Source: Paraspadella gotoi (lineage: Eukaryota > Animalia > Chaetognatha). From it: DNA of 64,000 nt. The stretch covers positions 22,010,278 to 22,074,277 of the forward strand of contig CM119265.1 of NCBI GenBank assembly GCA_051294375.1. The letters run 5' to 3'. The notes beneath the pieces are model-generated. The model was not told the DNA's origin. It worked only from the letters and a program-made list of their open reading frames with translations, and searched no databases. Made by a program: the position numbers and the translations under genes. How positions within the stretch are numbered: position 1 is the first letter of the stretch; each line of letters starts with the position of its first letter. Shown here piece by piece: positions 1-64,000 of this stretch.

Positions 1-1792
1 ACTCCGGGAAAAGAAAAGAAAAAAAGCTTTCGCGTAGATTATGAAGGATTTCGCCAAATTATCGGGTTAATTTTTTTTCCTCTCTCTTCCTTTTTTGTGC
101 GATTTTTTGGAAATGGAAGTACATAAACGTACTTGGTATATTCGCCCTATTGCTTATCTTGAAAAAAATGTTTTTGGGTTAATAATAAGAAAGATCTTGC
201 TCCGACGCGGTGTGTGTGTGTGAAAAAAATCCCGGTTCTCTGTTTGCCATATGAACTCGAGGACGACATTCCTGCCTTAATTAAAAAGGGTCAACCCCAT
301 CGACATTCGACTCGAACCAAAAAGAAAAAAAATAGGGGAGCTCGACCACTTTCGGCCCTAAAGACCGGAGAGAACGATCGTTAAACGCTTTTTGATTAGG
401 AGCGGAATTCCCGGGAATCGAATTTTCCGATTCGGGACTTTTTCTTATTTTTTTTTCTCCCGGCGAAGACCTAATAAGTCAGGGCGACTCAAAATTCTAT
501 TTCGTTGTTGTTCTCACTTGGCTGACGAATTTGGCCTTTCGGAAAACGAAAATAGGAACTTAATTATTATGAGTTGCATTATGTAATTTTCAAGATAAAT
601 CTATGATGATGTTATACATTAACACGAAATGACTTAAAATAGCATTACTTTCTTATTGACTAATATCTTCCAAGGTGACAAGTAAAAGTTAACAGCCATT
701 ATGCCTAATCATTATATTAACGGAGCGTCTATTTCTTCGTCGGGACGATTTTCTGCTTGCTCCGGTACAAGGAAATTCATCAGCCGCTCCGAATCAGATG
801 AAATTCGTTTCACGAATTAAAATGAATATTAAAAATCTTAATATTAAATTATTACTGAAAAACATTTTTAATTATCTGAATATGCCCCTGTCCTTTATTT
901 CAGAGCAGAAGTTAAGTATCGACTTAATATTAATTTAATAATAATAATATTGAAGCAAGCGATGTTCTATTTATCACTGATATCAGTGACTTTCTCTCGG
1001 TCCCCGCGTCGCGTCCTTCCAACTCGAGACTTTTTTCTTTTGTCTTTCAGAAACAAAAGACAAAAGTCAAAGCGACAGCAATGGCCGCCATTTGAGCAGG
1101 CGTGTCTCTTGCCTTACTTGATTGATCACTTTCCCCATTTTTTCTTTTGTTTTCGCTTCTTTACATTACCTTACCTCACAGGAAAAGTTTCGACGTGTCC
1201 TTTCCTCGTCGTTTTTGCTTTTTTTTTCAACTAAAATCATTTAAATTTTGTATTCTTTTACGTCTGATTAAAATCTCAGCTCGTCTTTAGGTGATCAGTG
1301 GCATTTTTTTTTTAAACCGGAAATTTCAATGCCCCCCTGCTGATGAAGAGGGACATTCTTCCTAAAGACAATAAATTAGCATTTATATTAAATCCGAAGA
1401 CTCGTGAATCGTGATATCTGAGTTTGGACTTTACTTCGTCTCAAGGACTTATCGTTTGGGATCTCTTCATTATTTCACCATTACTCATGATCTACCTCTT
1501 AGTCATAATGTTGTTTTCTTATTGTTTTTTCCTCGTTCACCTCTTTGACAATTGCCAATCACTCGAATATTTTATATAATATATATTCGTGTTTTTCTCT
1601 TTTCCTTTACGAAAATTTCACCCTTTTCCATTTTCTGTTCTATGTACTTCAAAAATTTTTTTTGGTGCGTCCAAAATTTTTTCGATAATATTTAATTTAT
1701 AATTTTCCACTCTCGCTTTCTAGAGAAAAAAAAATTCTTTCTGGCCTGGAAAAGCGTATAACGTTCCTCGTCAATAACCAGCGAAACTAATT

Positions 1793-3334
1793 ATGCCCGT
1801 AACGATGAGCGGCGTTGGCGAGACTCAACGGCAGGGCCACTTCCACCTCGAACCGTCCGAGAAGAAGCCAACTCTAGCGACGGAGCAATGGCCGCTGCTT
1901 CTCAAAAATTTTCACAAGCTAAACGTCCGATCTAACCACTACGTTCCCCTCGTCAACGGCTGCTCGCCCCTTCAGCGTCCCATCCAGGATTACGTCAAGA
2001 CGGGCTTCATCAATCTGGACAAGCCGGCCAACCCTTCTTCCCACGAGGTGGTCGCCTGGATTAAGCGGATTCTTCGCGTAGAGAAGACGGGCCATTCGGG
2101 CACCCTCGACCCCAAAGTCACTGGCTGCCTCATCGTTTGCATCGAGAAGGCGACGCGGCTCGTCAAGTCACAGCAGAGCGCCGGCAAAGAGTACGTGGGT
2201 ATCGCCCGCTTCCACGGTGACATCGCCGGCGGAACTCAGGAAATGGCACGCGCCTTGGAAATGCTCACCGGCGCCCTCTTCCAACGCCCGCCCCTCATTG
2301 CCGCCGTCAAAAGACAGTTGAGGGTGAGAACGATCTACGAGTCCAAGTTGCTGCAGTTCGACGAGGAGCGCAACATGGCCGTCTTCTGGATCTCCTGCGA
2401 GGCCGGCACCTACGTGAGGACATTGTGCGTGCACTTGGGTCTCGTCCTAGGCGTCGGCGGCATCATGCAGGAACTCCGCCGGGTCCGATCCGGCGTTCTC
2501 TCTGAAGCGGATAATCTGGCCACCATGCACGACGTCTTGGACGCCCAGTGGCTTTACGACAATCACAAAGACGAATCTTACCTTCGACGAGTGGTGACTC
2601 CGCTGGAGGCGCTTCTGACCGGTCACAAGAGGATCATCATGAAGGACTCGGCCGTCAACGCCGTCTGCTACGGCGCAAAGATCATGCTGCCGGGACTGCT
2701 GCGGTACGAGGACGGGATCGAGCTCAACCAAGAGATCGTGGTTGTGACCACGAAAGGCGAGGCCATCTGCATCGCCATCGCCCTTATGACCACCTCCGTA
2801 ATCGCCACCTGCGACCACGGCATCGTCGCCAAGATCAAGCGGGTCATCATGGAGCGCGACACTTACCCGAGGAAGTGGGGCCTCGGGCCTAAGGCCAAGA
2901 AGATGAAAGAGATGATCAAAGAGGGCGTCCTCGACAAGTATGGAAAGCCCAACGCCAGAACTCCTCCCGACTGGGATAAGAAGCTCTTCAGCGATTCCAT
3001 GGCGGCGGCGGCGTCCGAGGCGGCATCGTCTTCTACGTCGAGCCCGCCTCCGCCCTCGCCGAAGCCCGAGAAGAAAAAGAAGAAAAGAAAGGCGGAGGGC
3101 GAAGAATCAGGGGCTGCCGCCTTGACGGAGGAAGGAGATAAGTCCGAAAAGAAAAAGAAGAAAAAGAAAAAAGAGAAAGATTCTGACGCTGCGCCAGAGT
3201 CGGCGGGGGAAGCGTCGACGGGGGAAGAGAAAAAGAAAAAGAAGAAAAAAAAGAAGACGGAAGAGGAGGAAGCGAAGCAAGAAGACGCGACCGAGGGGAA
3301 GAAGAAAAAAAAGAAAAAGAAAACGGAAAGTTGA
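1793..3334 (+). CDS. DKC1: Dyskerin (H/ACA snoRNP pseudouridine synthase, Cbf5), intronless
   Basis: 513-aa ORF with [24 protein letters not shown], catalytic [12 protein letters not shown], a PUA domain and a lysine-rich KKE/D C-terminal tail. Confidence 0.98.
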
Positions 3335-3664
3335 CTTTGTAGTTAACTGACTTTCGGATTAAGCCGCATTACATTCGTTACGTATAAATTACGTTTGGAC
3401 AAATTTTTTTCTCGCTTTGTTACTGTTTTCGTTAAAGTTTTGTCGTCTTTTCAGGAAATGCAGTCGAAATTTGACATTGGACAATTAAAAAAAACAGGAA
3501 CAAAAAAACGGCCTCTTGTAACTCTCTAAAACACGACATTCGTCACGCGTTATATTTTCTGTTCTCATTTCCGTTTTTCTGTACATTTCTATGAAACACT
3601 ACAATTTTTTTTTGTTCTATAGTTCCATTTCAGCGCTCATCACTCGCTTCACCATAAAATCAAA

Positions 3665-4430
3665 ATGCCGTCCGTTTTGGGATACTGGAAGATTCGTGGT
3701 CTCGGCCAACCGATTCGACTGATGCTTGGCTACGCGGGCGAGGATTTCGAAGACGTCCACTACGAGCAATCGGATGGCCCCGAATTCAGTCGCGAGGCCT
3801 GGATGAAGGAGAAGTTCAACCTCGGCCTGGATTTTCCTAATCTCCCTTACTACAAGAACGGGGACGTCGTCTTGACTCAGAGCAACGCTATCATGCGTCA
3901 TCTTGCTCGCAAGTACGACCTGATGGGCAAGACGGACGCTGAAAAAGACCGGTTCGTACTATTGCTGTCTTTTTACATTCTTGGGTTTAATACGTAATAT
4001 TATTCTCATTTTATTTACCAAATTTAGTTGCGATCAAGTGGCCGAGCAATTGGTCGACTTCCGCACCGGCTGGACAATGCTCTGCTACGGGAAATACGTT
4101 GGTGGCGACTTTACCAAGAACGCGCCGAAATACGCGGAAAATGTGGTGACGAAGCTGGAACCCTTCGAGAAGTTCCTTGGCGACAACCCGTGGCTGGCCG
4201 GCCAGAACATCTCTTGGCCGGATTTCATTCTGTTCGAGATGTTGGATCAGCATCTGGTCTTTAAACCGAGTTGTCTGGATGACCTGCCCATGTTGAAGGC
4301 CTTTCACCAGCGCATGCTCGACGAGCCCAAGGTTAAGGCGTTTATGGAGTCGCCCAAGTTTTTCAAGGGGCCCATGAACAACAAGGTGGCTGAATGGGGC
4401 GGCAAAATCCCTATTCCCAACTTCGCTTGA
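3665..4430 (+). CDS. GSTM: Mu-class glutathione S-transferase, 2 exons (intron 3952-4027)
   Basis: LGYWKIRGLGQPIR, mu loop ...EKFNLGLDFPNLPY and TQSNAIMRHLARK. A GT-AG intron joins the two ORFs in frame (..DR|CDQV..). Confidence 0.93.
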
Positions 4431-4652
4431 AACGGCAATTGATTTCGTGGAAAATCGATAGTCGTAAACACTGGACAAATTTTGGCCTGGGATTACTAAT
4501 GAAACATATGACCCATATGAAACATATTCGTTCTTGATTATTAGAAAGTAGTTTCTCATTATTAGTTTTCACGTATAAGATTTTTTTTGGCTTTGAAATT
4601 GTTTTTTTCGTGACGATATTATACAAATTCATATCAGGATTAGTATTTTGTA

Positions 4653-5386
4653 CTCGATTTTCAAATGGGAGTGAAATGAAAAGAGTTATAACTCCTAACA
4701 GACCGACTATGATTAATATTTGTTTATTTAATTAGTTTGAAAATTCCCTGAAGTTTATATTCCTATATAGGAAATTGATAATAATCATAACAACTGGTGC
4801 GTTTGCCTTCCAATTTGTTTTTTTCCTCAACATTTTTACTATTATTGAATTATTCAATTTCAAACACATTGAGAAAAATTTGAGCCAAATATTTTAATTT
4901 CTTTTACATTCATTAGTTAGTTTAATGCCTTCGGAGCAAGCAAAAAAATTATTATTAATATATTTCAAGGTTTAAATAATAAATAGGCAACAGGCTCTTG
5001 CCAGATCATAGTTCTTTTCCAGATTTTTTTTAATGCAGAAATTTTTATTTTCTATAAGCTTAATTAGAAAAAGTGTGAAAAGGCTTTTTACATTCTGATT
5101 GCTCGGACACATACTGCAAAGTGTATACAGTCTATTTGTAGGATGAACGAAAATTTTTCGGAATTTCTTTTTCTTCATAAAGATATATCTAATAACAGTA
5201 AGGTCCAATGCCATTTCAAAAAAATTTATTTGATTAGCACGTAACTACATAACTACTACTAGAAAGTAAGCAAAATAAAAAACGTCAGCGATTTTTTTAC
5301 TCTGGTGCAAAATCTGAAGTTGCTATAACAAAAAAATTTTGAAACAGTATTTGATCTTTTCATTTCACTCCCAATCTAAATCCGTG
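4653..5386. mobile_element. MITE-like non-autonomous DNA transposon (Tc1/mariner-type ends)
   Basis: Imperfect terminal inverted repeats of about 32 bp with an 18-bp perfect core (GGGAGTGAAATGAAAAGA 4667-4684; reverse complement 5355-5372). TA flanks both ends (4651-52, 5387-88). The interior is AT-rich and non-coding. Confidence 0.7.
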
Positions 5387-5563
5387 TATAGTTCCTGACG
5401 TAATAAGACGAAAACTTAACGAGGTTTTTTTTCCCGTTGGAGATTTATTGTTACTTTATTTTTTGTATTCTGTGATATAAAATCGATTTATTTGTTTGTC
5501 GCGAAAATTTTGCGATTTTTTTTCTTGTTCAGATTGAATTGGTTAACTTAATCCTAAAGCAGT

Positions 5564-7459
5564 ATGAATTGGATAAAACTAGTTGTATTTTTTACTGCTT
5601 TGGTTTACGTAACTGTTGCCGAATTCACCATAGATTACGAAAGAGATACATTTTTAAAGGATGGAAAACCGTATCAGTATATTTCGGGAAGTATTCATTA
5701 TTTCCGCATACCAAGACCGTACTGGGAGGACAGACTCAAAAAATTCCAACTTGCTGGTTTAACAGCAATTGAAATGTACGTTCCGTGGAATTATCATCAG
5801 TTGACTCCGGATACTTTTGATTTCGATGGCCAACGCGACGTTTTTAAATTTTTTGAAATCGCTCAAAGTCTCGGACTGGACGTCATCCTCCGTGGGTTTC
5901 CTTACGTTTGTGCGGAAGAATCCTTCGGTGGGCTTCCTGCCTGGATGCTAACCGACGACCCTCGAATGAAACTCAGGCAGATGGACCCGGTTTTTATGAG
6001 ACATGTCAAAAAGTGGTTTTCGGTATTTTTACCGAAAGTAAAGCCCTATTTGAATATTAATGGAGGTCCGATAATCATGGTCCAGGTTGAAAACGAATAT
6101 GGGAGTTATTATGCTCACGATTTTGATTACTTAAGACAGCTGAGAAGACTAATGATGCAGTATCTGGGCTCCAACACACTTTTCTTCACCACCGACGGTG
6201 ATGGCGAAGGTGACGTTAAATACGGGACTCTCAAAGGCTTATACTCGACCGTTGATTTTGGGACGGGAGCTAATCTGCAAACCGCCTTTGAGCCCATGAG
6301 AAAGTTCGAGCCTCGTGGGCCATTAGTCAATAGCGAGTTTTATGTTGGTTGGTTGGATCTTTGGGGAACGAAGCATTCGGTCGTTCCTTCCGCGAATTGT
6401 GTCAAAGTTTTAAGTAAATTGTTAGCAATGAAAGTCAATGTTAATATGTATATGTTTCATGGGGGAACCAACTTTGGCTTTTTAAACGGAGCTGAAATCA
6501 ACAAATTCACGCCTCAAATTACGTCGTACGATTATGATGCTCCTCTTTCCGAAGCAGGGGACATTACTTCGAAATACGTGGCTATCGCAGATACCGTCAG
6601 AAGATATAGGAAACTCCCGCCGATATCGTATCCCGCCAATCACACCAAATATGCTTACGGAAGTGTACCACTTCAAAAGCTTGGAAATGTTTTTGATCTT
6701 CTCGATCAATTAACGAATCCATCGGGACCAGTGAGCTCGCGCTATCCTTTAACTATGGAACAAATACAACATTTTGAGGGATATATTTTGTACCGATCTC
6801 AGATTTCAAACAGTTTTTCTTTTAATTCGGTTCTTAATGTGTCTGTTCATGACCGTGCGTATGTTTTTCTGAATGGCATTCCGCAAGGCATCCTCCAAAG
6901 AGAGGGCCCAACAACGATGACATTGAATTATCCCTGTAAAAAAGGGGACGTTTTGGATTTACTAATTGAAAACCAAGGTCGAATTAATTTCGGGCGAGGA
7001 ATGGAAGGAGATTTGAAAGGCATTGTCAGCAATGTCACTATTAACAATTTGGTGTTAACAAACTGGACCATGTTTCCGTTGAACTTTAGCAGGTTGATGG
7101 AACCGTCGATGACGTACGGGAAAATAAGGATGTCCCAGCCGTATTTCTCGCCCAGCGTGTTCGCTGGAAATATACCGCAGCATTCCGCTCTCAAAACTAT
7201 GCCTGATACATTCGTAGACACCTCCTCCTGGGGAAAGGGATTGATATTTCTGAACGATGTCAATTTAGGCAGATACTGGCCGAGTGTCGGTCCACAAGTG
7301 ACCCTTTATGCCCCTGGTTGTTTTTTCAAACCCAATAGCAAAGAAAACAAAATTTACGTGATTGAATTCGAAAAAATTCCAAAGAACGCTTCTATTGATT
7401 TTGTCGCTCGACCAAACCTCACCGGACAATTAGGGTCTAAAATTGTCACGAAGCCCTGA
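5564..7459 (+). CDS. GLB1: Lysosomal beta-galactosidase (GH35), intronless
   Basis: 631 aa with a signal peptide, YISGSIHYFRIP, acid/base QVENEYGS, nucleophile NSEFYVGWLD, NMYMFHGGTNFG, TSYDYDAPLSEAG and NLGRYWP..GPQVTLY. Confidence 0.93.
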   Translation: MNWIKLVVFFTALVYVTVAEFTIDYERDTFLKDGKPYQYISGSIHYFRIPRPYWEDRLKKFQLAGLTAIEMYVPWNYHQLTPDTFDFDGQRDVFKFFEIAQSLGLDVILRGFPYVCAEESFGGLPAWMLTDDPRMKLRQMDPVFMRHVKKWFSVFLPKVKPYLNINGGPIIMVQVENEYGSYYAHDFDYLRQLRRLMMQYLGSNTLFFTTDGDGEGDVKYGTLKGLYSTVDFGTGANLQTAFEPMRKFEPRGPLVNSEFYVGWLDLWGTKHSVVPSANCVKVLSKLLAMKVNVNMYMFHGGTNFGFLNGAEINKFTPQITSYDYDAPLSEAGDITSKYVAIADTVRRYRKLPPISYPANHTKYAYGSVPLQKLGNVFDLLDQLTNPSGPVSSRYPLTMEQIQHFEGYILYRSQISNSFSFNSVLNVSVHDRAYVFLNGIPQGILQREGPTTMTLNYPCKKGDVLDLLIENQGRINFGRGMEGDLKGIVSNVTINNLVLTNWTMFPLNFSRLMEPSMTYGKIRMSQPYFSPSVFAGNIPQHSALKTMPDTFVDTSSWGKGLIFLNDVNLGRYWPSVGPQVTLYAPGCFFKPNSKENKIYVIEFEKIPKNASIDFVARPNLTGQLGSKIVTKP

Positions 7460-7663
7460 CCGTTTTTTTCTAAATCTGAATTCCAATTTTTTTGAAAACG
7501 GACTGAAAAATCACAAACAAATATAATTCTTTCATTCGTGATAAAGAATATTTTAAATTATTTTTAATTTTTGGTGTGTTATTTATTTTTTTATAAAATA
7601 TTCTCTTGATTATATACTAATTAAATACTTTGCCCTTTTTCACCCAAGTTACTTTTCGCGACC

Positions 7664-8560
7664 ATGGACGTGGAAATCCGTCATCCCAAATCCTCGGAAT
7701 GCCTCGCCCTTCTCCACAACGTCCCGCCCTCGACGTCGGTGTCGGATCTTCGTCGCCGATTCCAGGCCGACTCCTCGAAACCCCTGGAACGGATCGCTCT
7801 CAAGTCTGACCCACGCGGCAAGCTCCTCAAGGACGACGCCACTCTCGAAAGTCTCGATACCAAAATCTTGTATTTCAAGGATCTGGGTCCTCAGGTCCCT
7901 TGGACGACGGTCTTCCTTTTCGAATACACCGGCCCCTTACTAATCTACCCCATCTTCTACGCACGGCCCGAATTAATTTACGGGGCCGGCGCGGCCGTTG
8001 CCCCGCGCGCCCAAGTTGTGACCACGGCGCTTTTTTGCTGGACCTTTCACTACTTGAAGCGAGACTTGGAGACGTTGTTCATCCACCGGTTTAGCCACGG
8101 GACCATGCCGCTGAGCAACCTTTTTAAAAATTGCTCTTACTACTGGGGATTCGCGGCCTGGATCGCTTACTTAATCAACCACCCGCTCTACACGTCACCG
8201 GATTCGCTCGGGTCCAACGTCGCCCTTGGCGCTTTCGTCTTATGCGAGCTCGGCAACTTCTTCATTCACAAAAGTCTCCGGGATCTGCGGCCGCCGGGGT
8301 CGCGGGTGCGTCAGATCCCACGACCAACGGCCAACCCCTTCACTTGGCTCTTTACCACCATTTCTTGTCCCAACTACTTTTATGAGGTCGGCGCATGGTT
8401 CGCCTTTTCGATCATGACCCAGTGCGCCGCCTCGGCGCTCTTCAGCCTCGTCGGCTTATACCAAATGACGGTTTGGGCCGTCGGCAAACATCGCAACTAT
8501 TTGCGCGATTTTAAAGATTATCCGAAGGGTAGAAGGGCCATTCTTCCCTTTCTTATTTGA
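7664..8560 (+). CDS. TECR: Very-long-chain enoyl-CoA reductase, intronless
   Basis: Ubiquitin-like N-terminus, then FKDLGPQV.WTTVFLFEY.GP, ETLFIHRFSHGTMP..NLFKNCSYYW, SCPNY.YE and YPKGRRAILPF. Confidence 0.96.
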   Translation: MDVEIRHPKSSECLALLHNVPPSTSVSDLRRRFQADSSKPLERIALKSDPRGKLLKDDATLESLDTKILYFKDLGPQVPWTTVFLFEYTGPLLIYPIFYARPELIYGAGAAVAPRAQVVTTALFCWTFHYLKRDLETLFIHRFSHGTMPLSNLFKNCSYYWGFAAWIAYLINHPLYTSPDSLGSNVALGAFVLCELGNFFIHKSLRDLRPPGSRVRQIPRPTANPFTWLFTTISCPNYFYEVGAWFAFSIMTQCAASALFSLVGLYQMTVWAVGKHRNYLRDFKDYPKGRRAILPFLI

Positions 8561-9492
8561 AAGTGAAACATTTCCTTTTTTGATTTATACGAGCTCTAAA
8601 AATTTTATTCGAGTTAATTAACAATAAGAATTTTACGTCAGATAGTATGATTATCTAGTACAAAAATAATTTGTTCATTTTGTTTCGGGATTAGAACCGC
8701 AAAATGCAATATGTTTATAGTAATATTCTTATAAAAAATTTCGACGTTTTAAGCGTCCAGTAATTCTCCACTTATCTGATGAAACATTTTTATCATTTTT
8801 GCCATTCAGCATTAAAATATCATATTTTACAAAAGGTTCTTATTTCTTTCCGAAGAATACAAAACTAAGTTTAAAAAAAATCATTTTGAATTTTATGAGT
8901 TTATCAGGATTTTACTCTAAGGAAAATACAATAAATATTGTTAAACTTAACTCGCTTAATATTTTCATCGCTCCACCCTATTATACATAGCGATACAGAC
9001 ACCGAGCAGACTTGTATTTAATTCGCCATTTAAAATACAGAATTAATGGGATTAATTGAATTAATTTTTGCTTTGACGTTCACATAATTTTATGGACTAC
9101 TATGGCAACAGCCGGGTTGCCTGTGATGCTCATTGGGATGGGGCATCTCACTGTTGGCTTTGGGGGGGCTACTACGTACTACGTACATTTTTGAAAATTA
9201 AGTTATGGTTGTATTGTCATTCATTGTCATTTGTCATTCCAGGAATCTAAAAAATGTATAATAAAGAAATTATCTAATAAACAACTCCATCAAATTACAT
9301 TGCTTAATCTTTCTTTGTTCCAGTTGGTTGTCAAGGACGCTCTCTGGCTGACTCTCCCCCTTCGTCGTTTCTTAGATTTCTTCGGATGATGCTCGCGATC
9401 GACGAAAGAGTTCAGCCCCATCGTAGGAAACTATCGATTCCCTTACGAACTTGATATTTGCCTCCCGCTTTTTGCGTTAACTTTCTTCTCTA

Positions 9493-12400
9493 ATGGATGC
9501 GACGGCGGCGGCGGCGGGAGCGGTGTCCGCGTCGCCGCTCGACTTTTGCCGCCGCAACTTGCGACTTGGCGTGGCGCAGATTTGCCTGAACTTGGGATGG
9601 CACTCGATGCACGCCTCTGCACACGACGTCCTTGCCGACGTCCTTGAACGATGTATCTCCCAACTGGCCGTCCTCACGCGCGACTATGCTAATCAGGTTA
9701 GTAGGCGGGGGACTTCAAAGACTTTGCCCAAATATGCTCCTGTGTTTTCCTTTACTCTTTCACGTTATCTTTATAATTCAAATAAATCGATTGACTTGTA
9801 TGTTAACAAAAACTTATTTTGGCTGTTCCACCTTCAGTTCGGGCGGACAGAGCCGTCAACTTTGGACGTCGGTCTCGCGCTGAACGACGCCGGTATTTCT
9901 TTGTCTGAATTGGAGGATTACCTCAAGGATGTAGAGCCGAGTCCCTCTCGGCAAAAAGTTGCTCGGTTTCCTCGCTCGGCCGCAAGTGATCTCGCCATTC
10001 CCGACCCCTTGGAGTTGGAACTCGGGAAGGTACAATTCGGGAATCGTTAAATTGCGTGACAGGATTCGTATTTTGGTAGTTGATAAAAATATTTTCTTAT
10101 TGTAAAAATCCTATTTATTATTTTTCTATTTCGAAAAGAAATTTTAATTCTAATAAAGTCATTCATTTTCAGCGACCCGAACACATCCCTTCTCATTTAC
10201 CCTTGATGGGGATCGAGGTCGCTGATGACGAGGCGCCGCCGGCTTTCCCCTCGACGCCGGACGACGCCGACCTAACCGTTTTATCCGAAGGCGCCCTCGA
10301 GACGGGCCGCGGTGAGAAGCGTGCCCTCTCTCCGTCGCCAGACGACGCGAGTGGATCTGTCGTCAAGCGTCAACGGTCAAATTGGGCTTGCGATGACATT
10401 CCTCAAGGTTTAGATGCTTTTATTATGGTTGTTATATACAGCGATTATATACAGTGACACAGTGATATAGTGAATTTATGATTTGATTACAGGCGGCTGT
10501 CTGCCGACCTCAACTCGAGGCGGCGATGACGAAGACTACGACTCTCACGACTCGCCATTGGTCACCGCGGAGCAGCAGGACCCCGAATTCACGCGGAAAC
10601 GGCGCCTCGACAAAGATCGGAAACGAATCAGGTTGGCCGATGAGCGATATCTACAATTTTTCTCTTTAAAAAATAGTCTAGTCTCATTTTAAATCACTGT
10701 CCTTCTATTCCCTCCAGGTTACTTCGAGAAGCCGAAAGCAGCGGAGGCAGCGACAACTCCTCGGACCGAACTTTTGGCTTCGCGGGGCCGAAGGTCAACA
10801 GGGACGAAGAGGACGACGACGACGATGAGGAGGAGGAAGAGGACGACGAGATCCAAATCGTTGAAGTGACGCCGCGAATTGACGACGAATTTCGATCGGA
10901 TGACGACGACGGCGTCGAGTCGCTGCCTTCTCGCGAAGAGGAGGCGCCGCCGGAGAGGTCCCCTTCGCGACCTCACAGCGCCACCGGGTCGGATTCGGCG
11001 GCTGCCGCGCCAGCGAGATACGCCGGCGATTCGGACGACTTTGACGACGTCATGAACGCGGTAATTGAGAGGCAAATCTTGACGGCGACATTTGTGTTAG
11101 GCCGAAATGTATTTCTTAATTTTCCCCAACACCACAATCAGGTGATCAAGAAAGGCATTCAACAGTCGCAGAAAGAAGAGCGATCCCGCGGCATCTTCGA
11201 CTTTGATTCCGACGAGGAAATAGCGCCGATGGGATCGACGCCGGGACGCCCTCCCGTTTCCGATCAGCACCGCGTCGATTTCTCCTCGAGAACGCCCTTT
11301 TCTCCCCCGGGAGCCGTGCCTGCCGATTCGCATAACCAGCACCATCATCATCATCCTCATTTTTCTCATCATCATCAATACCCTCCTCATCATTTACCCT
11401 TTTCAGCCGACCCGGATCGGCGCCCAGTCGTCGCCCAGACGCCCGAGAAGCGCCACGACGCTCCACTGCCCGTCACTCCCTCTTCGACGCCACAATTTCC
11501 GGAGAAGCGAAAACGCGGTCGTCCCCGTCTCGACGAGGCGGAAAAGGAGCGGAGGCGTCTACTGAAGGAGGAGATGAAGGAGAGGAGGAAGGAGCAGCGG
11601 AAAGAGGCGAAGAAAGAGAAGATAATTGCCAAGGCCTTGTCGACGAGCCGTTTGGAGGGTGATGAGGAGGAGGAAGAGGATAGGAAGAGAAAGCCCTTCA
11701 TGATGCCCATGGAGTTCGAGGAGGACGAAGAAGAGATCCCTTTGGCGAAACGCCTCATTCCCATGGAAAGCGACGACGAGGACGAACCGAGTTGGAGGCG
11801 ACGACCGCCTCCCTCGGACGGCCCCCCGCCTCGAGTCTTGCCGCCGCCCCAGCCTCCTAATTATTCTTCTATGCCCTTGTATCCTCAAGGCATGGCGCCC
11901 TTGCTTGGGCTGCCGCCGGCGCTCTTGGCACAGCCATCATTTATCTCGCCCAACGTTAAGATGCAGCCGTTGCCGCCGGGGATGAATGTTCCTCCGGTGG
12001 TCGGCGTTGGGCCTTTCTCGCCCCCTCCGCCCACGCCGTCGATGCCTGATGCTTTGATCAGCCCGAAAGAACGGTCGAGACATTCGAGCACACAGCAAGG
12101 AGGTAAAATCTAAAACTGAATGTACTTTACTTTCCTTTAAGTTTAGTTTAATTTCTCATTATTAATCATGTTTGAACATCAATAACAAGCTATCGTATTT
12201 GTTTTTCCCTTTTTCTGACTCAGCCTCGGATGCGGATCTCGTTAGTCCCACGCCAACTTCGGCGTCCGGAACCGGATTCCGGCCAGCGTCGAGATCTTCA
12301 CTCGGTGACGATGAATCGAGAGACACTCCGACTCCGCCGGCTGTCATGAGCAGCAGCCCGGGTTCGTTTTTTTCCCTGTTTTTTCGTGTTTTTTTTTTAT

Positions 12401-14440
12401 CAGTTTGCCTTAATTTTTTTTTTCATGGAATTTAGTATGCTTATACTTAATTTTCTTAGCCTCGATCGCGGATTCGGTGGCTCCTCCTTCGGGCGTCTTC
12501 CCGCTGGATCGTGAGGCTCCCGACGACGAGGACAACGCCACCGTCGACGCGGCGAAGGAGAAAAGATCAAATCACAAAGGAAAGGAAAAAAAGAAAAAGA
12601 AAGACAAAGACAAGGATGTCAGGAGGGACAAGGAAGAGAGACAAAAGGAAAAGGAGGCCAAGAAGCAAAGAAAGAAGGAGGGAAGAGAGAAGAAAGAACA
12701 AGAGGGCGGAGCCGTGGACGGCTACGGCCGTGACAATTCCCTCTTCTCCACTTCTCTCCTCTCTCCTTCGATGCCCTCGTCGCAGGCGCCGCCGCAGCAG
12801 CAGCAGCAAGCTTCGCAGCTACAACCAGTGAGTGATTTAACATAAGTTTGCAAGTCTGAGTCGAAACAAAAACCCTTTACCCCCTCACAGGTGGTTCCGA
12901 AGCTTACTTTGAAACTCGGCGGCATTTCGTCGTCTGGTAACCCTATCGCCACGTCGGTGGTGAGCGGAGGCGCCGCGACTTCGCACGAGGGTCTGCACTC
13001 GGCGCCGAGACCGACGACGCCCACGCCGCAAGTTCGCGAAAAACTTCCAGAGGTTCCTAAGTTGGTGATCAAAACTCAGAAATCTGCTGGCAAGAACGCG
13101 GTATCGAAAGTGACGACGACGACGACCACTATCTCGACGACGAAATCGACTTTCCTTGAAGAATCCGACTTGAACGCCGAAGGTGGGTCTCGATTCTTTA
13201 GTGAAATCTTAAGTTTTTTCTGGTGGCTTAAGAGATTGTTGTACTTTTGTTATTTCGGAGATCCGCTATGAAACCGGCCGGTCATTGCGCTGTATTTTGG
13301 TCGTCCGTATCTCACTCTCTGGCGATATTTATCGATACCAGCATGATTGAAAAGTTGTCAATTGTTGTGAGGCGACTTTCTCAGCCTCTTTGTATCCGGC
13401 TATCGAATCTCAATAGGCTTCGTTTTCCGCCCTTTTCCAGTCGCTCTCGAAACATCACAGACGGAAATTCGCGTTTCCAAGTCAGAGAAATCGGCGACAA
13501 AGAGCGGAAAGAGCGGGAAAACTTCCGTCAAAGCCTCCTTTTCCTCCGTCGATCCTTCGCCTTTCAAGGACGCCCCTTCAAAAGCGCCGAAGGTGGCGCC
13601 GGACTCCGACGACGAATCCGTCGTCGACGTCGTTCCCGTCACCCTTAAGACTCCGAAGCTATCGACGCCAAAGGGGAGGCCCCCGAAGAACAAGGGAAAG
13701 TTTAAGATATCGCCGACGCCCAAGAAGAAGGCGGGCTCAAACACGCCTCCAACTCCAACCACGCCGGTTCTGACACAGCCCCCGCCGCCTCGCCGGAATC
13801 ATTCTCCGCCACCGGCAACGCCACCCCCGCGACGCCCTTCGATTACAATCCCTGCCACTCCCGTCAACAAGTCTTCGGCCAAAAAGAAGAAAAAGAGATC
13901 ATCGGAAGAGTCGCCTATGATCATCTCGGAAACTATCCTGGAGCCGGACTTTATCAGGACCAACCCCGTCACGGGGGTTAAGGTTTGTGAAATTTGTTTT
14001 GATTCTTTGATAAATACTTTACTTTCTATCTTATACTTTACTTACTATTTTATACTTCTCTTCAGATATGGATTTGTCCCGCCTGTCGCCTTCCCGACGA
14101 CGGTTCTCCGATGATCGGTTGCGACGGCGGATGTGATGCCTGGTATCACTTTGTGTGCGTTGGATTATCCGAGTCGCATATGCCCGAGGACGACGCTTGG
14201 TATTGCCGCAACTGCGCTCCGAGCAACGTCTGCGTGCAGGGCGGCGTCCGAGGACGGCCCCTGCAGCCCGGCAAGGCCGGTGTCGAGTCCCTGCCACCGC
14301 GGAGCAAGAAGAGTAAAGGGTCGCCGAGCAAGGGCGGGACAAGGCCTGGAGTGAGACCCGGCTCGGCGAGCTTCACGCCCAAGAGTAGTCTCCGACCTCC
14401 GGGCCCCATTGGGAGCGCCAAGAGGAAAAAGAAAAGATAA
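9493..14440 (+). CDS. TAF3: TFIID subunit TAF3, multi-exon
   Basis: N-terminal bromodomain-associated histone fold (VAQICLNLGWHS...FGRTEP), RPEHIPSHLP, a long charged/Pro-rich middle with VPKLTLKLG, and a C-terminal PHD finger WICPACRLPDDGSPMIGCDGGCDAWYHFVCVG...WYCRNC. Internal exon boundaries are approximate. Confidence 0.9.
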
Positions 14441-14597
14441 AAATAAAATTTATTTTTCATTTTTTCAGTTAAGATATTCACAAAAAGACTTCTTTATCGT
14501 CTTCATACATAAATCTTTCATTCCACATAATTATTAACCCCTGTACCCGTTATCATACCGACTTGTACTTGATTGTATTTCTTTTCTTTAGTTCAAA

Positions 14598-15528
14598 ATG
14601 GTTATGCGTAAATTTTATATACCTTCGCGTATTTATTTTATTTCAGTCACTTTCAGTGCACATATAAACAATATTATGTTTCACGTCGAAGAGGGAGAGA
14701 CTACGTTGTGCATGGGAGGATTCCCCCCACATTATTCACTGGAGGACATCAGGCAAATGGCACAACCGTTTGGGAAGATACTTAGGGTTCACGGTCCGAT
14801 TCTTTCAAAGAAAAATCAACAGTCCATCGCTTACGTTGTGTTTAGGGACAAGTTCTCCATGAACGAAATGATCGGTAAAACTGTCTTCCTGACATGAAAA
14901 ACTAAAAAGTGCTTAGTTTCGAAAACTGAAGTTTTAATCATGTTCCAGAACAATTGAACGGACAGTCGTTAGATGAAAACTACAAGATGTGGATTCGCAA
15001 ACATTCAACAGAGGTGGCTCTGGCTTAATGGCTCGAAGTCCTCTGTTAGAAATTCATCTCGTGCTTATTTTTCAGCGCAGCCGTTTATCCGACGGGTCTT
15101 CGACGCATACAAAGATGAACAGAGTCCTTCCCACAACACCTGGCTCGAAAATTCCTCCCCTAGAACCGGGTCAAGCTCCGGGTTTGACTCGTTCCGTTTC
15201 GGCGACTCGTTACATTTCCGCTGACGAAGGGAATCTTTCCGCGACAATCGCTTCGCTAAACATTGATTCTCGAAAAGGTGACCGTCTAAAAGTAACCGAA
15301 CAACACGCCCGTAGTGATTCCTTTCTGGGTCCTGATGAGTTCAGACTTAAAAACGCCGAATTATTGGCGCAACTGAAAAGGGAGAAAGAGATTCGCACCG
15401 CCAATCGGCGCCGGTTAGAAGAAGCGGATTTGGCATCGTCGTTGTTGAAGAGGCGGCATCGTCATCTCGTCGAAACGCTCGTGAGCAAAGGCTACCTCGA
15501 CGATGGAAACGACATTGTCCTCACTTAA
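14598..15528 (+). CDS. RRM-domain protein with C-terminal coiled coil, multi-exon
   Basis: TTLCMGGFPPHYSLEDIRQMAQPFGKILRV...IAYVVF..EQLNGQSL reads as a degenerate RRM across GT-AG introns. The last exon has a charged helical segment. Start codon uncertain. Confidence 0.6.
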
Positions 15529-15781
15529 CTGACCAGCGTGCAACAAATACATTACACTACTTAAACGAGGTTTCCGGTGGGATCTCATTGGCAACGTTAA
15601 TTACCAAAATTGTTTACAAATTTGTAGTTTGTAGAAAATGTTTATTGTTAAATTTTACTATCTAATAAAAAAGTAATGCCAATTTTTTAGGGCTTAAGCA
15701 ATAAGCATATTAATTTATATATAATACGAAGCAAACATTTCTTGAAAATATCTAACAAACTTATCGAATAAACAAGCGAAA

Positions 15782-16661
15782 ATGTCGTCGAGGAAAACGA
15801 AAGGAAAGGCGATGAAGAAGCGCGCACAAAGGGCGACCTCGAACGTCTTCGCCATGTTCGATCAAGGTGCGTTGCATTACTATTAGTCTCAGGCACACGA
15901 AGGTGACGAGTTCGTTCCTGGCTTTGTTTTGATATTCATATTGTCAATATTTTATTTTCGACATAGGCCAAATTCAAGAGTTCAAGGAGGCCTTCAACAT
16001 GATCGACCAGAATCGCGACGGCTTCATCGACAAGGACGATTTACACGACATGCTGGCGTCTTTGGGTGAGAATGAACGATAGAAAACAATTTCGAGATCT
16101 TTTTTTCCTCCTTTTGTTCTTTCTCTGGTCCTACTCCTAGATTCATTTTTTTGATATCCCCCACAAATACATTTTATTTTCTTCTACACCCCCCCTTCCC
16201 CTCTAGGCAAAGAAGTGACGGACGAATACCTGGAAGCGATGATGAACGAGGCCCCTGGCCCGATTAACTTCACGATGTTCCTCACTCTGTTCGGCGAGCG
16301 TCTCAACGGGACAGATCCGGAGGAGGTCATCCGAAACGCCTTCGGATGCTTCGACGAGGATTCCACCGGATTAATAAACGTACGTACGGCCGCTCTTCGT
16401 GTTCAACTCGAGATAAGGATTTCTATCTTGAGCACTATTCTAACTTACGAGATGTTTTCAATAGCCTAGTATAGTTTGCGACGCGATTACTAAACTCAGG
16501 AGGACATTCTACGCGAGCTCCTGATGACGATGGGCGATCGATTCACCGAGGAAGAAGTGGACGAGCTCTACCGAGGCGCGCCCATCAAACCCAACGGCGA
16601 CTTCGACTATCTCGAGTTCACGCGCATGCTCAAGCACGGCACGAAGGACAAGGACGAATGA
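15782..16661 (+). CDS. MYL9: Non-muscle/smooth-muscle myosin regulatory light chain (sqh/MYL9/MYL12 type), 4 exons
   Basis: Spliced product [62 protein letters not shown]...[14 protein letters not shown]...[10 protein letters not shown]. Confidence 0.95.
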
Positions 16662-16717
16662 AGAGGAAGGGAGGGTTAAGAGTGAGGGAAGTCTTTCGTC
16701 CGCGCGATCATTCCACG

Positions 16718-16827
<110 letters not shown>

Positions 16828-17489
16828 GTCAAAAGTTTTCGGCGTCTTCCGTCGTCTTCCATCGCCGTACAAACGGGAGACTCAAAATTATTTTTACCCT
16901 CTCCTTTTTCTCTCTCGATGAGAGAGAGAGACTCTTTTGAATACGACACTTTTATTATCTGTCTGTCTTTCGTCAAAAGTTTCTGCCGTTTTTTTATTAG
17001 ATCCTTTTCTCGTAATACTTTATTATCACTTCTATTATATTATATGTTTTTGGAACGGTGGCATTTTCCCCTCACATTTAGGGATGTATTGTGATCATTT
17101 TATTACAGTCAATTATAGTTAGTCATTAGTTAGCCTTTTTTTAAGAAAAGGAGTTTTGTTGGCAACGCGCTTTTTTTCAATCGTGTGTAAAATAATTATA
17201 TCTGATCTGGATTAAAACTCGAATCATGATTTCTCGTTTCGCACGATTTATGTTCAAAATCCGTGGACAGGTTTTTCAAAATTATTTCGGAAAATCATCG
17301 AGCCTGTTTGACTTTTAACTAATTTCTAGCTATAATATCTTTAGAGTAGGATATGGTTAGTTGCTGAAAAAAATAATGCCCACTTGAAAAGCTTATGCAT
17401 TCTGCTGGCTCTAATTCTAAAAATAAATTGGGTTTAAAATTTAATGAAGATTTGTGTTAATATCCGATAGAGCGATGCTGATGGTTACG

Positions 17490-19040
17490 TAATGCGAAAG
17501 TCGTTTTTAGACAAATGAGCAGCGCGACTGGAAGGCTTCGCCAAAAGTGGCGCTCTCCACCAACAGGTTTTATCTCGCTCCGGGCCCAGTGCGATGTAGC
17601 GTCCGCGGAAGAAATAAAACTATTAAAAAAACCGGTAATTGTTTCAATTGGTTATATTTATACATATTTTGGCAAAATTTTTTTGCTTATCGTCGATTTA
17701 GGTATTGCTTTCACTTCGAGCGCTAAAAATAAAGTTTTGTCTTGAATCCCCGAAGTGTTACCTGAACCGTCTCTTCTTCGCCGAGTTCTCTATTCATTTC
17801 GAATAATTAAATTTTGGTATTTCATTTGGTCGACGGGTTTGTCAAGGTCGGATGACTTTTAGCCGTTTTGGACGAGGAGGCTTAGATTTGTCTCCAGTTG
17901 TATATATATATGGAGCTATATCCTAAAGCTTTTTCTGTATTATTATTTGTAAAGTGGCTTACCGGGATTTTACGGTCGGTTATTTTTTTTCGCTTTTTAT
18001 GAGCTACGTATAGAAATCTCATTACGCAAAAATAAGAAAAGGATACTGGTAAGGGTAGAAAAACTTATTACAAATTTGATTTCGAAACCTCCCCTAACCC
18101 TAACTACCCCTAATCCTTAACCACCCCTAATCCTTAACCACCCCTAATCCTTAGCCAGTAACCACCCTTAACCCAATTGCTAACCGTTTAAAAATTATAA
18201 CATCAAAATATTGTTTTTCCTTTAATTTCGTTTCGTTATTTGTTTGAGGTGGAAAATGAATTGTTTGTTTACATACGAGTTTTATTAAGAAACATAAAGT
18301 TCGGACATGTTTCAGCTTCAATCAGCGCAAAAACGTATTGTTTTGTGAAACAAATATTTTTACAGACTTTGAAGTTTTAAGAGGGAGTCTGTAAAAATAT
18401 TTGTTTCACAAATAAATTCATTTTTTCACTGATGAAGGCTTACATTGAAACCAAAACATGTCCGAAATATAGGTTTCATTTTCTACCTCAAACATAAAAA
18501 GAGCAATTTTAATAAATTTAAAACAATTATTATTAATTATAAAATTTTAAAAAATTGTATTACTGCACAAAAAAATGTATATTACTGCAAAAACAGACGA
18601 ATAGTAAAGTTACCCAAATAATTTTTTTGAGTCAGTTAAAAAATTTTCTAAACTTTGTGAGGAAAGGCCGATTGATCAAATGATCCAAAAAAGGTAATAG
18701 ACGAGTTGTGAAATAAAAAAAGACAAATTGATTATCAATAAGGAATGTTTCTTTGACCACGATTAGAATTACCTCTGACTCGGAGTCTTTCAGAAAAAAA
18801 ATCCAATTTTCGCCGACGTGATTTTCTGATAAAACCGATAATCCGATATGAATGAAATTTACGAAAGGCGCAGTCAGAACTACCAATATTGAGTTATATT
18901 TCCTCATCTCCGCCTACGCACCTTCCTTCGTCAGATTGCGTTATTCGCTTCCGGTCTGCATGCCAACGCCCACTCGTTTCCGGTGCCAGAGAGAACGTCG
19001 AGAAAAAAAACCGATGTGTTTAACATCGCGAAACATCGCT
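17490..19040 (-). CDS. Probable unidentified multi-exon gene (small exons only, product unknown)
   Basis: GC-richer islands bounded by minus-strand AG/GT sites give open peptides, e.g. ENHVGENWIFFLKDSESE (about 18775-18830), ELGEEETVQ (about 17762-17790) and FYFFRGRYIALGPERDKTCWWRAPLL (about 17620-17490). I could not assemble a full model. Confidence 0.35.
18088..18186. repeat. Degenerate telomere-like (CCCTAA/CCTTAA) tract
   Basis: cccctaaccctaactacccctaatccttaaccacccctaatccttaacc... Confidence 0.75.
18241..18494. mobile_element. Fold-back / hairpin MITE
   Basis: Three nested inverted pairs: tgtttgaggtggaaaatgaa with ttcattttctacctcaaaca; tcggacatgttt with aaacatgtccga; and tttgtgaaacaaatatttttacagact with agtctgtaaaaatatttgtttcacaaa. 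Confidence 0.75.
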
Positions 19041-19245
19041 CTCTAATTTTTTTTTATCGGATAATTGATTGATAATTGATTCTTGTGGGCGGACGTGCTT
19101 GCGTTTTGAAAGCTTTGCTCACATTTTATTTTGAAATTGCCCTGGGTTTGTTCACTGTCAACATTACATTATGAAACGTGCCAAATCATTGAAACGTAAA
19201 TTTAATGTCGCATTTTATCGTATCTTCAAAAAGTCTAGTACATAC

Positions 19246-20337
19246 TAGGCGTGAAATTTAATTTAACAAATTTCTTAAGAACAGTGAGATTGAGTCTTTG
19301 AAAAATGGAAATTTAAAGTAAATTGAAATTCAGTTAGTACAGTAAAATACATTTAGGCAATGTAAATAAATAAGCAGTAACGTGATTAAAATTGAACCGG
19401 TTAACCATTAAATCGGTTAATTTGTCAAAATTAAGATATGATAAAAATTTATGATAAAAATAAGTAACAAAAAAGTTTTTATTTTCAATACTATACTCCA
19501 ATGTTCATTAAAAAGGAATACATCAAAGAAAAAATTTTAATAACAAAAAACAAAACAAAAAATAAATCGTGTTGCTTTTATATGTACAAAAAGAATATTT
19601 TTAAATAATAAAACTTAATTTTATAATTCATTTTTGCTTGAACTTTTTAATAAAAAGTTCGGCTGCAATAAAAACTCTTTCTGCTTCAACTAATGTCGGA
19701 GGTGGTAAAGTGAGTTGAGCGGAATTAATTTTTGATAAATAAAATGGTCTGTTCCCCTTTATTTTAAAGGGGGACATTTTGTTATTTTTATACAAAATGT
19801 TACCCTTCTTCGGCAAGACAATGAAAGAAAAGTGGTGAGATTTCTTAAGAACAGTGAGATTGAGAAATGGAAATTTAAAGTAAATTGAAATTCAGTTAGT
19901 ACAGTAAAATACATTTAGTCAATGTAAATAAGTAAGCAGTAACGTGATTAAAATGTTAAACTGTGAAATTAATAAGTAATTATATTGTTAATAATAAACA
20001 TTTAAATAAATGAAAGTGAAGGTGAAAATAGAAAGTTGATAGTTTATATTTAGAAAAAAGAATTATTGTCATATTTTGTAAAATTTTACAAATCAAATTG
20101 GCGCTGAAGAAGGCTAACATGTTTTTTTTAATCAAAATAAATTCATGGTTTGAAATTAAAAATTGTTTTTCTCTTTTATTACTTATGTGATCTAAAATAG
20201 GGGAGAAAAGTATTAAGAAATAGCCTTGCAATGGAAAACCATGGTACTTAAACTTCAAGTAAACAAAAGTTATAATTAAAAGTTAAAGTTAAATTAATTT
20301 TCATCGGTGAATAACCGTTAATCAGTTAAAACGCCTC
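19246..20337. mobile_element. Non-autonomous hAT-like element with 8-bp target-site duplication
   Basis: GTACATAC is repeated at 19238-19245 and 20338-20345. Short TIRs TAGGCGT / ACGCCTC, AACCG/CGGTT motifs near both ends, and an internal direct duplication of about 120 bp (about 19270-19392 and 19840-19954). Confidence 0.65.
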
Positions 20338-20957
20338 GTACATACGAAGTTTAATACGCAAAAATTTGATTAAATGTAACATTAACATATTTTGAATAAT
20401 CAGCCGACTTCGTTCCCAGAATTCCCACTTTTTTTCTAGTTTGAATTAACCTTCTCTAACAATTCCGAAATTCATTATCTGATGGATGCAAGATCTGTTA
20501 CGTAATCCTCTTTTCCCTCCCCCCTCTCCCCTTCCGTTATCCACCGACGTTTTCCATTTCCGACTCGTAAGCTGGAAGCATCTGCGTCTGTTTTTCCTCT
20601 TCCTCTTCCAACTTCGTCGTCGTCGTCGTCGTCGTTAAACTCCTCTTTGTTTTAGACGTCACGGTATTTTTTATAATAACGAAAGAGACGCGTTTCTCGT
20701 GGAGGTGCGAAGTCGTTGCGCCTCGCGCGCCTCCTTTCCTCATTTCCTCATTTCCGGTCTTTCTGTTTTCTTTTGTTTTGGGAATCGGTTTTGCTAGAAA
20801 AAAATCACTTTTTGTTTTATAATTAGTAATTTTTTAAATGAAGTAATGAATAACTGAATCTAATTTTTTTTTCCATAAAGGGTCTTGACAAAAAAAAAGA
20901 AGCAATGACGGCCGCGAAAATTCAGAGAATCAAAAATCTGTTATTTAATCTCAACGA

Positions 20958-23900
20958 ATGATGAACGTTTTGACTGGGGATTCACCGCGGAACTGTGGGG
21001 TGTCGCAGCACCGAGGACCACAAGTTAGTTTCCATATTGTTTATATTTTCATTTCTATTCTGTTTTCAATTTTTTTCATTTTGTAGACGTTATCGACAAA
21101 TTTGGATTATTCCTTTGACGCACCTCAGCCCGGTAGTCCTGGTAAATTCATTTGACAATAAATAAATTATTATTACCTTTTGCTTAAAGCTGTCTTTCCT
21201 TATAAAGGCCTTTCTGCTACCACTAGCTCATCGAACGTCTTTGAAACTGACTTGCCAAGAACAGAAGGGTTTCACCTCAAAGAGGTATTGCTCGTAAAAG
21301 AATTCGACCAGATACACAATTATACATTCATTAAGATTTGGGTTCAAAGAAACTAATTAGATTAAACTTTTAAAATGTCGTCGAGAAGAATTTCAAACAA
21401 AAAGATATTTAATTCTTTTTCGTGTAGATTTTGGAGATTTTGTCATTCGACTACAGACTTAATAAATTCTCAAAATTAGGTGGCGGAAGTTTCTTTTCCA
21501 GTTCAAGGCGTACAAAGTGCAAATATAAGCGGCTGTTTTGATAAAACTACTCATGGTAAGTAATCGAAAGTGATTTCTCTTTCGGCTTTGTCTAAGAAAA
21601 ATAATTTAGTCAAACAGTAACCGTAGTCTCCGCTTCCATTTACGTTTTCTCTAGATCCCCTGTCGCCGTCTCGACGGGAAGACCTTCCTTCGTCGCCGAT
21701 CTCATCGCTCTCCGTCTCTTGGCGACGCCTCACCGTCAAGACGGACGGCGGCGTCGAAGTGGCGCCGCCGTCGGACGTGTACGACGAAACCGGCGCGGAA
21801 TCTCGGATTTGTGGCGACGGCGTCCGAACTTTCTCCGCCGATGAGATTCCGACTTCGCACTCTCATCTTCCACCAAGACCGTCGGAATCTCTTTCCGGCG
21901 ATGCCACCCGCCTTTCTTTGGCCCCTCCGAACGCTTCCTCTCTTCCTCCTTCCGTCGCTCCGACATCGGCGTCGACGAGCGCCACTCAGGATTCTTTTTC
22001 TCCGCCGACGGCGTCGCTATCGAAGTCTTCGTTATCGTCTTCGTCATCTTCGAGTCTCACGCGTCACGACTCTCTCGCGGGGGGCGACGTAAAAGCCGCT
22101 ATTTCTAGTCAAATTTTATTTCCGGGATCGAGCGTTGTACGCGTTGAGGCGGGAGAATCGGTCAGCGGGGAAACTGGTCCCAAAGACCCCGGTTCGAAGG
22201 GTTTCGACGTGGCATCGACGGCGGTCGGAGACGATGTCGGCGTAGAGGGCGACGTGACGAGAGTAGGGGAGATGGAATCAGATTCAGCGCCGGATTTACT
22301 GTCGCACTTAAGGCGAGTTACTTGACTTGAATCGAATAAAAATTAATACAAAGAGTTCGCCCAATGTGGGGCTCGAACCCACGACCCCAGGATTAAGAGT
22401 CCTGTGCTCTACCGACTGAGCTAACCGGGCTAATTTTTTGAAATCTTCTATATTTGAAACGGCATCCTGTATTGAATTTTTTTTTTAAGGTCGAACATGA
22501 AGGAAATCATTTCGCAAAACATTAAATTTTTGGATGGTAACGAAAATGCGTCAAACCTTAATGATGCCTCTCCCAAAGAATCCGTCGCGGAATCGCAAGT
22601 AAGAAAAAAGTACTACACAGTTAAAATACATACGCAAAATGTTTTGTTCCTTCTGTGACTGATTTCGATTTGTTGTACTCAAGATTCACGACAGACCCCA
22701 GGGAAGTTCTGGTTCTGAAGAGGATTCGCCGATTTTCCGCTCTTCTGATCCGTCTGATTCCAACTTTACTTTTCAAACCATATCTCCAGGTTAGTTTATT
22801 AAAAAAAAAAACCGTTGCTCACTTATAAGACCGAAAATTCACTATCTGCAGCGCGACTGCTTTAGCCATACAAGGTTATTTAAAAAAAATTAAGAAGAAA
22901 ACAAATTCAAGGAATCAGTTTTTCTTTTATGCAGATTTTGATTCCGTCGTTTTGTCTTCCCCTGGAAAATGGCGAAAAAGAAGCGCTTTTGATTTATCGG
23001 AAGCGAACCGTAAGTCATTTCGTGACTTTATTTTCATTTTCATTATATTTACAATTGTCACAACCTAAAAATAGAATTATAACCTTTACTATATATACAT
23101 TTACGACTTTATCCTATTAATCTACCATTTTATTTCTTTTTTTTTTCTGCCCAGAAACAAGAGAAGATATGATATTGCGAAAAGCTCCTCGTCTGAATTT
23201 ACCTCAAAACGACGCGGTCGACGAAGGTTTCGGGAGTATCGAGTGAGCAACAAAAACTTTACAAGTAAAACACAATTGTAATAATGCACTTTTAATTATA
23301 TTTGCGTTAACTTCTCTCCAGTGACAACGTCTCAACGCCTCGTCAAAATCCTCCATCCAACTCTTTTCACCCTCTCCATTCTGCTCAATCTCCTCTCCTC
23401 GCTCCTTACCCTCCGCATTCATCCTTCTCTCCCCGTTCTCCCCATCCTCTGCCTCCCTCTCACTCTCCTTACCCTCCCGATTCTCCTCTTCTCTCTCGTC
23501 CTTCCTTTTCTCCTTATCTTCCGCGTTCTCCCCAACCTTCACACGCTCCTTCCGAGACATCGCCCGCCGATCCCGCCGAGCCTTCGCGGGCTTTCCATTT
23601 CGGCCGGTTTCCGCCCATTCCCTCCGTCCAGCCGGGTCGCTTTCCCCCTTTTCTCGACGCGGAGTCGACCTCGTCGCCCGCGGGTGGATTTTTGCTGCAG
23701 ATTCCGAGAGCGACGCCGGTCGGTGAAGGAGTCAACAGGCCATTCGCCTTCGAACGGGGCGCGAAATCCAACGCTCATTTGGGTGAGGTCGTAATAATGA
23801 TATCTATCCTCTCACCTTCCAAAAATTTTGATAACGAAAATTATTATTTTTTATTTTTTTATGGACAAAAAAAGAAAACGAGAGTCGCGATCAACCAGTG

Positions 23901-24431
23901 ATTTTGAACCTGAGTGGAAATCGAAATGGTGGGGATCAGGTAAGGATTCTGTTCGTCTTTCCGATCTTCCCCCATCCATCTTCTCCCATCAAGATTTTCT
24001 AATTTCCCTCCCCCCAATGCTTTGTCGAATCAGAATTCCGAGAGATCTTCGCCTCGTGCCTCGCAGTCCCCGACGCCGAGACCGCCGACGGTCGACTTCG
24101 CCGCCAGCATCTCGAATCCTCTCCCGTTGCCCGGAGATCCGGGTGAGCGGCTTTCGCCTCATATTCAAAACTTGTCCTCTTCTTTTCATATTTTTATTTT
24201 GATATCATCAGCTGCCATGTCGGCGTTGGATCCGCCCGTCCTCTGCATCGGAGGGAAATGCCCGATTTGCTCAGATCGCGTTTCAGGTTCAGTCTATAAT
24301 ATTCCTGTTTGTTTCTTTTTCTTTTTCTTTTTTTCATTCATCCTTTCTTCCATTCTTTATTTATTTTTTTCATCTTTTATTATTTTTTATTTTTACTTTC
24401 TTTTTTCTTTCTTTCTTTCTTTCTTTCTTTC

Positions 24432-24486
<55 letters not shown>

Positions 24487-24554
24487 TTTTTTTTTTTCAT
24501 TCATCCTTTCTTCCATTCTTTATTTTTTTTTTATCTTTCATTATTTTTGTTTTA

Positions 24555-24624
<70 letters not shown>

Positions 24625-27511
24625 ACTTTTTAATTTTCTTTCTATATGTCTTTCTCTCCTTCATGAGCTGTAGTTATTTGATATTCGACGCAGGTTATCA
24701 TTATGGAATCTTCACTTGCGAGAGTTGCAAAGGATTTTTTAAACGAACAGTGCAAAATAAGAAAAACTACTTCTGCCACAACAACGATGGTAAGCAATAT
24801 GCTAATCTTGGGCCTCGGTTCCACTTTGGAAGCATCCAATTTTCGTTGCAGGAAAATGCTTGATCACTACCGAGAATCGAAAAAAATGCCCGTCGTGCCG
24901 ATTCACAAAATGCCTGAAGGCAGGAATGAGAACGGACGCCATTCGATTGGACAGAACGAGGGGTGGACGCTCATTTTATTATACGAAGGTTGGTCGACCC
25001 GTTTTTCTTCACCATCTCACTCTTTAACTCTGCCTGTATCGCTCTCCAGAAATCTGCCAAGACCCCGTCGACGCCATTCAATCGACCCGCGGAACAGACT
25101 TCGAAACCAGGAACGCCGTCTCGATCCACGTCGGGGAAATCGACGCCCGTGCCGACCATCGGGTGAGCTAATCTTAGTTTTCGACGTTTAACTTTATTTA
25201 TTAAATGTTTTTTTTTTTTATTAATTGTGACGGTCGAATTGTTTATACAGCATGGTCAATGGAAATAGCTCTGTCATCACCATCTCTTCTCAGGTAAGGG
25301 GTAAATAATTGTGAGAAAAGGGACTCGTGTAGGAGATAGATTCCATTTCCTATAGGCTATCTCTACACTAGAAGTCGTAACAATTCGCATTAATTATTAA
25401 CGTACTTATTCCTACTTTAATGTCCAGTACTTGTTCAACCATCTTATCCCGTAGTTGAGCAGCGAACCGAATAAAATGTATGTATAACGTTTTGTTTTAT
25501 AGAATCAAAATCCGCGATTCATCGCCGCCTCTACGGCATCCACGTCTCCTCAATCTGCTCAAGAGTTCGGGTTAAACAGGTTCGATCGCTGAAAATTACA
25601 AATTAAGATTATACAATATACATACCTAGCAGATTTTTGATACAACTACATTTTGTATTTTTACACCCCTCTCCTCAAGATTGATGCTACAAATCGGCAT
25701 TCTGCCAGATGATTGCACACCCGTGATCCCTTCACTAGTCAAAGAGCTTCAAAAGGTCGAGGTTTTATGGAACTACGAACCGCACGAAAGAAATCAAACT
25801 TGCTGTTACAACCGGGTAACTCTAATATTGATCATTTCAGAAATCAGATCAATGCAAATATACTATGTCGCTTTTTTTGTTGTTATGGTCATTTGTAGTT
25901 TTGATTTTCGTCTAACTCGATTATTTCCCCGCCACCCCCCCTGTCCCCCATGAGGTGACGGATAACGATCCCGACCTCTTCATTTCCCTCTGCCACTTCG
26001 CCGACCATCGTCTCTACAAAATCGTCAAATGGGCGAGGAACATGCCTTTTTTCGATGTGTTGCCGGTTGGTTTATATTCATTTTTGTGTTCTTTGTTCGG
26101 ATCCGTTGGTGGACAACCTTTCGTAAGAAATATCTTTTTCTTTCAGACCGATGATCAGATTACTCTTCTTCAAGCTTCGTGGTGTCAACTCTTGATTTTG
26201 GGTAAGTTTCATATTTTTTGCGGCAAGCATCATACGTAATACGTAATAACATGTTTAAAGTTTTTCTTAAAAACTAGAAAAGAAAACCTTGGGTGTAGTA
26301 TCTGACAAAAATGTTAATAAGTCTGTTGGACTTCTTGGAATTCTTGAATAACTAAAATAAAAAAATTCTTGAAGAATAGAAGTAACAAAATTTAAGCCCA
26401 TAACATTGTTGAATGTGCATTGTGCAACCCATCTTCTCTCGCTCACTCTTATAAGGCGTGGCCTTTAACTCGATGCATTTGCGAAACACGCTTCAAGTAT
26501 CCTTCGGTCGCGAACTGACTCGCTCGGCGCTTGACAGGATCCACCAGCAGAACGTCTTTGATGACGTCGTCGGCCTCACCGACTTTTTGCGCAAGAAACA
26601 TCTCGACAGGAACGAGTACATCTGTTTGAAGGCGCTCATTCTCTACAACCCCGGTCGGTTTATTGAGTTTTTTTCTTAATAAAACAAGTCCATCATTAGA
26701 TTGTTTTCTTTCGAAGACGTGAAAGGTATCAGAGGCAACGAACCGCTTCGCAATGGACAGGACGCCGTCGTCGACGCGCTTTTCCTCTATTGCACCACCC
26801 ATTCCCCTTCGACACCCAACAAGTTAGCTAAGATTTGACTAGGGGCAGCCGATGCTTGAGGCACTCAGCTTACCCCCTTTTAAAAGATTATGCTCAAAGA
26901 ATCTAAGAGATTCTACGCTGTGCCGTTTGAGCACAACGGGCCTCAGCAGAGGCTTTGGCCTGAACCCTTTTTTAATCCTATTTCCATAAGTTAATTTTTT
27001 AAAACGGAAAATAAATCTTATAGGAAAACCGAAAATTAGAGTATTTTTACATAATGTCGAACTCGAAACGTTAAAAATGTTGGATTACAAATTATTTAAA
27101 TGACGATTGTCAATATTTTGTTGTTATTTCCGAATAAAAATATTTTCTGTTTTCCTGGATTACGACAGTAATGTTGTATATTTATCGAATTTTTCATCTC
27201 TTCAATATGCAAATAAGATTAAAGTACTTTAATGCAATCTTATTGCAGGTACGCAGATCTTATCTTGAAATTAATGGAAATCCAGCGAATTGCCATCTCA
27301 CTCAAAAAAGGTAATGACCTATGACTCAGTTCATCGTGGTGGGAAACATTTTTTATTCTTTTATGTTATATTTTACTTTTCAGATCTTTCAAAGCGATTT
27401 GAAGAAGGACAACTTCCCCGATGTTCATTGATGTTGGAGTTGCTTAAGGGTCAAAAACCTCAACACTGTCAACAGTCCACTCAAAAGCCTTCTCACTCAT
27501 CAGATACTTAA
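20958..27511 (+). CDS. HR39: Nuclear receptor HR39 / NR5B (FTZ-F1 family), about 20 exons
   Basis: [38 protein letters not shown]...RKKCPSCRF with FTZ-F1 box [30 protein letters not shown]...[30 protein letters not shown] and AF-2 [23 protein letters not shown] and [11 protein letters not shown] favour HR39 over FTZ-F1. The long Ser/Pro-rich N-terminus and the start are less certain. Confidence 0.88.
22358..22430 (-). tRNA. tRNA-Lys(CTT)
   Basis: Reverse complement GCCCGGTTAGCTCAGTCGGTAGAGCACAGGACTCTTAATCCTGGGGTCGTGGGTTCGAGCCCCACATTGGGCG: 73 nt, A and B boxes, anticodon CTT, with a T5 run about 15 nt downstream. Confidence 0.97.
24305..24645. repeat. (TTTC)n pyrimidine microsatellite in an HR39 DBD intron
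   Basis: Long TTTC runs with a duplicated ttcattcatcctttcttccatt unit. It accounts for the spurious F/L/S-rich ORFs here. Confidence 0.95.
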
Positions 27512-28310
27512 CTATTCATTTTTTTCTCGTCATCAAGGGAGCTTCCTTATTCCTTGAAAAAAAATATTTTTCTGGTGCGATAATAATCCATAAATCATCT
27601 CTTAGGTTAGTGGGATTTTGTTTTATTAAATCTCGAATTGGATATAGTATTTCTCGAATTAAAAAGCTACTGATATTATTATCTTATAAGTGGATATTTC
27701 ATTAATAATTTTTTTTAGAGAAAATAAATATTATTGATTACTCTTGATGCTACATTACTTATTTGATTAACATGAAATTTTTATTTTAATTGTAAATGAT
27801 TTTTAAACTGTGCAACACGCAAACTCTAGTTCAAAATATCGAAAACATAACTTTTGCCAGTATTTATATAACCCCAAGAGTGTCCTTAAAGCTGAGAATT
27901 TAGAGAAAGATTTACTGAATGCTTAAGTAGCATTGTAAATGAATTACAGTTCTTGAAAAGAAAGCTTTCTGAAGTGAAGAGAATATTACATAATGAAGCT
28001 GCGCTGTATATGCTTTACGCATAAAACACGCTCCTCTCCAAACTCATGGCTCAGAACCGTATTATAAGTCTAAATTTATTCTAGTCACTTAAAAACCGAA
28101 AACCTATTCGCTTAGCCATACAATGAACGTTTAAATGTTCAATATTTTTTGTCGCTTTCTTTCTGCCTCGCCTTACCGTAAATTTGTAAACTGTAATTGT
28201 GATAAAATTTGGTTCTCATTGAAATAAAAAATAACCTTTTAAGTTTTTATTTAAGTAATAAAATTAAACGGGAAATAGATAAGTAAATATCTTCTATTTC
28301 TTCTGATATA

Positions 28311-29213
28311 CCCTGTGTCCGTCGCGAGCGACACCAAAAAAAATGCTCACCATTTCTCATTGGATCAGTATTTTTTTTTTTCTCCTATCTTAGAGCAAAG
28401 TACTGAACGTTTATCATATCCTAATTTCATAAAAATTATTTTATATTTACTTATGTAAAGAAACCTTTATTAAATTCAATAATTTCATTTTAAGTAAAAA
28501 AACTATATATTTTTTTTAAAATTCATTATAAATTAAATACTCAAAAGTTTTGAATTTGAGATACACCATTAAATAAAACATTAACTTGGAATTGTTATGG
28601 TATAAAATAATCATTAAAAACAGTCAAGAACATATTCAGAATAACATTTTTTTCGAATTATTTTTATTTTTATATACAGCTGAAAAAATAAATAATTCAG
28701 CTGCAGCAACATTTTAATTTTTGACTAAATAATTTTTGGGCTTGATAATATCCGCATCTAATTCCCCTAAACTGTGCTAAGTAAAGCGTTTTAAAGGGGG
28801 AGACCCATATGACTTTCAACCAAAACATCAAAATATCAACCGTCTACGAACTGTAGTTCAATCTTTCAGAAGCGTTTATGAAGAGCAGCTGTGATTCTTT
28901 TAGGTGCTGTGGCAGGAGTGGTTTTTGCAGCATTGTCGCATTGTATTAATAGTTAAAACAAGGTTTAAATGCACCTGATGCGTTACCAAAAAAAAACGGA
29001 TTTTCTAACTTTTGAATCACAACCCTTTTTTGGTTAATTTTACTAAGACAAAAACTTCTACTTAGAATAGTAAATGAATAAAACACGAAATGAAACTTAT
29101 AGTTATACACAAAAAACGTCAGTAAGTCTTTAACTAATGATGTATTTTTTAATTATCTTTATTAGATATAAAAAATATAGTAAATATTTTTTTTTTGTCA
29201 CTCGCGAACGGGG
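28311..29213. mobile_element. Probable MITE with degenerate TIRs
   Basis: TA|ccctgtgtccgtcgcgagcgacaccaaaaaaa on the left and ttttttgtcactcgcgaacgggg|TA on the right form an imperfect inverted pair around about 850 bp of AT-rich DNA. Confidence 0.5.
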
Positions 29214-29342
29214 TATTATGCAGTTGAAAAATTAGCTCGCTTTTATGATTAATAATCGATAATAATTGATTATACAAACTTTTTTACACATTAGTGTACG
29301 TAAACGTGACCTTTATGAAACCCTGAAGAAACCATCGCCTCG

Positions 29343-29391
29343 AGGCTAAAGTTTTACTCGAAACTGCTCAGTAAAAGTAAAACTTTAGCCT
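29343..29391. repeat. Perfect 16-bp inverted repeat (possible minimal transposon remnant)
   Basis: AGGCTAAAGTTTTACT, 17-nt spacer, AGTAAAACTTTAGCCT. Confidence 0.8.
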
Positions 29392-29747
29392 TAACTTGCT
29401 TTGCGGGTTATTGGACCAGAAGCTGTCTGAATTAGGATCGATCTGCACTTAAAAGATTTTAAAAGATTTTTTAAAAGCTCGTTTCTGTTTCGACTCTGAA
29501 AATTTTAGTTTTGAGACAAAAAATGGTTGTCTCGTTAAAATATACAAAATCAGTCTAAATTTTCTTTTTCTGCGTTTATCAGTGAACGGTTTATCGGTAA
29601 CATATGAGGTTTTCTACCTTTTTAAATAATAGAGTGGGATTGCTTTTTCTCTCAATTACATAACTAATTTCATTTCGCTTTTTTGTTGATTATACAGCAA
29701 TAATTCATCACTTGGAAACATCCCAGAAAAAGAAAACTAAGAATAAG

Positions 29748-31329
29748 ATGGATCTCCTCCTTTCTCCTTTCATCCAAATCTCGGCTTTCCTAAGAAACTT
29801 GATCCGTATCGTACCGGAGATCCCAGTCGCTGTTGCTTTTGGTTTCTACATGGACGGATTCCGGGGCGCCCGCAACCTTCTGAAGCGGTTGATTCGAGGC
29901 CAAGGCGAACGCCGTTCCGACGGATTGGCGCAGCTCCCGTTGTTCTCCATCCGCGGCGTCTTTTTGCCCGCTTTCCCTTGGTTTGATAAGGAGTCTTACG
30001 AATCTGCCCTCGACTCCATCGCCGACTTCCCTCTCCGAGACGACGATGTAATCGTCATTTCTTATCAAAAATGTGGCCATCATTTTATCCACGAGGTGCT
30101 ACATATGCTGTTGTCTGGGGAGGCCAGGCTGAATCCAAAGACGAAAATAGAGAATTTCTTGGAAGTTTTCCCGCGTCCATCTGAATATTTTTCCAAGATG
30201 AAGTCGCCCCGAGTGATTTTGACCCACTTACCATACAATTTCTTACCCAAACGTATCTTCGCTGGAAATTGCAGAATCATCAGGCTGTCTCGGTACGCCA
30301 CGTTTGTACTTACTTAATATATATAATTATATACACACATATATATGAAATTGATACAAGCAATATAAAAATTAACCATTCATTTAATAAATATTAAATA
30401 AGCTATCTTCCCCTAGACTTATATAATATTTATATATATTTGTGGATAAGGCGCTAAGCGAGCTGAAGAGTGCAACGTCTTTAACCCCTCTAGTAGTAAT
30501 TGATCGGGTCCTGCTCCTGGGCTTGGAACCATGATTGAGGGTTTTCCCCGCCACCAAGCCTTGGGTGCCAAGGCGGTTTACGGTCGTTCTCACGCAGGGT
30601 AGGCACCATCGAGGATCGATATCGGTGCCTAATGTTTGCGAGCTGATGGCTTTACTCAATGAGCCACCAACATAAAGAGACATATTTTTAATCGGGATGA
30701 ACTTGACTCAATCATTCGAAGATTATTGATATCAAATTAATTTTTTCTTAGGAACCCAAAGGACATGCTGGTGTCCTACTACAACCACTGCAGTTCTATG
30801 AAAATTTACTTTTACGATGATACCCTAGAGAACTTTTTGAAAATGAACCTGAGCTCGCCTTGCGAAGTGGAGTACGGATCTTACTTCGAATACGAGTTAG
30901 AATATCACCGGCAATTGCGCGGAAATGATCACGTGATTCACATTACGTTCGAGCAGCTGAAAAAACAACCGGCGGAGACGATGAAAAAACTTGGTGGATT
31001 TTTGGGCCTTGATCACGGCGAAGAATTTTATCGAAAGGTAAGTCACTAATCGACGATCTATCTTAATGTAGTATGTTTAACATTTGCTCATTCATGACTT
31101 ATTATCTTACGACCAGGTGGCCGATGCTAGCTCTTTTGATCGAGTCAAGGCGAGCAAGGACTCGGCCTACAAAACAATGGTGAAGCCCGGCCGATCGATC
31201 TACCGGCGCGGCGTTGTCGGCGATTGGCGACGAAGTTTGACCGTCGCCATGAACGACGCTATCGATGCCAAGATCGAGGCAGAATGGGCAGGGACCCCGC
31301 TAATTGACTTTTACGACTACGGGGAATGA
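29748..31329 (+). CDS. Cytosolic-type sulfotransferase (Sulfotransfer_1), 3 exons
   Basis: RDDDVIVISYQKCGHHF (5'-PSB), SPRVILTHLP (catalytic His), RNPKDMLVSYYNH (3'-PB) and RRGVVGDW. Confidence 0.9.
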
Positions 31330-32657
31330 GAAAATCAAAATTATACGTTTCCATAAGTTAAAAAGGGTCTTATTTACGTACGTAGTTGGTAAGTGATGAT
31401 TTTTTGTATTTCCAATTAGCTCATTGCATTACAAAAAGGCTTCAAATAAGCGTAACCACCGTTTTCCGAATTTTTTTTCTTGTATTTTTCCCTTATTTTG
31501 TTATATTTTTGGGTATTAATTTTGTAGTTTTAGTATTTTGTAATACAAAGAATTATTAGTTAATAGTCATTGGTCAACCAATTCATTATTTTGAGTGAAA
31601 ACAAGACAATCAGACTGATGATAGCAACGTTCATCTAGCTAGATAAAAATCCGGTTTTAATTAACTAATATTCTTTGGGATTTTCTTACCCTTTATGACG
31701 ATTTCTGAGACAATAATGAGCGAAAATTATTTCAATGCGTCAACTTGTACGAAAAAAAAATCAGCGAGGGGGTTTCTCAATCGGGGCAGGTCATAAGTGA
31801 GTCGGTGCTTTTTTTTTTCGGGGCCTGCGAAGAGCGAATCCTCGCAATTTCTTGTGCACAAAGGGCGTCGACTTAAAACTCCCGATCTCGGCTTTGGACC
31901 GAAGTTACTCTCGTCGTCGTAAAAAGCGACGATGGTTGGGACGACGACGACGAAAATGACGACGACCACTCCGACAGATGCTCAATGTCGATGATGGCAA
32001 ATTCGGGTTTATTTTTTGGGATTAGCGCAACTGAACGCACCTCATTGGATGTTTTTTTTTATTTTTTCAAGCATCTGTTTTCTGGCATCTCGCTCCCTGA
32101 AAAGTCGAATTTGTGGAACGGTTTCAACGGTGATTTTGCTGCCTCTCACTTTTTCGCTTTCTCCTTTTCATTTTGAACCAACAGGTGACCTCACAGCCAA
32201 AGCTCAGGAATGAATCTCCGTCCTTCAAGAATTTGAAGTCATCTTCCAAGCGGAAATACTTTTTTACGACATTTAGCAGAAATAAAAAAATTTGTATCAA
32301 AGGTTTGCACCCATTTTTATTTAAATACCCCGTGCACGTAATTTTATCCTCTTCTTATCCAGGCTTTTCTCGAATTTTATGAATTGTTTTATCTCTTCGT
32401 CTGTTTGTCTTTTTTATTTTTGTTGTTGTTTCCTTCACCTTTTTTCTAATTTATTGCATTGCTTTTGTTCATTTGCTTTTGTTTCATTTGTTCATTTTTT
32501 TCTTTCTTCCATTTTCTTTCTTTTTTATTTTCTTATCAGTGTAGTTGTCCTCTACCGTCAATGACAGTGCATATCTAAATACGTAATAGATTTCTAAATT
32601 AATTTAATTAAAATTAAATGAATCTCGATTCTCAGCGCAACTTTGCGTCAAATAACA

Positions 32658-35600
32658 ATGGAAGAACCAAAATTGCGACACAGCGAAGGCGGAAAAGAAG
32701 AAGGAAGAAAAGGTGGTCGGGGAGAAGGAGGAAAGCGAGGTCGACGATCGAGAATGGAGGAAGAGGAGGAAGCTGGAGAGGGTAGCAGCAGCAGTAGCGG
32801 CGGCGACAGGGGAGACAGGAGAAGCGGTGAGACGCCCCGGTCTATCGCCGACTCACGACAAAAATATTTCTTTGTTTTCTTTTAAAAATCGAGGCACGCC
32901 CTACACGACAGCCTCCAACGGGCGACCGAGCAGCTCCCAAAACATTCACAAGAAGAAAGAGTCGCAAAGATCGGCGCCGCAAAAACCCACGACTGGAATC
33001 GCCGCTACCGGTGAGGAGAAGCGAAGGCGGACGACTTCGAAAGAGGCGATCAAAGCCATCGACGACGCTATCAAGAACGAGGAAAATCCCAAGGGGTTAG
33101 TTTATCTTGATTCCCTATCACACCAACAGAATAATGCTATGATTTCAAAACTACAGGCTTTCGACCAAACGGAAGTGCATTTTCGCGCTGGGGGCGTTCA
33201 TGGTCATCTGTGGTGTGAGCGTGGCTCTCGGCGTCGGTCTGACTCAGAATGGTAACTCTGATTATGACGGTTACGGATTCAACAATTTCGCCGTCACATC
33301 TGATCACGGCAATTGCTCCGTGATCGGAAGGTAAGTTTTAAAGGTCTTGTCACGTAAGTTGATCGACTGATCCCCTTCAAATAATGTTCACTCAGGGACA
33401 TCTTGAGGGAGGGAGGATCAGCCGTCGACGCCGCCGTCGCCGCCGCTTTCTGCACCAGTGTCTTTCAGCCGCAGTGCAGCGGCATGGGCGGAGGTGAAGC
33501 TGCAATGACCTTCTCGTAACGTTGTCGTTGAGAAAGTTTTTCATGACCCATTGATCTGATAATAGGTTTGGTTCTCGTCGCCTACAAACAAAAGACGCAG
33601 GAGGTTGACGTCATTGACGGGTTGCCCGCCGTTCCGTCCAATCCTCTTGAACGTTCGAAACAAAGTAAAGATAATTTCCAAATAAAATCTTACTCTATGA
33701 AATTGGTACACCGATATAAAAAATATTTATTGAAACTGACTTTAACTTCAGAGGGAGCGGCAGTGGCAGTGCCCGGGCAATTGGCCGGTCTGTGGTTGGC
33801 GCATCAGCGACATGGCAAGCTTCCGTGGAACAAACTTGTTAGTCCGACCATTGAACTTTTGAAAGGCGGAGGTGTTACGCTTTCCAAAGCAAGTTTTGTT
33901 GCGGCGTATTGATTCATTGTTCAATATTATTAAAATTATGATTCTTCGTTCAGTTTATGCTGCATACTTTGCGAAGTCGTTCTGATCTCTCAAAAATTAT
34001 TTCTTCTTCGCCCTCTTTATGGTAAGTCCTCATAATAATAATATAAATATGTTTTATTCACGCCTATAGAATAAGTTGATAAAAAATTTTAACGTTCATA
34101 ATAACGATTCCTGAATGCTTTGAGTGAATTAAAACCAAACTTTCGATGATAAAAGATTGGGTAACTTTATTCTAGTACAGCTGAAGTTGAGCTGTTAAAT
34201 TGTCTTTAATTGTTCCAGTTCCATATTATGCGACGAGATGGGACAACCCGCCATTCTGGAATCTTTTCGCCCGAACTTTGCTGCGCTTCTCTCTTCTTTA
34301 GAGAGAGTCGCTGTTTTGGGGATAGACTATTTGTATCGATACACTTTTGGCCCCGCGACGGCGACGAAGACGCTTGAAATTGAGGTCAAGAAAAAAGGTT
34401 TGAACTCGATGCTCATCGGTCAAGCATTTCAGGGATCAGCGAGAGTTATAACGTCGTTTGTAACTTATATTTCAAATAGTATCTATTATATATTCGGGCA
34501 GGTGGGACTTTGTCGTCAAACGACCTTACCTCGTATAATGGCAAAATACGGCAGCCGTTTGTCAAGCGAATCGATGGATATACCTTCCTCGCTCCACCTC
34601 TTCCATCTTTCGGTTTTGTTATTCCTACAGGTAGGTATTTGGGTGTTAACTACAAATAATATCTATGTATTGTGTTGTTACTGTTTTGATTTTCTAAATT
34701 TCCTAAGCTTTGAATCTGCTAAGCCACTATCAGTTGTCCACAATGGCCAAAAAATATCCGCACCAATTTTACCACCACGTATTGTCAGCTCTTCAAGTAG
34801 TTTTTGAGGAAGCGGAAAAAATCATCATAGAAGCCAAAAATGGCAAGTATGAATGGGACGATATACCGGTAAGCGAAAGTTGTGACTGGAAGAGCGTGTT
34901 TACAGGCTAAAACAATTATTATACATTTTTTTTTTCGGAATCTATCGAAAAGACATACTCGAAGTTACGCCAAGATCTCAATCACGAAAAACAAATGAAG
35001 AAGAGAATGGAGACATTTATAAAAGGACGAACGGAAAACATGCGGAACACCTCCTTTTTAGATCAGTTCGAGATCGACCTTAATAAAAGTATTTATTTTT
35101 TTTATTTTAATTCATGTTAGCGCTAATTAAGGTTATTGATTATTTTGAAAGCATTAACAACTATTTTTCTCGATATATTTTAGATATGCAATGCGGCAAT
35201 AATATTCACGTTATAGCCCAAGATGGTGATGGTGCTTCTTTAACATTTGGAACGTCCAGTTATTTCGGAGCTGGTAAGTCACTTCCGTATGCCATTAAAA
35301 TTATAAATAATGATGCAGTTTAAAAGTCGTTAAGGAAATTATTTGCTATTATGATTAGATTATGATATGTCGCTTTTTCTCAGGTTTTTCATCTAATGCC
35401 ACAGGAATAATTTTCAATTCTGCCATGCGAAAAGTTTTCCTAAATAAAAAGACTGGTAAATTATGGCTATTGATATCGTAAACCTAAAAATCTTATTTGT
35501 TGAATGAAAGTATAATTAAACCATTTTTATATTGATTGTGCCAATTTCCTAAAAATAAGTTCTCACTAATCTCCATTAAAATCCCAGGCGCTCGCCTTTT

Positions 35601-36075
35601 GTCTTCTCTTTCCTCACTTACGGTTTTGGACGAAACGGGTAACCTGCGATTACAGGTGGCGGGCGTGGGCGGCGGCGTTGCGGGCCTAACTGGCGCTGTA
35701 TTCGCTTCGTACCGCCATCTGTGGCTAAAACAAATGCCGTATGAAGCAACATCTGCTCCAGTCCTCGTACGCGGAATCAGCAATAGAAATCTTTATTACG
35801 AAAGCAAAACTGACGGGTCATTGGTTCGGAATTTGAGAGGAAAGGGATACGAAGTGAGGAACACCTTTTGCAATCTTTGAAAGAAATATATGATAATTTT
35901 AATTTTAAAATATTTATCACAACTGCGGTTTTTTTTTTCATCGTAGATGAGGGAAGCGCCGGACGAGTTTGTCTTTGGCGTCGATATGATTGCGAAAATA
36001 GAAAAGGACCAAAAGAAGATTTACGCATATGCAGACCGCAGAAAGGGAGAAGATGCCTTTGCCTCGGGAGAATGA
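32658..36075 (+). CDS. Gamma-glutamyltranspeptidase-like type II membrane protein, probably catalytically inactive, about 12 exons
   Basis: TM anchor, then AVTSDHGNCSVIGRDILREGGSAVDAAVAAAFC...SGMGGG, AVPGQLAGLWLAHQRHGKLPW, TGIIFN and C-terminal ADRRKG...SGE*. Confidence 0.85.
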
Positions 36076-36316
36076 GTTAATGGAGGATTACTTTGTTGTT
36101 GTTGTGTTTTTGTTCGATTATCATGTTCATTACATTTCTTGTAATACTGGATACGTGAATACGTAAATACTGGATTCTTTCTGACAAACCTTTATAAAAA
36201 GATAATTTTTTTACGCACGCTGTGAAGCTATCTGCGTAAACCTGGGATAATCATTTTATTTGGGGGGTAACCATTTTATTTGGGCAATAAAAGACAATAA
36301 AACGACAAATTAAGGA

Positions 36317-38887
36317 CTACAGGATTACAGTCTTTTCCAAAGAGGCTTTGTATCCCTTCCGGAATGCATTCCTCGCTCGATGGCGGACGAAACCAATAAT
36401 AGTCATTCCACTGTTGCCGCTGCCTACACGAACGCCGTTGGCATTTGAGGTCACGAGATAGGGAAAATTGGAGAACCACTCGTTAACCTGGGAAATAGTC
36501 AAAAATAGCGAGAAAATCGAATCATGCGATATTTATGAAAATTAGTTTAAAGATATGTTTACATTTTTGTTAAAAAAATCCTCGACTTGTAATCCTTCCA
36601 ATCTATTAGTAATTGCGGTTTTTGCAATGAGAGAGCCCAGTTGGTAAACACAGGAAGTGAGTAAACGATATTCCATTGAACCTTTTTCGTAGAGAACTTC
36701 AGTGTTTATAGCGCTGATCGCCTGATGTACAGAACCAATCGAAATAAATTAGAATAAGGAATAGTTCTAGAAAAGTTAAATAAATGTTTTGATTAATCAC
36801 CTCCATCTTTTTGACGAATGAGAGAGGTAGCGGAATGGAATCACCCAATCGATCTGGAAAAACGACTCCGTTTTGATTTGAGGGAGGTTTGGGGGAATTG
36901 AAAAAGAATTCTTGCAGAGACTGTGCTTCAGGCGCGACTTCCTCGTTAGGGAGGTGCTCGATAACCTCAGGCATCTCTCCGTCCGCGTCAGAGTATCCGT
37001 CGACGTCTTCAGCAAGATCAGTTAAGTCCACCATCGTTTCCTGCTTTACGACGGGCTCCTCCTTGATTTCGTCCGAAGGCAACCAAGTTAAGGGTCGAGG
37101 GTGCTTCGCTGGAGACGGCGGCGGATTCGCCAAGTCTTGAAGTCTTTTGCGAGCCGAGTTTCGAGGAGTCGAAGTCGTTTGAGGAGAAGATTGAAATGAG
37201 CGGAATGTGGATCTGTCTTTGTGAGGGATGAACCGTTGTTGCAAGGAAGAGATGGCGGGATTGACTTCATACTCGACGTCGTTCCCGATCGGCGAGATGC
37301 CCCCGGTGGTATAGGCGTCGCAGAGGTGGCGTTTGCCAGAAAATCGCCGACCTTCCGGGGTCTCGACGAGGACGAAGATACTTGTGTCTTGAAAAAAAAA
37401 ATCAGTAAAGAATTTAAAGTTTTATTTGAGAAAGTGAAGTGTGAAAGGAAAGAAGAAATGTTTAGATTGCGACGACAACAACAACAGCGACTTTTTACAG
37501 ATGAGATTAATAATTGCTTTCAGGGCAGCGAGAGGGGGGACACCCTCGCATTAGGCGAGGGGCCCGGGAGGCCCCCTGAGAAGAGAGAAAAAAAGAAGGA
37601 AAAAAAAACGAATTGAGTGATTATGGAAAAAGGTTCAGTCTGTGCAGATAGTTTAACTGATCAAATTCAGGTTAGATCATGCTTGGGGCCCCTTTAGACT
37701 ATAGGGGTCAAGTTAGGCCCCTATTTAAGTCAAATAAAGGTCCCTTTATCGGTAATGTCCCAACTGTTTCAGGGAGTTCATTTCACTTTTAATGGGGCCA
37801 CTAATTCAGTCATTTTAGGGCTCCTCTAGAGGTAAAAAACAAACAATTTCAAAGGAAAGTTCTTATGACCTTTTTTAAAATCAGTGAGGGACCCACAATA
37901 CTGTATGAGAGAGAAACCATAGCAGAAGTTTGAGCACTGGAGTCTGGAGCAATATTCAAGGCAGAAAGTCGGTAATCGAAAACTACGTACGTAAAAAATA
38001 AAATTTGCGATCCCGAAGTTTAATTCTCTCTGGACTCTGGAGGCTTATGGGAAAACGAAGAGAAAGAAGAGGAAAAAATTTTTATAGTTTTAATAAATAT
38101 TTGGATATTAACTTTCAGAGATAGAGAAAGAAGCAATTTTAACTTTGATATCTCTCACTCTCTTCGAATTATTAAATGACCAATGTAATCATAAATAAAA
38201 ACTCTGTTACTTTGTAAATATTATTATTATATTTTTTATAAATTTATTAATATTTAAATATTATTTTTTTAAAGGTTAAATTATTGTATACTTAAGCCAA
38301 AACTTAATTTTAAATTTAACTCTAATTTACACTTAACTTACCCCTAACCCAGACTTACCCTTAACCTAAACTTACCTTTACCCTTAACTTACCCTTAACC
38401 TTAACTTACCCCTAACTTATTTTTAACCTTAATTTATTTTTCTAGTTAACTTACACTTATCCTTAATTTATTTTTAACCATAATTTATTGTAACCTTAAT
38501 TTTTACCCAAATATATATTGGTTATACCAATTTCATATAACAAAAATAAAAAATATTTAAAAAAAATTATGATATCTGAATTCCTTTATTTTTTTATGGA
38601 GAGCAGGGGGGACCGTCATTTCTCTCGCCGCCCCTATTGCTTTTATGATTTCAATTATGCCAGTGAATTTTTTGAACAATTGTTATCAAACAAGTCTCCT
38701 CCCATTGAGCCATTTTTTGAAGGATTTTTATATTACATCCACCAACTACTGGGATTTGAAATGTACTAATCATTTTACCTGTCAAAGAACTAAGCTTCAT
38801 TGCGGCCTCCATTAAAACAGTGACCACCGATGTTTCGATGCTCTGCAGTTGATTTACCAATCCCAACAGGCTGTTCGCCGAAGCCAT
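36317..38887 (-). CDS. Uncharacterised 4-exon protein with an N-terminal MADS-box-like segment
   Basis: Exons 38887-38779, 37387-36801, 36721-36563 and 36487-36317 join in frame through GT-AG introns: MASANSLLGLVNQLQSIETSVVTVLMEAAMKLSSLTDTSIFVLVETPEGRRFSG..., a middle with IKEE and VKQE motifs, and a C-terminal globular region (..EWFSNFPYL..). Confidence 0.7.
38325..38505. repeat. Degenerate telomere-like tract (cttaacttacccctaacc) in an intron
   Basis: Repeated cttacccctaac / ccttaac units. Confidence 0.7.
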
Positions 38888-39476
38888 AATTTTCCAACGT
38901 TCTTAACGTTATATAAAGATAATTGATCGTATCAAATATCTTCAATAAATTAAAAGAGTTAAGTACAGGAAGACTTTGTAATTGTATATGTTCGACTTCG
39001 TCTCAACTTGTCTTGCTCTTTTGGTCGACGTCCTTGGATCGCATGACTATTACGTTTCCTAAACGGAACCCTACTTATCCTAACCAGTTTTTGTCTGAAT
39101 AAAATATTTGTATTGAGTTTTTATTAATTTCCTGCCGATGCTAAAGGCTGATATTGTTTATAAGCGGAATTTTACTGTTCCAATTTGTCACTTATATATT
39201 TTTTACCGACCGAATGCAGGTAGGTACGTAATTGCGTATATTGCCTTTTTGACTATTGAGATATAAACTTATTTATTTATATTATAGTTCCACTAACTTT
39301 GTTTTCGTTTTGATCCAAATGATTTTAAAATTGCAATAACATTAAAATGACATGAAATTTAATTTGAATTCTTTCGTTTAAATTTTCTAAGTGCACTGGT
39401 GAAATGGGGGTTCATTACATTAGTACAAGTAATATGCTCTGAATCAAAGAAATTTCTTCGCTCCGAAAGTAGGACA

Positions 39477-41935
39477 ATGAATATCGATTTGGAAAAGGGC
39501 GGACCCTGCCCTGCCCCTGGGCAGGAAAACACCAAAATGGTTTCTGGAGTCTACTTCCTTTGCACCATACCTTGCTTGACTTTCAGTGTTGCATTTTCTC
39601 GCCTTTTAAATAGTATTATTTTTAAGGAGGAAAGCTTTCAGTTGCTTTCCACTGTTTATTGTTTACCTTTTTGTTGTTTTATTTATTAGGTGCCGTTATA
39701 TTGTGCTATGACTCGGGACAGTGGTTGGTTATGTTCGTAGTTAAGTTCTCCCATTCTCATTTGCGAAAACTAAAAAAAGTTTCGTCTTTGCTCCAAAATG
39801 GAATTGTTATCAGAAAGTTTAGCGATAAAACGAGCCCCGAGAGATTGTTCATTCCATTGAGCAGCAACAACATCCAGGATCTCATGAAAAGCGACCCAGG
39901 TTCTTTGGTCGCTTCTATAAATTGAACCAAGAACGTTTTTCTAAGCTTTCGTTGTTTTGTAGCGATACTGAAACTCTTACCTCACGAAGAGTTGGATCCT
40001 ATTATCTCTCATATTTCGGTAACCGTGAAGCAAACTTATTTGGAAATTTCTTGCAAACTTCATTCTGAATTAATTGCTATAAACAGCACGAAAGGTGATT
40101 CTTCTGCCTAGTTTGTTTAACTTATGATTTTATTTTCAAATCTCAGTTGAATTGACTTATATACTTAAAGAAAAATTTCTTCTGGTTACAGCGTCTCGTT
40201 TGGGAGTGGTTAGGCCGTACGATATTCATGAAAAAGTTGATTCTTTTATGACCAATTTTCGATTTTTGATGAAACGCGGAAAGTTTTCTGAAGTTTCCAG
40301 CTGGGATAAGTGGGTGATCGCTTATTGTTTAATTTTTTCCTATTTCATAATAGATTCTCTTTCCTGATATATTATATTTATATATTATTTAATTTATGTT
40401 AGATACAAGCTTCTTTACAAGAAGGACGAAGTGACTCCAGTTAAGCAAAGTCTATTGGTTTCTTTTATGGTACATTCATTGCTGGAATATATTCAACCTG
40501 AATTGCGGTTGGATGTCAGGTTTTTAAAAACACAATATCTGAGTGATGATAATCCTACTGACGTTTTCTTTCCAATACATTAGGGCGGATAGATTTCATA
40601 GAATCTGTTTTTGGACCAGAGGAAGGGACACGGTCAAGGTTTCCCGTCTTTACAACAATATTGTGGACGCTTTCAAAGCTAAAGTTGATCTTAAAGTTGA
40701 TCAGAACCGCGTTACTTCGCATAAAGAAGTAGTTTTGCTTCTGTATCAGAAGGTATCTCTAGAATTTATCGTAACTAAAATCCGAGGAAACAGATTAAAG
40801 GTTAAAGGTTAATTTTATTTTCGCCGACCGGGTTAGGGGTAATTAAGGTTAAGAGAGTTTAGGGTTAAGGTAATAAGGTAATAATTTTTTTATTAAGTAT
40901 TTTTAAATAATTTTGTAAAATACGCCAAAACCCTGGTCGGCGAAAGTAAAATTTAGCCCAGATTTAATAACATCGTCTATTCGATAGAAAAATGTTGCGT
41001 TTTCCTTGAGAGCTTACAAAGACGTTCCTTTTAATGGATTGGACGAATTAATTACCGGCGTACGCGTGAAGTTAAAGGGTGTCGATTTTTTTTGGCTCAG
41101 GTAAATGGATTTGTGATAGTTTTGTCAAGCGTAACAGCTTTTGACAACATTAGCTTTCTAATTATAGTTCGGCACTCTTTTGGGGTTGTTTCACGTTACT
41201 ACTTCAGCGGGCGCTGCATGTAGGTCTTTTTAAGCATCTGAACGTGACCTGGGAAACGACGGCCATATTTGCCGCAATCATCACGGTGGTGAGGTATAGT
41301 TTCACACTGATCCGAAGTCACTCAAAGAACTGACGTTTTTCGTGATTATTCGGAAGCGGCTACGCGAGGTTGATTTCGAAAAGAAACGAGTACTATAGAC
41401 GATTGGCCGAGGAAAATCACTTGAGGTTGATCGCCAGCGACGAGGCTTTGCTCAACTACCTCATTCACATCGCCGAAGAAGAAACCATTAAGGAGGTTGA
41501 ACCCTCAAAAAAAATTCTTTCCCAATGTCTTCGAACTTCGTCGCAAATCAAGTTTCCGTTTCCAGGCCTTGCTCACCGTTGTGGGAATTCTGCACCGAAA
41601 CGAGAAGCAACAAAGCGGATTGACGGTGTTTGGGGTGGAAGCAAACGCGTCAGGTTTCTTTGGCATGACCCTTTTCTCTAGCAGAATCGGTTCTTACCCT
41701 TCTCCTTTTCCAAACTCGGTTCCCGTTTCCGATAGCTTGGCTTCAGCGAAATACTGGCCGAGATCTCTTTTTCTACACGTCTCCCGAGACAATGGAGGTT
41801 TTGGAACGTACCGGTCTCGTCTCGCGATCCAAGCATTTTTTGAATTACAATCAGAACACCCGAGTTTTCACGTCAAAGGCCTTGTTTCCGGTGGTGATAG
41901 AAGAACCCGTCGATTTGCGACGAACCGATTCGTAA
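39477..41935 (+). CDS. TMEM143-like (DUF3754) membrane protein, multi-exon
   Basis: ERLFIPLS, LRAYKDVPFNGLDELITGVRVK, two hydrophobic helices, ..IASDEALLNYLIHIAEEETIKEALL and AWLQRNTG..LERTGLV. The motif order matches TMEM143 as I recall it. Confidence 0.65.
40807..40959. mobile_element. Small intronic MITE enclosing telomere-like repeats
   Basis: TIRs aattttattttcgccgaccgggtt and aaccctggtcggcgaaagtaaaatt flank a ggttaggggtaattaaggttaag...agggttaagg tract. Confidence 0.7.
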
Positions 41936-42034
41936 TTTTCTTTAATGATGTCTTAAGTCTCGCTTGACTGTTTCTCCGGTGCGTTTCGATCCTCTTTAGG
42001 CTAATTTGCAATTCGAATAAATTAACGGACAAAA

Positions 42035-44221
42035 ATGACTGCTCGCACGGAAGTCGTCTTCATCTCCACCCTGCTCCTTTTTTTCCTCATCCCCTTCTCG
42101 TCGGAGGCCATCGGGTCCGACTCGGACTTTTGCCAAGACTGCGAGGAGGTCGTCAACTACGCCAAAATTCTCCTCGGCAGTCCAGAGGCAAAAGAAAAAA
42201 TCAAAGAATTGTTGCACGAGTTATGCGAAAAGACAGGACCCGCGAAGACCGCTTGCGACGCCATGGTCGACGAGAACCTCGACGCCATTGTCGAAAAGAT
42301 TAGCCATCTCGACACGAAGACAGTCTGCGTCGAACTCAGGCTATGCGAGGGTACGACGTCGAAGACCAAACTCGGCCTCGCCTCCATTCGTTCCGCGGGT
42401 TGCGACGTCTGTTCGTCTTTCGTCTTTGAGTCTTTGAAGAAACTTCGGTCGCCCAATTGGTCGAGCATTCTGCCCCCGCGGATTTGCGACGCGATCGGCC
42501 GCCCCGATCTCTCTTGTCATCACGACGTGCTCATCTTCCTATCCGGCGTTCGAGTCGCCGGTAGCGAATCCTATTTTTGCTCATCGTTTTGCGATCAAGT
42601 GCCTCGGTCTTCCTGCTTTTTCGTTCAAGCAAACGATGAACCTTTGCATAAACCGACTTCCTCTTGCGGAATATGTACGGAGCGGATAGAGGGCCTCCGA
42701 CGAGACGCTTTAGCGAAGATTCATTGTGGTATGGCGTGGGCGACTAGTGCCTGCAACACGGTTCCTTTCGTGGTTGAAAACTGCACCAAAGCGGCCGTGA
42801 AAATTTTCGACTCCTTGGCCAATCACCTGCGTTATTTCAGAACGAAGACTTTGTGTGCTGAGGTGAGAAAAGAAAGTCGACCACAATATGGATCAATTTT
42901 TACCCAAAACTCCTTTCTTCAGATTGGAAAATGCACTGACCGTGCTACGCAAGGGAAAGGCACCGCTCTTTGCGACTTCTGCGAAAAGTCCGTAAACTAC
43001 GCCAAGATCATCATCGGCTTCCCAGATTCGGAGAAAAAAGTGGAAAAGGTTCTCCTCGACGTTTGCCACATGCTTGGAATTATGGAAGAAGGTGCGACAA
43101 TCGTTGGTACCTCGTACTTATCCCATAACCTTACTAATTCTTTCTCCCCTTTTGTATGAAGAGTGCTCTAGGTACGTAAAGAACAACATACAATCAATTC
43201 TTGATGAGTTAAAGCACGTGGACACTCTCGCCTTTTGCCACAAGCTTGGCGTTTGCTCGAATCAAACCGCGACGACGAAAAAGAAGAAATCACAACAAAT
43301 CGAAATCATTTCCAGAAATCAAATTAAAACGATTTCAAAATACGCTACTTCTAACGGGAAGATTAAGTTAAGCAGCGAGGTAAATTCGTGATCTTCTTCC
43401 AGTGCGTCTGCGATGCTTTAACTTTCATCTTCCATGCCTTCCCAGTCTTCTTCCGCGCGGACGCCGTCCTTACATCGCGAGAACAAAGAGGATCCGCGCT
43501 TGTTGCGCGTGGGTAAGGAGACCGATTTTCTACATCTTCCTCGACTCACATGCTTTACCTGTCGATTCGTTATGAGCGAAGCCAAAAATATGTTGGCCCA
43601 AGACTCCACGGTTGATCTCTTGGCCGACCTTGCCCTTGATATTTGCGACGAGTTCGACGAAGACTTAAAGGTAAGTGTCGATGCTATTTGTGTGATAACT
43701 GACTGTTGTATCAGGCTAAACTGTATTTACCACAGGCGCAATGCAGGGACTTTCTAACGCTTTACGCTAAAACGTACATAAAATTAGCCATTGAACAATT
43801 AGATCCGGAGCAGATATGCGTCTTAATCAAAGCTTGCAACGCATCAGGTGTGTTTTGAAATGGTATTTTAATTATCAGGTTTTGACAAAATTTTAACGAT
43901 AGCTTCAATTCTCCAGCGACCGTCTCAGTTCCGACTTTTCGCCAAAATTCCCTCGTCTGTTTTGGTTGCCAACGCTCTCTCCGGAGAATCGTGAATTTTT
44001 GGCGCGTGGACGACGGACTTCGAGCTAAGGTGCTAAACATCCTGCAATCCGCTTGCCTACGTCTTCCCGAGGACGCACTTATCCAGGGTTGCGTGAACGA
44101 GGTCAACGTTATGTTCCCCGATTTCTCGAAACTTGTTAAATCAATGGATGAAGGTCGGACCTGCCTTAGAGCCGGCGCCTGCGCTTCTGTTAAGCAGATT
44201 CATCTGAATGGCTGGACATGA
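42035..44221 (+). CDS. Prosaposin-like secreted protein with six saposin-B-type domains
   Basis: Signal peptide and six CxxC-initiated Cys-patterned repeats (CQDC, CDVC, CGIC, CDFC, CFTC, CFGC), mostly ending in C..L..C. Confidence 0.85.
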
Positions 44222-44442
44222 TTCCATGTCCTCAACTCCGAAAAATCCGATTTTGCTTAGTCTACTCATTTAGAATCGCTAAAATCTTCTTTATACTGCT
44301 GATTGTTGTTTTTTTAATCCGTGGTCATGACTTTTTTTGGCATCCAATAATGAAACTAATTTTTATTAAGAATCAATTTTTATGTTTTTATTTTCCAGTT
44401 AATTAAAAAGCATCTTCCCTGTTCGTTCAAGGTATTAACGCA

Positions 44443-45443
44443 ATGGCGTCGGGTAGGTTGATGCCCCCACCAATTCCTCTTTCACAAAAGCGACAGGCGA
44501 ATGAGGTGTATAGACAGCGAAATGGCACCCGCCTCCCGGCAAGTCCACCCCCTGTTGCGCCAAAGAGGCCCACAACGCTTAATCGCAATGAAGAGCAATC
44601 CTTCCCGCCTCCACGTCCAAATTTTTCAGTAAAACCTGATCAGTCGTCCACATCGCGGGCTTTGAAAGGTCCGCTTCCTAAAAATGCGCAAGGTAAGTTG
44701 TACATACAAAACCAAACCTTTCGATCCCTATTATCGTCCTCAGAACCTGAGTCGAAAGAGAACCTGCGAGTCGTTACGACATCGATCGAATCTTGCTTGA
44801 GTTGGCACCGAAAGTTAGATTATCACCCGGCCTACCTTCTGTTCAAGGTTGGTTCAGTCGAACGTTTTTAAAATTATTTATTTCAAACCCACAAATATCT
44901 ACAGACTTACGGATCTCTGATGTCACATCCGGAGCTGCCCGGTCGTTGTCCGAGTAAGAATATATTTTGCCATCACTGCTCATCCTTTTCCTATTAGAAG
45001 GGGAAAAAACACTACGTAGCAACGTACGTATTTTTTTGTTTATTTAAAATAGATAAAACTCAATTCGTCATGTTCGTCCTTCTTGACGAACGAAGCCGGA
45101 CCAAGTTGTGGTGCTACTTTGTGGAGAGCGAAAGACGATTGCCCGACGTAAGTCAATGATGGCGATCGCCTTGCGATCACTTATGAGTCTTATCATGTAC
45201 GATTCCTTTTTCAGCTTCGACCAGGAGAAACATACTCAGTTGTTGGTCGATTTTTAGAAGAAAAATCTATCGGCGATTTTCAAGTAAACATTATCATTGA
45301 CGTTGGGTTTGTTTTTAATAATAAAAATTTTACTTTTCCTTGAATAGGTTTTCACTGTGTATACTGCGAAGGCAGACAATGGAATACGACGCAATCTCTT
45401 TAATTACAACGACCAAAAGCTTAAAAAATATTTGTGTTCATGA
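44443..45443 (+). CDS. SPATA22-like meiotic OB-fold protein, multi-exon
   Basis: Pro-rich N-terminus, then ENLRVVTTSIESCLSW...LLFKTYGSL...KLWCYFVESERRLPDLRPGETYSVVG, which parallels the SPATA22 pattern LRIISAVIES..W...LLFEV...CVFYEIDRELPRLIRG...VG. Confidence 0.65.
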
Positions 45444-45613
45444 CTGTTTATTTATTGAAAGTTGTATTTATTGATGGACAATTAACTATATTTTCAGTGA
45501 TCTTACATTTTATTTCTTTTTTTTTCTTTTTCCGTAGTATTTATTTACTTAATAAGGGACAAGTCTTGCTCCTAAGGAATGTTTTCTTTTGAGATTGACT
45601 CTTAAAGTTAACC

Positions 45614-48428
45614 ATGGAACTTCCAAAATACTCAGAAAAAATTATCGATGCCATTCCTTATTTCAAAGCTGAAGCTATTCAAGGTGATCGACAAAGATTT
45701 TATAAAGAGCTAATCTTAAAGTAAATCAAAGTACCATTGAAAGCTATTTCAGAATGCAGGTTTGAGGAAAATTTGCGTGAGGTGTGAACTTTTTATTTTA
45801 TGGCATTTGCAGTTTTATGGCCCTTCCTCGAGCCTGTGGTCACCAGCGAGAAAGTTCTTTCTTTCTGCAATCAATGGTGGGATTTTTATCGAGAACTCAA
45901 CGACGCTCTCCGAAAATGCGAGCCGATTCAAATCGTCCTGTTTACTTTACTCGCACTGTACACGTTTAGGTAAAACATACCTTTATTGCGTTGCAAAAAT
46001 ACTAGCATTCTTTGGTCGATTTACTTACAAAATAGTGATATTCTAGTTATTTGTGGCGTTTTCTACATCGTGACGAACCGCTTTGGAAGCGAACCAAGAA
46101 CTTTTTTTTCCGGTTCGTTCGAGGACTGCCGGTGATTAGCTCCATCATTAAGCGACAGATAGACAAGGAAACGGAAAAGTGGGAAGAAGAGATGCAAGCC
46201 GTTTCAGACATTCCTTACTATCAAGAACTACCTTCCGTCGGACTCGGCAGGAAGGGGGTCGAGGAAAAGGTGGGAACTTTTTGACGAACGTATTCGAGAT
46301 GTGGAAAGTTTTTATGGACTTAAATTTGTCAGGTTCGAGAGTACGAATCGATGTGCAAGGTCGATTGGCGGACTGGTCAAGTCTCCGGCGCAGTCTATGG
46401 AGCTGTCAACGAAGGTACTGGCTTTGTTAATGACGGTGCTTGTGTTGTGAAGCAAACCAGCGGAAGCTTTAAATTTAATTCATAAAATCTGACTCTATTT
46501 TTTCAGATCTCTGCAAAGTTGCCGGAGAAGTGTATTGTCATCACATGTGGGCCAATCCTTTGCATCCGGATCTTTTCCCCAATATTAGAAAAATGGAAGC
46601 CGAGGTAGATCTACGAGATCAAATGATGATCCACAAAAATAATTGTTCAATTAAAATCTCAACAACTTCCAGGTGGTTAGAATGACCCTTTCTCTTTACC
46701 ACGGAGACAATGAATCCTGCGGCACAATGAGCACAGGCGGAACCGAGTCAATCATGTTGATGGTCTATGCTTATCGGAACTACGCCAAGGCGGAGTTGGG
46801 GATCGATCGCCCCGAAATGTGAGATAATATAAGTATCCTTTAGATTTCATCAAGTTCATAAATAGCTTCCGTAAGCACTTTTTCATTTGTCTCCTCCATA
46901 AAGTGTTGCTCCCCGCACCATCCACGCCGCTTTCGACAAGGCTTGTCACTGCTTCGGTGTTAAGCTCGTCCACGTTCCCGAGGACCCCGTGACACGGCGC
47001 GTCGACGTCAAAAAGATGAAGCGTCGTATCAACTCGAACACGATCCTTCTCGTCGGATCCGCTCCTCAGTTTGCTCACGGTGAGTTAAGAAACGCGAAAA
47101 CTTCAAGTCGTCGAACGAAGACTGGTAATCTTGTGAACTCTAGGTTCCGTGGACCCGATCGCGGAGATCTCTGCCCTCGGCCTTCGCTACGGGATCTCCG
47201 TCCATGTAGACGCTTGCCTTGGTGGATTCTTCATTCCCTTTATGGAGGAGGCCGGTTTTCCCCTTCCTCTTTTCGACTTTCGACTCAAGGGAGTCACGAG
47301 CATTTCTGGTTAGTTGCCTGTCGTTATCTTTAGCTTTGATCGCCTTTTACTTGGGTTGTCGGTTTAAAAACTTTTTATATTGTTTTAGCGGACACCCACA
47401 AGTACGGATACGCCCCGAAAGGATCGTCAGTTATCATGTATCGTTCGAAAGCGATTCGACATTATCAGGTGTTCATATACATTTTTTTGCTTCTTTTATC
47501 TCAAAATTACCTTGCGCTTCTGCATCGCTAGTTTTTCGTGAGCGTCGACTGGCCTGGTGGAATTTACGCCACGCCTACCTTTGGCGGCAGCCGGGCCGGC
47601 GCCGTCATCGCTTCTTGCTGGGCTTCGCTTATGTATATGGGTATGGCCTGCATTTTAGCTTGATGCGCTTATAATAATTCTTAAATTTCATTTCTTTTCA
47701 GGACACGACGGCTATTTAAATTCTACAAAGATGATCATTAAATGTAGAAACAAAATGGTTGAGGTGAAGACAAAAATCGTAGTAACGGAGTAATTTAAGA
47801 TTTTTGAAAAAATCTCTTTCTTTGTAGGGTTTGAAGAAAATCAAAGGACTCAAGATCGAAGGAGTTCCAGAGGTGTCGATTATCGCCATCGCCTCAGACG
47901 ATTTCAATGTTTTTCGCCTCTCGACTGCTATGTACGTATTCATTGCTATTTTGGGCAAATTTTTAGTTGCGCCGCGAATACTCGCGAAGCAATATAAGTC
48001 ATTTGTCTGTCGGTATGTCTTGTAGTCAGCGTTTAAGCCGATCATTAAAACCCGATTTTATTTTCTCAGGGTCGAAAAGGGATGGAGTCTGAATCCCCTG
48101 CAATTTCCGCCCGCGATCCACATTTGCCTCACTTTGATGCACACTCAGGAAGGCGTCGCGGAACGGTTTTTGAAGGATGTGAGGTTAGTCGTTGATGCGG
48201 CATAAGACCGAAGTTCATCAGTTTTTTTACCAAATAAACGAGATCTTTTTTTTTATCTATTTTAGAGATTGTACCGAGGTGATCATGCAGGATCCAAAAA
48301 AGCCCGTCGGCGGGGTTGGCGCCATTTATGGCTTAGCAGCGACCATCCCAGACCGAAGCTTGGTTTCGGAACTTGTTACCATTTTTATGGACACGACCTA
48401 TTCAACCAAAAATAAAGTGGGTTCCTGA
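45614..48428 (+). CDS. SGPL1: Sphingosine-1-phosphate lyase, multi-exon
   Basis: [65 protein letters not shown] lysine [30 protein letters not shown] and [15 protein letters not shown]. Confidence 0.96.
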
Positions 48429-48661
48429 TTATTGATAGCGTTATCAAAAACTTAGGAAAGAGTGAGGAAAAAACGTGACTGGGTTTATTCATCCCTTACA
48501 GATCAAAACGGTATTGACTAATAACTATGAAAGTTTAAATAATTCAATACTTTGATTTTTTGGTTTTAAATTTTTTTTCTTTTAAGTTTGGTTAATTTAT
48601 TGTTATGATTATTTTATTCGTGTCGTTATTTTTTTTTGTTTAAAAGCTAGTTTGAAGCGCC

Positions 48662-50806
48662 ATGACGGACGAGAACATCAATGACTTGGATTCCGCAATA
48701 GACTCGGCGGGGACTGCTTGTCCTCCTAACCCTGCACAAACTGCTCAACTTCTAGTCACCAACAATTTTTCAAGTTGCGAACTCGACAAAGAAGACGAAA
48801 CAACATCTCATGACTTACCATCGTTATCTGATTCGAATGTTTTTTTAAAGAATCTATCGTCCGAAGTTGCAGATGACAATTCGGTCATCGAAGTCAACTC
48901 CGTCCATTGCCCGACCTCTGGCGACGACTCTACCCCGGACACCTGCGCCACCGCCGAGGACTGTTCCGTTAATTCGCCCACAAATCTTCCAAGGAAACGG
49001 AGACATTCTGATTTAGACGCCGAATCACTGAAAGAGTGTCTGCCAGAACCGAAAAAACTCTCTGTGGAGAATTTCTCTGATTTAACATCCGTTAGCCCCT
49101 CAACTGATTCTCCTCCTTTAACGTCCGCCGTCTCGACCCCCGTCGTAACTCCACCCATCTCTTCGCCACCCGTCAATATCTTTGCCACTTCACTCTTTTC
49201 AAAATCAGAAACGAAAGCAAATCAATCGGAATCATTCGATCAATCGAATGGTTCCTCCGCTACGTACAAAGCTTTGACGTCATCGGCCCAAACTAATTCT
49301 GATTCGACGAGAACGAAACACGCCAACAAATCCACGCCTAATGGGGCAGCTTCCTGTTGGCTTCCCTTCTGCAGCGCCAAATGCGAAGTCGCGCATCACC
49401 CCATGCTTCAATCCCTGTCTCGTTGTCTCCGCTCGTTGGAAGAATTTCGGGAAGAGGAAGAGCGGGAGGCGGTGATGCAAACGTTTGGATCGGCCGTCGA
49501 AACCCACGAGAAAGAGATTGGGGGCTGGACGAGGACGGATACTGTGGTTGACGTCATGAAAGAGTATTACTATCCTCTCTTACACTCGGCCGCTGTGAGT
49601 GGAAATGTAGGGTTGGTCCGGTGGATGATGCATAACGGATTCGGTGCCTTCACTCGTCCCGTTTGTTTGCCGCTTATGCAATGCATGTTGAACCTCGACT
49701 GTACTGTCAGAAAAGGCAACGATCGAATTCGCATTTTTAAAGAGATGATGGAACTTTTATCGAGCGACGTGGCCGAACCGACGTTCGACAGCGCCGAGCG
49801 GCCGACTTCGCTTCTCATTGCGGCCTGCTCCCGCACCGCCGCTGACGCTGGCGACCGTCCATTTTTCGTCGCTGCCGTGCGTAACATCGTTTCCCATCTC
49901 ACCGACAAGTTCGACTCGGACGCTCAGAGGAAGATCCTCCAGGTTCGCAACGCAGAAGGGAATACTTGCGTCCACGAATTCGCCCGATTTGACGACTCCA
50001 TCCCGACGCTTAAACGACTTTTGGATCTCTGCGTCCGTCTCGGTATCGCCGACGCCGTTTTTAAGTCGCCCAATATTCACGGAAAGACGCCGGTCGACGT
50101 CGCTGCCGACGCCGGAGCTCTTCGACTGGTCACCTTTCTTTCTCCGCTCATGCCGTCGGCTGCCTCGAAAGCCACGATGCCATTCTCGGGTGAAAAAAGG
50201 GAAACTGTGACTTCGAAGACTACTACCGGCGCCGTAATTTCCGCAACAACCAATGAACCCTTGTTATCGGAGCAAGACGTCGCTCCAACGTCTGCAGAGG
50301 ATAATGAAGAGAAGAAAAGTTGTGACAACACGATCCTCCTCCCCGTCATCGAGGAAGGAGACACTCCGTCCCCATCCGCGTCGACCCAGGAGACAGAAGC
50401 AGAGATAATGTTTCGCCCACTTTTTGCCGGTCAGATGAAAGCGGAAGCCAAGTTGAAGATTCTCGAGAAGCATCTCGCGGAGAAGCGGAAGCTGCTTGTC
50501 GACGTCAAGTCACGAGTCGAGAAACACGAAAAGAGCGGGGAGGAGATTAAAGCTAAGATCGAAGAAACAACGTCGGATACCAACTCAAAGATCGAGAACA
50601 TGAAAGTGCTGTTTGAGGTATTGCTGCGGACTCAACGGGACATTAGCGCCAACGATGATAAAGTTAAAACCCTCAACCGTCAACTCGCCGCCGAAATGAA
50701 AACCGTCGTCATGCATGAGAAGGTGTCCCAAGAGTTGACTGACGTTCTCGAAATTATGGAACAATTACGCGGGACGCTTATGAATCAAACTTTTCTGAAT
50801 ATGTGA
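48662..50806 (+). CDS. Intronless ankyrin-repeat and coiled-coil protein
   Basis: 714 aa: Ser/Thr-rich N-terminus with RKRR, ankyrin-like PLLHSAAVSGNVGLVRWM, RNAEGNTCVHEFA and NIHGKTPVDVA, then a C-terminal heptad-rich helix. Confidence 0.75.
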   Translation: MTDENINDLDSAIDSAGTACPPNPAQTAQLLVTNNFSSCELDKEDETTSHDLPSLSDSNVFLKNLSSEVADDNSVIEVNSVHCPTSGDDSTPDTCATAEDCSVNSPTNLPRKRRHSDLDAESLKECLPEPKKLSVENFSDLTSVSPSTDSPPLTSAVSTPVVTPPISSPPVNIFATSLFSKSETKANQSESFDQSNGSSATYKALTSSAQTNSDSTRTKHANKSTPNGAASCWLPFCSAKCEVAHHPMLQSLSRCLRSLEEFREEEEREAVMQTFGSAVETHEKEIGGWTRTDTVVDVMKEYYYPLLHSAAVSGNVGLVRWMMHNGFGAFTRPVCLPLMQCMLNLDCTVRKGNDRIRIFKEMMELLSSDVAEPTFDSAERPTSLLIAACSRTAADAGDRPFFVAAVRNIVSHLTDKFDSDAQRKILQVRNAEGNTCVHEFARFDDSIPTLKRLLDLCVRLGIADAVFKSPNIHGKTPVDVAADAGALRLVTFLSPLMPSAASKATMPFSGEKRETVTSKTTTGAVISATTNEPLLSEQDVAPTSAEDNEEKKSCDNTILLPVIEEGDTPSPSASTQETEAEIMFRPLFAGQMKAEAKLKILEKHLAEKRKLLVDVKSRVEKHEKSGEEIKAKIEETTSDTNSKIENMKVLFEVLLRTQRDISANDDKVKTLNRQLAAEMKTVVMHEKVSQELTDVLEIMEQLRGTLMNQTFLNM

Positions 50807-51319
50807 ATGATGTTTCCAAATCTCTGCAAAATAAAATATTATTATGATATATTTTGTTTCTTTCAAAATGTTAGTAAAATTCGTGACATTAAAAGAGTTA
50901 TGTTCAATGGTCAATATTTTTTACGTCGTCACTATTAAAAATTGAGCTACATAAATGAAAAACTTAGTTATTCAAAGTTTTATAAACCTTTTTGGCCTCT
51001 CGGGAGAGGGAAAGCGGGTTTTGATCGAGCATCCAATAGATTGTTTCAAAAACATCCAATTTTAATATATAGCATTGATTACGTAATACGTATTCATATT
51101 TTTTCTTAGTTCTTAAGATTTATATATATAGTGGACAAGGAGATTGTTAGCGAGGGTGGGATAACAAATGTCCGTTTCTTTTTCAGGTTTCTGTTTTGTT
51201 GACTGTTACTTTCGTTTTAATTTTTTAAGGACGATGAAAAAACACGCATTCTACGAGATTCAAAGCTGAACGGTTTTGGTCACCGCTCCGAATCGCCAAG
51301 CTAACTAGATATATACAGC

Positions 51320-51346
51320 GTCGCCTATGGTTACAATGGCGGGAAA
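51320..51346 (+). promoter_or_regulatory. Candidate promoter elements (RFX X-box-like next to an E2F-like site)
   Basis: GTCGCCTATGGTTAC followed by GGCGGGAAA, in the longest gap of gene run B. Confidence 0.3.
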
Positions 51347-51780
51347 TATTACATTCAGTAATTTTATTTGCTTCTTACACCTATTTTCATTAAAAAGATT
51401 TAAACGAAAACCTATTACTTCTTTTGGTATGCAATGTTTTTATTATATATTTTTGCACAAATTCAACATATAACGATAACTTTCTTCTAATTTCCGTTTG
51501 TTATTCGATATTCGTTGCAAGTGGCATTATTGACATATTCTTAAATCAATCAAAGAGATTACCATAATTTGCGTTTAACTCACCTCGCAAATATTAAATT
51601 TCTTTTTTGAATCATTCCTGGCCCTATCTCGGTATTTCAAAAACAATGGCGTTTACTGCTAGTTTCTTTTTACATAAATATTTTTCTGTGATTTCCTTTG
51701 TTAAAAATTCCCATGTATACAAGGTTGTTACAAATACTCCAAAAAGAAACTCTCGTTGTTGCATATCACGACGTTCGACA

Positions 51781-53470
51781 ATGAACGCGACGCGGTTTTC
51801 TACCGAGAAGGAACGGAAAGAGTTCCTCTCCGATTTGCAGACCATCCGAAAACGCGCTAAGGAATTGAAACTCAAAGATAAAGAGGTCGACGACCTTTAC
51901 TTTTATTCCGATTGGATCGGCGCCGCTTCTCCGACGAGGCTTCAAATTAGGACAATGTTGAAGGTGATTTATTCCAGGTCTGATGGAATCGGATAACTGA
52001 TTCCTGATAACTCGCAATCTTTTTAACAGGCTTTGTGGAAGTGTCTTGACCTAGTCATGGTATGCCTTTGCGCCTATATCTTTATCGCTCAGACTCCATA
52101 TTTCGATAAGTATGTTAACAAATACCTCCCACATTCCGGATTTCCCGCTTTGCGATTTGCCAGGTACAAAGCTTAAAAGCTAAGCCTGACTTTTTAGTCT
52201 GCGAATTCAGTTTGCTTTTCTTTTTTGCAAAAGAAAATTCGCCGTTTCGACGGGATTGACGGATTGGCTGATTTCCCGGGACGCCTACCACATGAACTGC
52301 CTCGTCGAAAATCTGTTGTTTGAACCCCCGGAAGTTTCGTGCCATCGGTGCCTTATCAAGGACGTCGAGGAAATTCAACTGGACAGTCTGAACGCCCAAG
52401 TTGATTTCAGAAATATGGTAATCCCCTCGCATATCTGTAATGTAATGTATAATTGTATATGCCAAATTGCCCATTTCGTATTCGGCCTCGACCCAGTCCG
52501 CATTCGTCCTCCGCTCGTCGCGTCCTGTCAACCTTTCTATAGTGGACGTCCAACGAGTTTATCAACCGCACGCGACCGAAGCTCGCGACCATACAAAGAC
52601 CTTCGTCACGAACACTGACCTCATCGGAAATCTATCCAACTTTCTCGAATCCGATTGGATCGAGGAAGTTTTGACAACTGGAAATGAAACGCTCCAGCCC
52701 TTTTTAGTGAGTCTGTCAAAGTGGGCACATTCGTAGCCGAATAAATCAAAGCGTGACAAACTTTTCCCCCCCCCTATCTTTTCAAAGGCAATTTTTTGGG
52801 CGCATGTTGTTTCATGTATGTTGATGATCCCGATGTTGATTTCTCTCCTTAGGTTTGGCGCGTTAGTCATTATAACGTGTCGCGACACTTCCGCTCTATT
52901 TTCCCTCGCGCCCCCTTTGTGCCTATGGAGTCAGAAGTGCGTCTCGAGAAGATGATGTTTGCTTACAACGCTCAACACCGCAGCTTCAGGATTCGGTCGG
53001 GGGTGTTCGAGAAATCGTGGTTGTATCAGGTCGTTTATCAGTGTCTCTCAAAAATCCCGAAATATTTTTTAGTCCCGCCCAATATGCTATATAATATTTG
53101 ACAGGCTCGCGGTTCTCGTTGCTTCAAGCTGTACCCTCCGTACCACTGCCATGGGGACTTAAATTCCACCGATCAAGGTCCAAAGGACACCAACAAAAAA
53201 AGTGACTCAGACCTGGGCGCCAGCGAATCGGAGACGGAAAACCTGGGAGATTTTATCGACGTGGCCCCCGAAGAAAAGAGGGGTGGTCAGAACCCGAGTC
53301 CCGAGGAAAGCTCCGAGCCGGTTTGCCAGGAACAACTCGTGCGCCTCGACGACGGCGACTTTCTGTACATTCACGGCGAAATTTGGTTCGCGGTTTCCGT
53401 TTTTTGCGAGGACGAGGCCAAACCTGCTCCCGGAGAATATGGCATCACTTACGTTGGGGTTTTTAAGTGA
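51781..53470 (+). CDS. C6orf89 (BRAP)-like type II membrane protein with a cupin-like C-terminus, multi-exon
   Basis: N-terminal TM helix, NCLVENLLFEPPEVSCHRC, RAPFVPMESE, WLYQARGSRCFKLYPPYHC and CQEQLVRLDDGDFLYIHGEIW. Confidence 0.5.
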
Positions 53471-53780
53471 AGCATCTCACACAAGAAGGGGGCCTTTAAT
53501 GGGCGAAAGCAGCTCGTGTGTAGTATTCATATTCTAATTGGCGAATCTCCTTTAGTATTGGCATTCACTTTATATATGTACTGATTTAATTAAAAACTTG
53601 GTGGGCCGGTATTATATTTTACACTGTTAAATTTTTTGTGATATTTTCGTTATATTTACATCGTTGGATTTTTTCGTCGATCTCGTTGAATACATCTGCT
53701 ATTTGCTTTTTACTATTTATCATGTTCAAACGCAATTATTTCTTTCAGAACTTTTGGTATCGTCGCGGATAAGTTGCGCG

Positions 53781-55236
53781 ATGAACCAGCATAGTTTTCC
53801 ATTTTCTCCCTCGCAAGGCCGCATCCAGCACCCCTCGCCCTCAAACTGGACTCCTCGCCCCGTTTGCGTCCCCAACGTTCCAGCAGCCACTCAGGTTGCT
53901 ACGCCGGTCGCCAGCCTCATGCCTAATCCGTCACCGATCTCATCGCGCAAAGTCGATGACGCGCTTCCTTACCCGGACGCTATGACGCCCTCGACTCGGT
54001 TGACCACGTACAGGTCCATTAGTCTTTTGAGAGGAAAAAAAATTAGAGAGTCTAATTTTTTTTTTTTTTTTTTTTTTTCAGGCCTTTTTTTCCTTCATCA
54101 ATCTTGCATCCGTCAATGCTTCAAGATTCTTCAACTTTTCACCGAATAGCGCAAACCACTTTCTCTCCGCTTTCGACCTCCCCCTTTTTATTTTCTGGTT
54201 AGTGGTACGATGATTTTAAACTATTTTGCTTCTTTTAAGAATGAAACTAAGAATATAAAAATATTGTCACGTTAAGTAAAGTATTATTTTCAATTTTAAA
54301 GCGAGAAACGAAGCAACTTCCGGAAGAAAACGAAAATCTGTTGAAAATGGCGGTGGATCAGCGAAGAAAAGTTGCGTGGAGGAAAAAATGGTACTTTTGG
54401 TGCAATAAAAAGTTTGGCTTAGCTGTCCTCTTCAGATATTTTAATCAATGAATAGGCGAGACATATGTCTCGACTCAGTCTCAGTCAAGGATCAACACAA
54501 AACGATTTGGAAGACGACGTTGAAGGTGAAGATGAAGAATTCTCGTCGGAACCCGTGGAAATGCGTTTAGCGCCCGAATTACAGGTTCGTCATGTTGCGT
54601 ATGGCTATTTTAATGAAAGTGAAAAAGTCCATAAGTATGAGTCCATGAATCGCAGATAAACGGAGGTAGACGATCCCGGAGGAAGAAGGTATAACTATAA
54701 ACGTCATCGTAGCCATTACAAAGTTTAATAAATGTTTTATAAAATCTTAGGAGGTAGTGGAGAGATTTAAAAGAACAGTTTTTAAACATCATTCATCATG
54801 AATTCGTTAACATTTTAAAGGTCGCCTTGAATCGTTCTGAAATTTTACCAAACGAGCTACTTGCCAAACTTCCCGGCCCTTCAAAATCTGGTGAGGCGGG
54901 TTGGTTTTTAAATAAAAAGAAAATATAGGCTTTACAAAACTGTTAATAAATTTTTATCTCAATATAGGAATGGAACTAGTTTTATGGCGTCCCCCTGGAA
55001 ACGTTGTTCCCAAAGAGATCATGGTTTCGCTCCATGAAAACGACGTAACCAAAGACGATTCGTCGGTCGTTTATGTCGCCGCCACCAAAGAAGCGACGAA
55101 GGATCAACCGTCGATTGGAGATGCTCCTCCTCTTTCGCAACCGTCTTCTCGAATATCCAGACTCCCTCCCTTTAGAACTAGCAACGGAGCCAACAACAAC
55201 AATAACAATCTCAACGATTTAGAGATGGAGATCTAG
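53781..55236 (+). CDS. CCDC117/HCFC1R1-like protein, multi-exon
   Basis: RKRK...EEKMARHMSRLSL, an acidic stretch, and the signature MELVLWRPPG. Confidence 0.55.
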
Positions 55237-55410
55237 GCAAATTTTTTTTTTTACGGATTGTGCATTTTTAATTAGCAATTATTTCCGTATTTTCTACCCA
55301 GACTTTAGGAAGTAATTCATAATGCAATCGAGCAACAAAAGTTCCAATAAAAAAATATTCGTGTGAAGAAATTGAAGACCCGCTCGTTAGGAGCGTAGAC
55401 GGTGGAGAAT

Positions 55411-58400
55411 ATGATTTTGGATCTAAAATCCGCGTTTGTCCGAATTTGCGATTTATTTAACAGCGACGAAGAGCACAAAAACTGGTAACGTCGAAACTGA
55501 GTGAATATTACAAGTCGCTCGATGCTATAAATGAAATTTTTTAATGCAGGCTTATTTACGTCGAAGAAGAAAGAAGCCGCATCATCATCGAACGTGTTAG
55601 CGGCGTGGGAGAATGCGTCGAGTATGACGTGAAAGAAGAGCCAATCTTTGATACGCCTCTCTCCGATTCTCGGGTATTAATGCGATCGAGACTACATAAT
55701 TACTTTTTACTAGTTTTATGTAGCCGACTCGCGTTGTAGGAACTTACGGCTTACGACGATGGAAATTGGTTGCCCGAGTCGGAAATATGCGACGCGACCG
55801 AGGGAGACAACGACGAAGTCACCGCTTTCATAACCCAATGCCTTCATCCCTCGGAGAATGTCGCTGCGGGAGATTTAATTAGGGACTCTGGTAGGTGTCA
55901 TTTTTTAACTGAAACCAGCAATGTGGTCTCCGCCATACTTAAAGTACTTCTCTTTTCTAGACGATATTTCGCTATTATCATCTAAACCAACGACACGAAG
56001 CAGCACAAACAAAGATGCGGTATATTTTCTTTTTTTGGGCCTGGTGTCCGACGTTTGCCTTGAGAATAAAAATGTGTATTTTTTTAAATTTAGAAATTCA
56101 AATTGCGCGAAGGGAAGTACGTGTGCTTAAGTTGCGGGATCTCATTTCCGAGATCGAAGTTGGCGCGAAAGCACGTCTTCGAAGGCAATTGCGACAAACC
56201 CCGAGACTGTACAGTTTGCTCCCAATCTTTTCCTAATACGGCATCTATGCTGGAACATATGAAGCTGCAACATTCCAGTCATGACGGGAGAGATATTGAG
56301 TAAGCATTGAACGTTCAAATTTTTTTTTTGTCAAACTACTACTAATTATTTTTTAACGTTTACTAGATTGCCTGGAAACTCGGAGAACATTCCGATGGAT
56401 TCGATCGGTATTCAGGAAATGGAAAGTGACGATTCGGACGAAGCGGAAGAATCATTTCAAAATCCTGGTACAGTTCTTGAAGTGAATAATCATAAATAAC
56501 TAATAAATATATTCTTAACTGCTTCAGAATATTTACGATTGGTTAATAACCAATGGTTATCTATGTTTTTTTAGAAAACGATGACTCGAAAGCTGCATCG
56601 AAAGAGGTTTGCCTATTTTGCGGTACGTTCTCTGAACTCATTTCTCCTAAATAATTACTTTATTATTATTATTCGGTTTATTATTTAATTTTTCGATTAT
56701 TAGGAAAAACGTTATCATGTTCGCGGGCTCTCAAACGTCACGTTGACAGTAAGCATTTGGGCCAGGGAAAGATGTTTGCTTGCCCCGTTTGCGGTAAAGA
56801 TTACAAGTGCAAAACAAAAATGAGAGATCATTTGCAGAGGGAACACCCGGAAAGTTCTCAAGCCAACAAAGCATACTCTTGTCCAATTTGGTGAGGTTAC
56901 TTAATGCCTTCTGTAGGTTAGCATGAATTCGATTTAAATAATTTTCGTTTTACAGTGGTAAAGAATTCAAAGCAAGCCTGAAGATGAAAGAACATTTGAA
57001 TCGGATTCACGCCAATGCTTCGAAGACATGCAGTATTTGTAACAAGGTATTGTCGGCTCTCTTTCTACTTCATTCTCTCATATCTATTACCGTTTTTATA
57101 TAACAGTTTTGTCCTCCTCTCAGACTTTCAAGCAAATATATTCGCTCGAGTATCATATGGATATCGTTCACTCCGACGCTCCCAATCCCTTCGCAGACGG
57201 TGCAGCATTGGCCCAATTTTATTACGCGCTTCATTAAATACTCTACTAATACTTTAATCCTTTGGTACTTATATTGATTTTTTTGCCATGTTTACATCAG
57301 GCGAGAGTCACTTGTGCGACTACTGCGGGGCGAGCTTTTCCACGAAGGGAAGTTTAAATCAACATCGTTACACGCGACACGTTGAAGCTGATAAGCATAA
57401 GGAAAGGAAAAGGAAAAAAAAAGTTGAGGCGGCGGAACAACGGAAACTCGGTAAGGGCAGTCTGATCTTTCTTAAAATTGTAACTATGGGTGTTTCACTC
57501 TATTTACATAGACCATCTCCACTTCTCCATTTTTTTAAAAATTTTATTAGGTCAAGTCAAAAAAACCAATAAACCAAAGGAGAAACGGGAATTCGTGTGC
57601 GGAATTTGCGGGAAGGTTTTCACCAGTCACAACTGTATGTTAAAGCAACACATCGCCATCGTTCACGAGGGCAAGCGATTTCCTTGTGAGTGAAAATTTT
57701 AAAATTCGAACTTAACTCAGGGGATGGATCGTGTCAACGTTTTTAATCGTTCTTTGTGACTCAGGTGAAATTTGTGGAGCGGAATTCACAACTCCGGACA
57801 AAAAACGAGTCCACATCGGTAACATCCATAGGGGCATCAAGCACAAATGCGAATATTGTGGAAAAGATTTTACACTAAAAGATTCTCTGAAGACTCACAT
57901 CAACGCCGTTCACAAAAAAATCAAGCATCGATGTGAAATCTGTTCTCAAGGTAGAAATTTGTTGCATGGCATCATAATTAACTCAGTTTTTAAATTTTGT
58001 ATTTTTGTTCAGAGTTTTCGATCATTCAAGATTTGCGGCAGCACATAAAAGCTGTTCATCAGGGAATCAAATCTAAGTGCGAATATTGCGGGAAGGTGAG
58101 AGAAAATTTAATTAGGGCTTTTTTTAGGATCAAATATATGAAAAATTGCAAGATTACTTGTTTTACTATATTAGACTTTAAAATTTTATATTAAAATTTT
58201 AAAAATAAATATAAAAATTCAATAAATTTCACTCTATATTTTATTTATTTATATTTATATTTTTTTCAAACCAAATTTATTTTTATCTTAGGATTTTAAC
58301 CGACCTCAGGAAATGAAGAGGCATCAAAGAAAAGTTCATCAGGTAAGTTGTTTTTTTTAGAGAGAGAGAGAGAGTGAAAGTCTAAGTCTACATATCATCT

Positions 58401-58570
58401 AATTTTGTCTGACGATTTTGATAATTTAAATCGTCACTAAATTTTTTTAGGATCAAATGATAATGAACGTTGTTGGACCTAAGATAGAGATTCCCATCGC
58501 TACGCAGCATGTGATATTAACGGCCTCTGCTGATGGCCAAACTATAACTCAAACTATCACTTCCCTGTAA
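55411..58570 (+). CDS. Multi-C2H2 zinc-finger protein, many small exons
   Basis: About a dozen CxxC-x12-HxxxxH fingers (e.g. CEYCGKDFTLKDSLKTHINAVH, CGICGKVFTSHNCMLKQHIAIVH). Start codon uncertain. Confidence 0.85.
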
Positions 58571-58943
58571 ACAGGGAGGCGCAATTGTGCAGTTCCTTTT
58601 ATTAACCAAATATGAATCTCGAACATCACCACGTGCCGTTTGACGAACGTCTTCACTTCGCCATCGTAAATGATTTTCTTCCTTTTTTTTTGATTGTTTG
58701 TATTTTTTAGTTTAAAGCATTTTTTCGATATTTATTTCGTTTTCAAATACAATCTCTCTTTACATTTCGCCTTTTAACTGTCTCACATTGAATTCTTCCA
58801 TTTCAAGTGCTAATCCTATCTTAACTAATTGTTATCCTAATCGCTGTTATTGATTTTATTTTGAAAAACCAAAATTATCATGTGTACTAATTTTATACAG
58901 GTACAGTTTTTAGTTTTATCTCTTCTCGTTCAAAATAAAGAAA

Positions 58944-59324
58944 ATGCCTTCTTACAACCCCAACGGCGGCATTAATAAGCGGAAACTCTCTCAAAGGTTT
59001 CAGTGGCAGCGGTTACAACTTGTAGCTCGATCGCCTTTCCTTTCACAAATTATTTTTTTAAACAGGCAACCCTGTCCAACACCCAAATCGAAACTCCGTG
59101 TAACACTGAACAGTGACGCTTTGAAACAAGTTCTTCCCTACCTCGCGAACCTGCGGCGCCGAATCGAGCGGCGCTACGCGAAATCCACGATGCTCGTCAC
59201 GGCGGAATTGGCGACGGCCCTTCGTCAGACGCGAAGGCGTTTAGTCCTGCATCACCAGCGCTTTCTCTATGACGCTACGGAGAGAATCGCGCGCTTTGCA
59301 GTCGCCGATGATCGAATTAAGTGA
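58944..59324 (+). CDS. Small basic orphan protein (probable intron 58997-59065)
   Basis: ATG after an acceptor site, GC-rich exon-like composition and an Arg-rich helical product. No family recognised. Confidence 0.5.
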   Translation: MPSYNPNGGINKRKLSQRFQWQRLQLVARSPFLSQIIFLNRQPCPTPKSKLRVTLNSDALKQVLPYLANLRRRIERRYAKSTMLVTAELATALRQTRRRLVLHHQRFLYDATERIARFAVADDRIK

Positions 59325-59937
59325 GATTGTTTTTAGAAAAAAAGTCTAATTGTGTTGGTCTTTTGTGTTGGTTGTTGTTGTTGTTTATGTTGTTTAGACC
59401 GTTAAAGAATGATGTAAATTGTAAAATATGGCTTAGTTAATGAAGGAAAAAACAGCTAATGCGAGAATAAATCCCGGAATTCCCTATTCTAACATTTAAC
59501 TGTTAGAAAAAAGTTCATGGATATTTTATTTTTATTTTATCTTCTGTATATAGGATCTATTTGGAGAATGTCTCGTTCATAGCTAAATACCTGCCCGCCA
59601 ACTTGGAATTAATGGAGAAACATGTCCGGATAATTGACAAGTGAACACGCCAGTTTCTTTTGATTACACTTTAAAATAACGATTTCAGTTTCAGCTTTGA
59701 CAATTTTATGGACCCAGAAATCTAGATCCCACGATTAACTTTTTCATTTACCTAATATATTGTTCAATTCTGTTGATGATTATATAATATCATAATAATC
59801 AACATAATAATAATAATAATAATAAAATATAATAATCTATATATACGTATTTATAGTAAGATATCGATATTGAATGATATTGGTTATGAATGATATTCAT
59901 ATTGTATTAACCCTTTGCAGCACATAATTTTCCAATC

Positions 59938-62643
59938 ATGTCAGACTTCCACGCGGAATTAGACTCTTTCGAGATCCAGGTTCCCGGCGGCGGAAAAATC
60001 CCGTTTCGTGACGACGACGCCGTCCTGTCCCAAATGCAATCGCACTACGGAAATTGGCGGGAGAGGGGAAAGGTTACCTCGATCCCGCTGGCCAGGATTC
60101 CGCGATTGTTTTTCGGCGACGAATCGATGCCCGACTACTTTCGCCAGAGGTTTCAAGCTCTTCAAAAAGGTGAAGAGGGTGAGATCAAAATCTTCAAAGA
60201 ATTGTTGGGCTTGGCCAATCTGGGTGGCTCGGGAATTCTCGTTTACCCCAACGTCGACGGCAACGGGTTCCGGCACCTCGACGCACAAGTCGAGATCGAC
60301 TTCGTCGTCCTCGTCGCGGACAAGGGGGCGTTCTTAGTCAATGTGAAAAAAGCGCGCGTAGTTGACGAGAAAAAAATTGCCGACGACATGCGGCGTCACT
60401 CGCGCTTCGTCCATCTGGTGGCGACTTACCGTGAATCGGCCGAGGTTCCGATTTACGGTGTCGTGTGCACGCTGGAAAATAGGATGAACGCGAAAAAAAT
60501 CGAGGATAGATCGGGAGAGGGGATTAGAGGGTGTCATGTTTTTCAACCGACAGATTTCGAAGACTTCCCCCACAAGTGGGCGGAAATGGCTTCGAAATTG
60601 CCGGATATCGCCGCGGACGGCGAACAAGAAAAGGCCGTGGACACACTCGCCTCCAGACTCTTCGTCCTCAACATCATGGACGGATCTTTGGCGCAGATTC
60701 ACGAGCGAATCGCGACAGACGACTTCCAGCGGCAGAGGAAGGCACCTAAAGTGTTCAAAGAGTTTACCGAAGAAATGGTAAAGGAGGCCTTGAAGGACGA
60801 TTCCGCGGACGAGGCTCGAACGGAGGAGATGACGAAAGACTTAAAAGATTTGAATATCGGAGAAGTCGGTGCAACAAAAGTTAATAAAAAGAAGAGCATA
60901 ATGTTGTGGTCAAAGCAGCAGTTAGGGATAATCACAAAAATAATGAAGGTTCTTCGCCAGGGGGGCAACCAAGGTTGCCGTCTGGTTATCAAAGGTCCAA
61001 AAGGTTCTGGTAAAACTATGATTTTGACATATATCGCTCGATGGGCCGCGCAGTTGTTCGAGGCGGATAAGCCAAATCAGGTGGTGGTGGCCGACGGGAG
61101 ACAAGGGTCTTCAATTATTTTTTTGGAAAAGTTAAAAAAAACATTTGAGAATACAAAGGTGGGCGTTGTCGACGATGAAAACCAAAAAGGCATGATAAAA
61201 CACTGTCGACTTTTGATGTATGACGAATGCATTGTCCCTAACTTTGAAATTTTGATTGAGCCGAAGAGACAAACTCACTTAATTCTTTTCACGTCCAGGA
61301 ATGATTTTCCTTCAGAAGGTTTGGAGGTTTTCACGCTACAAGAAACTCTTCGCGCGACAGTCGAGATTACGCGCTTCGTCGAGAAGTTCAGGAAGATTCC
61401 GCCATTTTTTCACGAAGTTCCGCTGAACCCTGGACACAATCTTGTATCTTCAGCTCCGACTGTTGATATAGTTTATACTGATTGTGACTCCGATGCAAAG
61501 CACGATGTTTTTGTCGACAAGGCTGTGAATGCCACGTTGGAATTAATAAAAGCAGGGCGGGGATTGAAAGAAATTTTGCTGGCTCCTTACACACACTCGT
61601 TTACCTTAAAGAAGATACTAGATCGTTTGGATGAAGAGCGTGTGGATTATGAGTTTAGAAATCCGACAGAAAAATTAAGTAAATTTAAAAACTTCAAGGA
61701 TGAAAAAGCTGAGAACTTACTCGTTATAGTGTGCACTGGAAATCACGTTGATGGCGCTGAATTTGGTGCTGTTTTGATACTTATTGATTCAACTTTGCCT
61801 TTGTGGTGGGAACAGTTTCTTCATGGTAGTGTCTTTATATCTATGACCCGATCAACCACCTTGTTACGGATAATTTACAATTACGCAGTTAAAGCGCCGC
61901 AAATCAATTATTTCGGTGAAAAAACAGTGAAACATGGAATGTCTTTTTTGGAGGTGTTTCAAACAAAAGAAATAAAAAGGGATGAATTTGAGTCGGTCTT
62001 AGTTGATATAGTGTTTGGTGTTCAATCGAAAGTGGGGCCAGTTTTAATTATTGGCGATATGATATCAAAATCTTTAACCCCCGCTGATCCTCCTAACTTG
62101 TATAAATCGAATATTTTATTCGATTGGTGGTCACTTCCTCGGACTTCCAAGTTAATTGTTTCTTTCAAGAACTTTGATCATAAAGCTCATATTGGAAGTT
62201 TACTTATAACTTCGCTTCAATCTCTTAATAGTTTATCGGCTGTGATTATCTCTACTTTCACCGATACAGCTTTTGAAGTTTGTATGAAAACTATGAATCG
62301 TCACAGCTTATTGTATTCGTTCATTGAAAACCAAATTAATCAAGTTCCTTGCTGCTGGTTATATTCTAAAGATGAGTTTGAAAACTACTTTTATGTAAAA
62401 AGCTCATTAGAATTGTGTTTTGATAGCATGAAAAATTTTTTTTTAACTTATGGTGAAAATAGTAAATCTAAAACTATTAGACTAGATCACGATGAAAAGA
62501 AACAGTCTGAAACATGGCTTGGTCTCAAAAAAAGTGGGAATATATTATTTGACGAAAATTCCTTCAGAGATGCTATTGAAAAGTACAAGAAAAGTTTGAA
62601 ACTAATCAAAATCCAGTACGCTGAACGTATCTTCGGTAATTAG
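59938..62643 (+). CDS. NERD-like nuclease + superfamily-1 helicase + TPR-like protein (may continue by splicing after 62635)
   Basis: GEEGE...EIDFVVL...GAFLVNVK (NERD pattern), WSKQQ, Walker A GPKGSGKT (60994-61017), Walker B LLMYDE, LQETLRATVEI, DGAEFGAV, SMTRS, and a terminal LKKSGNILF..SFRDAIEKYKKSL TPR-like helix pair. Confidence 0.75.
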   Translation: MSDFHAELDSFEIQVPGGGKIPFRDDDAVLSQMQSHYGNWRERGKVTSIPLARIPRLFFGDESMPDYFRQRFQALQKGEEGEIKIFKELLGLANLGGSGILVYPNVDGNGFRHLDAQVEIDFVVLVADKGAFLVNVKKARVVDEKKIADDMRRHSRFVHLVATYRESAEVPIYGVVCTLENRMNAKKIEDRSGEGIRGCHVFQPTDFEDFPHKWAEMASKLPDIAADGEQEKAVDTLASRLFVLNIMDGSLAQIHERIATDDFQRQRKAPKVFKEFTEEMVKEALKDDSADEARTEEMTKDLKDLNIGEVGATKVNKKKSIMLWSKQQLGIITKIMKVLRQGGNQGCRLVIKGPKGSGKTMILTYIARWAAQLFEADKPNQVVVADGRQGSSIIFLEKLKKTFENTKVGVVDDENQKGMIKHCRLLMYDECIVPNFEILIEPKRQTHLILFTSRNDFPSEGLEVFTLQETLRATVEITRFVEKFRKIPPFFHEVPLNPGHNLVSSAPTVDIVYTDCDSDAKHDVFVDKAVNATLELIKAGRGLKEILLAPYTHSFTLKKILDRLDEERVDYEFRNPTEKLSKFKNFKDEKAENLLVIVCTGNHVDGAEFGAVLILIDSTLPLWWEQFLHGSVFISMTRSTTLLRIIYNYAVKAPQINYFGEKTVKHGMSFLEVFQTKEIKRDEFESVLVDIVFGVQSKVGPVLIIGDMISKSLTPADPPNLYKSNILFDWWSLPRTSKLIVSFKNFDHKAHIGSLLITSLQSLNSLSAVIISTFTDTAFEVCMKTMNRHSLLYSFIENQINQVPCCWLYSKDEFENYFYVKSSLELCFDSMKNFFLTYGENSKSKTIRLDHDEKKQSETWLGLKKSGNILFDENSFRDAIEKYKKSLKLIKIQYAERIFGN

Positions 62644-63587
62644 CTGTATATTTTTAACCTAATTAGCAGTCATATTTAATTTTTAATTAGCCACACGGGC
62701 CTGGATAATAGAGCGTATTGAAAGTCACGTATGAAAATTCTAGTTGTTAATTATGAACAATAGAATGGAGCATTCGAGAAAAAAAATTTGATTTGAGGCA
62801 ATTAACAATAATAATATTATACGAGATGGTATGATTATCAAATACAAAAAGTATTTTGCTAATATTGTTTCGGGAACAGAAAAACAATATAATATTATAT
62901 AATCCTTATAAAAAAAAATTTTAAATAATTTTTTTGAAATTTTTATTAAAGATTCAGAATTTTTATAAAAAGTATATAAATATAAATATATAACTATATA
63001 ATATATAAATATATATATATATAAATATATAACTATAAATATAAAACATGTTATCATAAATTTTTTTATCTTCAGTGTTAAACTTTTTAAAAAATGTTAA
63101 AATTCTTAACTTTTTAATTTTGTAATATTAACTATTATATGATAAATTGTTTTTATCATTTTTCGCAGCTTTAATAACATATATTATAAATTATTTTTTT
63201 TCTGACAAATCTGAAACTTTTTAAAATTAAAAAAAATAATTTTTAAATTTTTTTAGATTTTTTAAGGATATTACTATAACAAAATTTGATTTGTTATTCT
63301 GTTATGCTGAAAAATTTTTTGAAAGGATTTGGTTTTTTTTATTACAAAAAATATTGTTAATTTGTTTCATATTTTCATCACTCCAGCCTAATGAACAACG
63401 TACCACCAGTAAACATTAATATATAAAAAAATAATTTTATATTTTAATTTTCGTATTAGGCTATATTTATATATAGTACTATCCTTAAGAAATGATAAAA
63501 TGTCAATTTTGATATAATATATAAATTAGCAGAAAGTATACTATATTTTAATTTGATATGTGAATAGAATGAGTCGAATGCTTTGAT

Positions 63588-64000
63588 ATCATCGCAATCA
63601 ATGAACCTTAATCATCGGCCCCATTTTTTTTTCAGATGGGGGAATGGAATTTTTAATTTGGATTCATTCGGCATCAATGAATGATTATCATCGCATCAAT
63701 GAATGATTATCATCGCTCAATAATGATCAGATCCATCGAATGATTTATCATCGCATCAATGAATGATTATCATCGCATCAATGAATGATTATCATCGCAT
63801 CAATGAATGATTATCATCGCATCAATGAATGATTATCAATCGCATCAATGAATGATATATCATCGCATCAATGAATGATATCATCGCATCAATGTGATTT
63901 CATCGCATCAATGAATGATTATCATCGCATCAATGAATGATTATCATCGCATCAATGAATGATTATCATCGCATCAATGAAATGGATTATCATCGCATCA
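63588..64000. repeat. 22-bp tandem minisatellite (ATCATCGCATCAATGAATGATT)n, running off the window end
   Basis: About 15 head-to-tail copies from about 63670 with small indels and no spacers, plus a degenerate copy near 63588. Confidence 0.95.

What the first reader, a model, noticed from the sequence alone, without database searches (positions are those of the whole stretch)
39477..62643. Ten unrelated genes in one orientation with tiny gaps and orphan splice acceptors: candidate operons resolved by SL trans-splicing
Seen: ten consecutive plus-strand genes with stop-to-ATG gaps of about 99, 221, 170, 233, 974, 310, 174, 373 and 613 nt. Most downstream ATGs follow a U-rich tract and a pyrimidine-AG acceptor with no obvious upstream donor (41999, 44398, 45607, 48646/48650, 53748, 58913, 59920). 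At TMEM143-like to prosaposin the acceptor lies only 64 nt after the stop, leaving almost no room for a 3' UTR plus a promoter. Known: this is the layout of trans-spliced operons in nematodes, tunicates and some flatworms. Inference: this animal transcribes polycistronic units, which would be new if its lineage is not known to have operons.
Basis: partly seen in the sequence, partly recalled or inferred. Interest (0 to 1): 0.85.

Follow-up and report, generated by a model that had tools for sequence, protein, structure and literature searches.

The report
Likely arrow-worm operon of housekeeping genes
Ten unrelated genes sit head to tail with gaps of 99 to 974 bases in what is likely an arrow worm, and spliced RNA assemblies run across several gaps, so at least the first five genes likely form an operon cut apart by spliced-leader trans-splicing, a mechanism already described across arrow worms.

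Summary
The layout is real: ten intact plus-strand genes with exactly the nine gaps reported. The first gene likely starts at 39731, not 39477, and three of the listed acceptors are weak. Acceptor-like AGs are enriched just before the ATGs (p=0.003). One public RNA assembly (X1) removes the introns but runs unspliced across 3 of the 5 gaps tested. Its prosaposin contig begins exactly one base after AG 41999, as a trans-splice branch would make it. No leader sequence was seen, the last four gaps have no RNA test, and the run also holds unspliced material. Earlier scan notes on this genome call it an arrow worm; I could test that only indirectly. Arrow worms are known to trans-splice about half their genes and to keep 18% in operons of up to nine genes (PMC2481426, PMC12460157). 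The scan already reported such an operon elsewhere in this genome (e1-10588163). Verdict: likely an ordinary chaetognath operon, probably two units split at the 974-base gap. Low interest.

The parts
39731..41935 (+).
   Evidence: Intact model; introns 1-3 reproduce X1 depth bins exactly; contig 1 ends at the modelled donor 40752. No Pfam hit on 4 of 4 exons scanned; no homologue found for one exon
41998..41999 (+). Candidate trans-splice acceptor, 64 nt after the gene 1 stop and 36 nt before the prosaposin ATG
   Evidence: X1 contig 3 begins at 42000 with no extra letters; no GT at intron distance upstream in the gap
42035..44221 (+). Gene 2, prosaposin-like, 618 aa, 5 introns
   Evidence: SapB_1 and SapB_2; 5 of 5 introns seen as RNA joints
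44397..44398 (+). Candidate acceptor (90th percentile), 45 nt before ATG
   Evidence: RNA contig 3 runs across it unspliced
44443..45443 (+). Gene 3, SPATA22-like (name recalled, not confirmed by a tool), 212 aa, 5 introns
   Evidence: Intact model; 5 of 5 introns seen as RNA joints; no Pfam or PDB hit on single exons
45536..45607 (+). Candidate acceptors for SGPL1: 45537 (strong, but followed by a short upstream ORF at 45579) or 45607 (weak AAG, no upstream ATG)
45614..48428 (+). Gene 4, sphingosine-1-phosphate lyase (SGPL1; name recalled), 582 aa, 13 introns
   Evidence: Model aligns at 68-77% identity with 5 unnamed full-length PLP-decarboxylase-domain relatives; the first 5 introns are displayed as joints; depth bins match the model
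48645..48650 (+). Candidate acceptors 48646 (AAG, 66th percentile) and 48650 (TAG, 5th)
   Evidence: contig 4 runs across them unspliced
48662..50806 (+). Gene 5, intronless ankyrin-like and coiled-coil protein, 714 aa
   Evidence: Weak Ank_2 hit, E=2e-4, below the curated cutoff; covered by contig 4
50807..51780 (+). 974-nt gap; possible internal promoter (AATAAA at 50830, CCAAT at 51033, highest local GC of the nine gaps); candidate acceptors 51186 and 51723
   Evidence: bridged unspliced by contig 4, with a 21-nt insertion and 3 substitutions
51781..53470 (+). Gene 6, C6orf89-like (name recalled), 420 aa, 5 introns
   Evidence: Intact model; contig 4's remaining 1300 nt fit the spliced model plus 57 nt of 3' UTR (inferred); no Pfam hit
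53781..55236 (+). Gene 7, CCDC117-like, 312 aa, 6 introns; acceptor 53748 (61st percentile)
   Evidence: Weak CCDC117 hit, E=0.005; model; no RNA test
55411..58570 (+). Gene 8, C2H2 zinc-finger protein, about 613 aa, 15 introns; acceptor 55301 or 55390
   Evidence: zf-C2H2 hits; model; no RNA test
58944..59324 (+). Gene 9, small unnamed protein, 103 aa with one modelled intron (126 aa unspliced); acceptor 58900 (or 58913)
   Evidence: no Pfam hit; no RNA test
59938..62643 (+). Gene 10, intronless NERD-nuclease and helicase-like protein, 901 aa; acceptor 59920 (81st percentile)
   Evidence: Weak NTPase hits; Atlas leads at 0.88-0.89 to NERD and Schlafen-helicase clusters; no RNA test

Best explanation
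These genes likely belong to an arrow-worm (chaetognath) operon: genes 1-5 (39731-50806), and probably a second block of genes 6-9, are likely transcribed as polycistronic RNA and would be cut into single mRNAs by spliced-leader trans-splicing at the AG just before each ATG. Shown here: the head-to-tail layout, the gap sizes, acceptor enrichment, intron removal, and RNA contigs that run unspliced across the gaps after genes 2, 4 and 5. Inferred: a promoter in the 2.2-kb divergent region upstream of gene 1; 3' cleavage of each upstream gene within the short U-rich gap; addition of a capped leader (published chaetognath leaders are 33-36 nt and end in TTAAA) at the downstream AG; and a likely second promoter in the 974-nt gap.
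For: Gaps of 99, 221, 170 and 233 nt between genes 1-5 are all under the 250-bp cut-off used for Paraspadella operons. Of the 5 gaps covered, 3 are crossed by a single contig that has its introns removed (contig 3, piece 43914-44666; contig 4, piece 48264-51800). A fourth is spanned by contigs 3 and 4 abutting, with a computed overlap of 29 nt against 30 expected. This excludes a cis-spliced 5' UTR intron in the main assembled path of the three singly crossed gaps. Contig 3 begins exactly at 42000, the base after AG 41999. Logan contigs are non-branching paths of a k=31 graph, and contigs 1 and 2 end exactly where that logic predicts at a known intron. A start at 42000 therefore likely marks a second upstream sequence that does not end in G, and all 26 published chaetognath leader variants end in A. 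Acceptor enrichment p=0.003, with no strong donor upstream of the listed AGs. Phylum: several earlier scan notes call this genome arrow worm (AI notes). My calls are compatible: the nearest dyskerin relatives are unnamed JGI/Logan proteins at 87-88% that form a separate clade (100/99), while named vertebrates and a priapulid reach only 75-78%; coding CpG o/e is 1.32, in line with the absent gene-body methylation reported for Paraspadella.
Against: No leader sequence was seen: none among the 6 loose ends displayed of 22, none in the window, none in the first 150 nt of 57 of 57 metagenome dyskerin loci, none of which is a close relative. Contigs show no break at 44398 or 48646/48650. The same run holds unspliced material: contig 2 keeps a 235-nt intron at depth 27, and contig 1 runs unspliced for at least 531 nt upstream of gene 1 and has 3520 further letters beyond the laid stretch, enough to reach across the divergent minus-strand gene. 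Bridging may therefore come from precursor RNA, overlapping UTRs or DNA, and the tool warns that a contig across two genes shows no single transcript. One run of one study only. Gaps 6-9 have no RNA test. The arrow-worm assignment was not tested against a named chaetognath sequence.
Confidence: 0.75

Rival explanations
1. Tightly packed monocistronic genes, each with its own short promoter, trans-spliced or not; the RNA bridges are precursor, read-through or DNA.
For: Unspliced contigs exist in X1 (contigs 1 and 2). CCAAT-like words occur in 5 of 9 gaps. SL addition also occurs on monocistronic genes in chaetognaths and tunicates. No leader was seen.
Against: 64 nt between stop and acceptor, or 99-233 nt between coding regions, leaves little room for a 3' UTR plus a promoter. 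20 of 21 genes share a strand, which compaction alone does not require. The contig start falls on the acceptor base.
Confidence: 0.15
2. All ten genes form one 23-kb operon, longer than the nine-gene maximum reported for Paraspadella.
For: Contig 4 crosses the 974-nt gap unspliced into gene 6. Every ATG has an acceptor-like AG nearby.
Against: The 974- and 613-nt gaps exceed the 250-bp criterion. The 974-nt gap has a poly(A) signal right after gene 5 and the most promoter-like composition. Gene 10 looks like a lineage-specific intronless insert. The last four gaps are untested.
Confidence: 0.12
3. The animal is not an arrow worm but a lineage with no reported operons, so the operons would be new.
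For: No named chaetognath protein was among the best 120 dyskerin hits, so I have no direct match.
Against: Several earlier notes on other pieces of this genome reach arrow worm from different genes (ribosomal proteins, ATP6, lamins, enolase). The dyskerin tree sets it apart from the vertebrate rows and the metagenome loci.
Confidence: 0.05

Closest known systems
Chaetognath SL-resolved operons: Spadella cephaloptera RPS14-PCNA (PMC2481426) and Paraspadella gotoi, 1,470 validated operons with 3,565 genes (PMC12460157)
   Same: Same-strand unrelated housekeeping genes, gaps under 250 bp, acceptor close behind the upstream gene's end; likely the same phylum
   Different: Leader addition is shown there and only inferred here; this block mixes lysosomal, lipid and regulatory genes rather than the ribosomal and proteasome genes of the longest published operon; two gaps exceed 250 bp
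Tunicate operons (Ciona intestinalis, Oikopleura dioica; passages of PMC7986045)
   Same: Leaders not specialised for downstream genes; operons picked out by short distance
   Different: Median intercistronic distances there are 1 and about 31-33 bp between gene annotations; here stop-to-acceptor distances are 64-340 nt with UTRs not mapped; introns here are all GT..AG and a U11 snRNA is present
Caenorhabditis elegans SL2 operons (passages of PMC7986045)
   Same: About 100-bp gaps resolved by trans-splicing; U-rich gaps (the Ur element is recalled)
   Different: Nematodes use an operon-specific SL2; none was found in Paraspadella; not testable here
Earlier scan finding e1-10588163 (nine-gene translation operon, same genome)
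   Same: Same layout and same kind of RNA-contig evidence
   Different: Different piece of the genome and different genes

Membership tests
Chaetognath SL-resolved operon (P. gotoi definition) | Two or more same-strand genes under 250 bp apart | tested here: met
   Genes 1-5 (99, 221, 170, 233 nt) and genes 7-8 (174 nt) meet it even stop-to-ATG; 310 and 373 would likely meet it once UTRs are counted; 974 and 613 do not
Chaetognath SL-resolved operon (P. gotoi definition) | At least one gene carries a spliced leader in RNA reads | tested here: inconclusive
   No leader letters among 6 of 22 loose ends displayed; contig start at 42000 fits a leader branch; Logan reports only contigs over 150 bp after graph simplification, so short leader junctions would likely be lost
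Chaetognath SL-resolved operon (P. gotoi definition) | Organism is a chaetognath | tested here: inconclusive
   No named chaetognath among the hits; own clade with unnamed relatives; the assignment rests on earlier scan notes
Eukaryotic operon, general | Polycistronic precursor spanning adjacent genes | tested here: inconclusive
   Spliced contigs cross 3 of 5 gaps laid, but short-read contigs do not show single molecules and unspliced material is present
Eukaryotic operon, general | No promoter or capped start in the gaps | not testable with these tools
   Needs CAGE or chromatin data; contigs cannot show starts
Eukaryotic operon, general | Unpaired acceptor before downstream ATGs, no cis 5' UTR intron | tested here: met
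   Acceptor enrichment p=0.003 and weak donors; three gaps unspliced in RNA
SL trans-splicing system | SL RNA gene (leader, GT donor, Sm site) in the genome | not testable with these tools
   No whole genome is held; none in this window
Nematode SL2-type operon | Operon-specific leader on downstream genes | not testable with these tools
   No leader reads available

The most novel reading that the evidence does not exclude
The genome is not an arrow worm's but that of a bilaterian lineage with no reported operons, and it carries SL-resolved operons of five to ten genes: a new independent origin of animal operons. A milder version (about 0.12, interest about 0.35) is a single ten-gene, 23-kb operon exceeding the nine-gene chaetognath record.
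Probability: 0.05. Interest if true: 0.7.

Novelty: new member of a known kind. Interest (0 to 1): 0.2.

Why it matters
If the best reading holds, it adds one more operon to a phylum in which 18% of genes are already known to be operonic. It has small value for comparing operon content between arrow-worm species and for the idea that operons gather broadly expressed and germline genes (gene 3 resembles the meiotic gene SPATA22, a recalled match). It would matter much more only if the animal were not a chaetognath.

Tried and rejected
No whole genome is held, so no SL RNA search or genome-wide gap statistics could be run. The stretch 51.8-62.6 kb has no RNA overlay, so gaps 6-9 stay open. Leader-bearing transcripts of relatives were sought twice in metagenome contigs: the SGPL1 alignment gave 0 relatives among 434 candidate stretches; dyskerin gave 57 loci, all at or under 79% identity, with no chaetognath-type leader. 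Chaetognath leader motifs were not found in the window, and Rfam found only a tRNA and U11. Cluster look-up gave no names for the two closest dyskerins. The P. gotoi operon list (Supplementary Table 1, xlsx) was too large to read, and the three readable supplements hold no SGPL1 or prosaposin entry, so shared gene order could not be checked; that table may bear on the claim. A TMEM143-like exon found no homologue, and an Atlas search for gene 6 was not available. Earlier findings near this place or like this sequence: none. Rejected: ATG 39477 as the start of gene 1; CCAAT words as promoter evidence (present in 5 of 9 gaps); the loose ends at 40811-40958 and 47960-47992 as leaders (they sit at repeats inside introns); a 2.7-unit depth excess in the bin holding the gene 5 acceptor as leader evidence (source not displayed).

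Full report
Observation. I rebuilt all ten genes from the sequence. Each reads without an internal stop, and 59 of 59 modelled introns are GT..AG with median length 71 nt. Gene 1 likely starts at 39731: RNA reads 39200-39897 unspliced, and the frame from 39477 closes after 70 codons. Tool support for names is firm for prosaposin (SapB) and the zinc-finger gene, weak for the ankyrin, CCDC117 and NTPase genes, and indirect for SGPL1 (68-77% identity to five unnamed full-length PF00282 proteins). TMEM143, SPATA22 and C6orf89 are recalled resemblances. Of 21 protein genes that I identified in the window, 20 are on the plus strand (p about 2e-5 if independent). One minus-strand ORF at 36699-37421 separates this run from another run of ten.

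Acceptors. I scored AGs with a matrix built from the 59 modelled introns. The best AG in the 80 nt before the ten ATGs has median 6.1 bits, against 3.8 in 139 non-coding windows of my choosing (p=0.003); nine other genes of the window give p=0.008. Of the eight AGs listed, four rank above the median of real cis acceptors (44398, 59920, 48646, 53748) and four below (41999, 58913, 48650, 45607). Stronger alternatives lie at 45537 and 58900, though 45537 is followed by a short upstream ORF. No listed AG has a donor above the 27th percentile at intron distance within its gap.

RNA. One run, X1, holds 0.72 of the sampled words. Laid on 39200-51800 it gives 35 joints; the 15 displayed are all GT..AG and match my introns. 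Depth bins predicted from the models match the observed values within 1.5 in 10 of 12 bins checked; the other two are off by 4.6 and 2.7. Contig 3 covers prosaposin and gene 3 with introns removed and the 221-nt gap intact. Contig 4 covers SGPL1, gene 5 and the start of gene 6 with the 233- and 974-nt gaps intact; its remaining length fits spliced gene 6 plus 57 nt. Contigs 3 and 4 abut with a computed 29-nt overlap, 30 expected. Contig 3 begins at 42000, the first base after AG 41999, with no extra letters. Logan contigs are non-branching paths of a simplified k=31 graph, and only those over 150 bp are reported (10.1101/2024.07.30.605881, passages). Contigs 1 and 2 end exactly where this logic predicts around the 235-nt intron. 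A start at 42000 therefore likely means a second upstream sequence ending in a base other than G, which is what a leader ending in A would give. This is an inference from one site.

Against. No leader letters were seen: 6 of 22 loose ends were displayed, all at repeats. Contigs do not break at 44398 or 48646/48650. The run holds unspliced material: contig 2 keeps an intron at depth 27, and contig 1 runs unspliced upstream of gene 1 and has 3520 letters beyond the laid stretch. Bridging is therefore not proof of single polycistronic molecules. The second half of the finding has no RNA overlay. Two scans for leader-bearing transcripts of relatives gave none.

Organism. Earlier scan notes on other pieces of this genome call it an arrow worm from ribosomal proteins, ATP6, lamins and enolase fusions; these are unchecked AI notes and they changed my reading. 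My own checks are compatible but not diagnostic. The best 120 dyskerin hits hold no named chaetognath; the two closest are unnamed at 87-88%, and named vertebrates and Priapulus reach 75-78%. In a 36-row tree the window's dyskerin groups with those two (100/99), apart from the vertebrate rows and the metagenome loci (I used 19 stored proteins and 16 of the 57 loci). A C4 zinc-finger nuclear receptor is present (its NR5 type is recalled). Coding CpG o/e is 1.32.

What is known. PMC2481426 (passages and section 12 read) reports 33-36 nt leaders in Spadella and Flaccisagitta and an RPS14-PCNA operon with three bases between poly(A) site and acceptor. PMC12460157 (passages and section 10 read) reports trans-splicing of 10,197 of 21,072 genes in Paraspadella gotoi, 18% of genes in operons defined as under 250 bp apart, a longest operon of nine genes, and no operon-specific leader. 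Its operon table could not be read. PMC7986045 (passages) gives nematode and tunicate distances. The Flaccisagitta enflata preprint (part 1 of 2 read) did not address operons in that part. I make no claim that this locus is absent from print.

Mechanism. Likely, transcription starts in the divergent region upstream of gene 1 and runs through genes 1-5. Each upstream mRNA would be cleaved and polyadenylated in the short U-rich gap, and a capped leader would be joined at the next AG. The 974-nt gap has AATAAA 24 nt after the gene 5 stop, a CCAAT word and the highest local GC of the gaps, so a second promoter there is plausible, giving a second unit of genes 6-9. Gene 10, 613 nt further on, may stand alone. 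Layout, splicing and gap coverage are shown; leader addition, promoters and unit boundaries are inferred.

Verdict. A real and likely trans-spliced operon block, but a new member of a kind already described across arrow worms and already reported once by this scan in the same genome (e1-10588163). Interest 0.2.

Noticed in passing
window 1793-36075 (+): A second run of ten plus-strand genes (dyskerin, GST, beta-galactosidase, TECR, TAF3-like, RRM protein, myosin regulatory light chain, nuclear receptor, sulfotransferase, GGT; the light-chain, TAF3 and NR5 names are recalled). The first seven have gaps of 330, 1133, 204, 932, 235 and 217 nt, and several have strong AGs before the ATG: likely further operons.
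   Followed up: partly
window 1793-3334, 5564-7459, 7664-8560: Dyskerin, beta-galactosidase and TECR are intronless here, beside genes with up to 15 short introns; that these genes are intron-rich in most animals is recalled.
   Followed up: no
window 26842-26972 (-) and 22358-22430 (-): A U11 snRNA and a tRNA, both antisense inside the span of the nuclear receptor gene.
   Followed up: no
window 36699-37421 (-): The only minus-strand coding-like ORF not explained by a plus-strand gene; no Pfam hit. It faces away from gene 1 across 2.2 kb and bounds the run.
   Followed up: partly
window 40811-40953: A 22-nt inverted-repeat element (91% complementary) inside the 235-nt intron of gene 1; many other X1 contigs match it, so likely a small transposon.
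   Followed up: partly
window 59938-62643 (+): Intronless 901-aa NERD-nuclease and helicase-like gene; Atlas leads include mollusc clusters and Schlafen-like helicases, all under 0.9. Possibly an innate-immunity gene.
   Followed up: partly
L008, L011, L013, L014, L017, L019, L020, L022, L023, L024, L027, L029, L030 (5' ends): 13 of 37 short dyskerin loci from metagenome contigs share a 5' motif that resembles the copepod spliced leader (recalled). These are other animals, not relatives of this window.
   Followed up: no
window 51691-51740: X1 differs from the window by a 21-nt insertion and two substitutions just before ATG 51781, which suggests this stretch is non-coding and the upstream ATG at 51646 is not the start.
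   Followed up: partly
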